DNA from: Ginglymostoma cirratum | Lineage: Eukaryota | Direction of reading: 5' to 3' | DNA: 64,000 nt | Assembly (NCBI GenBank): GCA_024137785.1 | Contig: JAHRHZ010000289.1 | Span: forward strand, 35,942,767-36,006,766 | Shown: piece after piece, positions 1 to 64,000 of the stretch | Numbering within the stretch: the stretch's first letter is position 1 | Layout: each line of letters starts with the position of its first letter | The notes under the pieces: model-generated | Database searches by the model: none | What the model was told of the DNA's origin: nothing | The model's input: the letters and a program-made list of their open reading frames with translations, nothing else | Position numbers and translations under genes: made by a program

Positions 1-59
1 AGTCTCAGTCTGGAGAGGACGTCATGGCTGAGAAAAATACCAGCCAATCCAATTGCCAG

Positions 60-399
60 CATAGAATCCCTACAGTGTGGAAACAAGCCATTCAGCCCAT
101 TGAGTCCACACTGACCCTCTGATGAGCATCTCAGCTAGACCAACCCCACTAAGTCTGCATTTCATATGGCGATTTCACTTAACTTACACACTCCTGGGCA
201 TGATGGGCAATTTAGCATGGTCAATCCACCTAACCTGCACCTCTTTGGACTATGGGTTGGAACCAGGAGCACCCGAAGGAAACCTACACGGACTCGAGGA
301 GAAAATGCAAACTCCACACAGACAGTTGCCCAAGAATGGAATCAAACCCTGGTCCCTGGTGCTGTAAGACAGCATTGTCAATTACAGAGCCACCGTGCA
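60..399 (-). mobile_element. HE1-type V-SINE (tRNA-derived head, CR1-like tail)
   Basis: Reverse complement begins GCACGGTGGCTC...CAGCACCAGGGACCAGGGTTTGATTCC (Pol III A/B-box head). It contains the V-domain TGTGTGGAGTTTGCA...GGTTAGGTGGATTG and ends in ...GGGATTCTATG. Confidence 0.85.
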
Positions 400-1124
400 G
401 CTGAATGAACATGGGATTTGAGACCAGGATTAGACCACTCAGCCTCTTGAACCAGCTCTGCCATTCAAAAACTGCCTGGTTGATCTGATTGTCACCTGAA
501 ATCCATATTCATGCTTGCCAAAATAATTTTTCACCCCTTGCTTGTCAAGAATCTTTCATCTTCTGCCTTAGAAGTACTCTGCCTCCAAAATCTTTTCTGA
601 TGAAGTGAGTTACAAAGGCTCCTAACCCTCTTTGAGAAAATAATTCTCCTAATTTTTGTCGGAAAATGTTCAGTCACAGATTGATGTCTGGCCATTTGTT
701 TTACCCAGTTCTCATTTCCATTTATCCCTTAGCTCTTCCTTCATCATCAATCCGTTCATCACTCACTAACGCCTCATTTCACAAATGGTGATAGTTCCAC
801 AAATTCTACAACAAAAAGTCATGGACCATCAAACCCACCATTATCCGTACCACAGTCCATTGAGATGGACAATAGGAAATGGGAGTGACCCAGCATTAAT
901 CTATATTCTGACCAAGAGTCAGATACATAATTGGCTTACACCTAGCAGGTTTAGTGTATATATAATGAATATCATAATGCTTCAGTGTATCCAATCCCAC
1001 GTATATCAAATTACCTCCCACTCAGTGTATTTTGAACATATGAACAAAGAGCAGAAGGAGGCCATTCAGCCTCCACCATTTATGAAGATCATGGCTGATC
1101 TAATTGTGACTTGTTTAAAAAAAA

Positions 1125-1450
1125 ATTGTTCAAGGGATGTGGACATGGTTGGCTAGACCAGCATTTAATGCCTATCCCTAATTGCTCAGAGGCCAATTAA
1201 GAGTCAACCAAATTACTGTGGGACTGGAGTCACATGTAGGCCAGACCAAGTTAAGGATGGCATTTTCCTTTCCTAAAGGACAGTAGTGAACCAGGTGTGT
1301 CTTTCCTCACAATCAGCAAAGTTTCATGGTCATCATTCGACTCTTCATGATTTTTATTGAATTTAAATTCCACCATGATCCCCAAAACATTACCTGGGAT
1401 GCTGGATTAAAAGACTAGTGATAACGTCACTAAGCCATCACTTCCCCCCA
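1125..1450 (-). mobile_element. tRNA-head SINE with 3' tail shared with the L2/CR1-group LINE (SINE-B)
   Basis: Homologous to 31310-31605 and 56685-56995. Has the GGCCTACATGTGACTCCAG core and a GGCATTAAATGCTGG...CACATCCC tail matching the LINE end at ~28600-28650. Confidence 0.7.
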
Positions 1451-1619
1451 AGTCCAGTTTCCCAGCTTCCCTGATGACCTGCCATAGCAATATTGAAAAT
1501 AGGAGCAGAAACAGGCCACCCAGACCCTCAAGCCCACCATGACCATAGCTGACCATCCAAACCAGCAGCCTGCTTCCACTCCGCTCCCCTGCCATACTCC
1601 CAACCCCACCATCCCCAAG

Positions 1620-2680
1620 ATTTCTTTGTAAACCCATCCTGAAAACACTCAGTGCCTCCATTGCAGAGAATTCAATAGACTCACCATTCTCTGGATGAAG
1701 AATTCCCTCCCCATCTCAGTCTCAAGTGGCCCATCTTGCAACTCTCAACAATGATGACCTGGCCATCAGGAGCATCCCTTCACCCTGTCCTTGCCAAAAA
1801 CCTGTACATTTCTACCTTAAATCTATGTCAAGACTCTTCTTCCAATACCTTTTCAGAAAGAGAGTTTACAAGACTCATGACCCTCTGAGAGAAAACAGTT
1901 TACCTCATCGTTGCTTTAATAGATGAACAGTTTGAAATTGTGACCCCCAGTTATAGATTCTCCCAAAAAAGAAAGCATTTTCTCCACATCAACGTTGTCA
2001 AGACCCCTCAGGATCTTAAATATTTCAATCAAGTTACCCTTTGCTTTTCTAAATGCCAGCAAGTGCAAGCCTAGACTGTCCAACTTCTCCTTACATAACA
2101 ATCCATCCATTCCAGGTATTTATATTCGAATGCATTTATATTCCAAAGGACTATAGGGCAGAAGACATTGGATCAAAATTAGGCCATGCGGCACATTGAG
2201 TCTGCTCTGTCATTCAATCATGGCTGATAAGTTTCTCAACCCCATTCCCCTGCCTTCTCCCTATAATCCTTGATCCCCTTCCTAATCAAGAACTTCTCTA
2301 TCTCTGTCTTAAATATACTTAATGACTTGGTCTCCGCAGCATTCAGCAGTAAAGTGTTCCAGAGATTAACCAGCTTCTGGCTGAAGAAATTCTTTCTCGT
2401 CTCAGTTCTAAAGAGTCATCCCTTCACTCTGAGGCTGTGCCCTCAGCTCCTGGTCTCTCCTACTCATGAAAACTTCTTTTCCACATCTACATCATCCATG
2501 GCTCATAGTATTCTGTAAGTTTCAATGAGATCCTACCTCATCCTTCTAAACTCAATTTAGTACAGACCCAGTGTCCTCAACTGCTACTCATATGGCAAGC
2601 CTTTCATCCCCTGGATCATTCTTGTAGACTTTCTCTGGGCCCCCTCTAATGCCAGCTTAGATGCAGGGCCCAAAACTGTT
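1620..2680 (-). mobile_element. Cluster of decayed CR1 LINE 3' fragments
   Basis: Minus ORF 1916-2110 reads KGNLIEIFKILRGLDNVDVEKM, the CR1 ORF2 C-terminal RGDLIExxKI motif. Further CR1 3' UTR pieces lie at 2155-2680. Confidence 0.7.
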
Positions 2681-3938
2681 CAAAAATATCAGGGACTCTG
2701 GGTTTACTAGTCCTAAAAATTTCCATTATGCCACAGTGTACCCTGATTCAAATTCCATTATCTGCTATGATGGGATTTGAACCTGTGTCCCCAGGACATT
2801 ACTTAAGTTTCTGGGTTAATTGTCAAGTAAAAATACCACTGGGCCATCATCTCCCCCTTCCTCATCAAGCAAGATAACCAATACTGTACATAATATTCCA
2901 GATCTGGTGCCTGTACAACTGATTATTATAAACATTAATTAACATTGTTTACAAATAATATCATTTAAAACTAAAATAATCTGAACGACAAATTATGAAA
3001 AAGGTGCACTCAATTCCATAATTGCAACAAATTGTTCATTTGTGACATTTAGGTTTGTGGCTCTGGCATGGTCCTTAAGTTATCACTTACACTTCTTTAT
3101 GCCCATGGAAAAAAACACAGCACCGCCAATGCTAAAGAGAGGACCGTAATCCAAACTAAAATAAATTCCAGCTCATATTCTTTCTTCTGCTGTCTGGCAT
3201 TATGCTACTTTCTTTATTCCTTAATAACTATAATCCATCTTTTTCAGTATCTATCCATATCTGCTTATTGATCACGGTTTTCAGCTATCTAACATTCATC
3301 CCTGTCTGCCTTGTTGATCATTCCATTCTTCTATAACCTGGTAATCCCTCCATATATCTATCCACACATGTCAATGCAATCCTTATTGTGTTTCTCTGAT
3401 GGTAGCTCTTTTGCATATAGCTGGTTCTCACTTTATTGTCTCTATGTTATTAATCAGACATTCCTGAGGAGGTATATGCACGCACAAGCTAATACTGATT
3501 TTTCATTTTAAATGTATGTGATTGAAAATGTAACCTAGGCTGGCAATCTCAATGATAATACTAAGGGAATGCTGCAAAGATGGAGAGTCAGTATTGAGGG
3601 ACCAGCACACTAGCAGAGACTGGTGTGCTGGAAGTCAGCCTAAAACAATAAACCAATGTGGGCTAGGTGCTAAGCTGAGCACCACAACTGAATTCAGGGC
3701 CAACAGGCTGGTTGTAATGTTTGAGGGGGAGTTTTATCCCTAATAAATAGACATTCTTCCAAGTGCTTTGACCCTCAAGCAGTGTTTAATTATATCTAGC
3801 CAAAATTTCATAGCCTGGTACAGAGTTCCACATCATAGAGATATTATGGTCAGACCTTCAAGACTGGATATATGTGTTCGACTTCTTCAAGCCATTGCAA
3901 AAACTGTCTGACAGAAGACTAATCAGGCATATTAGGCA

Positions 3939-4070
3939 GAGATAGCAGGAACTGCAGACGCTGGAGAATCTGAGATAACAAAGTGCAGAGCTGAATGAAC
4001 ACAGCAGGCCAAGCAGCATCACATGCTGCTTGGCTTGCTGTGTTCATCCAGCTCTGCACCTTGTTATCCT
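3939..4070. mobile_element. Short inverted (hairpin) PLE-terminus insertion
   Basis: Arms ~3975-4019 and ~4023-4068 are reverse complements. Flanked by AGGCA(T/C)ATTAGGCA at 3925-3938 and 4071-4084. Confidence 0.8.
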
Positions 4071-4529
4071 AGGCACATTAGGCAATTTGGAAACCAATGT
4101 TGTTGGTGTTGATCACATTGCTGTGAATTTCTTTGGTCAGAAAAATAGGTTCAAATTAATGTTTGTTGAGAAACTACTTAAAAATTTGAATCTGGCTCTT
4201 TCACAACCTGATAAATGAGCTTGAGTCTCCTCATGTGTTCCATTGTGTTCGTGCCACAACTCCAGCAGAAATCACCTGTAGAAAGTATGGACTTGAATGT
4301 GTTGGATCTCTCCTTACTCTGTCAATTACCACTGGACATCATAAGATGCAGGAATGTACTGTTGTCTTTTTTTAAGCCAGCAATCACAAAGAAAGGAACA
4401 AAAATCCATTTCAACATTCTTACACAAAGTGCTGAATGGAGAATGAGTAGACTCTCGAGGGGTACACTAGATGGAGTATCAATGTTTCTTCTTCAATTTT
4501 GAGAAAACAACAGGTTCTACTCATAGACA

Positions 4530-4660
4530 AAGACAAAAGGTACTGCAGATGCTGGAGAATCCGAGACAACAAGCATGGGGCTGGATGAACACAGCAGGTC
4601 AAGCAGCATCATAGGAGCAGGAAAACTTGACGTTTCGGGCCTAAACCCTTCATCAGAAAT
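4530..4660 (-). mobile_element. Penelope-like element terminal repeat (pLTR) fragment, family 1
   Basis: Same GATGAACACAGCAGG(C/T)CAAGCAGCATC repeat as the copy attached to a GIY-YIG C-terminal remnant in the 51.2-51.6 kb element. Confidence 0.8.
4629..4656 (-). ncRNA. Minimal type I hammerhead ribozyme core (best-preserved copy)
   Basis: Minus strand reads CUGAUGA-A-GGGU(UUAG)GCCC-GAAAC-GUC. It has the full catalytic core, a 4-bp stem II and a palindromic ACGU stem III. Activity is untested. Confidence 0.6.
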
Positions 4661-5787
4661 AGTTTTTGCTATATATATCCATATGCATGAGCCTCCAAAC
4701 AACTCTATTGCTGATTATATCCTGTTCTATTTGTTCTTATTTAGAAATTCTGACGGTGATGGATGGAGCTGGAATCTAATCTTCTCTCATTGTAAAATTT
4801 TATTCACAGAGATACACATTACATTTGCATTACACTGGATAAACATTTGTTGACTATTAACTTTATGTCATTAAAATCTTTTTTGTGTGTAATTTGAGAC
4901 TTGATAGGTAGTAAGTGTGACAGGGTGTTCCTTGTTTCATTTTTAAGTCTCTCTCAGACTAATTGATAGAGGTCAATTGCTGCAACTGGTCAATTATGCC
5001 ACCATCATTGTACCCTGCAATTCCCAGAATTTCAAGGTGATCTAGGTGGACCTCAGTCAACCTTTGCCCGTCCATTTCTATACTGTGATTATTCTCTGTC
5101 AGTTTTGAATAACTTAGCTATGTTCTTTTGCTTTCCTTCTGATTTTCTTTGACATCACATTGGATTGTTGTTGTCCATTTCAGTCGTTGATTTGTGTTTG
5201 TGTGGTCCTAGAGTCCACTAAGGATATTAAGGAATCAAATAAGGTTTACCTCCATTTATCTTTTAATGTTGCAGCCTGTCTTTTGTTATTTTCCTGGATT
5301 CTCTGATTTTTTTTTTGCTAGCTTACTAGTTGCACTCTTTGCTATGAATTAGAAAATAAGGATTGAAACACTAATTCCAATATCTGAAATATAATCTAGG
5401 TTAACAGGTCAGTGTAGTAGCAATACTGTACTTACAAAGGTGTTGACTTCTATATGGACCTTGGGGACATTGTTTTATGTCCTTGAAACAAATTCTTAAA
5501 CACTGGGAGATGATTTTTACCAGGTTTCCTGGAAGCTAACCTTACTACTTCTGGTATGCTTAGTTTGGGATTGTGAAAGTCAACAACACCAGCCATGCCT
5601 TTACAATTGCAAAATCTAGGCATAATTAACAAAAAGTGCTTCTAATAAACAAAGATAAAGGAAGATAAAAAAAATACGTTTCTATTTATAGATCAACTTT
5701 CTCAGCTGCAGAATTTTTCAAAGTGTTTTGAGCCAATTAAGTACTTTTGAAGTTTGTTCACCGGTTCAAGACATCTCTGATGTCTAT

Positions 5788-6280
5788 TAAAAGCAAAATT
5801 CTGTGGATGCTGGCAATCTGGAATCTAAACAGAAAATGCTGTTTAAACACAACACAACAGGTCAAGCAGAATTTGTGGAGAGAGAAACAGTTAATGTTTT
5901 GAGTCTGATATGACAATGTAGACATAGAATATCCAGTCCTGGCAACATAGAATCCCTACAGTGTGGAAACAGGCCCTTCAGCCCAACAACCATCAAAGAA
6001 TCCCCCACTGACCCATCCCTGAACACTATGGGCAATTTAGCATGGCCAATCCACCTAGCCTGCACATCTTTGGACTGTGGGGGGGAACCGGAGCTCCTGG
6101 AGAAAACCCATACAGACACGGGGAGAATGTGCAAACTCCACACAGTCAGTTGCCCGAGGGTGGAATCCATCCCAGGTCCCTGGCACTGTGAGGCAGCAGT
6201 GCTAACTACTGAGCCACTATGACTCTTTGAAAGTCATGAAAAGTCATATCGGACTTGATATCTTAACTCAATCTCTGACG
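5788..6280. mobile_element. Inverted PLE-terminus remnant (GAGUC/GACUC stem II family) interrupted by an HE1 SINE
   Basis: GTTAATGTTTTGAGTCTGATATGAC at ~5890-5914 resumes as TATGACTCTT at 6218. An inverted AGTCATATCGGACTTG copy follows at ~6242. Confidence 0.55.
5946..6217 (-). mobile_element. HE1-type V-SINE
   Basis: Close match to the HE1 head and V-domain (GTGGCTCAGTAGTTAGCACTGCTGCCTCACAGTGCCAGGGACC on the minus strand). Confidence 0.88.
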
Positions 6281-7134
6281 TCTGTTCGCTCACCAGTTGA
6301 ATTCAAAGTGGGCATTACTCTCGATCTCTAGCTTACCCTGGAGCTGCAGATTTGTCAGCTCATCTATTACAATGTCTAAAATGCTTTGTGTTATTATTTG
6401 AAAAAGTCTTCATGTTTAATGCTGCCCACGATGCTTTAAAAGGGATTCATTGTCCTCAACATTCAGCTGTATGTTTTCCTTGAAGCTTTCCGTGTTACCA
6501 GAAAGTTTGTCTCATTCGGAGTGGAATTAAAAGTTCAGAGCCCACACAAATCACCATGTTGTGTATGCTGCTATCTGTATATGGGGTTTTTAGATAATCT
6601 AGCATGTGCAATGTTTCTTTAGACCTAAGAATAAGAATCTTGCTGAGTAAATTTGGTGCAGACAGAATGAACTGACTGACCTCATTCTGCATCGTGATAA
6701 TTCTGTGATTCTCTAAACAACTTGTGGCTTATTTCTTCCCTATGCCATTTGCCATTTACAAGGATAGGGTTTACATTACTCTAAAGCCTGTAACGAGGAC
6801 TTAGCCTTAGGTGTGTCTTGCACAAGATCCTACTTTACTTTCCTACTAGGTCCCCACAACATCATCATAGTAGGTGTGCTTCTTGCATTCAGTGAAGTAT
6901 TAATGCTTTCAAACCTTTCCAGACACCTATACAACCAAAGACGGTGGTGACTCTAAAGTTGTGTTCATGTGAATTGATGCTAGAGTTCAAGGAGCGGATA
7001 AGAAAACATTACAATTACATTGCCTTAAAGTGTGGCAATGGTAACTTTAAAGATTGTGAGAAATTGTTACTATCCATTACAAAATGATGCCAACTTGATC
7101 ATCAAACTGCTTCACAACTTGAGTCCAAAATGCC

Positions 7135-7345
7135 TTTATGCTGAGGCAAAGCAGTGGCAGAGAAGGAAAGATTTGGAAACCAATCCTTCACCCAGATCCC
7201 ACGACCACATGGGATGTCTTGCCCCATGTGTCTAAAGTTCTGTGAGTCGAGAATTGGTCTATTCAGTCACATGAAGTCCCATGACAGAAATTTACGACCA
7301 TGTGTAGACACCATCCTCAAATGGAGGAGCAGGTGACGATGATGC
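7135..7345 (+). mobile_element. RTE-clade LINE 3' end
   Basis: Translates to CPMCLKFCESRIGLFSHMKSH, the RTE-type C-terminal SRIGLxSH motif, followed by a short (GAT)n-like tail. Confidence 0.7.
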
Positions 7346-7778
7346 TTTAGTATATTCTATTAAATTTGCATATTCAATATATTAAATGGTGCTTGAAAAC
7401 ATTGTGATTTAAAAAAAAAGCAACAAAGCAACATTTGAGGAGCTTTGAAATTAACCACATCAAGATGTTAAGATTCTACACATTTTTAGAAAACACGCGA
7501 AGTCAAGACTTACTTTCTCTCCTATCAAGGTCCATTACTCCTCCCCGGCATACACTATAGGCAGCAACAGTGAGCTGTAGCACCAGTGGCTTTCTATTCT
7601 TTCTTCATGATTTGTATGAAATTAATGACGAGCGTTTCTTTTATTTTATTGAGTTTGCTTTGACACTGACATGCAAGATATTTCAGAAGATTATCAGCAA
7701 TGAACCTCATCAGTAATAATGATTTAAAGTCTTTATCCGATTGTCTAAAATAGTCAGTAGTCTTAATACATCAACAAT

Positions 7779-7850
7779 CCTTCAGAACGTCAGCTTTCCT
7801 GCTCCTCTGATGCTGCTTGGCCTGCTGTGTTCATCCAACTCTACTCCTTG
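7779..7850 (+). mobile_element. Short PLE pLTR fragment, family 1
   Basis: CTTTCCTGCTCCTCTGATGCTGCTTGGCCTGCTGTGTTCATCC, flanked by TCAACAAT at 7771-7778 and 7851-7858. Confidence 0.75.
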
Positions 7851-9099
7851 TCAACAATGTTGTTATGATTGATTTCTGTGGTAATGGAAAATAGTTATCA
7901 CTAATTGTCCAATATAAATGCTTACTCCCCACCAGTGGGGAGGACTGTGTATCGGGGCTCAACAAAAGCTGAGAAAATGTGGGTTTTAAGAGCTTCTTAA
8001 AGGAGAATGAAAATCTGAAGAGGGGGTGGGTTTAGAGAGCCAATGCAGAGCAGGGAGCCTAAGTGGCTAAAGACATAATAAGATACAATACTATTGCATA
8101 AGCAATATGCAGTATTTTATGTAAATATAAAAGCTTTTTGAAGGACTTATATGTCTGCCCAATCTGCAGTGTTATCTTCTATTACTTATAATAATGGACA
8201 AAGTCACTTGTGCCCTTGAAAAGCTTTCTACCAGCGTTAACCTTCTTTGCAGAGGCTTATAAGGGTTCTGCAAAGTTGCTAAGTGATCCACACATATTTG
8301 CCTTTGTGCCCTTAAATATGCAACAACAAGTCCAGGGAATGCTGTGGCCACTTCAGAAATCACCACTAATAAACAGAACCCTCCCATCCCCATAAATTGC
8401 TGACTGTGGTATTGGATAACCATGTTATGTAAATGCAGAAGACAACAATGATGATGAAAAGCAGATTAATCATCTCTAGGACTAATAGTCATCAACCTTC
8501 AAATGAAGGTATGAACCACAGACAAAACATCCCACGCTTTTTCTCCAGGGCTCGAAAATAGTTAATGTTACCTATGAGTGTGAATAGTGTAGCATGTGTA
8601 ACATGTTCGATTTGCAAACATGGTTGCAAAATTGCAAGAGAAGCCCAACAAAACAATTCTTTTTATCTTGAGTTAAATTACAGTTATTGAATAAGTTTTT
8701 GCCTCTTCTCTCTGATCCAACAGGTAACCGATAATTATTAGGTTAGACAGTGACTATTCTACCAGAAGGTGAATAATCTGTTTGGCATTTCTAAGTGGTG
8801 TTGATGTGGAAACATTTGAATGAGAAGCTTTATATACGTATAGGATGAAGACTTATTCCATTTATACAATTGTAGTCCCATTAACATTGATTATATTTAC
8901 AAATTAATGTCTGAGTCCATACATGTGACTTGTAAGCTCTGATATTTGAACTCAGGATCTCTTGAACAATATGAACTTTCACAGGCGCAAGTGATATTAA
9001 TTCTCTAATACTTGCGCACTTTGAATGTTAGTCAGGGTGACAGGATGTTTATCATTATGGTGGCATGGCAAATTAATAAATATATTAAATATATATTTT

Positions 9100-9400
9100 A
9101 TATATCAGAAGGAGCAAAGTATAAAAGTACAAAAGCTATTCTAAATATTTATGTGACATTGGATAGGCCTCAGCTAGAGTATTATGCCCAATTCTTGGCA
9201 TCACACTATAGGCATGTCACCAAGCACTTCAAAAGTGTGGAGAGGAGATTGGTCAGAGGATACCAGAGTTGGAAGACTTCAGTTACGTAATGAAACTGGA
9301 TAAGTTGGGATTGCTGCTCAGAGCAGAGAAAGTTAAAGAGAAATTTATTAGAAACATTCAAAGTCTTAAAACATTTTAATAGAGTCAGCTTGACACCATT
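9100..9400 (+). mobile_element. Old CR1 LINE fragment
   Basis: Translates to YVTLDRPQLEYYAQFLASH, the CR1 LVRPHLEY motif. Confidence 0.7.
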
Positions 9401-9404
9401 CAAA

Positions 9405-10130
9405 ACAGAGTCAAAGAGTCATACAGCATGAAAACAGACTTTTCGATCCCATTAGTCCACGCTGACCATGTTTCTAAACTAAACGCGTCCTGCCTGCCTG
9501 CAGTTGGCCCATATCTCTCCAAACCTTTCCTATTCACATGCTCATCCAAATGTCTTTTAAATGTTTTAACTGCACCTGCAGCCACCTCTTGCCCTGGCAG
9601 TACATTCTACACACTAACCACCTTCTGTATAAAAAAGTTGCCCCTCACATTCTTTTTAAAACTTTCTCTTCTCACCTTAAAACTATGCCCTCTAGTTTTG
9701 AACTCCTCCACCTTAGGGAAAAGACCTTTGCTATTCACCTTATCCATGCCCCTCATAATTTTATAAAACTCTATAAAAGTCACCACTCAACCTCCTACGC
9801 TCCAGTGAAAAAAGTCCCAGCCTATCCAGCCTCTCCCTCTAACTCTAACCCTCCATTCCAGGCAACATCCTGGTCAATCTTTTCTGAACCTTCTTCAATT
9901 TAGTAATATCCTTCCTATAGCAGGGCGACCAGAACTGCACACATTACTTGAGAAGTGGCCTCACTAGTGTCCTGTACAACCTCAACATGATATCCCAACT
10001 CATATGCTCAAAGGCCTGAGCAATAAAAGCAAGCTGAATACCTCTTAGCCACCCTGTCTACCTGTGAAGCAACTTTCAAAGAATTATGTACCTCAACCTC
10101 TGTGGTCTCTCTTTTCTACAACACTACCCA
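9405..10130 (-). mobile_element. CR1 (HER1-like) LINE 3' part
   Basis: Minus ORF 9400-9585 reads TFKRHLDEHVNRKGLERYG, with a CR1 3' UTR and GACTCT-type tail. Confidence 0.85.
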
Positions 10131-10149
10131 GAGTAAACTGTTCAATTGA

Positions 10150-10540
10150 CATTCCATTCAACACTTTGAAATTTCACCATTGACATACAATGGTAGCTGT
10201 ACGTAAAATGCATTGCAAATAATAACCAAGATTACTTAGGCAGCATCTTCCAAAGCTGTGATCTCTGCCACTTAGAAGGGCAAGGGTAGCAGATACATCA
10301 GAATGTTATCATCTGCAAATAACCCTTTAAGGCACACATCATCCCGGCTTGGAACTATATCATAGTTCCTTCGTGTAACTGGGTCAAAATCCTGGAACTC
10401 CCTTTCTAAAGGCACAGTGGGTGTGCCTACACTACAGGGATTGCAGCAGATCGTCACCACTTTCTCAAGAACAATTAGGGGTGGGCAGTAAATGCTGGCC
10501 CAGCCAGCAATATCTACACATCCCATGAATGAAAAAAGAA
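10150..10540 (+). mobile_element. L2/CR1-group LINE 3' end
   Basis: Matches 28300-28650 and ends GGGCAGTAAATGCTGGCC...CCCATGAATGAAAA. Confidence 0.75.
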
Positions 10541-11716
10541 AAAGACATATTCCAGGTACATAATCCAGATTTTAAAATAATTTAAATAAAGCAAACTACA
10601 AAACTTATGCTGTGATTAGAGAATTGATAGCCATCAATGCAGAGTTAATTATTCAGTGTCAGCCACCCTCAACATTATTATTACGGAGGGTAAACAGAAA
10701 ATATTTTAGGCTTCTCATTGGTAACACCAGGTCGATAAATTGATTGGCCCACATAATGTTCATTTCATATCAACATTATTATTTCCTGGAAATGCTTCTC
10801 TATCTTTGAGGTTTAGAAGATAGCAATAACAGAGCAAACTGGATAGCTGTATCAGAGATGAACAACATTCACCAGCAACGGGTAAGGACACTTACATCTG
10901 CACTTACAAATAGAGGTTTCACTTTCCTAAAGATCCAGCCAATGAGTTATGTCAGAAAAAACTGGCACCTCTAACATATAAAATGTCACAGGCTATGTCA
11001 CAAAGACACATCAAAAGATGCCAATTTGAGGTGGAGAAAGCTAATGGGTCACCTACTGAAGATCTTTACAAATATGAATGATTTTGAAGGAGTGGACGCA
11101 AAGAGAAAGCTTCCTCTTGTGGGAAGAACACACCTAGAGGCCATCAAGACTTGATGGTCACCATGAAATCCAACAGATATTCAGATGAAATCACTTCACT
11201 TAAAAAGTGGTGAGAATGTGGAACTCACAATCAGAGAGAATGGTTGAAGTGAATAGGTACATTTGAGGAGAAGCTGGATGAGCGCTTGAGGGAGAAGGCA
11301 TTAGATGTTTATGATGATATGTCGAGACAAGGAAGCACATAAACACAGGCATAGACTGGTTGGGTTAAATGGCCTTTACTGTGCAGTGTACGTTAACATA
11401 ATCATACATATTCGCATCAAAAATCATCAATTTGGTCAAAAAAGCTGGGTTCTAATGGCCATAGAAACTGATAGAATTATAGAATTTTTACAGCATGGAT
11501 AGAGGCCTTTTGGCACATCATTTCTGTGCTAGTCTTCAAGCACCTATGTATTCCAATGCTCTTTCCCAGTCCTTGGCCTATCAGTGATAGTAGCTTCTTG
11601 GCTTATTCCCACCACCCTTTTTGAATAATGGTACTACAAATAGCCATTGCCCATCCTCTGAAACCACTCTTGTGGCCAGAGAGAATTTGAAAATTAATGT
11701 CAGAGCCCCTGCAATC

Positions 11717-12047
11717 TTGAGAGCTTACAGCCATGGCCTCAACATTGACTTCACCAGCTTCAAAATCCCTCTACCCCTAGCCTTATCCCATGTCCAGCCC
11801 ACCCAATCCTCCTCGCCTCCCTCACCTGATCTAACTTGTCTGTCTTCCTACTCACCTATCTGCTCCACCCTTGCCACAGACCAATCACAATAACCCCACC
11901 TGTATCCACCTATCGCCATCTCTCCTACCCTTCCCCCAGCCTGAATCCCTCTCCCTCTATTTATTTCTGGGCTCCCCTCTCCCTCCCCATCCTGATGAAG
12001 GACCTTCAGTCCAAAACATTGACTTTCCTGCTCCTCGGATGCTGTCC
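11717..12047 (+). mobile_element. Penelope-like element 3' end: GIY-YIG C-terminus remnant plus pLTR with decayed hammerhead
   Basis: Encodes HGLNIDFTSFKI, then a pyrimidine-rich UTR, then CTGATGA-A-GGAC(CTTCA)GTCC-AAAAC-ATT at 11992-12020. Confidence 0.8.
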
Positions 12048-13619
12048 AACCTCCCCACACCTATAGACCCCTGTAATCTCTTGCCTTGCCTCTCACAGCA
12101 GCCTAGATTATATTGCTTCTGGGACTGGAGATATATTCACTTTCAAGCCCAATAAAATCACTAATATGCCCTTCCTCGCAATGCTCAATGGTCTTATGAT
12201 GTGAGGCATCTGGTAGTTGAGGGTGGGTGGGGGGGACAGTGAATGACCGAAGCTTATTCCAAACTGTGGGAGTTGGGCTGCTGAGCTCACAGTCATTAAA
12301 AATGGAGCAAAGGTAGCTGAGTGCAAAAGTCTTAGAGGATTGGAGGGTTCATGGGAGTGAGGTGTTGTACAGATGGTAAAGATGACAGAGATCGATGGAG
12401 AATTAAATACAGCAAGTTAATTTTAAACTTAAAGCATTAAGAGATTGGGATACAAGGTAGCACTGAGGTTATAAAAACAAAAAATGCTCAAAATGTTCAG
12501 CAGATTACCTGTGGAGAAAGAAACAGAGTCAATGTCAGGTCAAAATGATCTTTCTTCAGCTTTGTTATTCAGAGACTCATATAATACACATCCAAATCGA
12601 ATAATTATTGTCTGCCAGTTCCATATATATAAGCTCTACAGCCCATCACCTAAATGCAATTCAACACCCAATTAACATTTTGCAATGTTGACAATTTTTG
12701 CTTCTATGTATTGAATCCTGCAGATTAGAAATGCCTGAAATCTTAACTTCTGGTTTGGACTGAGTTGGGCAGTTTCTAGAATGACTTAATCTCCTGTTGT
12801 TTTCATCACAAAGATAAAGGTGATGCAAAATAAGTTACAAGATGGAAGAACCAAAAATGAGCACTGTCCAGAAAGTAGAGAAGGCCAAAAGAGAGAGGTG
12901 GGCTTTCATACTTTTAAAAAATCTATCATCCACATTCTGCAGGTGTCATTGACTGGGCCAGAAGCCCTTGCAATGTTTATGTTCCTAAGTACATTTGAGA
13001 GAGTGGTGAGGTGTCATCTTGAACCACTGCATTTCTTGTGCTGTAGGTAGACACACAATGCCATTAAGGAGGGAGTTCCCAGGATTTTGACCTAGCAACA
13101 CTGAATGACTGGCAATTTATTTCCAAGTCAAGGATGGTGAATGGCGGGTGGAGGTATTTCCATGTATCTGCTGCTCTTGTCCTTCTCGATGGAAGTTGTT
13201 GAGGATTTGGAAGGTGCTGTCAAAGGAAGCTTAGTGAACTTCTGCAGTGCATCTTGGAAATGGTACGCTCTGCTGCTACTGAGCGCCTGTGGTGGAGGCA
13301 ATGGATGTTTGTAAAAATTGTGCCAATCAAGTGGGCTGCTTTGTCCTATACATTGTCAAGCTTCTTGAGAGTTGTTGGAGCTCCACTCATCCAGGCAGTA
13401 ATCCATCACACTCCTGATTTGTGTCTTGAGGATGGTGCACAAGCAATAAGGACTCAGGAACTGAGTTACTTACTGCAGGATACTGAGCCTCCAACCTGCT
13501 CTTCTAGCCATTGTATCTATATGGCTAGTCCAGTTTAGTTTCTAGTCAATGGAAATTCCAAGGATTCAGTGATGGTAATGCTTTGAAATTGCAAGGGGTA
13601 ATGATTCTATTTGCTCCTG

Positions 13620-13760
13620 TTGGAAAAGAGACAGAGAGGGATGTGAAAGGGGTAGGGAAGTTACATTACTGATTAAAGAGAATGTCACAGCTGCACTAAG
13701 AGCGGACATCTTGGAGGGCGCATCCCGCGAGGCCATATGGATAGAACTTAGGAACTTAGG
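13620..13760 (+). mobile_element. CR1 APE endonuclease fragment
   Basis: Translates to KRDREGCERGREVTLLIKENVTAALRADILEGASREAIWIELRN, resembling the RxDR..GGGVALLIK...EAIWVEL motif. Confidence 0.7.
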
Positions 13761-13817
13761 AAACATCACCTCCAGAACCCCATCTCTGGATTCAGCTCTG
13801 CTTCTGCCACTGCCAGG

Positions 13818-14190
13818 CTGACTTTCCCCAGTCCCATTCAGACTATCCTCAGTCCCACTCCAGCTGTTCACAGTCCTAATCTAACTGCCCTCAGTCCCAC
13901 TCTGATTGTCCTCAGTCCTGATCAGATTGTCCCCAGTCCCGCTCTGGCTGTCGTCAGTCCTACACTGACTGTCCTCAGTTCCACTCTGACTGTCCTCAGT
14001 CCCGCTCCAGCTGTAACGGTACTCAGTCTCCCTCTGACTGCCCTCAGTCCCACTCTGACTCTCCTCAGTCCTGATCTGACTGATCTCAATCCCACTCTAC
14101 TTGTCGTCAGTCCCACTCCAGCTGTAACTGTACTCAATCTCCCTTTAACTGTCCTCAGTCCCAATCTGACATTCTTTAATCCCAATCCCA
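13818..14190. repeat. Degenerate 21-bp minisatellite with 27-bp variant units
   Basis: Consensus CTGACTGTCCTCAGTCCCACT, about 17 units. The variant CCAGCTGTAAC.GTACTCA.TCTCCCT occurs at 14007 and 14118. Confidence 0.9.
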
Positions 14191-17100
14191 ATAGGAGAAT
14201 TGAATCATATTGACCCCCTGACCTAAAGGCAATGGTAGCATGATGGATATACTAGGCCATCACTTTGTGCATTATGTTTGAGTATAATTCTGTTGCTGTT
14301 GGCCCCCATTGCCTCATGGTTGCCCAGTCTTGGGTTGCTAGATCTCTTTGAGTCTGCTTCATTTGGTAGGGTGCTAATGTCACACAATGAGATGAAGGGT
14401 GACCTCAGCATGAAGACAGGGCTTTGTCTCCACAGGCCTGTGCAGTGGTCAATCTTACTGATACACTCATGGACAGATGCATTTGTGGCAGGCAGGCTGG
14501 TGAGCTTGAAGTCAAGTATATTATTCACTTTTGTTGGTTCCCTCACCACCTGCCGCAGACCCAGCCTGGCAGCATATCCTTTAAGATATGACCAGCTTGA
14601 TTAGTCAAGCTGTTGCTGATCAACTGTTGGTGACGGACATTGATGTCTCCTATCTAGTGTACATTCTGCGACCTTGCAATCTTCAGTAATTTTTCCAAAT
14701 ATTATTGAACATGGAGGAGTACTGACTCGTGAGCTGTGGAAGGCAGTGTTATGGTCATCAGCAAACAGCATTTTTTGCCCACATTTTGTGATAACATAGT
14801 GAAGACTCCCAGAGCAACTCCCTCCTGACTGTATACCACTGTCCCACCTCGGCTAGGTTTGTCCTGTCAGTGGGATCGGACATGACATCCATGGCATGGT
14901 TAGTGACGGTGGTGTCTGGGATATTGTCTGCCAGGAATGATTCCATGTGTATAACTATTTCAGGTGTCACTTGACTCATCTATGTAACAGTACTGCTAAT
15001 ATTTGCACAAGCCCCTCGATGTTAGTAAGGAGGACTTTATAGAGTCAACAGTGCTGATTTGGCTATTGTCATTTCCTGTGCCTAGGTTGATGTCAGGTAA
15101 TATGATCAGTTCTATTCCTTTTGTGAGACTTCTTTTGCAGTTTGTTACAATTCTATGGATTGATAGGCTCAAAGAGGTTTAAAAGAGCTTAGCCATCTAT
15201 TTGTCTATTGAAACATCTGAACCTTTGCTTAATTGATAATTTTGTCTGTCTGATCTCTATCAATTTCAAAATGTTTCTTGCACAAGTTAAAGGAAAGTTC
15301 AAGTGACTACAGTTTCATCTATTAAAAATTCAAAGGGCCTGAATAATTGACATCATTATTTCACTATTTCTTAACATAGTAGAAAGTTAGCACTGAATGA
15401 CAGTATTTCAAAAGTCTTTTTTTAACACACTGAACTGTCACTGCTAGGTTCATTACTTCTACGCAGCTTAGAGTAGGTGAATAGGAATGAAAATGCCATA
15501 GGCTATCATGTGGTCATGAGGGACCAGGTGAAGAGCCATATCCTGACATGGGTGACATAAAGAGGACCTTTTGATCTTACCTATCAAAAGTTTCCTAATG
15601 CAGATGATTGTTTATTACAAATCAAATCATGACTCCTTAAAAAACTGGCCTGAATTCATAGAAATTACAGAGAAGCTTTCTGCAATGGAGCTGGTCATGT
15701 TTAGGTTCCCATTTGTTGCCTTGCATCCTTAAAAGGTCTTACCAAAAATTCAAAACCCTAGTAACGTGGTCAGAGATCCTGCCTGCCATTTCTAAAGAGC
15801 TCTCCAGTTATTGTGACATGGTGAAAGTTCAGGCTAGTGTCCTTAAAACAGTGAAGGAATCTGTAAATGTGGATTTGAATGATTGCCAGAGAATGACAAA
15901 TGGGGAATCCAGTGATTGTGGATAGAGGAATGAAGAGAAAGGCAGGGTCCAAACAGTGAAAGTGGCATGCAAGGGCATTGAGATGAATATTACTCAGCAA
16001 AAGCAGGATTTCAAGGTGAGATCCAAAAACTAATGCTCTACATATGAAGAAATTGACAAGTAGGAGGAATAGGAGGTTAAGACCTAGCCAATGACTGATC
16101 ATTAGGGCTCTGGCTATCTGGGTGCATTGTGGTTTGTAAAGTCAAAACAGCAAGAGGAAAATTTGACAAATGGGATAATTAAAGGCCAGTATTATGACTG
16201 TCAGAGTAATGTCGGAGAAACATGAATAAAAAAAAATCTCTTGAAGAATCATATTGGACTTGGGAAATTAACTCCATTTCTCTCTCCACAGGTTTCCAGC
16301 ATCCTCAGCGTTTTGTTTTTATGAGTCAAATAGGGGTGGGTGGGTGCTGTCTCAGAGGTGGAAGAAAACAATCTTGGTTACAAATCAGACGTTATGGTGT
16401 CAAAATTTGAACGCTTTGCTTGTCCTCAGTGTCCCCGGGTTAAGAAGGGAAAATCAGCCAGATTCTGGCAGAAACCTGCAATTTAGTGATAGTCACCAGA
16501 TGTAGCTTAGTTGTGATTTGAATAGTGTACTGACACTCCTCACTTGGGTGCAAAAATGAGAAATAGAAACTTGATCAGGATACACTCAGATCTTTGATTC
16601 TTATGACACAGCGTTCCAACATTAAGCTTCAGGAGCAATGAAGAACGTACTGGAGGGAAAAGATGACCTGTGGTACAGCCATGTGAACATTAAAAGGAAT
16701 AGTCAGATGTTTCCCCCTGCTAATGATGATAAACTATATTCCCAGAGGCTGAATCTTGATCCTATTGATAATTAGTTATCCTTTATGTAAAGTTAATATT
16801 TCTGTCATACAGATGATCTAAGATAACCATTATTTTAAATACCTACTTACGTTTCTTAATTCCTGATGAGGGAGGAACATCGAATCGCAGCATTTAAAAA
16901 AAACTATTCCCTGACCAATGTAAGTGATAAATGTCAAAGTCTTTGAATAAATATATGACCACAAGACTGAATAATCTTTCATTTCTCCCAGTTGGGTTCC
17001 TTCCTCTTATGAAGATATTGTTCCATTCTAAGTAAGATATCCATTAATTCTTAAACAAGGGGCTATTTTTTGTGTGTTACTTTAACAATGAGAGTGGTGC

Positions 17101-18400
17101 ATTATTGGTGGCATAGACATGATTCCTTAAGCTTCATTCATCCCTCACTCACTGACTTTCAATATTTGTCTGATAATACCCAACACCAGACTGACACTTT
17201 CAATTTTAATCCTTTGCATTCATAGCAAAAAATTCTCTAGCACAGGAGAAACAAAACCAAGATTGTGCAGTTCATTTGATAGGTCAATGAGGATCAGTGC
17301 ACAGGTTTCAACTATGTAGAATCTGCATTCATGACTTAGGGAAAGACTCGGAGTAATGTATTTAAATTTGTTGACAAAGCTAGGAGGCAATGTAAGCTGC
17401 AAGGAGGACACAAAGATGCTGCAAAGAGATGAAGACAGGCTGATTAGGTTCAAAGTGACAGATAGAATATAAATGTGGGGATTTTGGAAAAGCATCACAT
17501 TTTTTTAAAAAATCATGAGACTTGTGAATATTGATTTTGAGAAAGACATGGATGTAGCCACACAAGAAGATTGTGGAAACTTGGTAGTTAGGTGAAATAT
17601 TGACAAGAGAGGGGATACAAAGATGAGTTTAACTGTGGCATCCTCCTGGATGGGGCAGAAATGGCAAATGATGACCCTTTAAAAGTAGAGGCTGATATGA
17701 TGTGGTGCCATACTTGTGGACTGGTAACATAACTTTTTGACATGAGTCAATAATTGCCTTTTTGTAAGATAAATGAGTTGACCAATATGCTAATACGGTA
17801 TGAGTGAGTTATCTCATCTTGAAACTGAGCAATATAGACCAAATATGTTGCAGCCTTGCTTTCTAGTCAGGGCTGTATATGTGGGTCTCATTTAAGGCCT
17901 GGTGCAATGACAACTACTGGCTTTAAAGCCTTTGGTCTAGGCCATGCTTGTTACTTCTGTTCACTGCTTAGTCATTTGTTTCTGCTTGACATTTAACAGC
18001 ATTAATCTCACTGAATCATACCATTGGAAACAAACTGAACTGGGCTACACTGTGAACTATGAGAGCAGGTCAGAATCTAGGAAATCTGCAGCAAGCAACT
18101 GCACGTTGTGTGCTATAATATTGTGCACTTGCCTGCATGAAGGCAGCTTTAATAAAGCTCAAGAGGTCCAAAATCATCCAGGACAATGCAGCTCATTCAA
18201 TCAGCGCCACTCCCTCCACCAACAGTGCACAGTGGCAGTAGATACACTGCAGTAACTCCTTACAAAGCTGCAACCGCTGCACTATCCTCACTAGGAAATA
18301 TATTTTTTTTGCTGTCAAGTCTTGGGATTCTGTTCCTAACAGTATTGTGGATGTACCTCTAACCCATCATCTTCAATGGTTCAAGCAGCCAGCTCATCAC

Positions 18401-18634
18401 TGTCGCATTATAACAAAGTTGGCCATGGGACCTCACGGAATATGAGTTTCCTCATTGGGGCCATTAATCCGGTCCAATCAGGGAGCCCTGGCTGACAGGT
18501 ATAAACAGGAGTGCCAGGGATTCTGTTCACTCTGAGAGCTGGCCATGAGGAAGCTGGATCAGTGTCAAGGACTCTCCATGTGTAAATAAAGTGGGTACTT
18601 GGTGACGGGATACTGGCCTCTTAGAGTCATTTCA
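18401..18634 (+). mobile_element. Solo LTR (probably Gypsy-type), 234 bp, inside a decayed LINE
   Basis: TG...CA ends, CCAAT 18474, TATAAA 18500, AATAAA 18585. Flanked by ATCAC/ACCAC, a 5-bp duplication with 1 mismatch. Confidence 0.75.
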
Positions 18635-20247
18635 ACCACCACATTTCTAAGGACAATCAGGCATGAGTAACAAATGATGGCCTAACAAAATAAGTAAAAT
18701 TTTTAAAATGCTTCATAATGTGCATTGGATGAGGAGAGGTTTAGATAGTTCCTTGCTGTATCCCTCTTGAATAATTGGATTGTGTTTTCTCTCCAGGTCT
18801 AATCATACAGGATGGACATTTGATTGAGGTGTAAGAAGACTGACAATGTGCATGCAACTGGTTTTCAGCACAAGCCTTGGCCTCAGGTTGTAAAATAAAT
18901 GGGATAAGGAAAAAGATTAGAAATGAGGTGTTTAAAATCTGAATTTCTAACCCCATTAGAGTTTAGTATGTTCCTTAGATTATGAAAATTAACGACAGAG
19001 GGGTCATTTACGGCAGCAGATATAGTGCCCCTTTCTGATGGCTATTCAGAAATGGAGACTGCACATATACAGTTATGGGATAGAATGGATTCAGCTCTGG
19101 TCTCATACATGACAAGAGAAAATGAAATAAAATAAGAGTAGGTAAAAGTGATACGGAGGGAGAGGGAAGGATGGAAAGAGAAAGGAATTTGAAAAGGTAG
19201 CAACATCCCATATATACAGCTGAAGTGCAGACTTAGCTGGCAGCTCACATGCAGTTTTACCACAGCATGACTGAACAGCCTTCAGCAAGGAGCGAAAGGT
19301 GAAAAAAAACAAAGAAAAGTGGAACAAAGACACACAAAACCAGGAATGATGGCAAAAATTGAGATAGTGTCACTGATCTGAGAGAATTACTGCACAAAAG
19401 GAATATTTTGCAATACAAAGAACAGAATTGCAAATAAATGAGGAAAATAGCAGGGAATTAATAAATTGAGCTGATCAACCAAACAGTCATGTGCAATGAC
19501 ATCATTATCTGCCTAGAAAAGATTCTTGTAAATAACACTGCCATGCTGCGTATGCCTCCTGCTAACTCAAAAGCATATGGTATGAAAACAAATACCCTGT
19601 TAATTCGTTATTTAGAACAGCAGTGTTTTGATCCAACAGATGGCATTCAGTGTGACTACTCATGAGAATGGAATTGTCCACCTGTAACCAAAAAATAACC
19701 AGTGCAGCGCAAATTAGGACAATTAACAGATTGGCTTCCTTGGGGCTAAAGATGGAAAATTTATGAACCTCTGTTTGACACACCATTTTCTGTAACTCAG
19801 TGTTCCACAGCCTGAATTATTTTGCTAAATCGAACTTTCTTCCCTGGAAGGCTTTACTTTGCAGTTCGAATTGTGTCACCGGTCTCAGACCTCATTCGAG
19901 ACAGCACATAACTCATTTAAAAGAAAAATGCCCGCTTGTTTCAACAGAAAGTAGGCCAAAACATTAATGTTTTCCAAAAGATCGACATGTTTCTTCAGGC
20001 CAAAGGGATCAAAGGGTATAGGGAGAAAACAGGAACAGCTCACTGAGTTAGATAATCAGGCATGATCATATTGAATGGCACAGCAAGCTCTCAGGGCTGA
20101 ATGGCCTACTCTTGCTCATATTTTCTATATTTCTATGTTTCTATGTGGTAAAATTCCTTGGAGATCCTTGATCCAATCTCAATCAAATTTGATTGGATGA
20201 CAGCTTGAATAAGGGATGATAGAACATAAGCTTTGGTGGGAGAAGGA

Positions 20248-21636
20248 TAGAAACGTAGAAGATAGAACAGGAGAAGGCCATTCGGCCCTTCAAGCCTGCT
20301 CCACCATTCATCATGTCATGGCTGATCGTCCAACTCAATAGCCTGATCCTGCTTTATCTTCATAACCTTTGATCCCATTCTCCCCAAGTGCTATATCTAG
20401 CAGGCTCACCACTCTTTGGATGAAGAAAAGTCTCTTCATCTCTATCCTGAATGGTCTACCCTGAATCCTCGGTCTGTGACCCCTGGTTCTGGACACATCT
20501 ACCATTGGGAACATCCTCCCTACATCTACCCTGTCTTGTCCTGTTAGAATTTTATAAGTTTCTATGAGATCCCCCCTCACTCATCTGAACTCCAGCAAAA
20601 ACAATCCTAACCTAGTCAATCTCTCCTCATACATCAGACCTGCCATCCCCAGAATCAGCCTGTAAACCTTTGCTGCACTCCCCCGAGAGCGACACCATCC
20701 TTCCTCAGAAAAGGAGACCAAAGGAGACAATATTCCAGGTGTGGTCTTACCAAGGCCCTGTACAACTGCAACAACACATCCCTGCTCCTGTGCTCAACAT
20801 TTCCCGCAATGACGGCCAACGTATCATTTGCCTTCTTTACTGCCTGCTGCACCTGCATGCTTACCTTCAGCGACCGGTGCACAAGGATGCCCAGATCCCG
20901 CTGCATGCTCCCCTCTCCCAATTTACAGCCATTCAGGTAGTAATCTGCCTTTTTTATTTGCTTCCAAAGTGAATAATCTCACATTTATCCAAATTATACT
21001 GCATCTGCCATTGATTTGCCCACTCACCCAACTGTCCAGGTCATGCTGAAGGATCTCTGCAACCTCGTCACAGCTCATCCTTCCACCCAACCTGGTATCA
21101 TGTGCAAACTTGGAGATGTTACATTTTGTTCCTTCATCCAAATCATTAATATGGGGTCCCAGCACCAAACCCTGTGGCACCCCCGAGTTATCACCTGCTA
21201 ATTTGTAAAGGACCCATTAATTCCTATTCTTTTGTTTCTTCTCTGCCAACCAGTTTTCTACCCATCTCAATATACTTTCCCCAATCACATGCGCTTTAAT
21301 CTTGCACAATAATCTTTTATGCAGGAGTTCTGTCAAACGCTTTCTGAAAGTCCAAATATACCACATCGACTAGCTCCGCCTTGTCAACTCTACTAGCTAC
21401 ATCTTCATTGAATTTCAACAGATTTATCAAACATGATTCCCCCTTCATAAATCCAGAAGCAGAGCCATTCAGGTAGTAGTCTGCCTTCTTGCTTTCATTT
21501 CCAAAATGAATAACCTCACATTTATCCAAATTATACTGCATCTGCCATTGATTTGCTCAGTCACCCAACCTGTCCAGATCATGCTTAAGGATCTCTGCAT
21601 TCTCATCACAGCTCACCCTCTCACCCAAGTTGGTAC
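20248..21636 (-). mobile_element. CR1 LINE, RT domain to 3' end, frameshifted
   Basis: Minus ORFs contain VDVVYLDFQKAFD, PQGLVLGP..INDLD..ISKFAHDT, LYRALVRPHLEY and RGDLIETYKI. Confidence 0.92.
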
Positions 21637-21696
21637 CTCTGCAGAAGCAGTGATAGAGTGAGGGAGAGATATCAAAGCGAAGATGATGGCACTTAC

Positions 21697-21933
21697 ACTG
21701 GCAGAATGGAGAAGGTCATTGACCTTAACCCTTCAGTGGTGTGCATTCCTCCTGTGAGCCGAAAGTTCTTTAAGCTGTGTAACATCCTGAGACCAGGCTT
21801 TCACAGTCTGGTGTCATAGATTTCATGTCTGGTCCTAGTCGGGGAAGAAGTACCTTGTGTATACTATCCCATTCAGGAGGACCTCCAAAACCCTGCCCAT
21901 AGAGCAGGGTGCTGATTTACCCCTGTCTGCCAT
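21697..21933 (-). pseudogene. Decayed Myb/SANT-like (trihelix) exon of a PIF/Harbinger-type transposon
   Basis: 79 codons from ATG to a GTAAGT donor with 4 stops: MADRGKSAPCSMGRVLEVLLNGIVYTRYFFPD*...HQTVKAWSQDVTQLKELSAHRRNAHH*RVKVNDLLHSAS. Confidence 0.65.
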
Positions 21934-22969
21934 AATGGGGACAAAATTCAGCATGAGTGCTAGAAATAATGCATTTTAATTGGAAAACTTGAAACAAAAA
22001 AGGTACAATTCCAAAGGGCTGCAGGAGCAGACAGACCTCTATATATGCACAGATCATCAAAGGTGGCAGGACAGGTAGAGAGAGCAGTTGATAAAGTATA
22101 CAGTACTTTCAGCATTATTGATTGAGGCATTGAGTACAAGAGAAAAAAGATTATGTCAAACTGATATAAGACACTCATTAGAGCTGAGCTGGGGTATGGT
22201 ACACAATTTGGATGCCAAGTTATAAGAAGGACGTAACACTTTGAGAGCTAGTGCAGACATGATGGACCAAATGGGTTCCTTCAGAATCTTAACACTGCTG
22301 TGATCCTGTGAGTGTCCTTTGACTTAGTTGTTCAATAACTGTCTGCTCCTGCACCAGTTGTTATCTAAATGAGTTTTCTTTGAACAGATTTGGCATAACT
22401 TGATCTCTCTTGACCTGTTTGTTGGAGATAATTAAACTCTTCCTGCCATTCTAGTAGGTTGAGGCCAAGACATGCAAGCATGCATAAAAGTGAGGTTTCA
22501 TGATTACGATTATGTTTCTACGCTTCACCATCTTACACCCTTTGATTTGCAGAGTTGTTTGTCACATACCTTTAATCCTGAGAGCTGTTTCTTTACAATG
22601 TGAAATGACCTGATAAAATGAGATACTTGTATCAAACCTAAAATTACTATGGTATCCATTGACATAAACAGGCCAAACTTAATTGTTGAAATCATAAAGA
22701 TGCAAATTTCCTCCTGGAATGCATTGTGTATTGTCAATAATACTGGTGGTTCTACCATATTAACACTTTTATGTGAAGGAACCAATTGCTGAACTGCTTT
22801 GTTAAATCTTAATCATTCAAAATTTAATTGTTTTAGTTTGAAGTAATTGTCAAAAGCTTATAGAAATTCAGCAAAAGTGTTTGCAACTTCTTTAACGTCT
22901 TGATGAGTTCAAACATCATCTGCTGTAGATCCTCTTAAATACTGTAGTGTTTGTCCATAAATTTTGTTC

Positions 22970-23445
22970 TTTTTTTATTTATTCATTTTGTGGGCTGTGG
23001 GCATTGCTGTCTGGGCCAGCATTTATTGACCGTCCCTAGCTGCCCTTGAGAAGGTGGTGGTGAGCTGCTTCATTGAACCGCTGCAGTCGAACAGGTGTGG
23101 ATTTATCCACAATGCCATTAGGGAGAGAATTCCAGGATTTTGACCCAGGAACAGTGAAAGAGTGGTGATATACTCCCAAATCAGGATCGTCTGTGGCTTG
23201 GAGGGGAACTTGAAATGTGGTGGTGTTCCCAAATACCTACTAGTCTTATCGTTCGAGATGGAAGGGATTGTGGGTTTGGAAGGTGCTGTCTGATGATCTT
23301 TGGTAAATTTCTGCAGTGCATCTTGTACATAATACTCACTGCTGCTACTGAGCTTTGGTGTTGGAGGAAGTGGATACTTGTGGATGCAGTCCCAATCAAG
23401 TGGGCTGCTTTTTCCTGGATAGTGTCAAGCTTCTTGAATGTTGCT
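22970..23445 (-). mobile_element. L2/CR1-group LINE 3' end
   Basis: Minus ORF reads FKKLDTIQEKAAHLIG...YKMHCRNLPKIIRQHLPNP, with the same tail as 28200-28650. Confidence 0.8.
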
Positions 23446-24355
23446 GTCTTCAGTTTGTTCATCTTATGATTTAACGTCTCACTTGGAAGCAATTGTGGTA
23501 TCTGTTGTCCTCAAGATGTCTAATCCTGTGTTCTATTTGGCCACTGTCTGATATTAACTCTGCCATACATTATCATTTCCCCTGTCATGTCTTCTTAATG
23601 TGATTATTTAATCTGAATTTGAAACTTTTCTAATTCTGTAGCATTTCAACGCTGGGTTAATTCTGAGTTTAAAGGCTTTTTGAACTCTTTTCTATTTGGT
23701 TTCTTATTTCTTCAATATAGCAATGTTGCTTTTCAGTGCTACTTACTGAGGATTTTCTCTTGTTTTTGCATTCAAATAATGGTTTCCTGACCTATGGGAG
23801 AAATATATTCAGGCAAGATGAATGATCTTAATGTCTTTCATAGTCTCATAAACAATGACCATTTTTTTAAGGACTTTTCCAAATAACGCTTGTTGCCTGC
23901 AGCCTTAATAAATTCTTCTCAACAGAACTGTGGTTTAAAATATGGGTTTCCTGGTAATATCATAGCCTCAATAGTCTCCTTACTATCATCATATGTTAGA
24001 ATCTTTGTAATTGATTCTATGTGAAATGCTCATTTATTGCCTTAATTCCAGCTTTACACTTTACCATTGCTGCAACCTCAGTTTCAATTATTTTGGTCTC
24101 TATTTCCTTGTTGTAGCTTTACCTCCTGCCGTTCACTCACTTTGGAGACAAAGCTTATTGTAAGTTGTAAGTACTGCTTTTTAACTTCCAGCTTTCTCAT
24201 CCTGTTATGCACAATTAATTTAAAACTTTTGCTTTTCCTCATTCGGAATTTTTACATTTACTTACAGAGCTCCAATGCCAGTTTGCTTCCTCACAGAACC
24301 TCTAATCAGGACCAGCCACAAACATCTCCTCTTCCCGATTCAATCTGTAACTGTT

Positions 24356-24755
24356 NNNNNNNNNNNNNNNNNNNNNNNNNNNNNNNNNNNNNNNNNNNNN
24401 NNNNNNNNNNNNNNNNNNNNNNNNNNNNNNNNNNNNNNNNNNNNNNNNNNNNNNNNNNNNNNNNNNNNNNNNNNNNNNNNNNNNNNNNNNNNNNNNNNNN
24501 NNNNNNNNNNNNNNNNNNNNNNNNNNNNNNNNNNNNNNNNNNNNNNNNNNNNNNNNNNNNNNNNNNNNNNNNNNNNNNNNNNNNNNNNNNNNNNNNNNNN
24601 NNNNNNNNNNNNNNNNNNNNNNNNNNNNNNNNNNNNNNNNNNNNNNNNNNNNNNNNNNNNNNNNNNNNNNNNNNNNNNNNNNNNNNNNNNNNNNNNNNNN
24701 NNNNNNNNNNNNNNNNNNNNNNNNNNNNNNNNNNNNNNNNNNNNNNNNNNNNNNN
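24356..24755. other. Assembly gap (400 N)
   Basis: Run of N characters. Confidence 1.
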
Positions 24756-24860
24756 TTCCTGCTCCTCTGATGCTGCTTGGCCTGCTGTGTTCATCCAGCT
24801 CTACACCTTGTTATCTCAGATTCTCCAGTATCTGCAGTGCCTACTATCTCTGAAACATCT
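24756..24860 (+). mobile_element. PLE pLTR family 1 fragment abutting the gap
   Basis: TTCCTGCTCCTCTGATGCTGCTTGGCCTGCTGTGTTCATCCAGCTCTACACCTTGTTATCTCAGATTCTCCAG. Confidence 0.85.
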
Positions 24861-25859
24861 TAACTAAATTGCTTTTCCATTAAATGTTAAGTTTTACCCT
24901 TATTGATATTTCCATTAGTTTGTCTGCAATCTGCCAACTGTCTGTATTAGTCGCTCTTAAAGCCTTAAATGTCTTTAAAACTGTAAATGTCCTATATTAC
25001 TTCTGGGTCCACTGGAATTCTCTGTTCTTTGGTCTATTCGAATTTTTACCATTGTTATCTTGTGCTGTTAAGCAATCATCTCCACTATGGGCACAGTATT
25101 TATGGTGAACCTAAATTGAATTCCAACCCACACCACTGATCACCATTTTGTACGTGCTGCACCGTCAGTATGTGGCTTGGAGTAGTTGGCTGCCACCATC
25201 CTCTTTCCTGACTGGATCTACTCTGTATCAAGTAGTAGAGGAGAACCACAGGTAAGTCTTAATGAGAAGTGACTCTTGTTTTAAACAGGATGTACTTTAC
25301 TGCAAGATAGAAATCAGACACAGGTTACACTAGCAAGTCTGACATTGTGATTAAGTCTATTAGGAGATGTAGGATGAAGACCTATGTACATAAGCTCTCA
25401 AGATGTTCTGCCTTTTCTCCAAAGTCCCATCATCAGATTACGTGGATCTTAAGTCAATCCCCAATATCTCCCTTTCAGAACAATTATGCGATAAAACAGC
25501 TGGCACTGAGTTTGGCACATTGGAATCAACATGCCAATGCTGATATTTATGGAGCCTCTCCTCAACTCTGTTTCCATCTGTGGAGAACTCCAAAAAAGGT
25601 TAGTGTTTTGTAACTACCTCATAAATGCCTTTCTAATATTTTTACATGATAACCAAATTTGGCAACAATACATTCAGTCTATTCATTGAAACCGTTGTAA
25701 AAGGTCGAGGACCAAGTACTGAATATGTGGCATGCCACTCATTTTGCCATCCAGGAAATGACCAACTCTCTGATTCAATTCTTTGTTTCAGACATACAGG
25801 GAAGATGTCAAGCTCTCTGTCTTCAACTCTATCTCCACCATTTCAATGTCTCTATTGTT

Positions 25860-26490
25860 TGTGAAGAACATATTCCTGGATTATTATAATCTCATCCCAC
25901 GAGAAAGACTGGACATGTCATCACATTCACTTCCACAAACTCTATAATGTTGTTAATGATTCTCTTCAACCTCACAGCCACTCTCAAACTGAATCAGTCT
26001 GTTCACACAAGGTGAGACTCCAGTTCCATTGCCTCTGGATCACAAAGAATCTTGCCACCTCCAGACTTGATTTTATTAGTGCTATCTTGCACAGCCACAG
26101 ACACTCTACCCTTGATAACTTTTGTTAATTCAAACTATATTGTCTGTAATCTATCCTACACAAATTCACACTCTTCAATCACCTTTATTCATACTGATCT
26201 CCATTCAGTCCTGTCTCCCAAACAGTACAAATTTAGTATTCTCATTCTGATACTGAAATTACTTCTGGCATTCACCTTCTCCTTTTTCCCTAAGCTTCTT
26301 CAGCTCTTTCCAGTTCTTCATTCATCTAACTTCTCTTTATTGTACCTCCCCTTCCCTCTGCACCACCACGGATGCAATCTCTTCAGCTGTTTAATTCACA
26401 GACTCTGGAATTCCTTCTCCAAAGCAATCTGCCTCTGCACCCTCTCCTTCCCTAAGGCTACTCCTAAAACTAACCATTTTGACTGATACT
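25860..26490 (+). mobile_element. Old L2 LINE 3' fragment
   Basis: ORF 26052-26486 resembles the L2 C-terminus (DLH...KFSILIL...RLWNSF...KTNHFD). Confidence 0.6.
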
Positions 26491-26559
26491 TTGCTAAACC
26501 CTAGAAACATCTCTCGCCCAATTTTTTAAAATTGCATCGCTCTTTTTGCTGCTATGCTT

Positions 26560-28650
26560 CCTTCCATCTCAGCGCCTTCAATGGGTTGCTACAGGCAATG
26601 ATCAAGTGATGATCTGCAAACGTGCGCAGTCAATGATAACCACAAATTGCAGTCCTATCACATCCAGTCGTGAATGGTGGTGAGCAATTATACATGTCAC
26701 TGGAGGAGGAGGCTCCACAAATATCTCCATCCTCAATGATGAAAGAGCCCAACGTATCAGTGCAAAAGACAAGGCTGGTGCATTTACAACAATGGATGAT
26801 CCATCTCAGCCTCTTCCAGTGGTCCCTAGCATCACAGTGAACAGTTTTCAGTCAGTTCGATTCATTCCGCATGATATCAAGAAATGGTTGGAGACATTGG
26901 ATGCTGCAAAGGCTATGGAGCCTGACAACATTCTAGCAATAGTACCAGAGGCCTGTGCTCCAGAACTTGCCGCTCCCCTAATCAAGTTCTTTCAGTACAG
27001 TTACAGCAATGGTATCTACCTGACAATATGGAAAATAACCCAGGTACACAAAAACAGGACAAATCCAACATGGGTAATTACCGCCCCATCAGTCTACTCT
27101 CGATCATCAGTGAAGGGATGGAAGGTGTCATCAGCAGCACTATTAAAAAAACACCTGCTCAGCAATAACTTGCTCATTGACACCCAGTTTGGGTTTCACC
27201 AAAGCTACTCAGCTCCTGACCTCATTACAGCTTTGGTTCAAACATGGACAAAAGAGCTGAATTCCAGAAGTGAAGAGGGAATGACAGCCCTTGACATCAA
27301 AGCTTCCTTTGACTGAGTGTGATATCAAAGAGCCCTAGCAAATATGGGCTCAATGGGTATCGGGGGCGAGCTCTCCATTAGTTGAAATCATAACTGGCAC
27401 ATAGGAAGATGGTTGTGGTTGTTGGAGGTCTGTCATCTCAGCTCCAGGATATCTTTGTAGGACATCAGGGTAGTATCCTAGCTCCTACCATTTTCAGCTG
27501 CTTCATTAATGACCTTCCCTCCATCATAAGATAAGAAGCAAAATGTTCGGCACCGTTTGCGACTCCTCAGATACCGAAGCAGTCCATGTTCAAATGTAAC
27601 AAGATCTGGACAATATCCAGATTTGGGCTGACAAGTGGCAAGTGACATTCGTGCCACACAAATGCCAGGCACAATCTTAACAGCACCTCTTTACACACAA
27701 CAATGTTACAATCACTGAATCCCCCGTTACCAATATCCTTGGGGTTACCATTGCCCAGAAATCCAACTGGACTCACCACATAAGTACAGTGGCTACAAGA
27801 ACAGGTCAGAGACTAGGAATACTGCGAAGAGTAACTCATCTCCTCATAGAATTATAGAATACCCCACAGTGCGGAAACAAGCCATTCAGCCCAACAGGTC
27901 CACACCGACCCTCCAAACAGCATCCCACCCAGAACCATCTCCCTACCCTATTCCTGTAACCCTGCATTTCCTGTGGCTAATGCACCTACGCATCCCTGAA
28001 CACTATGGGTTATTTAGCATTGCCAATCCACCCAACTGGCACATCTTTCGACTGTGGGAGGAAACCAGAGCACCTGGCGGAAACCCACCTCCTGACTCCC
28101 CAAAGCCCTGTCTACCATCTACGAGGCATAAGTCAGGAGTATGATAGAATACTCCTTGCTTGCCTGGATGAATGCAACTGTATCCCAGCACTCAAAAAGC
28201 TTTACACTATCCAGGCCAAAGCAGCCTGCTTGATTGGCACCACTTCCACTAGCATCCACTCCCTCCATTCCTAACACTCAGTAGCAGCAGTGTCTAGTAT
28301 CTACAAGAAGCACTGCAGAAATTCAGCCAAAATCCTTAGACTGTACCTTCCAAATCCATGACCACTTCCATCTAGAAGGACAGGGCCAGCAGATACATGG
28401 GAACACCACCACCTGCAATTTCCCCTCCAAGCTACTCACCATCCTGACTTGGAATTATATCTCGCTCCTTCACTGTCACTCATCAAAATACTGGAATTCT
28501 GGAATTCCCTCCATAAGGGCATTGTGGGTCTACCTGAAGCATGCCGATTGAGAAGTCAGCTCGCTACCACCTTCTCAAGGGCAAGGGCAACTGGGGCTGG
28601 GCAATAAATGCTGGCCAGCCAGTGATGCCCACAGCCCATGAATGAATAAA
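26560..28650 (+). mobile_element. L2/CR1-group LINE, RT to 3' end, decayed
   Basis: ORF 26792-27316 reads KAMEPDNI...QFGFHQ...ALDIKASFD. Downstream is QGSILAPTIFSCFINDLP, and the tail is CCCATGAATGAATAAAA. Confidence 0.9.
27845..28085 (-). mobile_element. 5'-truncated HE1 SINE inserted in the LINE
   Basis: HE1 tail and V-domain, flanked by CA(T/C)CTCCT at 27837-27844 and 28086-28093. The LINE sequence resumes after it. Confidence 0.8.
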
Positions 28651-30302
28651 AGTAATCAACACTCAATACTGTATAATATAGTGTTACCACATGTCACTGC
28701 CAGTAAGTTCAATGCTACCTGATTCACCTTGGTATTTCCTCGTACTCAGCAACTATCATTCTTTGTTGTGGTAGGGTTGCTTCAATTGGCCTCTGTGCTA
28801 GACAAAGAAGAATCGAATCTCTTCTAATTATTATTCAGTCACCCTTCATTGCACAATACATTGATAATGATTGTCAATATTGATTAAGGATGGAACAATT
28901 AACACATTTGTTAAAATTCTCATAATATTACTACAGTGAAAATAGTTCTGAATACCGTGGGAAAACAGGTTTATTGGATTATGTTTTTTCTGGAAATTAC
29001 TCATTGCAACTGCATATATTTCCCTTAATATGCAATGGAGGCAATTATTGACTGTAAAGGTAACAGTTTTTGCGATGAAATATACTTTGCAGCATTAAAT
29101 GTATTTTGCAAAGTTGTACACATTCTTGTCACATCATGAATTACATTGTTTAAACTGCATGAGTAGTAAATGGAAGTAAGAACAAAATCTGAACTATCGT
29201 GTTGGAAAATCTGGCTTTCTCTCTTGCACTTGTCCTTTGATTCTCTCTTGTTGAGTAACTCATTCAATGGTGATATGTCTGGTGCATAATGGTTCTACAA
29301 GGGGCATAAGCTCTTTGCTATTTTACTTAGGGGAGTGATTCTTCATGTAAAAACATGGATATTGATATCAGTGGCATAACCAACCATTAATCATGACAAC
29401 TTGATCCAGCCATTACCTACTGTAGAGTTTTGAACAGGAATTGATAGATAATGATGATAAGTAGAAACTTGAACAGATTTCCTCTTCTGAATTGGGTACA
29501 CAAAAATTTATTGTGGCACTTGACTCTATTGGCTTGACTGAGCAAATAATTATTTCAACATTTATCAGGAAGCTTCATGGTTAATATGAATCAGTAGAGT
29601 AAAATATCCTACACACAGCTCAAAATGACAATTTACAGAATAAAGTATAATGATATTGAAGCCTTTACTGTCAAAAATCTCTAACCGTTTAGCAATTTAC
29701 TTGAGTTTGAAGTATATGTGATTGTTTTTATCTTATCTTCACTCTCTATTTCTAAAGGCTAAGTGAAAAATCCATTATTTGTCCAGCAACATTAGCTCTG
29801 CATCACCACCAGCCCAAGTTCTTAAAATTATTAAAGATAAATTATGAAATGTTCAGATGATTGTCAATCTAGCATTGTGGTAATTTGTGCAGTTGTCTCT
29901 GTGGTCTTGGCAGACACAGCTTGCTCAGGAAACATTGTATCATGATGTCTTTGCATTTCTGTTCAAGAGGACAATTAATAGTACAGCATTTTACTCTTGT
30001 AAATAGTCCTCATAATCCTTCCAGGTATTGTTATTACTGCTAACTACAACTAATTTATGCCAATTAGGAGCAAGTTGAAAAACGCATTAAAGCAGTTTAT
30101 AATTACCTAATATTCTCAAGATTAATAAAAAGAAAGTTTCCATCTACATGTATTTGATCATTGTTACAGGTTTTGTTTAACCAGATTTATTTAATCTATA
30201 TAATAGGGCTTACATTTGCTTGCCATTTCCACGTGCTTCATCAATAATAGAAATTCCACATCTTCTAACTGCCTCTACATAATTAATCAATATTATGGCA
30301 TA

Positions 30303-30665
30303 TCATAGAACATAGAACATAGAACAGTACAGCACAGTACAGGCCCTTTGGCCCACGATGTTTTGCCGAACTTTTACCATAATCCTAAAGTCTATCTAAC
30401 CTCCACCCTTACCTTATACTATCATCCATATGTCTATCTAATAGCTGCTTAAATGCCTCTAATGAGGCCGACTCCAGTACCCTCTCCAGCAATGCATTCC
30501 ACGCCCCTACCACTCTCTGAATAAAGAACCTACCTCTGACATCTCCCCTATATCTACCTCCACTCACTTTAAAAGTATGCCCCCTCGTAATAGCTACGTC
30601 CACCCTACGCAAAAGTCTCTGGCTGTCAACTCTATCTATACGTCTGATCATTTTGTACACCTCTT
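30303..30665 (-). mobile_element. CR1 LINE 3' end
   Basis: Minus ORF reads YKMIRRIDRVD...TRGH...GRFFIQRVVGAWNAL. Tail is (CATAGAA)n on the plus strand. Confidence 0.88.
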
Positions 30666-30935
30666 AAATCTTTCATTACTGAACCACTTTCTCGCAGAAA
30701 CATTTTCTCTTTATTTGCTCAATTAAAACCCTTCATAATTTCAAACTACTCTACTAGATTTATCCTCAAATTGCTCCATTTCTTCGATTACATCAGTGAC
30801 TGCTATCATGGAGGCTTTTTTTTTGAGGATTTCAGGTTTCAACAGTGGTGGTAAAATGGATTTGCTTCAAGTTTTGTGGAGCTACCTGGATTCATTTTTT
30901 TTTACAAATGGAACAGTGCAAGGACATTGGAATAT

Positions 30936-31039
30936 TTCTTTGAAAAAGACACTTCTGAGAAATCAAATGACTTCAGCTAATTGCTTGGACTGGCTTCTCA
31001 GAAATTACCCGCCTGGGTTTTACAGCTGCCTTCTTTGAA
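30936..31039. promoter_or_regulatory. Cluster of four STAT (GAS) motifs, candidate cytokine/GH-responsive enhancer
   Basis: TTCTTTGAA 30936, TTCTGAGAA 30953, TTCTCAGAA 30995 and TTCTTTGAA 31031, in sequence not recognised as a repeat. Confidence 0.55.
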
Positions 31040-31309
31040 TGATTTTACTTAGAAATTCTTTAATTTTGAATTGGGGTAAATGTCTGTCAAGGAAAGGCTG
31101 CCCAGTTCACCTCTCCCCTGCTTCTGAAATGAAACTGTTTTGAAACTTTATTATCCTCTTGAAGTGTGATGCAAAGACATCATGATACAATGTTTCCTGA
31201 GCAAGCTGTATCTGCCAAGACCCCAGGGACAACCACACATGTTGCCAGAATGTTAGATTGACAGTCATCTGAACATTTCCACACTTTATCCATTTTACCT
31301 TCAAGAACT

Positions 31310-31605
31310 TGGGGTTGTTGTGGTATAGTGCTAATGCCATTGGACAAGAAATCCATCCAGACCCCATGGCCTACATTTTGGAGCTATCGGTCCAATCTCA
31401 CCATCACATGTAAATACCATTGATTATTATAAAAACCATCTAATGTCCTTTAGGGAAGGAAACCTGCCACATTTACCTGCTCTGGCCTACATGTGATTCC
31501 AGACCACAGCAATGCTATTGACCCCTAATATCCCTCTGGGCAATTAGGTGTGGGCAATAAATTTTGGCCTGGACAGCAAATTCCACATCCCATGAATGAA
31601 TGATT
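31310..31605 (+). mobile_element. SINE-B
   Basis: Core CTAATGTCCTTTAGGGAAGGAAACCTGCC...GGCCTACATGTGATTCCAGA; tail CCCATGAATGAATG. Confidence 0.75.
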
Positions 31606-32634
31606 TAAAAAGAACTAATATTTATAGATCAAAAGTGTTGTTATTTGTCCTGAACTGAATCTCTGTAGTGAGAAATCCATTCTCCCTTTACCTGGTGTGC
31701 ATGTTTTGGTTTATTTAGATGGGTTTGCATTTATATTTTCCGTAATACAAACTGTGTTAACCAGTTCTGCATCTCCATTGAATAAATTTTGATTTGTAAT
31801 GAATCAATCATTTTGTTGCTTTTTGTGCAAGAATGGAACTATGAAACAGATTTTAACCTGCTTCTAAACCTGTTGGGATCTCAGCGAGGCATCATAAAGT
31901 GAATTTTTTTTAAAAAAGCATTTTTGTAGAGGAGGGCTGAAGAAACAGAACAGTTTGAGCAAGAACCCATGAAGAAATCACAGGTCTCTGCTGCACTAGA
32001 CTATCACACTATCCTGCCACCAGCCCCCAGCTCCACCCCACCCTCCCACCTCCCCATTGTAGGAGCTTTGCAAGATCAGCCTTCACTCACCTTCTCTGGA
32101 CTTAAGCGACTGTCAACAATTGTGTTCATCTGCACTGTTTCAATCATGCAGTGTCAGCGGCAGGTTATCACGTACTGTGTAGCCAGCTGCAGTATTATTA
32201 TTTTTAATCACCTTGTTCAGGCATGTCATGACACACCTCTGAATCAGATGGGACTTGAACTTAGAATTTTCTGCCCCAGAGATAGGGACATTGCCAACAT
32301 GCCACAAGGTCCTCCCCCTTCTTCTTCTGGCAAGCTGTGTCTCTGACAACCATTTTTCACCTCCTGCTGTCAGCCAGTTGCCACTTCCTGTTGGAAACTT
32401 CCCAACTAGGAAAACAAAAAGGCAGAGACAAAAGAGTTGCTTACTTGCAAAAAGTTCTGTTCGAATTTCCAACCCGTGTCATGTCTTCTTCAATGATCCA
32501 GGCTCTTGCTATGCTGTGATTCCATTAAGAACTGAAAGCCCTCTTGGTACCGCATTAAAGTAGCCATCCTTCATTTAAGAGTTTAGTGAGCACATTTTAG
32601 TGAATTATTTGACCATTGGCTCATGGCAGACTTA

Positions 32635-33320
32635 GAGTCATAAAGGTCTACAGCACTGAAAGAGGCTCTTCAACACACTGAGTATGCATCGGTCAAAAAC
32701 CATCTAACTATTCTAATCGCATTTTCCAGCACTTGGTCCACAGTCTTGTATGCCTTGGCATTGCAAGTGTACATCTAAATACTTCTTAAATGCCATGAGG
32801 GTTTCTGCCTCTACCACCTTTACAGGCAGTGAGTTCTAGATTCCCACCACCCTCTGATTTCTTCCTCACATCCCCTCTAAACCTCTTGCCCCTTACCTCA
32901 AATCCATGCTCCTGGTCATTGATCCATCCATCAAGGGGAAAACTTTCTTCCAGCTATCCCTTCCATGCCCCTCATAACTTCACACATCTTAATCATGTCC
33001 TCACTTTGTCTCCTCTGCCCCAAGGAAAATAACTCCAGTCTACCCAATTTTTATTCATAATTAAAATTCTCCAGTCTAGGCAACACCCTGGCAAATCTCC
33101 TCTGCGCCTTCTCCAGCACAATCACATCTCTCCTATAATCTGGATTCTAGAACAGCACACAATACTTGAGCTGCAGTGTAACCAACATTTTATACAATTC
33201 CTATATCAGCTCCTTGCTCCTAAACTCTGTGCCTCAGCTAATAAAGGCAAATATCCCATATGCCTTCGTAACCACTTTAGCTACCTGTTCCTATGTTAAG
33301 GGGCCAGTGGACATGCACAC
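32635..33320 (-). mobile_element. CR1 LINE 3' part
   Basis: Antisense CR1 3' UTR and ORF2 end, homologous to the CR1 at ~50800-51160. Confidence 0.75.
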
Positions 33321-33884
33321 CAAATCCAATCATGATCTTAACTAGTTTTCACATAGTTTCCAATAGGCAAATAATTCTTGGGAGTGGGATTATTAGCTGA
33401 TGCTCCCAATCTTGCTAGCCTGGAGATATTACATTAGAATAACCATTATGGAGGACATTGGGAATGGATATTATCACTTTCCTAACCCTAAACAGTTCAG
33501 TGCAGAGAGTCCTCATTTAACATTCTCCATTTCATTGTTATGTAATCTGAACATCTTCTAGGGCTTTTTTCCTCGATTCACGTTTGTTTTTCCAGATTTA
33601 CATCATGCATTGAGCTTCAACCCATGTTTGAGCCAACGAACATCAGGAATTGCTTGGTGCTGAGAATTCAGAGTGACACAGATAAAGAGAAAGATGTCTG
33701 TACAGAGATTGTGAAATAGCTCAAACAAATAGATTCTGTTGCTTCATACAGAAGTGCGTGGCTTTCTGGATTTGCTCAATAACTATTGAAAGGGGGCAAT
33801 TGTACTTTGCCATACATCGGGGAGGTTTTTCATTATATCTGAAGGGTTGGGAATGTTTAAAATCAAAATTCTTTTGCAAAACTA

Positions 33885-34195
33885 GTCCAAAGCTGGAGGC
33901 CGTAGGTTTAAGGTGAGAGTGGAAAGATTTAAAAGGAACCTGAGGGGCAACCTTTTCATGCAGAAGGTGGTGATTGCATGGAATGAGCTGCCAGAGGAAG
34001 TGGTGGAGCCTGGTACAATAACAACATTTAAAAGGCATCTATATGGGTATATGATTAGGAAGGGTTTAGAGGGATATGGGCCAAATGCTGGCAAATAGGA
34101 CTAGATTAACTTGGGGTATCTGTTCAGCATGGATGAGTTGAACTAAGTGGGTCTGTTTCGGTGCTGTACAACTCTGTGACTCTGACTATGATTCT
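33885..34195 (+). mobile_element. CR1 LINE 3' end
   Basis: Reads ERFKRNLRGNLFMQKVVIAWNELPEEVVE, with a CR1 tail. Confidence 0.85.
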
Positions 34196-34749
34196 AAAAA
34201 TGACACAATGATCATTTTACATGATTATCTAAAGTATGGACATTTTTCCCAGGAAAATAACAAAGTAGAAACAGAAATATACCAAGAAGAAGTTACCTGC
34301 ATGCTTGAAACAACAAAATAATGCTTAACATTTTACAGTAATTACATGATCGTAATTACTGATCCAGTAATGCATTTTATTTTACAAGTTATTTCAGCTA
34401 GGAATGCACAGTGCTGCACATATGTGGGGCAGTATTTCAATGCGTACATCAGTCTTTCCGGTCAAGATAATATCCAAAGGAACTTAACATCTTATTTAAC
34501 GTTGCTCCCTTTATTCACTTAAAGCCATTTTACTGATTCTCGGTAATGTTAAATCACAAGCTGAAGGGGCCATTCCGACCCTCCAACCATCAAGTAAATT
34601 CATCTGTACTTCAGCTTAACTTGGGCTGCATCATTCCACAGTAGACAGTCAGTTTATCCACCAAACTATTATTTGGGTTTTTGGTAAATGGGACTATTTG
34701 ATCCAGGAACGTAATGGGAAACAACTGCCTTTACTATTCCAATTTTTAA

Positions 34750-35830
34750 AAAAATACAGGTTGCTCCTGGAGCGAGAATTATCGCTTTAAAAACAAACCT
34801 GTTGATTAACTCATATATGCATTTTTAGTTGTAGTTTTTAATGCGCCAAATATTTGAAGGATTGGCTTGCAGGAGCTGGCTCCCCTCCAGGTTTGACGAA
34901 GTTCCTGGAGGTTCCAGGTTTTGCATCTTGGAGGCTACCTCTTCCCATGACAGTCAGTGCAGGAACTCGGCGCTTAAGCGAAAGTCTGTGGAACACTCGC
35001 AGACGCGAAGCGTGGGCAGACCGGCTCCAGGACTTTATCGTTTCGCTCATCAAGATGGGACTGAAGATTGCTCGCCATCTGGAGAGCTGAGGGGCTGGGG
35101 AAACGTGGGGATTCCAGGATAGCACTCCTGCTCTGGGATATTCCAGGAAAGTGTTTGACCCAGGTAAGCAGTAACATTGTCAGATAGCCGAAAGTTGTCA
35201 TTCCTGCCCCTTGCTCAGGTTTATGGGCTGCAGCGTTCTGCGCTGTGATGGCCAGCTAACAACTTCGGAAACAGGCGGCTGTTGGTGGACATTAATTGAA
35301 GCCACAGTAAGACAGCGGCTCCATTGAAAGTGTGCTCTGTGCAACTTGGGATTCAATTAAGTTATCTCAGTGCATTGAACTGGACGAGAAAGCAGGAGCG
35401 AAACTATAGTTTCATGCAAGGATATTTCAATGCAATCTGCCTCAAATCAAATACAGCTCAAAAAAGCAATTTTGAAATTTGTAGAGGGAATCGGATTTAA
35501 AGTTCGGATCTGGAGCGATCGTCCAAGGAGGCGGGGATTAGTCAGTCTCATGTGTTCCAGTCAGCTCCAAAAACCGAAGAGGGCTCGGAGTATATAGGTG
35601 GGGGCAATGTGCCACTGGGCGAGATTTGCTTTCAATTAAAAAAAATCCGTCTCATTTAATATTGGTTCTCAGTCACTAAACTGGTTAGTTTTCTATTGTA
35701 TGACCCGTCAGCTCCCGCAATGCACCAGCCTTGGGTTACGAAGTGCCAAAAATGAATTCCAACGCGATTAGCCGGCACCGAAACCCTGCACTCACTCACC
35801 AGTTTCCCACGAGCAGATAGAAGTCAGCCC
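34750..35830. promoter_or_regulatory. CpG-enriched promoter-like island
   Basis: Main extended CpG-retaining, repeat-free stretch in the window. GC box GAGGCGGGG ~35528, TATATA 35591, minus-strand CCAAT ~35661, TGACCCGTCA 35701, GAS TTCCAGGAA 35141. Splice donors CAG|GTAAGC (+, after 35163) and CTG|GTGAGT (-, after 35800). Confidence 0.55.
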
Positions 35831-36469
35831 CACTCTGTCAATGTTCTGTGGACGATTTGGAGAAGGTGCTGTTCCATACACCAGTGAAACACCTTGGCTG
35901 GTTCAGTCTTCCTGCAATGTGCTTAAACTGAATTAATTAAACTGACTGAGTTATCTCCATCTCTTTTTATTGAGTTCACCCTTGGCATTCTTCATCTAAA
36001 AGCCTTTAATCCTTCACTTAAGCTTCTGAATTGAAAATAATAAACCCAAATTTAAAATTAACTTAAGAATGTACATATGAATAAAACTAAAGCAATAAAG
36101 TAAGGAATATCCTTTAGGCTATCAGGGGTCAAGAGAATCCTAATAGCTCTATGACAATTCTGTCACTATTGTATACAAATGCTTTTGAAAGGTTGCCCAG
36201 GTGCAGTGAAGTTTTATCCTGAATTGTAGAATATTGAATATTGGGAAGACATGTAACAAGGACTTGAACAAATGTATTTTTTGGAAAAAATGTGCCCTAT
36301 TTTAATATAAGCAAGAAACATACCCCCATGATTTTGCGTGAGTGTTGTCAAGCTTTTAGGAAAAATGTTTCAATTCAACACTATTAACATGAGACCTTTG
36401 CAAACAGGGAGTTTCTGAGTTGAGTTTTTAAATTTCTAAGTTAATTTTTCTTTCATAACTAGCAAGACC

Positions 36470-36825
36470 ATCATTTGTTGCACCTTCCCAATTTCCATAG
36501 AACTGAGTGGCTTGTTTGGCCTTTTTAAAGGGCATTAAGAATCAACTTCTTTGACCTAGGACGGGAGCCGCATGTAGGCTAGACCATGTAAGGATAGAAA
36601 ATTCCATCCCCTACGTGGCCATTTGTGAATCAGCTAGGTCTCTATGATGATCGATATTAGCTACCTTTTCGCAATCACTGAGTCAGCTTTCAATCCCAGT
36701 TTTACGATTAAACTCAAATTTCTCAATGTGCTATGGTGGGACTTAAACCTGTGTCTGTTGAGAATCAGACAGGATCTCTGGATTACTAGTCCAGTAACAT
36801 TACCAGTACGATATCAACTCCCCTT
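36470..36825 (-). mobile_element. Decayed SINE-B
   Basis: CATGTAGGCTAGACC...AAGGATAG core and a head region homologous to 1125-1450. Confidence 0.6.
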
Positions 36826-38354
36826 AAAAACACAGTCCATTGAAGAAAATTGTAATCTCCCTTTACAATGGTAGTTAATTCCCCCTCACCATGAAAAATA
36901 GTGGTAAATGGTAAGAATTGATGGAAGAGATAGCTGGTCGCGCGATATATTGAAGCTCCAGGGCGTGTACTTGTCTTAGTGATCTTCCATATGCCAAAGC
37001 CTGTTAGCTGTGCATTCATGTCGGTTTGGCGAATGAAAGCCAACCGCAGCTCTACTTGCTGAGTAAAGACAAGCCCTTCCTCACAGTGCAAACTAGCTAC
37101 TGAGGTTTTGGAGCCTTATGTTGAGGTTTTCGATGAGTAAATACTGAGATCAGAGGGAATGCTTCATGTAATTACTTTGCAATGGCGCATGAAAGACATC
37201 AAGTGTGGGAAGACTCAAGAAAAGTCATGGTGGCATTGGTAAAAGGTGGAGAGAAGAATGCTTTAAAGTTCAGTCTTAATGACAACAAAAATGTGAAACT
37301 TAACAGGTCTCAGATCTCACAGTGTCAAATAATACTTCTTTGTTACGTAGTACTCCAACAATCATTAGAATGTTTGCTCCAAGTGCCTAGGATAAACAGA
37401 ATATCTCAGTGCTGTCCAAGATTTCTAGCTTTCCTTCTTGTGTGTGTTTTACACATGCAAAAGAACTGTGTTAAATCCTGTTGAAAGCTCCACTGTTTTC
37501 ATGTAAATACACTGACTCCTAAATCAGGTCATGGTGTGAATGAGCTGTTGAAGTTTTGAAATCTAATGCTGGGGTTTTACCTTGGTGGGTATTAGCATCA
37601 GGGGAATGTTTCATGGGATGTAGACAAACTGTTGTGGCTAAGCGGAAGAATAATCTTTCACTGATTATTACAAAATAGTAGCTGATGTCCTTTAAGAAGG
37701 TTGCAGAATTGACTGATATTGATTCCAATCTCAGCCAAATTTGAGGTCCTGAGGTCAAAATTAAATATTCAAAGGGAATAACTCTTGTCAAATTTTGCAT
37801 TCATTTTCAATAGTGGCTTGATCCATGCTAACAACAAGAAAACTGGAATATTGGTATTTATCTACATCTCCAAAATACCATGTTACATAGATTGTCAGAA
37901 AAACAGATCTGACAATCTGACAGTTCTGACAGCATCTGCGAAGAGAGAAACACAGTTATGTTTTATGGCTTCACAACATTAACTGGAATAGACATTGCCC
38001 GGAAATGTTGACTGGATATTGAGTGACATGAAATGTAAATTGTTTTCTCATTCTTGCTATTCTTGGATCTAAAATTGAAAGTACAGATCCTCATACTGAT
38101 TGTACAACAGTGCATAGCAGCTCCTTGGCTGTGCATTAAGCCTCATATTTTCTGGAGGCAGTACATACTGTCCCAGGATGATCACAGACTGCCAAACAGG
38201 TTATAAAGAAAGGTAACAAAGATAGACTACGTAGACTGGGTTCCGGAAAGACTAAATATTGTAAATATGGATAACAATAGCATTTATGTGTTTATGAAGA
38301 GGAAAAATAAAATTTGTACATGAGATTTTTATGAAATCTTGTGTATGAAAGCCT

Positions 38355-39150
38355 AAAGACCCTGACAACATTCCGGCAATAGTATTAACAATGTATTCTA
38401 GAACTTGCCTCACCCCTAAGCAATTCAAATTCAGCTATATCACTGGCACCTACCCGACAAGGTGGAAAATTGCCTAGGCACGCACTGTACACAAAAAAGA
38501 CAGCACAAATCCAACCTGACCAATTACCACTCCACCATTTTGCTTTCAATCCACAGTAAAGTGATGGAAGGACTTATCAACAGTGCTATTGAGCAGCACA
38601 TGCTTAACAATAACTTCAATTTGTGTTCTGCCACAACCACCCATCGCCTGGTCTCACCACAGCCTTGGTTCAAACATGAATGAAAGAGCTTAACTCAAGA
38701 AGAAAGGTGAGAGTGACTGCCCTTGATACTAGGGCTGCATTTTGCCAATGGTGGTATCAAGGAATCCCAGCAGAATTAGTGCCAATTTGAATTGGGGAAA
38801 CCACACTCTGCTGGCTTTAATCATGCCTAGCACAAAGGAAATTGGTTATGGATTTCAAACATCCATCATCTCAGCTCCAGCACCTCTCTGCAGGACATAC
38901 TCAAGAGTAGTGTCCTTGGTCCAACCATCTTCAGCTGTTGCATCAATAAACTTCCCTTCATTATAAGGTCAGAAACAGGAACGTTCACTGATGATGGCAT
39001 AATATTGAACAATATTTGTGATCGCTCAAATACTGAAACAGTCCATGTGCAAATGCGGCAAAACCTGGGCAATATTTAAGTTTGCGCTGCCAAGTGGTGT
39101 GAAAAGCTCATGCCACGCAAGTGCCAGGCAATGACCGTTTTCAATGAGAG
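38355..39150 (+). mobile_element. Older copy of the L2/CR1-group LINE, RT region
   Basis: Colinear with ~26920-27670 (SKVMEGLINSAIEQH; ALD...FCQ). Interrupted by a CR1 at 39151. Confidence 0.75.
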
Positions 39151-39745
39151 CATAGGAGTTGGGAGGTCATGTTGCAGCTGTACAGGAAATTGATTAGGCT
39201 GCTTTTGGAATATTGCATTCAATCTGGCCTCCCTGCTATAGGAAAGATGTTGTTAAAGTTACAAGGGTTCAGAAAAGATTCACAAGGATGCTGCCAGGTT
39301 GGGGGGTTTGAGCTAAAGGGAGAGGCTGAATAGCTCGGGGCTATTTTCCCTGCAGCGTCGGAGGCTAAGGGGTGACCTCATAAAAGTTGATAAGATCATG
39401 ATAGGCATAGATACAGTGAATAGTCAAAGACCTTTTCCCCTACATAGGGGAGTCGAAAACTAGAGGGCATGGGTTAAAGGTGAGAGCGGATAGATTTAAA
39501 AGGGACTTAAGGGGCAACTTTTTCACGTAGAGGGTGTTGCATGTATGGAATGAACTGCTGGAGGAAATGATGGAGGCTGGTACAATTACAACAGTCAAAA
39601 GGCATCTGGATGGGTGTATGAACAAGAAGGGTTTAGAGGGATATGGGCCAAACGCTGGCAAATGGGATTAGATTAGTTTAGGATAGCTGGTCGGCATGGA
39701 CATGGTGGACCGAAGGGTTTATTTCTGTACTGTACATCTCTATAA
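39151..39745 (+). mobile_element. CR1 LINE 3' part
   Basis: Closely homologous to 50190-50790. Confidence 0.85.
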
Positions 39746-40039
39746 TTTAACTATTACCCCTGAACATTGAATGGTATTATCATCACTGAATCCACATTAG
39801 TGACATTTTACGGCCATCACCATTATCCAAATTTATTGCGCAGCTGTGGATTACATGTTGAAACAAATTATTGTAAATATAATTTATTGCCCATTCCTGT
39901 CACTAAAACCTCTTTTGTATGCCTTCCTCTCTTCACTGCAACATAGACAGCTGTGTCTTTAGACACCTGGGGTAGAGTTATCCTGGTCTGAATAAGGGTG
40001 ACTGAGAGTGGGCAACTAAGAGAAATTCTTGGTCAGTGT

Positions 40040-40248
40040 TAACAAGGTGTGGGGCTGGATGAACACAGCAGGCCAAGCAGCTTCATAGGAGCCGGAAAGC
40101 TTGAAAATGGTTTTCTGATGAAGGGTCTAGGCCCGAAATGTCAAGCTTTCCTGCTCCTATGATGCTGCTTGGCCTGCTGTGTTCATCCAGCCCCACACCT
40201 TGTTATCTCGGATTCTCCAGCATCTGCAGTACCTTTTATCTCTGATAC
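40040..40248. mobile_element. Inverted PLE pLTR insertion with hammerhead core
   Basis: Inverted arms. CTGATGA-A-GGGTCTAGGCCC-GAAAT-GTC at 40115-40142. Flanked by AATTCTTGGTCAGTGT at 40024-40039 and 40249-40264. Confidence 0.85.
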
Positions 40249-40502
40249 AATTCTTGGTCAGTGTGTTGATTTCATAGAATTCCTGCAGTGTGGAGACTGG
40301 TCCTTCATCTGCTGTCCCCATGATGATTGCCACGAAGGCAGTAGGAGAGGGTAAGAGTCAAATGGCCTGGACAGTAATCCTGCCCACAGAAACAATCAGG
40401 CCAATTAAAGAATTCTTTTAGACCCTGACATTCTTTCCAAAGTTTTCGCAGGGGCATTTATTTAATACAGACCAACCAGCTCAAAGGTAGTGAGAATAGG
40501 GT

Positions 40503-40690
40503 CATAGAATCATAGAATCCCTACAGCATGGAGGCAGGCCATTCAGCCCAATGAGTCCACATCAACCCTCCAAAGAGCATCCCACCCTGACCCATACCCC
40601 TGCTCTATCCCTTTCACCCTGCATTTCCTAAGGCTAACCCATCTAGCCTGCACATCTCTGGGAAATTTAACATGGCCAATCCACTTACTT
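40503..40690 (-). mobile_element. HE1 SINE 3' part
   Basis: CATAGAATCATAGAATCCCTACAG tail and HE1 body. Confidence 0.75.
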
Positions 40691-42907
40691 TGACTGGAGA
40701 ATGCAACTTATAAGTGAAGAGGTTCAGTGGAGTGGAGTGAGCCAACCCCATTAAAAAGAAGTAAAAAAAAGTTTATAAATAGTCACATTCTCATTCTTTC
40801 TCGAGTTTCACATCACCATCTGCCTTCTGAAATATGAAGAATCAGCATGGTTAATTTTTCCTACTTTGAAAATTGCTGACCAAACAGAAGCCACAGCAGT
40901 AGTCACTGAAGAGAGTGAGAAGGTGCCCTGTCTGGAGAAGGGTCTAGCCCTGAAACATCAGCCTTCCTGCTCCTCTGATGCTGCGTGGCCTGCTGTGTTC
41001 ATCCAGCTGTACGCCTTGTTATTTCTGTTTTTCCAAATGCCCACTTCTGCTCCTTCCATCCCCACCACGATTTGATGAGAAGACTCAACACTGACTGAGT
41101 TCACACCTTTCCTTCAGTAATGAGCTTCTACTTCCTGTCAAAGAGGGTTCAGAATCCAAAAAAAAACTCTCTTCCCGATTCAGCTCTTCACTGTGAAAAT
41201 CTGTCCCCTAGTCTCAACACATGAAGAATCATTCTTAAACTCCTCTCCCCCTTTGCTTTTAAAATCTACTTTCAGATCTTTAAATCTGCCCCTCAACGAA
41301 GCTTTTAGTCACCCCATAGATTACTTCTCCTTTAGCTCAACATTTATACTTTCCTTACACATTTGTTGAATGCATTGGAACATTTTCCCAAATTCAGTCT
41401 TTGTCACAATGGCAATGTGAATAATTTTAGGTATCTACCTTCAAAAGGGCACTACTGCATTATTGGGAGAAGTGGCAAGTCTTAAGCCTGGGTTGTCTTG
41501 GGGAAGGAGGAGTGAAAAAAAACCATCAAATTGTGTTTGGTTGTGTTGAAGGTGACATGCCAACCCTTAGTATGGCCGGTGGAGGTAACTAAACTAGGTA
41601 CTTGCCTCAGACAGAACCATCCCAGGTGTAACAGGTGCGGAGAGCGGACTTCTAGATAAAGCAAGTAATATTAAATCAAGCTAAATTCTTTACAAAGGAG
41701 CTGGATAAACATCTGTTAGAGAACAAGATTGAAATATATAAGGATGAAATTAGACAACGTTGGCTGGAAATTAAATGCTGAATGAACCTTGCCAGTATGT
41801 GCAGCACGTGAAATCTACTATGAATGAATCTACTATACTGTAAGACTAGATTAATAATGTGACTTTTTCATGTGAAATATTTTGGGTGACATGCTTGAAC
41901 GTTGCTGGGATTTCTTTATTCATTCATGAAACGTGAGCATCGCTGACTAGGCCAGCATTTATTGCCCATCTCTAATTGCCCAAAAGGTGGTGGTGGTGAA
42001 CCACCTTGCTGAACCATCGCAGTACATGTGATGATGGAAGGACACCCATCACACTCTTCAGTGATGGGGGCACTGAATTTTTAGAGTGATGGTCAGGTCC
42101 TGGTACAGTGATCTGCAGGAGTCAAAATATGAGATACTTGCACAGAGTACCCAAGGTCCTGCGTCCATTGTAGTTATATCAAGTACCAGGGTAAGCATTG
42201 GTCAGTGGTACACCCAGGCTATTGATGGTGGGTCATTCGATGATACAATACTGTTGGGCATCAAGGAGAGGTGGTTAGATTCTCTCTTGTTGGAGAAGAT
42301 CATATTGGACATTTGTAGTGTGTGAATGATACATCTACTTATCCACCTGAATCTGTCTGTCATTTAGATGCTGTAGTCAGTCTCATAATTCCTGGAATAG
42401 GTAAATGGGAATGTTGAAATGTGTCAGTCTTTATACTTTGGATCTCTGTCCAGTGTCTCATGTTGAAAATATTGTTTGTGAGTATGTGAAATGTGAGATT
42501 GGGAAAGTGCAGAGGGAAATCTGCATAAAGATTTTGCTCTTTTCCCATATTTAACAGGTTACACCACATTTGCTGTGACATCATGTAGTAATAGCAGTTC
42601 CAGGTAAATTAGTCAAATGAAAATGATCTGTTGATATGCTGTGATGTTCTGCAATTTAAGGTACTGTATTGAAATTAGTAAAATGAAATATCAGATGAAC
42701 GTCTGCATTGCAAAGTGTGTTCTGGAAATCGAAACCCAATTCTAAAGTAGCATTGTGAATCTCTCCCTTCTTAAGCTTACTGTTCTTTACCAGACCAGTT
42801 AGTTGCTAAACTTCTTTAAATTGACCAGGAACTCCTGTTGGATGAGCCTCTCCCTATGTTTTAAACCTGATATATCTGTTTTCTGTGGTTTAGCTGGCAG
42901 GCTGCAA

Positions 42908-42927
42908 GAACATGTGCATACATGTCT
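42908..42927. promoter_or_regulatory. Candidate p53/p63 response element
   Basis: GAACATGTGC-ATACATGTCT: two RRRCWWGYYY half-sites, zero spacer, 18/20 match, both cores CATG. Confidence 0.4.
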
Positions 42928-43249
42928 TCAGCAACTAAAAAGTACAGAGGGTGGAGCTGTATTGCTGCAACTATTCAAGTCTACATCGGCGCAGTACGGA
43001 AGAAAATTGTCAGTCACCTCAGAAAGTTCTCTGTCTAATTCTAACGAGAGGAAGGATGATTATCATTAATAAAGCAACGAAATGAGAAAGGAGATGATAA
43101 CCAAGGTAAAAATTAACATTTAGGAATGAGATACAATAAAAGTGCTCATTAGAGAGGCATAGCAAACATATTTAACAATGAGATAAAATAATGAACTTGC
43201 CATAAAGTAAACTTGGTAACAATTGGAAAAAGGAAAATAAACGTTCAAT

Positions 43250-43510
43250 GAAATGGTCTTTCACGATGTCAGGACATTTCAAAATGCTTTTCAGTAGATC
43301 TTGCAATGAGATGGTGACGGCTTCTGTTTTAGTGAAGTGAGTTGAGGGATAAATATCAGCCAGGGCACAGCAGAGTGTCCAGGGAACTTTTGAATTCACT
43401 AGTGAGAGAGGACAGAGCTTTGATTTAAAATCTAATCCTAAAGATGATACCTCTGATAAAGTAGCATTCCCTCACACTGAAAGTATTAACTTAGGTTGGA
43501 TGTTAATGTC
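43250..43510 (-). mobile_element. Decayed DeuSINE/SacSINE1-like SINE
   Basis: GTTGAGGGATAAATATCAGCCAGGGCAC is the antisense of the Deu-domain region seen at 55070-55505. Confidence 0.6.
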
Positions 43511-44848
43511 TCTGGATTTAAACTAAGAAGGAATCTTCAAGAAGGACTCAGATGTAGTTCTTAAGGTTAAAGAAACAAAGGGTACAGGGTGAAAGTAGGA
43601 GTGAGGTACTGAGTAGAATGATTAACCATGAGCATATTAAATTGCTGAATAGATTTGAAGGACCAAATAGCCTACTCCTATTTTCTATGCTTCTATGACT
43701 CCAAAACCTGCTAACTCAGAAGTGAAAGTGCTGCCACTGATCCTAGGTTGATAATGAGTACAGTTATATTTCTATAGCACCTTACCAAGGTATGGAATGC
43801 TGACACTCAAGACATATAGACCATCCATATCATTGAAACCAAAACATATGAAGCAATATCACACGGCAACAATTGGGATGAAAAGTCTTAGGGCCTAAAG
43901 AAAAGAACTGCTTGTTTTAAGTTGAGGCTTACAGGGCAGCGATGTTCTGCCTGATTTGAGAGCTCTTGCTTTCGCACATATTAATGATACTGGATTCTCT
44001 AAACGGCCAATGTAGAACAGAATTCTAGAGGTCAAAGGGTTTCATGTTCCAGCCCTGGTTTGTGTTGAGGTAGATTATCTCAGCAGGGGTAATAGTAGTC
44101 CATGCTGCAATTAGATCAAAGTTGTTGAGCTAGGGATAGTGGTGGCATGGAGAAGGAACATTAACTATGGGTTCCTTTCCTGATTGTTAATTTCAACTGG
44201 AAGATGTTTATACACAGATATTGAATGAGGCCCATATAAAATTAGTCTGTGATGACTTCACAGTGGAAAAACCTGCTACCACTCACCGCTAGGGTTACCT
44301 TAGGAGTGACTGCCTGAGTGCAGTTGGCTCCCATGGGAATGTATCTGAGCTTGAGTTGACACCATTATCAAATCAGGAAAGAAAACTTTGAGAGGCAAAG
44401 ATTAACCCCACTGCCTTAGAGCTCAGCTAAAGCAGAGAAAGTGAGAATTTTCAAATGTTTTGCCTACTCCTGGCATTTAACAAATTACAGGAAATCCAAT
44501 TTTAGTAGCATATTAAAAGTATTATTTAAATGTTTGTTTCCTCAAATCCTATCCTACTGTCACCCGAATCGTGTTCTTGTAGAGGTGAGCAGTTTTGAAC
44601 AGTATAACAGTGGTACAAAGAGTAAGGATTTGGGAGTTGTGGTTAGATAGTGAGTCACCCAGCTCAGTCAGGGGAGTGTCCACAACAATTAACTGTTTGT
44701 TAGCAATGCACATGATTACCTGTTCTTTTTGGCAGGAACCATGGTATCTTCCCAAATGACCGCTCCTCGACTGTTGTGTATTTACCACCTCTACCTGTAT
44801 GTGGTACTGGATAAACTGCCCTGCACAGTTCTTAACAGTTGCCTGGGC

Positions 44849-45430
44849 ATGACTGTAAGGGAAATTTTAGTGCACCTGAAGGCCGTGATGAATGGGATGT
44901 CACTCAGGCGGGATGTCTTCATCCCCCAGGGCCAATAGTGGAGGCTGCGACACCAGAACATTGCCAGCAGGGTCTGAGGTAGCCACCTGGCTTAAAGCAG
45001 TCTCTACAATCTGGTGGAATCCAGTGTACAAAAACGGTCAATGACCTTCCCCATTCTACCGTCTTCTCTTCAATTACTCACACGCACACTGCCTCTGCTA
45101 CCGCACTCACCACCCACCAAGGACTATGTTCTATCACTCTAACTATTGCCTATATAATGTCTTGCCTCACTCACTGGCCCTCACCTCAACCTGCAGCACC
45201 ACTAACACTGCATGCCCTCTGTTGCTGCCGACTTACCCTCTGAGGACATCTCCCCATCTATACCAAAAGTAACAGATAAGCCACCCACTTTCATTTCCCT
45301 TAAAACCTGCCTTTCTTCCATTCCATGGGGGAAACAGCCCACAACAGGGCAGAAAGCATCAAGACGAGCGTTGGGCTGCCTGACATTCGCTCCACGCCCC
45401 CTTAAGTGGAGAGCATCCTGACTCTGGCCC
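44849..45430 (+). pseudogene. Decayed two-exon Myb/SANT-like gene of a PIF/Harbinger-type transposon
   Basis: With frameshifts: LKAVMNGMSLRRDVFIPQGQ...LPAGSEVATWLKAVSTIWWN..QCTKTVNDL (to ~45060). After a pyrimidine tract: ETAHNRAESIKTSVGLPDIRSTPP*VESILTLA (~45328-45430). Confidence 0.65.
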
Positions 45431-47189
45431 CTCCAAGCAGCTGGTTGACTGTGGCCACAGGACTCATATTGGAGGCTGCCCTTGACTTATTGTTACAAGC
45501 CCCTAACCGAAGGTTATCCTCCTGAGGACTGCTGACGTCCATGGCTAGCTTCCTGGCTTAGTGTCTGTGCTAATCAGCACCGCAGTGCAGCAGTACTGTG
45601 AGCCTGGTATCCCTGGCTGGTGGGTAAAAGCTCAGTAATGCGAGGCAAAGCAGCGATACTGTGAGCATCCAGGGAAGTTCAGAGTATGAGTGCATGTTAT
45701 GACAGCAAGCAAAAAGCCTGTAGGTGCAGCCTGGTCCAGTCTATGAGATGAGTGCATGTTCCTGAGTGCCCAGTGGCCTTGCTGCAGTGTTACAATGAGA
45801 GTTGTCAGTAAAGCCAAGGTACAGCATTGAAGTTCAAAAGCTTCATGTCAGTGGATTGGAGATGTGCCATGAGGGTTCTTACGGACTGGCACATGACAAT
45901 TTTGTGGTGATGGGGCAGTTGTGTCTGGTGCCCATACAGCATGCCCTGAGATGTTGGTGGCCAGTGTGTAATATAAAAGGTTCTCTGGTCAACCTGAAGT
46001 TGTTAGGTACAGGTCTGACTTCCATGTTGAGAATTCTCAATGATAGGAAGCTGCTTCTTAATGAGATGAGGTGCATTTAACCACCTATAGTCCCCTTAAT
46101 TGGCAAGTCACGGCTAGCTAGTGAGACACATGCCTTACTGCTTGGCAAATGCAATAAGTTGCTTCCAATGTCAAGATAGGGGTCTCCGGACTTCTTGCCC
46201 ATTTCCGCCACAAATTTTGGCAAAGCCCACTTTGCTCATGCCTCTATAAGATTCATGCATATTTCTGAGGATCTTACAGATGTACAGATACATCTGCTCC
46301 CCCTGAAAGGGAGAGAATTCCTTGTTTCCAACCACAAGTTGTGTACCACTTAAGTAAAATGGATGGGTCATTGTAACATGAACATTAACCCTTTGTGAGT
46401 CATTACCTTATACTGCACAGCTATGAAGGATTTATTGATTATTTTATTGTATTCTACATCTTAGTGCGATGGCCTGCCCAAGTGTGAAGGCTAGGTTCAC
46501 AATAAATGCTTGCCTGAACCTCAGTCAGAGTGGGATTTACCACCTCTTCTTTTGCTTCTCCAGTGGACATCACAGGAAAGGAAAGACTTGCTCTTGGTTA
46601 CCATCAACCCCAGTTCGAAAACCCAATTAATAATAAATAAGTTACAGCATGTTGTACGTAACAAATGAGGACCGTTATGGCCCCTCCTAGGATAAAATAA
46701 GCATCACTGTTATGAAACAAAGGGTGACATTGGCTACTATTGGTCTGCTGGCACAAAGCCAGGCAAAACAAGAGCGCCAGGACCATTTCGAAATTGGCTA
46801 AGTTCAATGGTTTCCATTTAGATCCATCAGGGCGTGGGCACTGACCAGGCAGCTTAGAACTGAAGTCAAAGTTAATTTGGGGTTGTGACTCTGATATAAA
46901 GGGAAGTGATCAAGAAGGGGCAAGCGGGAACTGGCAATGTTACCTGGCATTGCTTTGGAGCCTGCAGAATCCTCATTCTGACCCCCCATTCAAGGTATTT
47001 AAGCCACTGCCAGACAATGTTCCCATCTCCTGACCCAAAGACCACCACTACCTCCCGTCTGAACAACTGCGAATTCCAGCATTGTTTGTAAATCTCCGAT
47101 ACTTTTCTGACCTGCTCTTTGTCAGTGTTTGCTCGCTTTTTCCTGTTCAAAGTCGGCCCTCTCAGGACAGCCTAGGTAGTGAACATTTT

Positions 47190-48262
47190 CTAGCTTTTCA
47201 AATGATATTCGCACAGAAGCTGAGCTCCAGATTATTGCCAACCCTTCTTCCAAATCATATGAGAAAATTAGTCTTTGATTAAACACTAAGGTAATCTTCC
47301 AACCAGCTCCCACTGCGCAACATCAGTACCTGTCAATTAAGATCAACAATGACATTCTGGAAAATATGAACCACATTCCATATTTTTGGAGTCCCCTCAC
47401 AATGAAGGCAGACGATACTGAAGACCATCATCATTGCCTCCCATATGCTAGCTCAGCCTATAGCTCAGTGAGGAAAATTAAGATTTGAGAACAGTAACTT
47501 CAAATTTGAGAAGGGGATCATGGTTTACCAGACAGCAGTGATCCCCACGCATCTATGGAGACTTAGATGATGTAAAGCAGGCTCCTCAAAACACATAACA
47601 TTATTTCATTAATGGTGCCTCTAAGCAGTGCAGCCACTAGGAAGCTCCATGCACGTTGATCAGCTTGGTGGGCTTCTGCACACAGACCTCAGAGGTCCAC
47701 ATCATGGAAAATGTAAGTTGGAGAGAATATTGCAATAGAATCTTTGCAAAACACTAAAAATGTATGAATGCAGGAAAGGCAATACAGTGCTAGTAAACCA
47801 ATATGCCTAGTACTGAAATAACAAATCACTCAAAAACAACTATATTTAGCAATAAATGACAATCAGGTCCAGACAGCAGACTCTGAAAACAACTGGTCTA
47901 CGCTGAAATTGGTTTTGGTAGGAGACTGCATGGAGGACAGGAAATCCTCAAAGCATTTGAGAAGAGGTCAAACATAACCATCTAATCATGGGAAACCTTG
48001 ACTTATGATGGACCAAAATAGAGAAAGTGCATTTGGAAAAGCACTGAGCATATCATGATACTTTGCCAGGAATGTGCAAAGGCTAAGCCAAGGCTTTAAA
48101 TAGAGCACACAAAACTTCTAATTCCTCATCTATCCAATCCTTCAATATCCACCTACTCCATACATGCCAACAGATTGCACATTGGAATTATCAGCCATCT
48201 CACAACTCATCAAACTGGAGTGGAAGCAAGTTTTCCGCAATCCTGAGGGACTGCCTAAGAAT
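47190..48262 (+). mobile_element. Decayed RTE-clade LINE
   Basis: TEAELQIIAN...TKVIFQPAP in the RT domain, and a 3' HIGIISHLTTH motif like that at 7135-7345. Confidence 0.7.
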
Positions 48263-48870
48263 TCCAATCTTGGAGAAGTTTAGCTATGTCCCTTTCTATG
48301 TTCATCACATACACATATGCACACATACCGACACGTCTAGAAATCAGAAGGAACAGGAGCAGATATTATTCCATAAAGCAAGAAGCAAATAGTTGTTCCA
48401 TTTTTCTTAGACATCCCTAACTTAAATCACAGTAGTGGAGCACTGATAAAGGACCAAATCCAATCTTAGTTGCAGGGTTCAAGGACACACTTGGATAATG
48501 AGCTATCATCATTTCAGATAAGAAATGGTTAGAAAACAAAACATTTTGAAATAGTGTCAACATTCACACAAATGTTGTAACTTATCTTGTAGAATTTTAT
48601 CACATTTACTAAATTGGATACGATGATTTTCATCCAATATCCAAAGAATGAATTAAAAAGAAAAAAATCGGAGTGTGCATTCCCAATACAGGCAATATAG
48701 TGTCACTTTTAAAATAGCTGAACAGAAAATTTCTCTTGGTTAGAGCTGTTGCTTATTTCATTGTCAAAATAGCCAACCTCACAATCAAGAACAAGATGAT
48801 TTGAGAATTCTTTTACTAATGACATAAGATAACCAGAACATGGAATTAGAGAAATGAAGTTTCACTCAGT

Positions 48871-49100
48871 GGGAAACAAAAACAAATTTGCTTGGAAAGC
48901 TCAGCAGATCTGCCAGCACCTGTGAAGAAAAAAAATCAGAGTTAACGTTTTGGATCCAGTGACCCTTCCTGTTCTGAGGAAGGGTCACCGGACCCAAAAC
49001 GTTAACTCTGATATTTTTGTTCACAGATGCTGCCAGACCTGCTGAGCTTTTCCAGCAGCTATGTTTTTGTTCCTGATTTACAGCATCTGCAGTTCTTTTG
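48871..49100. mobile_element. Inverted PLE-terminus insertion, family 2, with hammerhead core
   Basis: Inverted arms centred ~48970. CTGAGGA-A-GGGTC(ACCG)GACCC-AAAAC-GTT at 48974-49003. Flanked by GTTTCACTCAGT at 48859-48870 and 49101-49112. Confidence 0.8.
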
Positions 49101-49857
49101 GTTTCACTCAGTTGCTGATCTCAAAACCAGGGAATGTGAACAGATTTTGAAATGCCAGACTCGCGACTTATTCTTAAAAACTTCCTGCGAATACTGTAAG
49201 GTGTTAGCCCTGGAGCTAATGCATATTGTTCTGCAGGAAGCTTTTAGTTTGGAACAAGACTGAATGAAATTAATTGTCAAATCAATGTGGTAATTTGAGC
49301 GTGGAGCTGCAGAATGTAGACCAAGTTCTTAAATGTTTACTAGTGAGATGGACAATGTGAGTACCGAAATCAGACAGAAGGGCGATGATACTCTTGAAGA
49401 AATTAACACAGACAGAGAGGAGGTTCTGAGTGGTCTGGCAGGATTAAAAGTAGATAAATATACAGGGCCAGATGAAATGCATCCTGGGCAAGGGAGAAAA
49501 TATCAAAAGGACTGGTCGTAATTTTCAGTGATGGGATACTTGCCCTTATTAGATAAGGCATGGAGTTTAAGAACAGGGAGGTTATGGTCTAACTGTATAA
49601 AAATTTGGTTAGCCCACAGTTACAATATTGTCCCCAGTTCTGGAATCCACGTTACAGGAGGGATGTGATTGCACTGGAGAGGCTGCGGAGGAGTTTTTGC
49701 CAAGATGTTCCAAAACAATGCAAAAGCTTATAAAACAGTAATTACTGCTCCTAGAATTCAAGGAAATCAGCCCCAACACTGAAAAATCTCAAAAAAAGAG
49801 CAGCTCTTATAGCCATAAGTTTTTCCCATCCTCCATCTTGGATTGCCCAGAATCCTC

Positions 49858-50792
49858 TGGGTTAGTAAGCTTGCAGAAGACACCAAACTTGGAGGTGCAG
49901 TGGACAGCAAAAAAGGTTACCCTAGAATACAACGGGATCTTGATCAGATGGGCCAAGGGGATGAGGAGTGGCAGATGGAGTTTAATTTAGATAAATATGT
50001 GGTGCTGCATTTTGGAAAATCAAAATAGGGCAGGACTTATACACTTAATGGTAAAGTTCTGGGGAGTGTTGCTGAACAAAGAGACCTTGGACTGCAGGCT
50101 CATATTTCCTTAAGAGTGGAGTTGCAGGTAGATGGGATCGTGAAGAACGCATTTGACATGCTTGCCTTTATTGATCTGTGCATTGTGTATAGGAGTTGGG
50201 AGGTCATGTTGCAGCTGTACAGGACATTGGTTAGGCCACTTTAGGAATACTACATGTAATTGTGGTCTCCCTGCTATAGGGAGAATGCTGTGAAAGTTGA
50301 AAGGGTTCAGAAAAGATTTACAAGGGTGTTGCCAGTGTTAAAGGGTTTGAGGTATAGGGAGAGGCTAAACAGGTTGGGTCATTTTCCCTGGAGCGTCGAA
50401 ATGTCAGAGGCTGAGAGGTGACTCATAGAGGTTTATAAAATCATGAGGGGCATGGATAGGGTAAAGAGACAAGGTCTTTTCCCTGGGGTGGAGGAGTCCA
50501 AAATTAGGCATAGGTTTAAGGTGAGAGGGGAAAGATTTAAAATGGACCTAAGGGGCAACTTTTTTCGTGCAGAGGGTGGTGCATGTATGTAACGAGCCAC
50601 CAGAGGAAGTGGTGGAGGCTGGTACAATTACAACATTTAAAAGGCATCTGAATGGGTATACGAATAAGCAGTATATGGGCCAAATGCTGGCCAATGGGCC
50701 TAGATTAATTTAGATTATCTGGTTGGCATGGATGAGTTGAACTGAAATGTCTGTTACCATGTTGTTCAGCTCAATGACTCTATGACTCTATG
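49858..50792 (+). mobile_element. CR1 LINE, RT C-terminus to 3' end
   Basis: VSKLAEDTKLGG...QRDLDQM...WQMEFNLDK; ends GACTCTATGACTCTATG. Confidence 0.9.
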
Positions 50793-51162
50793 TTCCCTGG
50801 ACGAGAGAGTTTTAGTTCTGAAGAGAGGTTGGGTAGACTTGTTGTTTACCTGGGAGCAAAGCAGACTGAGGAGGACATGGTTGAGATGTATAAAATTATA
50901 TGAGGAGCATAGATTGGTTAGTCAGGGGACGGAGAGAACAATAACCAAGGTGCATAGATTTAAGGCAAGGAGCAGAAGGTTATGAGTGGATATGAGAATT
51001 TTTTTTCACACAGGGTGGTGGGAATCTGGAATTCTATAAAGATGGTAGAGGCAGAATCCCACATAACATTTAAGAAGCATTTAGATGTGCACTTTCAATG
51101 CCAAGGCATAAAAGACAAGACAATGGGCCAAGTGCTGGAAAATGGGATTAGAATAGTTAGGT

Positions 51163-52002
51163 AACAAAGTGTAGAGCTGGATGAACACAGCAGGCCAAGC
51201 AGCATCATAGGAGCAGGAAAGCTTGACGTTTTGGGCCTAGACCCTTCATCAGAAATGGGGGAGGGAAAGGGGGTTCTGAAATAAATAGGGAGAGAGGGGG
51301 GAGGAGGATAGAAGGTGGATAGAGGAGAAGATAGGTGGAGAGGAGGCATACAAGTCAAAGAGGCGGGGATGGAGCCAGTAAAGGCGAGTGTAGGTGGGGA
51401 GGTAGGGAGGAGGTAGGTCAGTCCAGGGAGGACGGACAGGTCAAGGGGGCAGGATGAGGTTAGTAGGTAGGAAATGGGGGTGCGGTTTGAGGTGGGAGGA
51501 GGGGATAGGTGAGAGGAAGAACAGGTTAGGGAGGCGGGGACGAGATGGGCTGGTTTTGTTGATGCAGTAGGGGGAGGGGAGATTTTGAAGCTTGTGAAAT
51601 CCACATTGATACCACTAGGCTGCAGGGTTCCCAAGCTCAAGCCGCACCCCCATTTCCTACCTACTAACCTCATCCCGCTCCCTTGACCTATCCATCCTCC
51701 CTAAACTGACTTATCTCCTCCCTACGTCCCCACTTACACTCACCTTTACTGGCTCCATCCCCGCCTCTTCGACTTGTCTGTCTCCTCTCCACCTATCTTC
51801 TCCTCTATCCACCTTCTATCCGCCTCCCCCTCTCTCCCTATTTATTTCAGAACCTCCTTCCCCTCCCCCATTTCTAATGAAGGGTCTAGGCCCGAAACAT
51901 CAAACTTTCCTGCTCCCATGATGCTGCTTGGCCTGCTGTGTTCATCCAGCTGTACACCTTGTTATCTCGGATTCTCCAGCATCTGCAGTTCCTATTATCT
52001 CT
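51163..52002. mobile_element. Penelope-like element 3' end with long inverted pLTR, inserted in a CR1 tail
   Basis: Minus strand LGTLQPSGINVDFTSFKI (GIY-YIG C-terminus). Arms ~51163-51486 and ~51642-51965. 17-bp direct repeat GATTAGAATAGTTAGGT at 51146-51162 and 52003-52019. Confidence 0.88.
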
Positions 52003-53069
52003 GATTAGAATAGTTAGGTGTTGTTTTTGGCCAGCATGACACGATGGGCCAAAAGGCCTTTTTCCCTTGCTTTTGACGTGTGTGACTCTGTGAAGATATG
52101 CTGCAGTGCTGCATTTCTGCATATGTATATTTACCTAGTCCACTTAGTGATGGCATTGCCCATAAACATAGCCTAACAAAAAGATCAAAGATTAATAGCA
52201 TTACCCTATCGTGGTTGCTTTCATCAAGAGGGTATGGAAAATATTCCACATTGTCCAAGATCTTACAGTCGATCTTAAGCAATGGGTGGTGGGCTGACGA
52301 GGGAGGAAGTACGGAAGGTGTGCCGTGGAACCTAGTTGGCAGAGAGCCTTTCCAAGTATTCAGTGTGGGTCCCATTTTCTTATCAGCTTTGGAGAAGGAA
52401 TGGACAATGACCTGGAATTCAGCCTTATGAAGTACCAGACCTGTGGCAGCATTCTGAACCACTTTCTCAACCTTAATAAAATTCAGACGTATTTCTGGAC
52501 AATATTTCAAGCTGCTCAATATTTTCATTGTTGGATCTGATGAAAATTTCAGGAGTGTTTATTAACAGTAGCCCTGTTTGGCTGAGTGGAGCTTTCGTTA
52601 GTTCAGTGGTGACCTCTGTCCCACTCAGGCCCAGCTAAAGCCCTGCAGACAGTGACAATTGACCCCAGATGTGGATCAACTCTATTTTGAACATTGGCTC
52701 TTAGTTGACAGCATTTAAAATAATTTTGAACAGGATCTTTAGCTCTTTACCAGCTTTTGATCCACCATTAGTATGACAAAGTACATTTCAGTTTTTCTCA
52801 TAGACATTTGGATTAGATACTCGTGTTTTTACGAGCACTGGCTGAGAGTAGAGCCTGTACCAGCTCCATCAAGGATTGAGAGTACCACTTTGCACAATTT
52901 GCTAGTAAAATGAGGGCTCTGTAATTTCAGCTCCATGTAACTAGCAGGTAAATAGAATTAGTGTTTAGTTTGGTGTATGTTTGGTTGACACAGACATGGT
53001 GGGCCAAAAGGTCTGTTTCTGTACTATGAGACTCTATGACTTGCTTTTAAGTTACATTTTTCTTTTATT

Positions 53070-53385
53070 ATAGAGCCATACAACATGGAAACATATCCTT
53101 TGCCTGGGCTGACCAGATATCCCAAACTGACCTAGTCACGTTTGCCAGCATTTGGCCCAAATCTCTCTAAACCCTTCCTATTCATATACCCATCCAGGTA
53201 CCCTTTAAATGTTGTAATTGCGCCTGTCTCCACCACTTTGTCTGGCAGCACATTCCATATATGCACCATTTTCTGTGAAAAAGTTAGCCCTCGGGTCCGT
53301 TTTAAATCTTTCCCCTCTCACCTGAAACCTATGCCCTCTAGGTTTGGACTCCCCTATCCTGAGAAAAGGATCTTGGCTGTTCATT
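53070..53385 (-). mobile_element. CR1 LINE 3' end
   Basis: Minus ORF reads GESKPRGHRFQVRGERFK. Confidence 0.8.
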
Positions 53386-55069
53386 CTGGTTTTCACTCCA
53401 TTTCAGCATGAAGGCAGTGATTCATCCTCAGTGAGTCAGCTTCCCAATATCTTGTTTAAAAACTAACTAGAAATTCAAACAAGACTGGTCCAACCTTGCC
53501 AATTCCTGTCATTATCAGTTGTCTCCCATTAGTCAGTGGACATGGACAGTGTTGTGAATAGAGCTATCAAACAGTAACCTGTTCACCTCTAACTTGCTCA
53601 ATACATGTTCTGCCACTTGGCTCCAAATCTCTAAAACAAGAGGAGAGTCAATGTTGGTGACCATTGCGAACAAGGCAGCATTTAACTGATTGTGGCAAAA
53701 ACGAACGCAATAAAAACTGATGCGAATGGAGTTGAGGGTAAACACGTTGAAGGACTGGATCATACTCAATAAGTGTCAATACATCCCCAAAAAATAGATG
53801 CAGGAGTTCCCAGGGGAAGATTCATCTTAGTTATTACATTAATGAGTTTTTATAAAGTCAGAGTATATTGCTTACTTACTATTCCAGTAATCAGCTCCAT
53901 TCACAACTCTTCAAGCACACCTTGTTATGGACGTACCTCTTGCATGGATGTAGGTGCCAAAGCACATATGAAGCTTAAGTACCATCCAAGACAAAGCAGT
54001 CGGTCTGGACTTTATGAATTTTGATTCACCATTAAAGTTGTTGCGTGAACTATCTAAAGAACTTGAAGAACAACTTGTCCAGTTTGCTCAAACGGCACAA
54101 CCTCTACCTACAGGAACAAAGAAAGCAATAATACAAAATAGTGGCCTCCATGTCATACACCAACTTGAACTGAACATATATCACAGCTCCTACTGCATCA
54201 TTACTCATGTTAACAAATGTCATCATAGGAATATTATAAAGCTTTCAATAACATAAGACATAGAACCGAGGATGCTGGAAATCTGATGATTTGACAGAGA
54301 TTTTAGTTGTTCAAGGAAAAGGTCCATTACACCTACACAGAACAACCATGGATGGGAACTATATATAGTCTAGCCAGCATCACCCACACCTTGGCAAGGA
54401 ATTTCAATGATAAATGCACCCAGAAAAATAATGCAAGCAGGTTATACGATGGGAAGGTTTGGAACCGGTCATGTCCTCAGCTGATTTCCATACATGATCT
54501 TTTCAGCATGGCCAGTAGGAGATACATGGACTCATTGCTTCCTTCCAAGTCCAGGGATACCAAACTTAAAGCTGGCATCACAAATGCTGGACTGCAGTTG
54601 AGATCTATAAACACAGCATACTGGGAATTCAAGCTGTGTGGCTTTGTTACGAACTGTGGCGCTTTGATAAGCTATCATGGGATTTGCCTTAATAGTATCT
54701 AGATATTTTCTATACAAACACAATTAAGTGGTTTGGATACACATTAGGAGTATACTGTGCAATCTGTGACATATCCATTTGAAATTAATACGGATCCCAC
54801 CACCGCATTAGGCAAGTGATTCTAAATTAAGTCAAAGGTGGTATATAACAAAGAAACAGGACAGTCAGGATTGCTGGTTGACAGTTCATATCAACCTTAT
54901 GTTGAGATTGTATTTTTTATCTCATTGCACATACATATTGTGAGGAAACATCTTTGTTTTTCTGACATGCTTTGATGGATAAAGTTTTCTTTAACTTTTA
55001 TTCACATGGACAATTAGCCTTTGACTGTTTAGTCACCATATTAAGCCAGCAATGCACTTCTACTACTGT

Positions 55070-55505
55070 GACTCTGTGGTGGGTCACTGGCCACTGAATG
55101 AGAAAGTTGTGGGTTCAGGTTGCACTCCAGGGACTTGGTAACATGGTGCCAGACTTCAGTGCATAGCGGTGAAGAAGTGCTAAACCATCAGAGTTGTCAC
55201 CTTTCCAATGAAATGTTAAACCAAGACCTAGTTTGTTCCTTCAGATCAATGTAAAATATCTCACCCACTATTCAAGAAAGAACAGGGAATTCTCACTAGC
55301 CAATGTTTATCTCACATCCAACACTTACAGCAGGCTATGTGGTCATTTGTATAATTGTTGTTGGTGGAGCTCGTTTGCAAATTGGCTGCTAAGTTTCCTA
55401 CATTACAACCCTGAAAACACCTCAAAGGTGCTTCATTGGCTGTAAAATATTAGAATGTGCCAATGGTGTGAAAGACACCATATTAATTTAAGTGTTTTTT
55501 CTTTA
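55070..55505 (+). mobile_element. DeuSINE/SacSINE1-like SINE
   Basis: tRNA-like head (GTTGTGGGTTCAGG...ACTCCAG), Deu-type ATGAAATGTTAAACCAAG...GCCAATGTTTATC, and 3' CAAATTGGCTGC...TTTCCTACATTACAAC...CTTCATTGGCTGTAAA. Confidence 0.65.
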
Positions 55506-56076
55506 TTTTTGCCAAATTTGCACGTTGGATATTTGCTACACTAGCATCCTTTCTTTTCTTCATTCTGTTGGAACAACATTAACCTTTGGTATTAAGGGAA
55601 AAGCCTCTTGAAGGTCATGGCTGAAAACAATTACCTGAATTTTACGAGAGTTACATGAACTATTCACAATGAATCCTGATGAAATTTCTAACTTCTGTGC
55701 ACAGCCTTTACCTGATGCTTGGTGATCAAAAATAGACTAATTATTGAAGGGGCGTAAAATTGATGGAATTCCATTGGCATTTTCAGTCATTAAGTAAGAT
55801 TTAAAAACCTGTAAAAACAAAACAGAAGACAGAAATAATGTCCTAAAAATGAGGGGAGATAATGCGCAACAAAAAAAAAATTGCACACTGTAAATTGGTA
55901 CAGACGTTGAAGATAATTTGAGAAGACATTGAGGGGTAAGTGGGCAGGTATAAACTTGTATTTGCTGCTTTTTTTTCTCATCTCACAATTTGGATGTTGC
56001 TCGCAAGACCACTATTTACTAACTGACTTCAGTTGCCCAGAAATAATGGCAAATGGCCTTCTTGAACAATAGTATG

Positions 56077-56404
56077 GGCACAGGGTGGCACAATGGTTAG
56101 CAGTGCTGTCTCACAGTGCCAGGGACCTGGATTTGATTCCTGTGTGGCGTTTATACATTTTCCCTGTGTCTGTGTGGGTTCCTCCAAGTACTCCAATTTC
56201 CTCCCGCAGCCCAAAGGTGTGCAGGTTAGGTGGATTGGGCATGCTAAATTACCGTGTAGAGTCCAGGGAGGTGTAAATTAGGTGAATTAGCCATGGTAAA
56301 TGCAGGTTAAGGTAGAAGATGGGTCTGGGTGGGATGCTCTTCAGAGTGTCAGCGTGAACTCTTTGGGCCAAATTGGCCTGCTTCCATACTGTAGTGATTC
56401 TATG
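56077..56404 (+). mobile_element. HE1-type V-SINE, full length
   Basis: GGCACAGGGTGGCACAATGGTTAGCAGTGCTGTCTCACAGTGCCAGGGACC head, V-domain, and GATTCTATG tail. Confidence 0.85.
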
Positions 56405-56684
56405 AAATAACATTTTGATATAACTAAACGATTTGCCAGACTATTTCAGAGGATGATTGAGAGTCAACTATGTTGGTGTGGGATTGAGGTCACAATTAGG
56501 CTGGCCATGAAGGACATCCTGTTTTCTGCCCCCAAGATATTCATGGATATATTATGTTTTTATGAGAATTTGACAATATCATGACCATTTCTACTGCTGT
56601 AAGGGTCTCTTGACATTTGTTTTTGTTGTAAAATTTTTACTTTTGACAAACATGACATTCTAAGAGTAGGTGCAAAAAGATTTT

Positions 56685-56995
56685 TTTTTATTCATCAGAT
56701 GTGGCTAGGCCAGCATTTATTACCCATCCCTAACTGCCCAGACGGCAGTTAAGAGACAGCAACAATTCTGTGGGATTGGAGTCACAAACAGGTCATGGCA
56801 GCTGCATTCTTCTCGAAAGGGCATTAGTGAACCAAATAGGTTTTTCTCAACAATTGACCAAGGTTGCAAGGCCATCATTAGTATTTTCAAATCCCACCAT
56901 CTACCGTGGCCAGGCTCAAACCTGGATCCACAGAGCATTACCTGGATCTCTTGATTAATAGTGTAGTGATAATAATCATGGGGTCATTGCCTCCC
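56685..56995 (-). mobile_element. SINE-B
   Basis: Homologous to 1125-1450. Confidence 0.65.
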
Positions 56996-57574
56996 GTCCT
57001 CCTCCTCTCTCTGAATGCTATGGAGACATATCTCTATAAATCTTGTGAATTGTAGTTGAACTCCAAGGCTGATGTCAGATGGAGAACAGTGTTCAGATGA
57101 TGTAATCATTGGGCAAGAATAGAGCTGGCAGGCCACTATAACGTTTCCAAAATTGTCATTAGAAAGTGAAGCAAAGTCAGAATACAGTTGTTGTCCATGA
57201 AGAAGGTTTTGTGTTTATATAATCTGTTACCTACATATTATAAAGTTATTTTATGGGATGTGAGCATCACTGTCAGGGCTATCTGCTCATCCTCAAATGA
57301 GGATATGGTGGCAATGGAAGTGTGATGGTACTTTTTAACCACACCAGCCTGCACCTTAACATAATAACATGTCCCAATGCATTTCATAAGAACAAATATT
57401 AAACAAACGTTTAATAAGTGGAAAGAAGGAGCCTTTTTAAGGAAGAGAGGTATAAATGTTAATGGAGGGAATTCCAGAACTTAAGGATGTACAAGTTGCC
57501 AAATTTGGAGGGCACAGGAATTTCAGAGAATTGTAGATCTAGAGGCTCTTGCAGAAACAGGGAGGGGGGAGACA

Positions 57575-57698
57575 TTAAAAACCGAAAGAACTGTGGATGC
57601 TGTAAATCAGGAAACAAAACAGAAATTGCTGGAAAAGCTCAGCAGGTCTGGCAGCATCTGTGAAGAAAAAAACAGAGTTAACGCTTCCTCAGAACTGG
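57575..57698 (-). mobile_element. PLE family 2 terminus with stem II of the hammerhead deleted
   Basis: Matches the 48871-49100 arms. GAGTTAACG is joined directly to CTTCCTCAGAACTGG. Confidence 0.75.
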
Positions 57699-58536
57699 TG
57701 AGACCATAATGGAATTTAATAACAGTTGTTACTTAACTTTTTATTAAAGGGGGAAAACTGTAAAATATATAAGCAGATGTGTAGGCAAAATTCTTATCTT
57801 ATACATTATACATCTTATACAACCTTATACATTATATTATTTTGGACAATAGGACATAGCAGAATAGTCATGTATATATTTAAACCATGTAGATCCCATG
57901 TTAAAAACTCAGCCTGTGTGCCTTGTAAGATGATTTGGATGGAACAGCCATTGATTGGAGTGGGATAAAATCAGCTAGGATTCCTGCTCCTGATTGCTCA
58001 CCTTTGATGATTTCGTGATATTGTATCATATTAAAAGAATTGCTATGTAAATACATCCTTTGCTGTTATCCAATATTGCTTGGCTGGAAAGTGCCTATAT
58101 GTCAATATCAGGTAAGAACAGGTCAGACTTAGCTTTGCTGCCAGGTTAAATGTGCTACTATGGTGGAATGTTCAACATTGATGTCCTAGGATTAAGAACA
58201 CTTATTTGGCTGAGCGAGTGGAACCATAATTGCACATTTGGAACCATCCATCAGTTTTTAGGAGAGAAAGGATGAGAGGAAGATAACAAAAAAAGTCAAT
58301 AAAATGAAAAACTAGTAAGTGTCTAATGAGGGGGGAGGGTGAGTGCTGATCGTCTAGACTTCATTTTACGCTCTGACAGATGTTTAAACTTTGCTTCTTA
58401 GCCTCTCTGCCAAATGTTGAAGGTGTAGCAGTATATTCCATACTGCAAAGCACTTCACAGCATTAGTAGCAATAATCAGACAGAGTGGGCTGACATTCTT
58501 AAGACATGTCCATGAAAGCATTTATCCTGAATGTTA

Positions 58537-58604
58537 GAGATAACAAGGTGTGGAGCTGGATGAACCCAGCAGGCCAAGTAAGGATGCCGACCCCACTGCG
58601 AAAC
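58537..58604. mobile_element. Tiny rearranged PLE insertion
   Basis: pLTR piece plus inverted AAGGATGCC/CACTGCGAA pieces, between TTATCCTGAATGTTA repeats at 58522-58536 and 58605-58619. Confidence 0.75.
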
Positions 58605-58889
58605 TTATCCTGAATGTTATCTGCGTTTGGTGAGATGTTCGTGTATTTTGTCACAGGAATCATGATTGAAGAAGAGTAAAGCTATTCACCACACTCCGTC
58701 TTCCCTCAAATCAGCCCCTTTCTTTCTGGCTTTTCTGGGAAATTTATATCCTCTTGTGGCTTTGCTGTTTCTAAATCACAAGGTTGTGTATTCAAATCCC
58801 ACTCCAAGACAACAATAACCACTAATGACATCATGGATGTGGGGACAGTGTGGGAATATGGTGGTCAGGTGGATGATCATTCTTGATCT

Positions 58890-59280
58890 TATGGTACTTG
58901 ATAGGGTAGATGTGGAAATGTTGATTCTTGTTGGAAAGGACATAATCTTAGAATAAGAGATTGTCTAATTAAGACAGGGATTAGGATGACTGTCTTTTCT
59001 CAAAGGGTAGTGAATCTGTGGAATTCTTTATGCAGAGGGCTGTTGAAGGTGGGACCTAATGTATGCTCACAGCTGTTTGATGAAGAGTAAATCTACTCTC
59101 CACATTCTGCCTTCCCTCATTGCGCCCTTTTTTTAAAATCAGGAAGGGAAACAAGGATGATGGAGAGAAGGCAAGAAAGTGGGGTAGAGGATTATCAGAT
59201 CAGCCATGATCTTGTTCAGTGGTGGAGCAGAATTGATGGGCTGAATGGCCTACTTCTACTCCATGTCCTATGATCTTATG
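58890..59280 (+). mobile_element. CR1 LINE 3' fragments
   Basis: AGGGTAGTGAATCTGTGGAATTC and GATGGGCTGAATGGCCTACTTCT tail motifs. Confidence 0.7.
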
Positions 59281-60409
59281 GTTGAGAACAGTGGATCAGG
59301 CGCCTAGCCTGAATGGCCTGCTGATGATTATTTTCATTTAGCAATTGCAGTTGACACCCCGCTGCAGTACTTTGGGATTAAAAATGATTCTGAGGTGTCC
59401 CTATCCTTTCAGATGAATGGGAAAAATATCCATGTACTGTTCTGCAGATTTTTCCTGGGGGTATTCTGGCCAATTTTCTCAGTCATAGCGCAAAAAAAAA
59501 AATTACCTGGTTCATTATCATAACAAAGGAAATATAATGTGGATGCTGGAAATTTGAAACATACATGAAGAACATGGGAGAAACTCAGTGGACCAGTCAC
59601 CATCGGTGGAGCGAGAAACAGAGTTAATGTTTCAAGTCCAGTGTGATTCTTTCTCAGAAAATATCATCATTCCGTGTGCATGTGGGAGTTACCTATGCAG
59701 AAACTGGCAACTCTTCTCATCACTAACCTTCAAAAAAGTAGGAGTTGTAAAATGTTAACTGTTACGGTAAAATCCATTCCATGAAGCAGTTACTTGATAA
59801 CCCATTTGATAGAACTGACTTAAGGCCTTCTTAGATTCACACCATCTTGTTCTCTTGTTAATTCAAAGCACCCACTTTCTTTTTCATTTTGATAAGAGTA
59901 TATTCGCCTCTTTTTGACACTGAGCACAGGTCATTTATTTAAAACCCAACGCTGCCAGTGTTCTTACTTTTACAACAGATGCCCATTCTATTCTTCCGAT
60001 CACTAAGGGACATTTTCTTTTGATCTGCCACTTATCTTTAGGTTTCTGTTAAGAATATCCATTACCAACGGAAATCCAGATTTCCAGATTTCCCAGTTAA
60101 CTTTAGGGCTGGAATGGTGCTGGTTGATACGAGTAACAACATGTTCTTTTTAAGCAGGTCATAGTTAAAATTGTGGACTGACGTATTTCATGAAAGTATA
60201 AGTGTACAGTATGTTTCAAGCATTTTTGACTAACTTGTAAATGTTAACATTTTGCTTATAGTAAATTATGAGATTGAACAATTCTAGTATTAAGATAAAT
60301 AGAGGATATAAATCAACACTGGAAAGGTTACAAAAGCGAACATTGGTGGCAGGCTGGATATTATACATACAGATTGCCCAAATTTCCTTTCCCTTGACTT
60401 GCAACATGG

Positions 60410-61770
60410 CACCAGCTGCAGCTCATGTTGGCAGCATTCTCATCTCTGAGTCATGAGATTCTGTGTTCAAGTGCCACTCCAGGGCTCAAGCAGAGACCTG
60501 ACACACTGTTGTGTTACTGAAGGAGTACTGTGCTTTCAGAGACACCTTTTGGTTGAGACGTTAAATGAAGACCTCATTTAACTATAACAGCAAATTACTG
60601 TAAATGCTGGAATCTGAACTGGAAACGAAATGCTGCAGATCACAGCGAGTCAGGAAGCATCCATGACGAGAGAACAAGCTAATGTTTTTTTTCTAAGAGA
60701 TAACAAGGTGCACAGCTGGATGAACACTGCAGGCCAGGCAGCATCAGAGGAGCAGGAAGGCTGACGTTTCGGGCCTAGACCCTCCTTCAGAAATGGGGGA
60801 GGGGAACAGGTTTCTGAAATAAATAGGGAAAGAGGGGGAGGCGGAGAGAAGATGGATAGAGGAGAAGAGGGGTGGAGAGGAGACTGACGGGTCAAGAGGC
60901 GGGGATGGAGGTTGTTCCGGAGGGAGGAGGGTAACTTCTTCAGGGTAGGCATCCTTAGAAGAGGCTTCGCAGTGAGGTTAAAATTGTTTCAGAGATAGTA
61001 GGAACTGCAGATGCTGGAGAATCTGAGACAACAAGGTGTAGAACTGGATGAACACAGCAGGCCAAGCAGCAGAGGAGCAGGAAGGCTGACGTTTTGGGCT
61101 TAGACCCTTCTTCAGAAATGGGGGAGGGGAAGGGGGTTCTGAAATAAATAGGGAGAGAGGGGGAGGTGGATAGAAGATGGATAGAGGAGAAGATAGGTGG
61201 AGAGGAGACAGACAGGTCAAAGAGGCGGGGATGGAATTTGTGCCTCTCCCTCCTCTATCCATCTTCTATCCGCCTCTCCCTCTCTCCCTATTTATTTCAG
61301 AACCCCCTTCACCTCCCCCATTTCTGATGGAGGGTCTAGGCCTGAAACATCAGCCTTCCTGCTCTTCTGATGCTGCTTGGCCTGCTGTGTTCATCCAACT
61401 CTACACCTTGTTGTCTCAGATTCTCCAGCATCTGCAGTTCCTAATTTTTTTTAAGCTTGCTTTCTCTCTGGATGCTGCTTGACCCACTGATCTGCAGCAT
61501 TGTTTGTTTTCAGCCCCGTTTAGCTGCCTGGGTGGATGTAAAGATCCTATAACACAATTTTAAAGACAAGGGGCGTTACTCATGTAATTCCTTAATTAAC
61601 ATCACAAAAGCAGATTATCTAATCATTATCACATGTGGAAGTTTGCCTTGCGCATTTCGGCTGCAGCATTTCCTACATCACAACAGTGACTAGGTTTCAA
61701 AATGTACTTCATTGCTCTAAAGAGGTGTCCAGTAGTTGTGAAAAGTGCTGTGTGAATGTAATTCCTTTAC
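60410..61770 (+). mobile_element. DeuSINE-like SINE split by two nested PLE-derived insertions
   Basis: SINE 5' half at ~60410-60580 and 3' half at ~61515-61770. Inverted repeat arms of another PLE-type family at ~60585-60690 and ~61455-61513. Confidence 0.65.
60697..61445. mobile_element. PLE family 1: two tandem pLTRs (-) plus one inverted pLTR (+)
   Basis: Hammerhead-like cores at 60763-60790 (-), 61088-61115 (-) and 61324-61351 (+). A short MPTLKKLPSSLRNNL stretch lies between the tandem copies. Confidence 0.85.
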
Positions 61771-62469
61771 TCTTTCGAACAGAAAAGTCAGTTCGGCGAG
61801 GTAACAAATTGTCGGTAAGTCTGGTTAATTTGTGTTGTTTTTTGGAAGTTAAATTTTCTTCTCTATGAGATGTAAATGTTCTGTTGGCCCTTAATTACTA
61901 TATAGTTACTGTTTCCTATCATTTAGCTAAATTAATATCTTGTTGAAAGGACTCATTTATATTAATTTGCTGTCCAGCCAGCAAAAGGTGATTCTGTAAT
62001 TCTATAACCTCAGGAGATGTAGTAGTGAGTGCAATGAGCCTTTAGTGGTAAGGAAGAGAAAGTTTTGTATTAATAAATTGCCTGCAACAACACAGAATGC
62101 CTTGAAGCACTGTACAGCCAATGGAATACTCTTGTGGTGTAATATATGAAATAGAGTACCACTGGGGAGCCAATTTGCACAAGATCCCACAAACATCTAA
62201 TGATATTGACCAAACTGTTTCAGTCATGCTGAAAGTACTTTGACCTCAGAGTCAGAAAGTCTGAAATTTGGCCACATTCTCTGGGTTGGCAGTGCAGCCC
62301 AGTGCTGGTGCGTTGTCAAAGGTGCTACCCGTTAATGAGATGTTATACCGAGATCCCACATGCCCCAAGACAATTTGTAAAAGATTTATGATACCATTAA
62401 AAGAAAAGTGGGGTAGGTCTTTTTCATGCCCTGGTCAATATACTTCCTTCAACCAACATCACTAAAATA

Positions 62470-62568
62470 AAGATAACAAGGTGTAGAGAGCTGGAGGAAC
62501 ACAGCAGGCCGAGCAGCATCAGAGGAGCAGGAAGGTTGACATTTCGGGCCTAGACCCTTCTTCAGAAA
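62470..62568 (-). mobile_element. PLE pLTR fragment with near-intact hammerhead, inserted in a DeuSINE-like SINE
   Basis: Minus CTGAAGA-A-GGGTCTAGGCCC-GAAAT-GTC at 62538-62565. Flanks ACT(A/G)AAATA. Host SINE spans ~62230-62700. Confidence 0.8.
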
Positions 62569-63094
62569 ACTGAAATAGATTATCTTATGATTACCTCATT
62601 GCGGGTTCTGGGAGCTTGCTGTGTTGAAATTGATGGTTGCATTTCTTCCATTATATCAGCAAATACACTTCCAAAGTGCCTATTTAATTGCCTGCAAAGC
62701 GCAAATGATATTATAAGTGATGAATATATTATTTTACTGAGTTTCATAACATTTCTACCACTAAGCTGTACAAATTCTTGTCCTTATTTCTTTTGGTATA
62801 CTTTCATTTAGCCAATTCAGTCTTTGGAGCTAAAATTTTGCTGATAGCTATTTTTGGTGTAGACTTCTATTACATTTTGGAGTGCAGCATTTCAGTGAAG
62901 TTGTTCACTCGTGACCAGCGCTTTTTAAATATCAACTTGCTCAGATATTTTTTGGATGGACCTCTGTGGCTATCACCACTTGAAATGTGACCTGAAGCAG
63001 ATGCATGGACTGAGCCACAAGACTTGACTTACCTTTTCATTTATACATTAACTGTTCATTGTGCATCAGTAAAGCATGATACAGTACACTTGGT

Positions 63095-63640
63095 GACCAT
63101 GTGATGTTGAAGCAGAAGGCGGCCATTTGGCCCATCTGGTCTCCTGCATCATTCAATGACATCATGACCGATCTGATAATCCTCAACTCCACTTTCCTGT
63201 CATTCCCCCAATAACCCTCAGTTCCCTTACTGATTAGAAATCTGTCAATCGCAGCTTTGATTATCCCAAACAACCCAGCCTCTACGGCCCTCAGTGGTAA
63301 AGAATTCCACAGATTCTCTACTGTTAGAGAAGACTAACTGGACAACCACACACCATGAGATTATGTCCTCTGGTCTTCTCTCACAACAGGAAATCATGTT
63401 CCAGCACCTACCTTGTCAATCCTTCAAAAAATTTTGTTTGTTTCAATAGGGTCACCTCTCAATCTTCTAAACCACAATGAGTACAAGCCCAATCTACTCA
63501 ACCTGTCCTCAAAAAGAAACCTTCCATACTCAGAATAAACCCAGTGAATCTTATCTGGACTACCTCCAGTGCTAGCATATATTTCTTTAGAGAAGGAGAC
63601 CAAAACTGTTCATACGCATTCTAGGTGTGGTCCATTTAGT
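63095..63640 (-). mobile_element. CR1 LINE 3' part
   Basis: Minus ORF reads IKAAIDRFLISKGTEGYWG, with a CR1 3' UTR. Confidence 0.8.
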
Positions 63641-64000
63641 TCAGTATATTTATCAGTGGAATAACAATCTCCACTCTCATGCCTAACTCTAACAGTTTTA
63701 AAGGGTTTGCTAAATGTCCTTAATTTGTTGCTAAATCCTGTGCTCTAGATTCTGGCCACTTATACATATCACAGTGCGTAACACTTAGGTGTTTCCTCGA
63801 GTGAAAAGTCAGATGAAGCAGCTACGTGCTAAGTGGCGAGCATTCAGTTTAATTAGCTTTGGACAAAAGGGATTGTTACTAGCTGAATAGCTTTCATATT
63901 CAAAAACACTGATAATAGTTATAATGGAGAAAGACCAGTGCTTAAAGAAAACCAGAGTTATAAAAACACAGATTGGATGCTACAAATTTGAATTCCAGTG

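Follow-up and report, generated by a model that had tools for sequence, protein, structure and literature searches.

The window analysed here, a 64-kb stretch of shark DNA, contains on its minus strand at 4629-4656 a motif that we read, with a probability of about 70%, as a minimal type I hammerhead ribozyme in the pseudo-LTR (pLTR) of a retroelement of the Penelope-like type (PLE) likely belonging to the Neptune clade. In the same reading the copy that carries it, at 4528-4660, is a 5'-truncated relic without a promoter, likely the cDNA of the first ~135 nt of the element's mRNA. Read directly from the window, the minus strand from 4656 down to 4629 is CUGAUGA-A-GGGU(UUAG)GCCC-GAAAC-GUC (28 nt), letter for letter the hammerhead that an earlier note on this DNA had placed there.

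All parts of the motif are on the minus strand. The core box C3-A9 (CUGAUGA) and the extra A after it lie at 4649-4656, helix II with its G10.1-C11.1 pair at 4637-4648 (from sequence and fold), and the segment 4629-4636 holds G12 to A15.1, the palindromic ACGU (4633-4630) and C17 (4629). The strands assigned to helix I are AUUU at 4657-4660, of which 4660 is the predicted transcription start of the long copies, and, from the pairing analysis, AAGU at 4625-4628. The catalytic core (CUGANGA ... GAAA ... UH) is in type I order and comes with helix II, the extra nucleotide between A9 and position 10.1 and the G10.1-C11.1 pair, confirming the type I topology proposed earlier. An extra A at this place is attributed to the CChMVd viroid hammerhead. 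Helix III has no loop, also as proposed: ACGU at 4633-4630 is self-complementary and would form this helix only between two copies. Established hammerhead numbering predicts the cut between 4629 and 4628. Stem I had been described as weak, with about 3 bp. The weakness holds; this copy can pair over 4 bp, the subfamily to which it belongs over 3 bp and the other subfamily over 2 bp (one of them G-U). The UUAG of loop II is a minor variant of the family's usual CUAG.

Four traits define the minimal hammerhead (PMC4209133): helix III lacks a loop, positions 15.2-16.2 are palindromic, one more nucleotide follows position 9, and G10.1 pairs with C11.1. The shark motif has all of these. The missing loop III and the extra A pointed out in the earlier note are present, but they are defining traits of the published type and so not novel; the motif falls within the kind of type I hammerhead already described in 2014, and the family is an added case. 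Its closest counterpart is the Acropora digitifera Neptune motif (PMC4209133, Fig. S3), which is near-identical, sharing CUGANGA with the extra nucleotide, a helix II of 4 bp, GAAAC-GUC without loop III, the type I order, G10.1-C11.1, the location in the pLTR and AGC after the cut site. The two differ in helix I, made of U-A/U-G only (2-3 bp) in the shark and of GCU/AGC in Acropora Neptune. As for the minimal hammerheads of PMC4209133, most copies are solitary and truncated. Cartilaginous fish are absent from the entries of Table S1 and Fig. S3 of that paper that were examined, and a literature search gave no report of shark PLE hammerheads among the papers listed, although Lunse et al. 2017 may list cartilaginous fishes.

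We also searched for the pattern outside the window. A scan of 30 of the 64 parts of genome_contigs gave at least 123 matches in at least 121 loci, mostly chance bacterial ones; 26 pass thresholds of helix II ≥4 bp and helix I ≥2 bp, and 16 deduplicated families, under slightly differing filters, entered the promoter tests below. Eleven of the 12 metagenome loci matching the pattern belong to a coral-like family with a near-identical motif; a PLE endonuclease end precedes the motif in one locus (L009), and PLE coding sequence is also found upstream in another (L001). The viral_contigs gave 0 motif matches and no relative of the shark protein P0001 introduced below. Complete PLE-type minimal hammerheads also occur in contigs assigned to bacterial MAGs (L034, L037, L048, L057, L058, L063, L065, L068 and others, and also L071, L084 and L089), in AT-rich, repeat-like DNA; these contigs are likely animal host DNA binned into MAGs. 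For loci picked by the pattern itself, core conservation would be a circular argument, and we gave it no weight.

Coincidence, with a repeat that happens to look like a hammerhead, is very improbable. It would sit well with the lack of a hammerhead match in Rfam at E ≤ 1 in the window, where the only Rfam matches are to miRNAs and snoRNAs, below gathering score and caused by the inverted pairs, and with a covariation on the MAFFT alignment that is not above shuffles (130/500), the helix I columns of this alignment being misaligned by an indel. It does not account for the match to every feature of the published minimal hammerhead consensus at the expected position of a PLE. Nor does it account for the helices: anchored on the core, they change on both sides between families, with 2.1:1.1 as U-A or C-G, 2.2:1.2 as U-A, U-G, C-G or G-C, and helix II pairs alternating between G-C and A-U and between U-G, U-A and C-G. 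Furthermore, among the deduplicated genome_contigs matches a helix II of at least 4 bp predicts a helix I of at least 3 bp (17/27 vs 17/86, P = 6e-5).

Within the window, the eight further cores listed in the earlier note were all recovered. With up to three mismatches the pattern occurs at eight places (4629, 40115, 51225, 51874, 60763, 61088, 61324 and 62538) and gave 0 matches in each of 100 dinucleotide shuffles. The ninth core, at 40932, is more decayed and came from a relaxed scan, which also found two on the plus strand, at 11992 and 48974, that belong to related families. This gives 11 cores in 64 kb, a high density, taken from one window and not a genome count. The large ribozyme population suggested before, about a dozen per 64 kb, is borne out as a number, but 8 of the 9 copies are damaged and the population is mostly one of relics. 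The repeat carrying the core is the commonest self-repeat in the window, with ~15 arms.

The eight other copies differ from the intact core of 4629-4656 at 15 positions. Nine of these 15 defects are transitions of the CpG type and fall on 4 of the 26 sites scored, which bears out the CpG decay noticed earlier; the CpG observed/expected ratio of the window is 0.23. Only the copy at 4629-4656 keeps all catalytic nucleotides together with the ACGU palindrome, the former being kept in 3/9 copies and the latter in 4/9, and the majority letters of both subfamilies have both intact. From one genomic copy to another the core varies no less than a flanking block downstream (6/99 vs 8/252 differences), as expected from neutral decay after insertion. 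Between families the core and the helix pairings are kept.

The copies are of several shapes. The one at 4528-4660 (minus) starts 4 nt before C3 and ends in a tail of ~35 nt; it is a solo arm, and no target-site duplication (TSD) was found around it. A head-to-head inverted pair with a 17-bp TSD extends over 51165-52001. Its minus arm holds the last ~17 codons of a GIY-YIG endonuclease, a TATA-like box at -35 and the core 51225-51252 (G12A); its plus arm, with tail, holds the core 51874-51901 (G5A). In the inverted pair at 40046-40244 (16-bp TSD) the plus arm begins 3 nt before the core 40115-40142 and the minus arm begins at about the cleavage site. At the junction of this pair, 40095-40115, the minus strand passes from the element's -6..-1 to U16.1 and what follows it, which looks like a template jump over helix I that left out the core. 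The third pair of the family, at 3937-4068, has no core and a 14-bp TSD with one mismatch. In all three pairs one arm has the tail and the other lacks it.

Repeat alignments also resolved a composite at 60697-61443, a partial tandem with an inverted plus arm. The tandem portion, 60697-61235, is the single one of the family in the window and has two minus-strand pLTR units whose cores, 61088-61115 and 60763-60790, are 325 nt apart and both damaged; the plus arm has the core 61324-61351. On the minus strand, the main ORF of the following tandem unit likely begins with the ~75 nt past the tail (60912-60985), a piece of insufficient length for confirmation by tblastn. By eye, 60620-60697 and 61445-61520 look like an inverted pair of another PLE-like family around the composite, which would then be nested near the place of the outer family's ribozyme. 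Shorter copies are found at 62471-62568 (minus; core 62538-62565), starting 3 nt before C3 at an ambiguous junction, and at 40931-41021 (plus; decayed core 40932-40959, from the relaxed scan). The flank of the former, 62569-62577, equals 8 nt of the element's -32..-25, so that this could be an internal deletion and not a 5' end. One at 7785-7853 (plus) starts inside the core at about A14, and a core-less one lies at 58533-58578 (minus; repeat alignments). At 24756-24864 (plus) only the 3' part of a copy with its tail is left, the 5' part being lost in a 400-base N gap (24356-24755) directly before it, which fits assembly trouble at an inverted PLE structure. Two other families are represented: an older related PLE piece of ~71% identity at 11716-12044 (plus), with an endonuclease C-terminus, a TATA-like box at -34 and a decayed core at 11992-12020, and an inverted pair at 48880-49100 (14-bp TSD, one mismatch), with a core at 48974-49003 (G12A) and a plus arm that by eye begins about 5 nt before C3.

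The identification of the repeat as a PLE stands, an endonuclease C-terminus that matches shark PLE proteins being found upstream of the core. The minus strand of 51230-51637 matches a Stegostoma tigrinum protein (P0001) in tblastn with E = 2e-22, and in a search with the translation of 51165-51636 (minus) P0001 was the single match among 3187 candidates; the window also matches the Rhincodon protein P0002 (77% over 31 aa, E = 8e-10), which makes a carpet shark the likely source of the DNA. Relative to the coding sequence the ribozyme is in sense orientation, ~370 nt downstream of the endonuclease C-terminal peptide. RT-like motifs are visible by eye in P0001, and its GIY-YIG match is weak and below the cut-off (E = 0.0019); among its homologues, P0095 has RVT_1 above the cut-off and P0008 has RVT_1 and GIY-YIG, both below it. 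The window itself contains only ~17 endonuclease codons and no RT. The 558 homologues of P0001 include proteins of Rhincodon, Chiloscyllium, Hypanus and Mobula, and coral proteins at about 50% identity are the nearest named relatives outside elasmobranchs, with an almost identical ribozyme; slow evolution or horizontal transfer might account for this.

A CX2-5CxxC linker before the endonuclease marks Neptune, and also Nematis, PLEs (PMC8557442), and CX4CxxC was present in 4 of the 5 proteins printed, all of them relatives of the window's element. A wider count of CX2-5CxxC (117/120) was dropped, as the endonuclease's own CxxCxxC matches it too. From its sequence relatives we assign the element to the endonuclease-bearing PLEs and likely to the Neptune clade. 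In 51095-51637 (minus) the endonuclease frame has no stop at the usual end. It remains open for ~180 codons, across both the ribozyme and the pyrimidine-rich pLTR, and P0001 of Stegostoma and P0002 of Rhincodon likewise read past this end, which may just reflect the scarcity of stops in C/T-rich DNA.

The architecture of the copies is also that of a PLE. Truncation at the 5' end, partial tandems, inverted pairs, an optional tail of 30-40 bp and TSDs are PLE hallmarks (PMC8557442), and all occur among the family's copies in the window. The TSDs of the four inverted pairs, three of the core family and one of another, measure 17, 16, 14 and 14 bp vs a maximum of 11 in 296 random pairs. In the window alignments copies end at one of two 3' points 34-37 nt apart, and the same two ends were found, among the records listed, in contigs of public runs, at 51968 (958 records in X19, 151 in X2, 22 in X9) and at 52002-52005 (X2 and X9). 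These public data consist of contigs only, the RNA status of X2, X9 and X12 is our guess, and the 188,136 X19 contigs that fit the 400-nt stretch are not a copy number. PLE reverse transcription starts internally at two sites (PMC11167929), which would explain the tail. The Poseidon element PAc of Anolis carolinensis (Frangieh et al. 2024, PMC11167929) also has two fixed 3' ends, a tail of 30-40 bp, insertions extended from both target strands and a minimal hammerhead in the pLTR. It differs in that its clade has no Cys linker, in that it is an active element whereas the shark copies are relics diverged by 8-15%, and in that its ORF begins inside helix II, whereas the only in-frame AUG of the shark core opens a short frame. 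Whale shark introns have been reported to be rich in PLEs (10.1101/443036).

Many of the copies are only ~100-140 bp long, and the short units could in principle be a non-autonomous retrozyme or SINE family replicating via small circular RNAs. Retrozymes of the non-LTR class, which share the type I hammerhead and an origin from PLE pLTRs, have been reported in one chondrichthyan (bioRxiv 10.64898/2026.07.22.740005). We regard such a nature of the short units as unlikely. A retrozyme consists of tandemly arrayed units that each carry a ribozyme, whereas the shark copies are dispersed, truncated or inverted, and the window has no array of the unit, only the one partial tandem with its two damaged cores. 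Moreover, the 5' ends form a nested truncation series that reaches into the endonuclease ORF, and the short copies have no upstream promoter.

The predicted folding is not favourable to cleavage. In the monomer a competing helix of 5 bp hides the core, the probability of helix I is ~0 and z = 0.34; a single molecule cannot close a helix III without loop, so cutting is predicted only as a pair. The predicted double hammerhead has -1.9 to -5.3 kcal/mol, 23-30 above the best fold, and is the weakest of 11 motifs, 8 other motifs having -5.9 to -23.3; these energies omit tertiary contacts and only their ranking is meaningful. The loop CUAG, unlike that of Acropora, makes helix II a 12-nt near-palindrome (e.g. 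40123-40134) that in the model would favour a competing intermolecular duplex, and loop variants in other runs break it. Published activities of minimal hammerheads are low even as dimers, and PAc was cleaved only with its protein, its insertion did not need cleavage and the uncleaved RNA was the template (PMC11167929). With a helix I of 2-4 bp and the weakest predicted dimer, unaided cleavage by the shark family is doubtful.

One could go further and suppose that the motif derives from an active PLE hammerhead but that the family amplified after helix I had eroded, no longer cleaves and carries the remnant in its pLTR. Helix I has 2 bp in the subfamily that dominates the public contigs (loose-end consensus, among the rows listed) and the dimer energy ranks last; besides, Naiad PLEs thrive without ribozymes (PMC8557442) and ribozyme mutants leave insertion in vitro unaffected (PMC11167929). 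This is a possibility to be taken seriously but is not the one we favour: the majority letters of both subfamilies keep what catalysis and the palindrome require, an extra A has lengthened helix I to 3 bp in the AAG subfamily, minimal hammerheads with a helix I of 2-3 bp have been published (PMC4209133, Fig. S3), and nearest-neighbour energies ignore the tertiary contacts of the core and any help from proteins.

The 5' ends of short copies often fall at the edge of the ribozyme. In the alignments 4 of 14 window arms start at -4..-1 relative to C3 (two adjusted by eye). For a fixed site P = 3e-4, but the window taken by itself is marginal when a cluster at any site is allowed (P = 0.04), and of the four junctions those at 62568 and 40112 are ambiguous. 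In the coral-like family 6 of 10 independent loci start at -8..-4 (binomial P falling from 0.014 to 8e-6 as the mean length assumed rises from 30 to 130 nt) and none ends between -9 and -26. Long copies carry promoter-like motifs upstream, TATTTA at -35 and CCATTT with A at -4 (YYANWY) in 5 of 5 from the window, and TATAAA at -38/-37 with A at -7, found by eye and missed by the regular expression, in the coral-like ones. The TATA-like box is 30-31 nt from the predicted start in both lineages. This is the usual distance from TATA to start. Among the 16 further families, viewed before the bin -45..-31 was fixed, 4 have a TATA-like box in it vs 0.7 expected (P = 0.004) and 12 have none, and Inr-like motifs are not enriched (6 vs 4.9, P = 0.34). 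In other invertebrate families the 5' ends are mixed, with both arms of L068 at about -6/-7 by eye, one arm of L071 at -9 and others farther upstream. Starts do not pile up at the 5' edge of the ribozyme among the loose ends listed in public-run contigs, and a slight rise in depth there is not usable, as these are contigs and not reads. A spliced leader was rejected, the four short copies sharing no upstream exon.

On this evidence we lean, by a modest degree, towards transcription starting at helix I and reverse transcription running off the end of the uncleaved capped mRNA. The cut site is where no more than 1 of 14 window arms begins, and the template would therefore usually have been RNA that had escaped cleavage. 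Alternatively, the ends may cluster through structure or microhomology, the reverse transcriptase stopping or switching template after a hairpin, or U-rich ends annealing to an AT-rich target. In the model the core folds as one hairpin in monomers, start site and helix I base coincide in the shark family, a second shared 5' end is seen at -121/-122 in the window alignments, and palindromes at inverted PLE junctions have been attributed to self-priming (PMC3846280). The coral-like arms make this less probable than a transcription start, extending 1-5 nt past the 3-bp helix I up to the predicted +1 and leaving the interval from -9 to -26 empty, and so does the constant spacing of the TATA-like box in both lineages. 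Putative TATA and Inr motifs have been noted before in the rotifer pLTR: Pen2a of Adineta vaga has TATA-like and Inr-like motifs and inverted pLTRs with TSD and tail, with a spacing of 20 bp, and no link to a ribozyme or mapping of truncation points to a start site is made in the text examined (PMC3846280). Speaking against the proposed start, the Penelope of D. virilis has a TATA-less promoter and starts ~120 nt upstream of the end of an intron that abuts the ribozyme (PMC2377424; PMC4209133). Our literature search gave, among the papers listed, no report of a transcription start at the edge of a ribozyme.

If transcription does start at helix I, the TATA-like box would direct it to about 4 nt before C3 and the ribozyme would be nt 5-32 of the mRNA. 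Reverse transcription would begin about 95 or 130 nt downstream and run off the capped end. Two copies, whether on separate transcripts or as the 5' and 3' pLTR within a single one, could pair via ACGU and helix I, swapping helix I strands, forming two cores and cutting after GUC, which would release unit-length RNA or remove the capped leader. Given the weak fold, the PLE protein would likely be required for cutting, and the usual template would likely be RNA left uncut. More speculatively, in a Neptune-type lineage of corals and sharks a conserved TATA might let transcription begin at helix I, on its 5' strand; the hammerhead, lying within the first 32-35 nt, would act as a decapping switch triggered by dimer formation, and the 5' junctions would be a fossil map of template ends left by uncleaved capped RNA retrotransposed in vivo; this larger picture we hold only tentatively.

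Ribozyme type and PLE location have been known since 2014, and the finding mostly extends the hosts to elasmobranchs. The function of PLE hammerheads has been called unclear (PMC8557442). If the ribozyme sits at the mRNA cap and 5' junctions record template ends, a single many-copy shark or coral genome would test cleaved against uncleaved mobilisation, and the subfamilies with a helix I of 2 and 3 bp would offer a natural comparison to show if amplification depends on activity. Were the decapping switch real, the junctions would give a genome-scale measure of what PLE ribozymes do.

The rest of the window offers a few minor observations. Pfam on the 76 ORFs of at least 88 aa gave no host exon and a single low-complexity match, which is spurious and due to a 21-bp minisatellite of 16 copies at 13818-14170. 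Three regions, 26684-27316 (plus), 9400-10540 and 50058-50790, we take to resemble the RT and 3' ends of CR1/L2-type LINEs; they have no Pfam match. In addition, tblastn weakly aligns 17595-17813 (minus) with the RT-thumb/linker of PLE proteins (E = 4e-4), as an old internal PLE fragment, and 16235-16325 (plus) looks by eye like the end, now decayed, of one more PLE-like family and begins close to that family's core.

Follow-up and report, generated by a model that had tools for sequence, protein, structure and literature searches.

Decayed Penelope-like hammerhead motifs whose fold was probably maintained in the active parent elements

Results

The 64-kb window (the whole stretch of DNA analysed) contains motifs that are mostly decayed copies of a small hammerhead RNA motif known from Penelope-like elements. 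An F3 motif, running from C3 to H17 (11992..12020, + strand), lies in the 3' remnant of a Penelope-like element (11716..12046, +), which matches a longer natural copy at 82% and has a TATA-like word some 30 nt upstream of stem I. The GGAC/GUCC stem II reported for this copy by the initial annotation can be read in the sequence, together with CUGAUGA, the extra A and a 5-nt loop; as a family state, however, GGAC/GUCC fails, being private to this copy (0/28 of its closest relatives, GGGU in 19/28), in which stem I is 2 bp long. The F2 motif at 48974..49003 (+) has CUGAGGA, the extra A and the GGGUC/GACCC that had been described; it belongs to a short solo copy (48971..49105, +) that begins 3 nt before C3 and extends through the tail, alongside the inverted, 5'-truncated partner of the same element (48875..48970, −). 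Both copies had been cited for a fixed core, a claim that does not survive, as both read AAAAC (G12→A) and the 11992 copy has G16.2→A in addition. In a further F2 copy (57575..57696, −), used to propose that stem I forms from AGUU and AACU, the flanks are able to pair, but the copy (at 57692) has no stem II at all owing to a deletion, and the hammerhead is lost.

Three F4 copies had suggested a GAGUC/GACUC stem II, which is a real family state by column counts (A-U in 17/22) but is whole in none of them. The copy at 5900 (5786..5910, −) is 5'-truncated and retains no more than GACUC, the 3' strand, and the tail; a heavily decayed remnant (6218..6269, +), preceded by a short inverted remnant, has lost the core and reads AAGUC/GACUU at 6241-6256; and the third copy (59538..59659, −) has its motif at 59657-59626, with GAAUC/GACUU and a change in the A9 region. 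The remaining motifs belong to F1, for which the proposed GGGU/GCCC stem II holds, all four positions being paired in 8/9 window copies with a motif. The motif at 4629..4656 (−), from the youngest F1 subfamily, is alone in the window in combining the 11 core positions with stem II and a stem I of 4 bp. The core is also intact at 40115..40142 (+; stem I of 3 bp, an inverted remnant upstream) and at 62538..62565 (−; stem I of 2 bp). The motif at 40932..40959 (+) is decayed; G12→A is found at 51225..51252 (−) and 61088..61115 (−), G5→A at 51874..51901 (+), and A9→G at 60763..60790 (−) and 61324..61351 (+), with 61088 and 61324 forming the left and right arms of an inverted pair. Thus all 11 core positions are kept in 3/12 window motifs, with a 4-bp stem I too in 1/12 (4656).

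Exact-core matches with a stem of 4 bp or more number 48 in 629,754 readable bases, compared with 0 in each of five dinucleotide shuffles, so the motifs are far commoner than chance. They match the published metazoan consensus (CUGANGAH, a G..C stem II, GAAAN, a palindrome and NUH; PMC4209133). CpG decay aside, CUGANGA, GAAA and UH are given by the commonest letters in all nine families or subfamilies; the single extra base between positions 9 and 10.1 is A in every group, and G10.1-C11.1 is present in all as G-C or a CpG-decayed G-U. Stem II has at least 4 bp, with 95.6% of cells paired in 34 distinct natural copies picked as typical. Stem III is absent, and 15.2-16.2 is palindromic, with AC-GU as the commonest letters or CpG-decayed forms thereof. 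Stem I has 4 bp in F2, F3, F4, F5 and the youngest F1 subfamily, and 2-3 contiguous bp in the other four F1 subfamilies. An Rfam scan of the window gave no match to a hammerhead family at E up to 1; its microRNA matches fall on inverted pairs and are false. No tandem arrays of hammerhead-bearing monomers, such as define non-LTR retrozymes, occur within the window, in which the copies are solo or in inverted pairs. The density of motif copies in the genome is about 280 per Mb.

The parent elements encode reverse transcriptase (RT) and a GIY-YIG endonuclease. A natural intact frame of 850 aa contains RVT_1 (PF00078) and, C-terminally, GIY-YIG (PF01541), both above Pfam cut-offs, in the single-frame arrangement of EN+ elements, and a frame with both domains stops about 260 nt upstream of one motif. 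Same-strand ORF ends were found upstream of F1, F2, F3 and F5 copies, including, within the window, a C-terminal ORF end (51554..51640, −) upstream of the 51252 motif that is 86% identical by tblastn to the intact L302 ORF. ORF homology was seen upstream of 0/22 F4 copies, so the link of F4 to Penelope-like elements rests on the shared 3' flank; F4 is also the family in which the single stem II swap occurs. The start of the long frame is 166 nt downstream of C3 and is preceded by short upstream frames. The copies have a pseudo-LTR, an inverted truncated partner and a 30-40-bp tail; the inverted partners are 5'-truncated, and copies have one of two 3' ends some 35 nt apart, in keeping with earlier descriptions of Penelope-like elements.

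The 5' ends of the copies cluster at the base of stem I. Copies begin 2-6 nt before the core and not at the cleavage site, two full-length copies among them (starting at −3): 33/91 F1 and 34/57 F2 ends fall at −8..0, with 3 and 1, respectively, at −59..−9, and there is no enrichment at the cleavage site (4/91 F1, 2/57 F2); F6, with 7 rows, has too few copies for this analysis. A TATA-like word at −31 together with YYANWY at the A of stem I is found in 60/62 F1, 24/28 F3 and 19/24 F5 flanks, and a TATA-like word lies 28-31 nt upstream in 7/11 F2 flanks. The motif is the first part of the element, whose RNA probably starts there. It is possible, though on balance we doubt it, that the pile-up instead reflects a splice acceptor or an RT stop at the base of stem I. 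A pyrimidine run and CAG lie right there in F2, F3 and F5, and an intron of D. virilis ends at helix I (PMC4209133); F1, however, has the same peak with no AG at that spot, no common upstream exon precedes the short copies, and the spacing of the TATA-like and initiator-like words holds in four families. The recurring letters that had suggested a short upstream exon before solo copies were traced to inverted partners or to the query. A G-quadruplex stop as the source of the peak was rejected by reasoning, since F2 lacks C-runs yet has the stronger peak. The RNA reads showed no pile-up of starts or ends anywhere, which weighs neither for nor against a start at stem I; one poly(A) run was apparently unstranded and mirrored the genomic copy structure, and the other provided 16 and 3 reads.

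Stem I has undergone two two-sided changes and is broken in 4/5 F1 subfamilies (2-3 contiguous pairs), which spread nonetheless; for the youngest F1 subfamily, folding predictions for natural copies pair GUC with the core at the expense of stem I. The weakness of stem I in the abundant F1 subfamilies, along with the lack of 5' ends at the cleavage site, would suit a motif acting mainly as a protein-binding or promoter element whose self-cleavage has lapsed, at least in F1, as would the unaffected in vitro insertion of anole catalytic mutants described in PMC11167929. We consider this an unlikely account, given that the catalytic positions, the extra A and G10.1-C11.1 are all fixed across families, that stem I pair 1 alternates between U-A and C-G without loss of pairing, and that the youngest F1 subfamily again has a 4-bp stem I.

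Stem II stays paired in all five families found. The commonest letters form every stem II pair in each of the nine groups; a loss of this pairing, which the initial annotation had named as refuting its proposal, was not observed. Its inference that compensatory changes reveal selection on the fold is partly supported, in that selection in the active parents holds up, but the compensatory evidence is thin and one of the three examples cited is private. Only one base pair is swapped on both sides, the A-U of GAGUC/GACUC being the only two-sided stem II change among the five related families; GGGU/GCCC and GGGUC/GACCC differ by a wobble and a longer stem. Within classes, paired stem II columns show no clear excess of association relative to unpaired columns; for pair 2, p = 0.006-0.02 was obtained in the 15-nt class, and a neighbouring unpaired combination did equally well. 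A-U at pair 3 (4/330 copies versus 1.5 expected, with one row misparsed) is a minor subfamily at most.

These results raise the question of whether stem II covariation is neutral drift only, double transitions keeping pairs automatically and family structure inflating the counts. Both clean swaps are indeed double transitions (G-C to A-U and U-A to C-G), the number of two-sided pairs is reached in 227/500 shuffles, and the 11992 example is found in one copy. Drift accounts for the swap but not for the conservation, and as a full explanation it is rather improbable: stem II pairs remain unbroken in nine groups through several loop indels (the loop varies from 3 to 6 nt), with 3' flank divergence of about one change per site over a tree whose bootstrap had not settled. 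The core positions, CpG decay excepted, have the same commonest letter in all nine groups, and this, with the pairing maintained despite loop change and a diverged 3' flank, supports the view that the fold was under selection in the active parents.

The inserted copies likely decay about neutrally, with no clear protection of the core. Non-CpG changes per site are 0.044 in the core and 0.045 in the flank of 81 F1 copies; in F2, whose copies were partly selected by their core, the values are 0.039 versus 0.074. That the host retained the copies as working ribozymes, as their density and the presence of many in poly(A) RNA might suggest, is scarcely credible when the F1 core decays like its flank, G12 is changed in 21% of F1 and 35% of F2 copies, and all 11 core positions are kept in 41/81 and 22/46, respectively.

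Discussion

Overall, we conclude, with a probability of about 0.85, that five related Penelope-like families carry the motifs, as minimal type I hammerheads, in their terminal repeats, that selection likely kept the fold in the active parents, and that most of the inserted copies are broken, their decay being likely neutral. The initial observation is partly confirmed and largely known already, and its covariation claim is only partly right; covarying families of such hammerheads were reported earlier for other animals (PMC4209133).

With respect to the position of the motif, RNA polymerase II may take the first A of stem I as its start, downstream of the TATA-like box in the upstream repeat, in which case the hammerhead would be the 5' tip of the element RNA. 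Reverse transcription would be primed within the leader, 95 or 130 nt downstream, and would copy uncut RNA, priming there giving rise to many solo copies of 100-135 nt. Any cleavage would require either the element's protein or a second copy (with the palindromic ACGU replacing stem III); it would remove about 30 capped nucleotides from the RNA rather than being a step of insertion. We tentatively propose a fuller scheme, more speculative than the hammerhead assignment, in which the mRNA carries the hammerhead as its capped 5' tip, the 5' strand of stem I is the initiator, protein-assisted cleavage decaps the element's own message in a negative feedback, and priming inside the leader, while it is uncut, yields about a million solo copies. 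For the anole element, PMC11167929 describes uncut RNA as the substrate, internal initiation and cleavage that needs protein; the internal promoter without TATA of Drosophila Penelope (PMC2377424) counts against a start at stem I.

The covariation itself adds little, being a weak repeat of the 2014 result on Penelope hammerheads; what could matter is the position of the motif. The role of Penelope-like hammerheads has been stated to be unclear (PMC8557442). If the start site is at stem I, that role becomes testable, with the ribozyme acting on the cap and on translation and not on unit-length processing, and the very young intact family, with its stem I variants, provides ready natural material for testing the role of such a start site.

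The closest likeness is to the minimal hammerheads of metazoan Penelope-like pseudo-LTRs (Cervera and De la Pena 2014, PMC4209133), which share CUGANGA, one extra base, G10.1-C11.1 and GAAAC-GUH, a palindromic centre with no stem III and a short stem I, multiple consensus families per genome with compensatory changes, and mostly solo truncated copies with inverted pairs. With 4-5 bp, stem II here is shorter than that of most of those examples, and the density is far above the 4,000-9,000 per genome given for coelacanth and frog, although search methods differ; the searchable part of the supplement lists no cartilaginous fish. Animal non-LTR retrozymes (bioRxiv 10.64898/2026.07.22.740005) are likewise short non-coding hammerhead-bearing derivatives of Penelope repeats, but are defined as tandem arrays, whereas here the end pieces are scattered, either solo or inverted. 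In the accessible part of the report on the Poseidon element PAc of the green anole (Frangieh et al. 2024, PMC11167929), the hammerhead is also at the repeat-ORF junction, with two ends about 35 nt apart and none at the cleavage site; the PAc ORF starts in stem II, unlike the long frame here, and full-length copies starting at stem I are not described there. With the Neptune clade (PMC8557442) the elements share an RT followed by a C-terminal GIY-YIG domain, a CX2-5CxxC linker, inverted truncated copies and a 30-40-bp tail; a putative placement in that clade is based on one feature, the C-x4-C-x2-C linker that the intact frames have between RT and the endonuclease.

Stem variation among the hammerhead families

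The genome that holds the window comprises 4.36 Gb in 289 contigs. Our unbiased sample contains 1,024,875 readable bases, window included, from sites picked irrespective of the motif (1,464,000 bases were requested, the remainder being N); targeted loci, biased in favour of their queries, supplement it. The exact core with, after one extra base, a stem of 4 bp or more was matched 48 times in 629,754 bases and not once in each of five dinucleotide shuffles. Profiles made from the 3' part alone, and hence blind to stem II, recovered 291 copies from the unbiased set, the window contributing 24; the density of hammerhead-element copies, ~280 per Mb, extrapolates to roughly a million in the genome. 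An Rfam search found no hammerhead. A 400-N run (window 24356-24755) removes the 5' part of one F1 copy.

Among the five related Penelope-like families, stem II reads GGGU/RCCC with a 4-nt loop in F1, GGGU/GCCC with the loop UUCR in F3, GGGU/ACCC with a 3-nt loop in F5, GGGUC/GACCC in F2, and GAGUC/GACUY with a 6-nt loop in F4. Pairs 1 and 3 are constant over the five families, CpG decay aside, and pair 4 alternates between U-A and U-G. The proposal in the initial annotation that GAGUC/GACUC is a family state is borne out for F4, in which pair 2 is A-U in 17/22 copies (5/6 of the unbiased ones); it is G-C in 84/104 copies of the 15-nt class and 157/176 of the 13-nt class. This difference is one two-sided event in stem II. 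Stem I pair 1 is U-A except in F3 and F5, where it is C-G; this requires two events on the roughly supported flank tree; only its 5' letter is independent, since the F1 subfamilies, F3 and F5 were labelled from 3' letters. Within F1, stem I pair 3 changes from G-C to U-G by way of a U-C mismatch. Two F2 copies (L088 7902 and L261 983) read GGAUC/GAUCY, an A-U swap at pair 3 of stem II, and possibly constitute a minor F2 subfamily.

In 36 natural copies, four per group and chosen as typical, the paired fraction was 95.6% for stem II and 83.8% for stem I. Two-sided change at 3 of 8 pairs in this set was matched by 227/500 shuffles; the covariation score exceeds every shuffle, although kinship alone can produce such a score. 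Both clean pair swaps are double transitions, which would retain pairing automatically. Selection on the RNA fold, as read from the compensatory changes, is partly supported.

Decay of inserted copies

The underlying observation, that stem II covaries around a fixed core, likewise holds in part: the quoted letters are present, but the example at 11992 fails and the core is fixed in parents only. GGAC/GUCC at 11992 is not a family state, GGGU being found in 19/28 of its closest relatives and GGAC with GUCC in 0/28; the change is private to this one copy, which belongs to F3 and also lacks G12 and G16.2. The copy at 48974 has GGGUC/GACCC, but its core has lost G12, the general base according to the portion of PMC6155905 available. 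The copy at 57692 has the AGUU flank but no stem II. All 11 core positions are intact in 41/81 F1 and 22/46 F2 copies. Across 81 unbiased F1 copies, the per-site difference is 0.044 for non-CpG core positions and 0.045 for low-variation flank columns; for the 46 F2 copies the values are 0.039 and 0.074, copy selection biasing the core figure low. The core decays in copies, and is therefore fixed in parents, not in copies.

Two features speak against reading the motif as a well-formed ribozyme: in four of five F1 subfamilies the contiguous pairs of stem I number 2-3, and in young F1 copies the core is predicted to pair with the GUC strand instead. F1 flanks (e.g. window 51252-51285, minus strand) carry UUCAGAA ~25 nt upstream, complementary to the core start, a word that could sequester the core in read-through RNA; it is absent from F3 and F5.

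Carrier element and other sequences

Natural copies contain an unbroken 850-aa frame with RVT_1 and GIY-YIG, both above Pfam cut-offs, and a C-x4-C-x2-C linker; the hammerhead motif lies ~260 nt downstream of its stop. A same-strand ORF ends upstream in 46/133 F1, 22/38 F3 and 16/31 F5 copies, in 13/103 F2 copies (at least one from a neighbouring F1 copy) and in 0/22 F4 copies. Intact frames are nearly identical across several loci (L301-L304), indicating that the youngest subfamily was recently active. At L307 and L311, short solo hammerhead copies interrupt the ORF of full-length elements from their own family, and an F2 copy hosts one full-length element; these are insertions into the element's own kind.

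A sixth hammerhead family, unrelated to F1-F5 (L191-L215, also L034, L037 and L055), has a 6-bp stem II (GUCACC/GGUGAC), an extra U, a weak stem I and TATAAA ~55 nt upstream of the first core position, C3; adjoining fragments resemble Poseidon-type Penelope proteins. Inverted element-end pairs at window 61104-61335 and 3969-4073 make long hairpins, giving false Rfam microRNA matches, and are a possible source of double-stranded RNA. The window also holds a degenerate tandem repeat (13750-14210, unit ~21 nt), whose CTGAGGA words are unrelated to hammerheads, and a 210-aa open frame (26684-27316) resembling a LINE reverse-transcriptase fragment.

Where copies start

With copies bordering on N or an edge left out (17 F1, 1 F2), 5' ends lie 0-8 nt before C3 in 33/91 F1 and 34/57 F2 copies, with three and one, respectively, in the next 51 nt upstream; the cleavage site, give or take 2 nt, shows no excess (4/91 and 2/57). 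Seven loci have the N-terminal part of the ORF; in the two whose whole 5' end is visible, the element starts 3 nt before C3 and runs via the tail into the frame, the long reading of which begins at +166. By the TATA and initiator (YYANWY) consensus, a TATA-like word stands upstream of 3' copies, 31 nt ahead of the stem I A in F1, F3 and F5 and 28-31 nt ahead of it in 7/11 F2 flanks; that A lies within YYANWY in 60/62 F1, 24/28 F3, 19/24 F5 and 8/11 F2 flanks. In the youngest family (L307 2493-2330, minus strand) the leader has short upstream frames ahead of the long one at +166, one of 14 aa from an AUG within the hammerhead core and another of 39 aa.

Discussion

We propose stem I as the start of transcription and priming within the leader of uncut RNA as the source of the solo copies, by analogy with the anole element, for which the part of PMC11167929 available shows internal initiation and dispensable cleavage. 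Cleavage would require a partner copy or an element protein, and would take off the capped tip of the RNA. The main rival is that the 5' pile-up at stem I marks a splice acceptor, by comparison with D. virilis, where helix I is the end of an intron (PMC4209133); F1, however, shows the 5' peak though it has no AG there. RNA reads spoke neither for nor against a start at stem I. Such a start is not a general rule, since the Drosophila Penelope promoter is internal and TATA-less (from the accessible text of PMC2377424).

The hammerhead class of these motifs is already known. The literature covered, chiefly open-access papers, has no report of these motifs in sharks and none that places a start site at stem I; a 2026 preprint (bioRxiv 10.64898/2026.07.22.740005), as far as its available part goes, gives a count of hammerhead retrozymes for a single cartilaginous fish. 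The inverted truncated partners and the pair of 3' ends, at about +93 and +130, correspond to the layout described for Penelope-like elements in the portion of PMC8557442 at hand. The motif agrees with the consensus for Penelope-like hammerheads in the sections of PMC4209133 consulted, which already describe compensatory changes among families as well as the extra base, G10.1-C11.1 and the palindrome.
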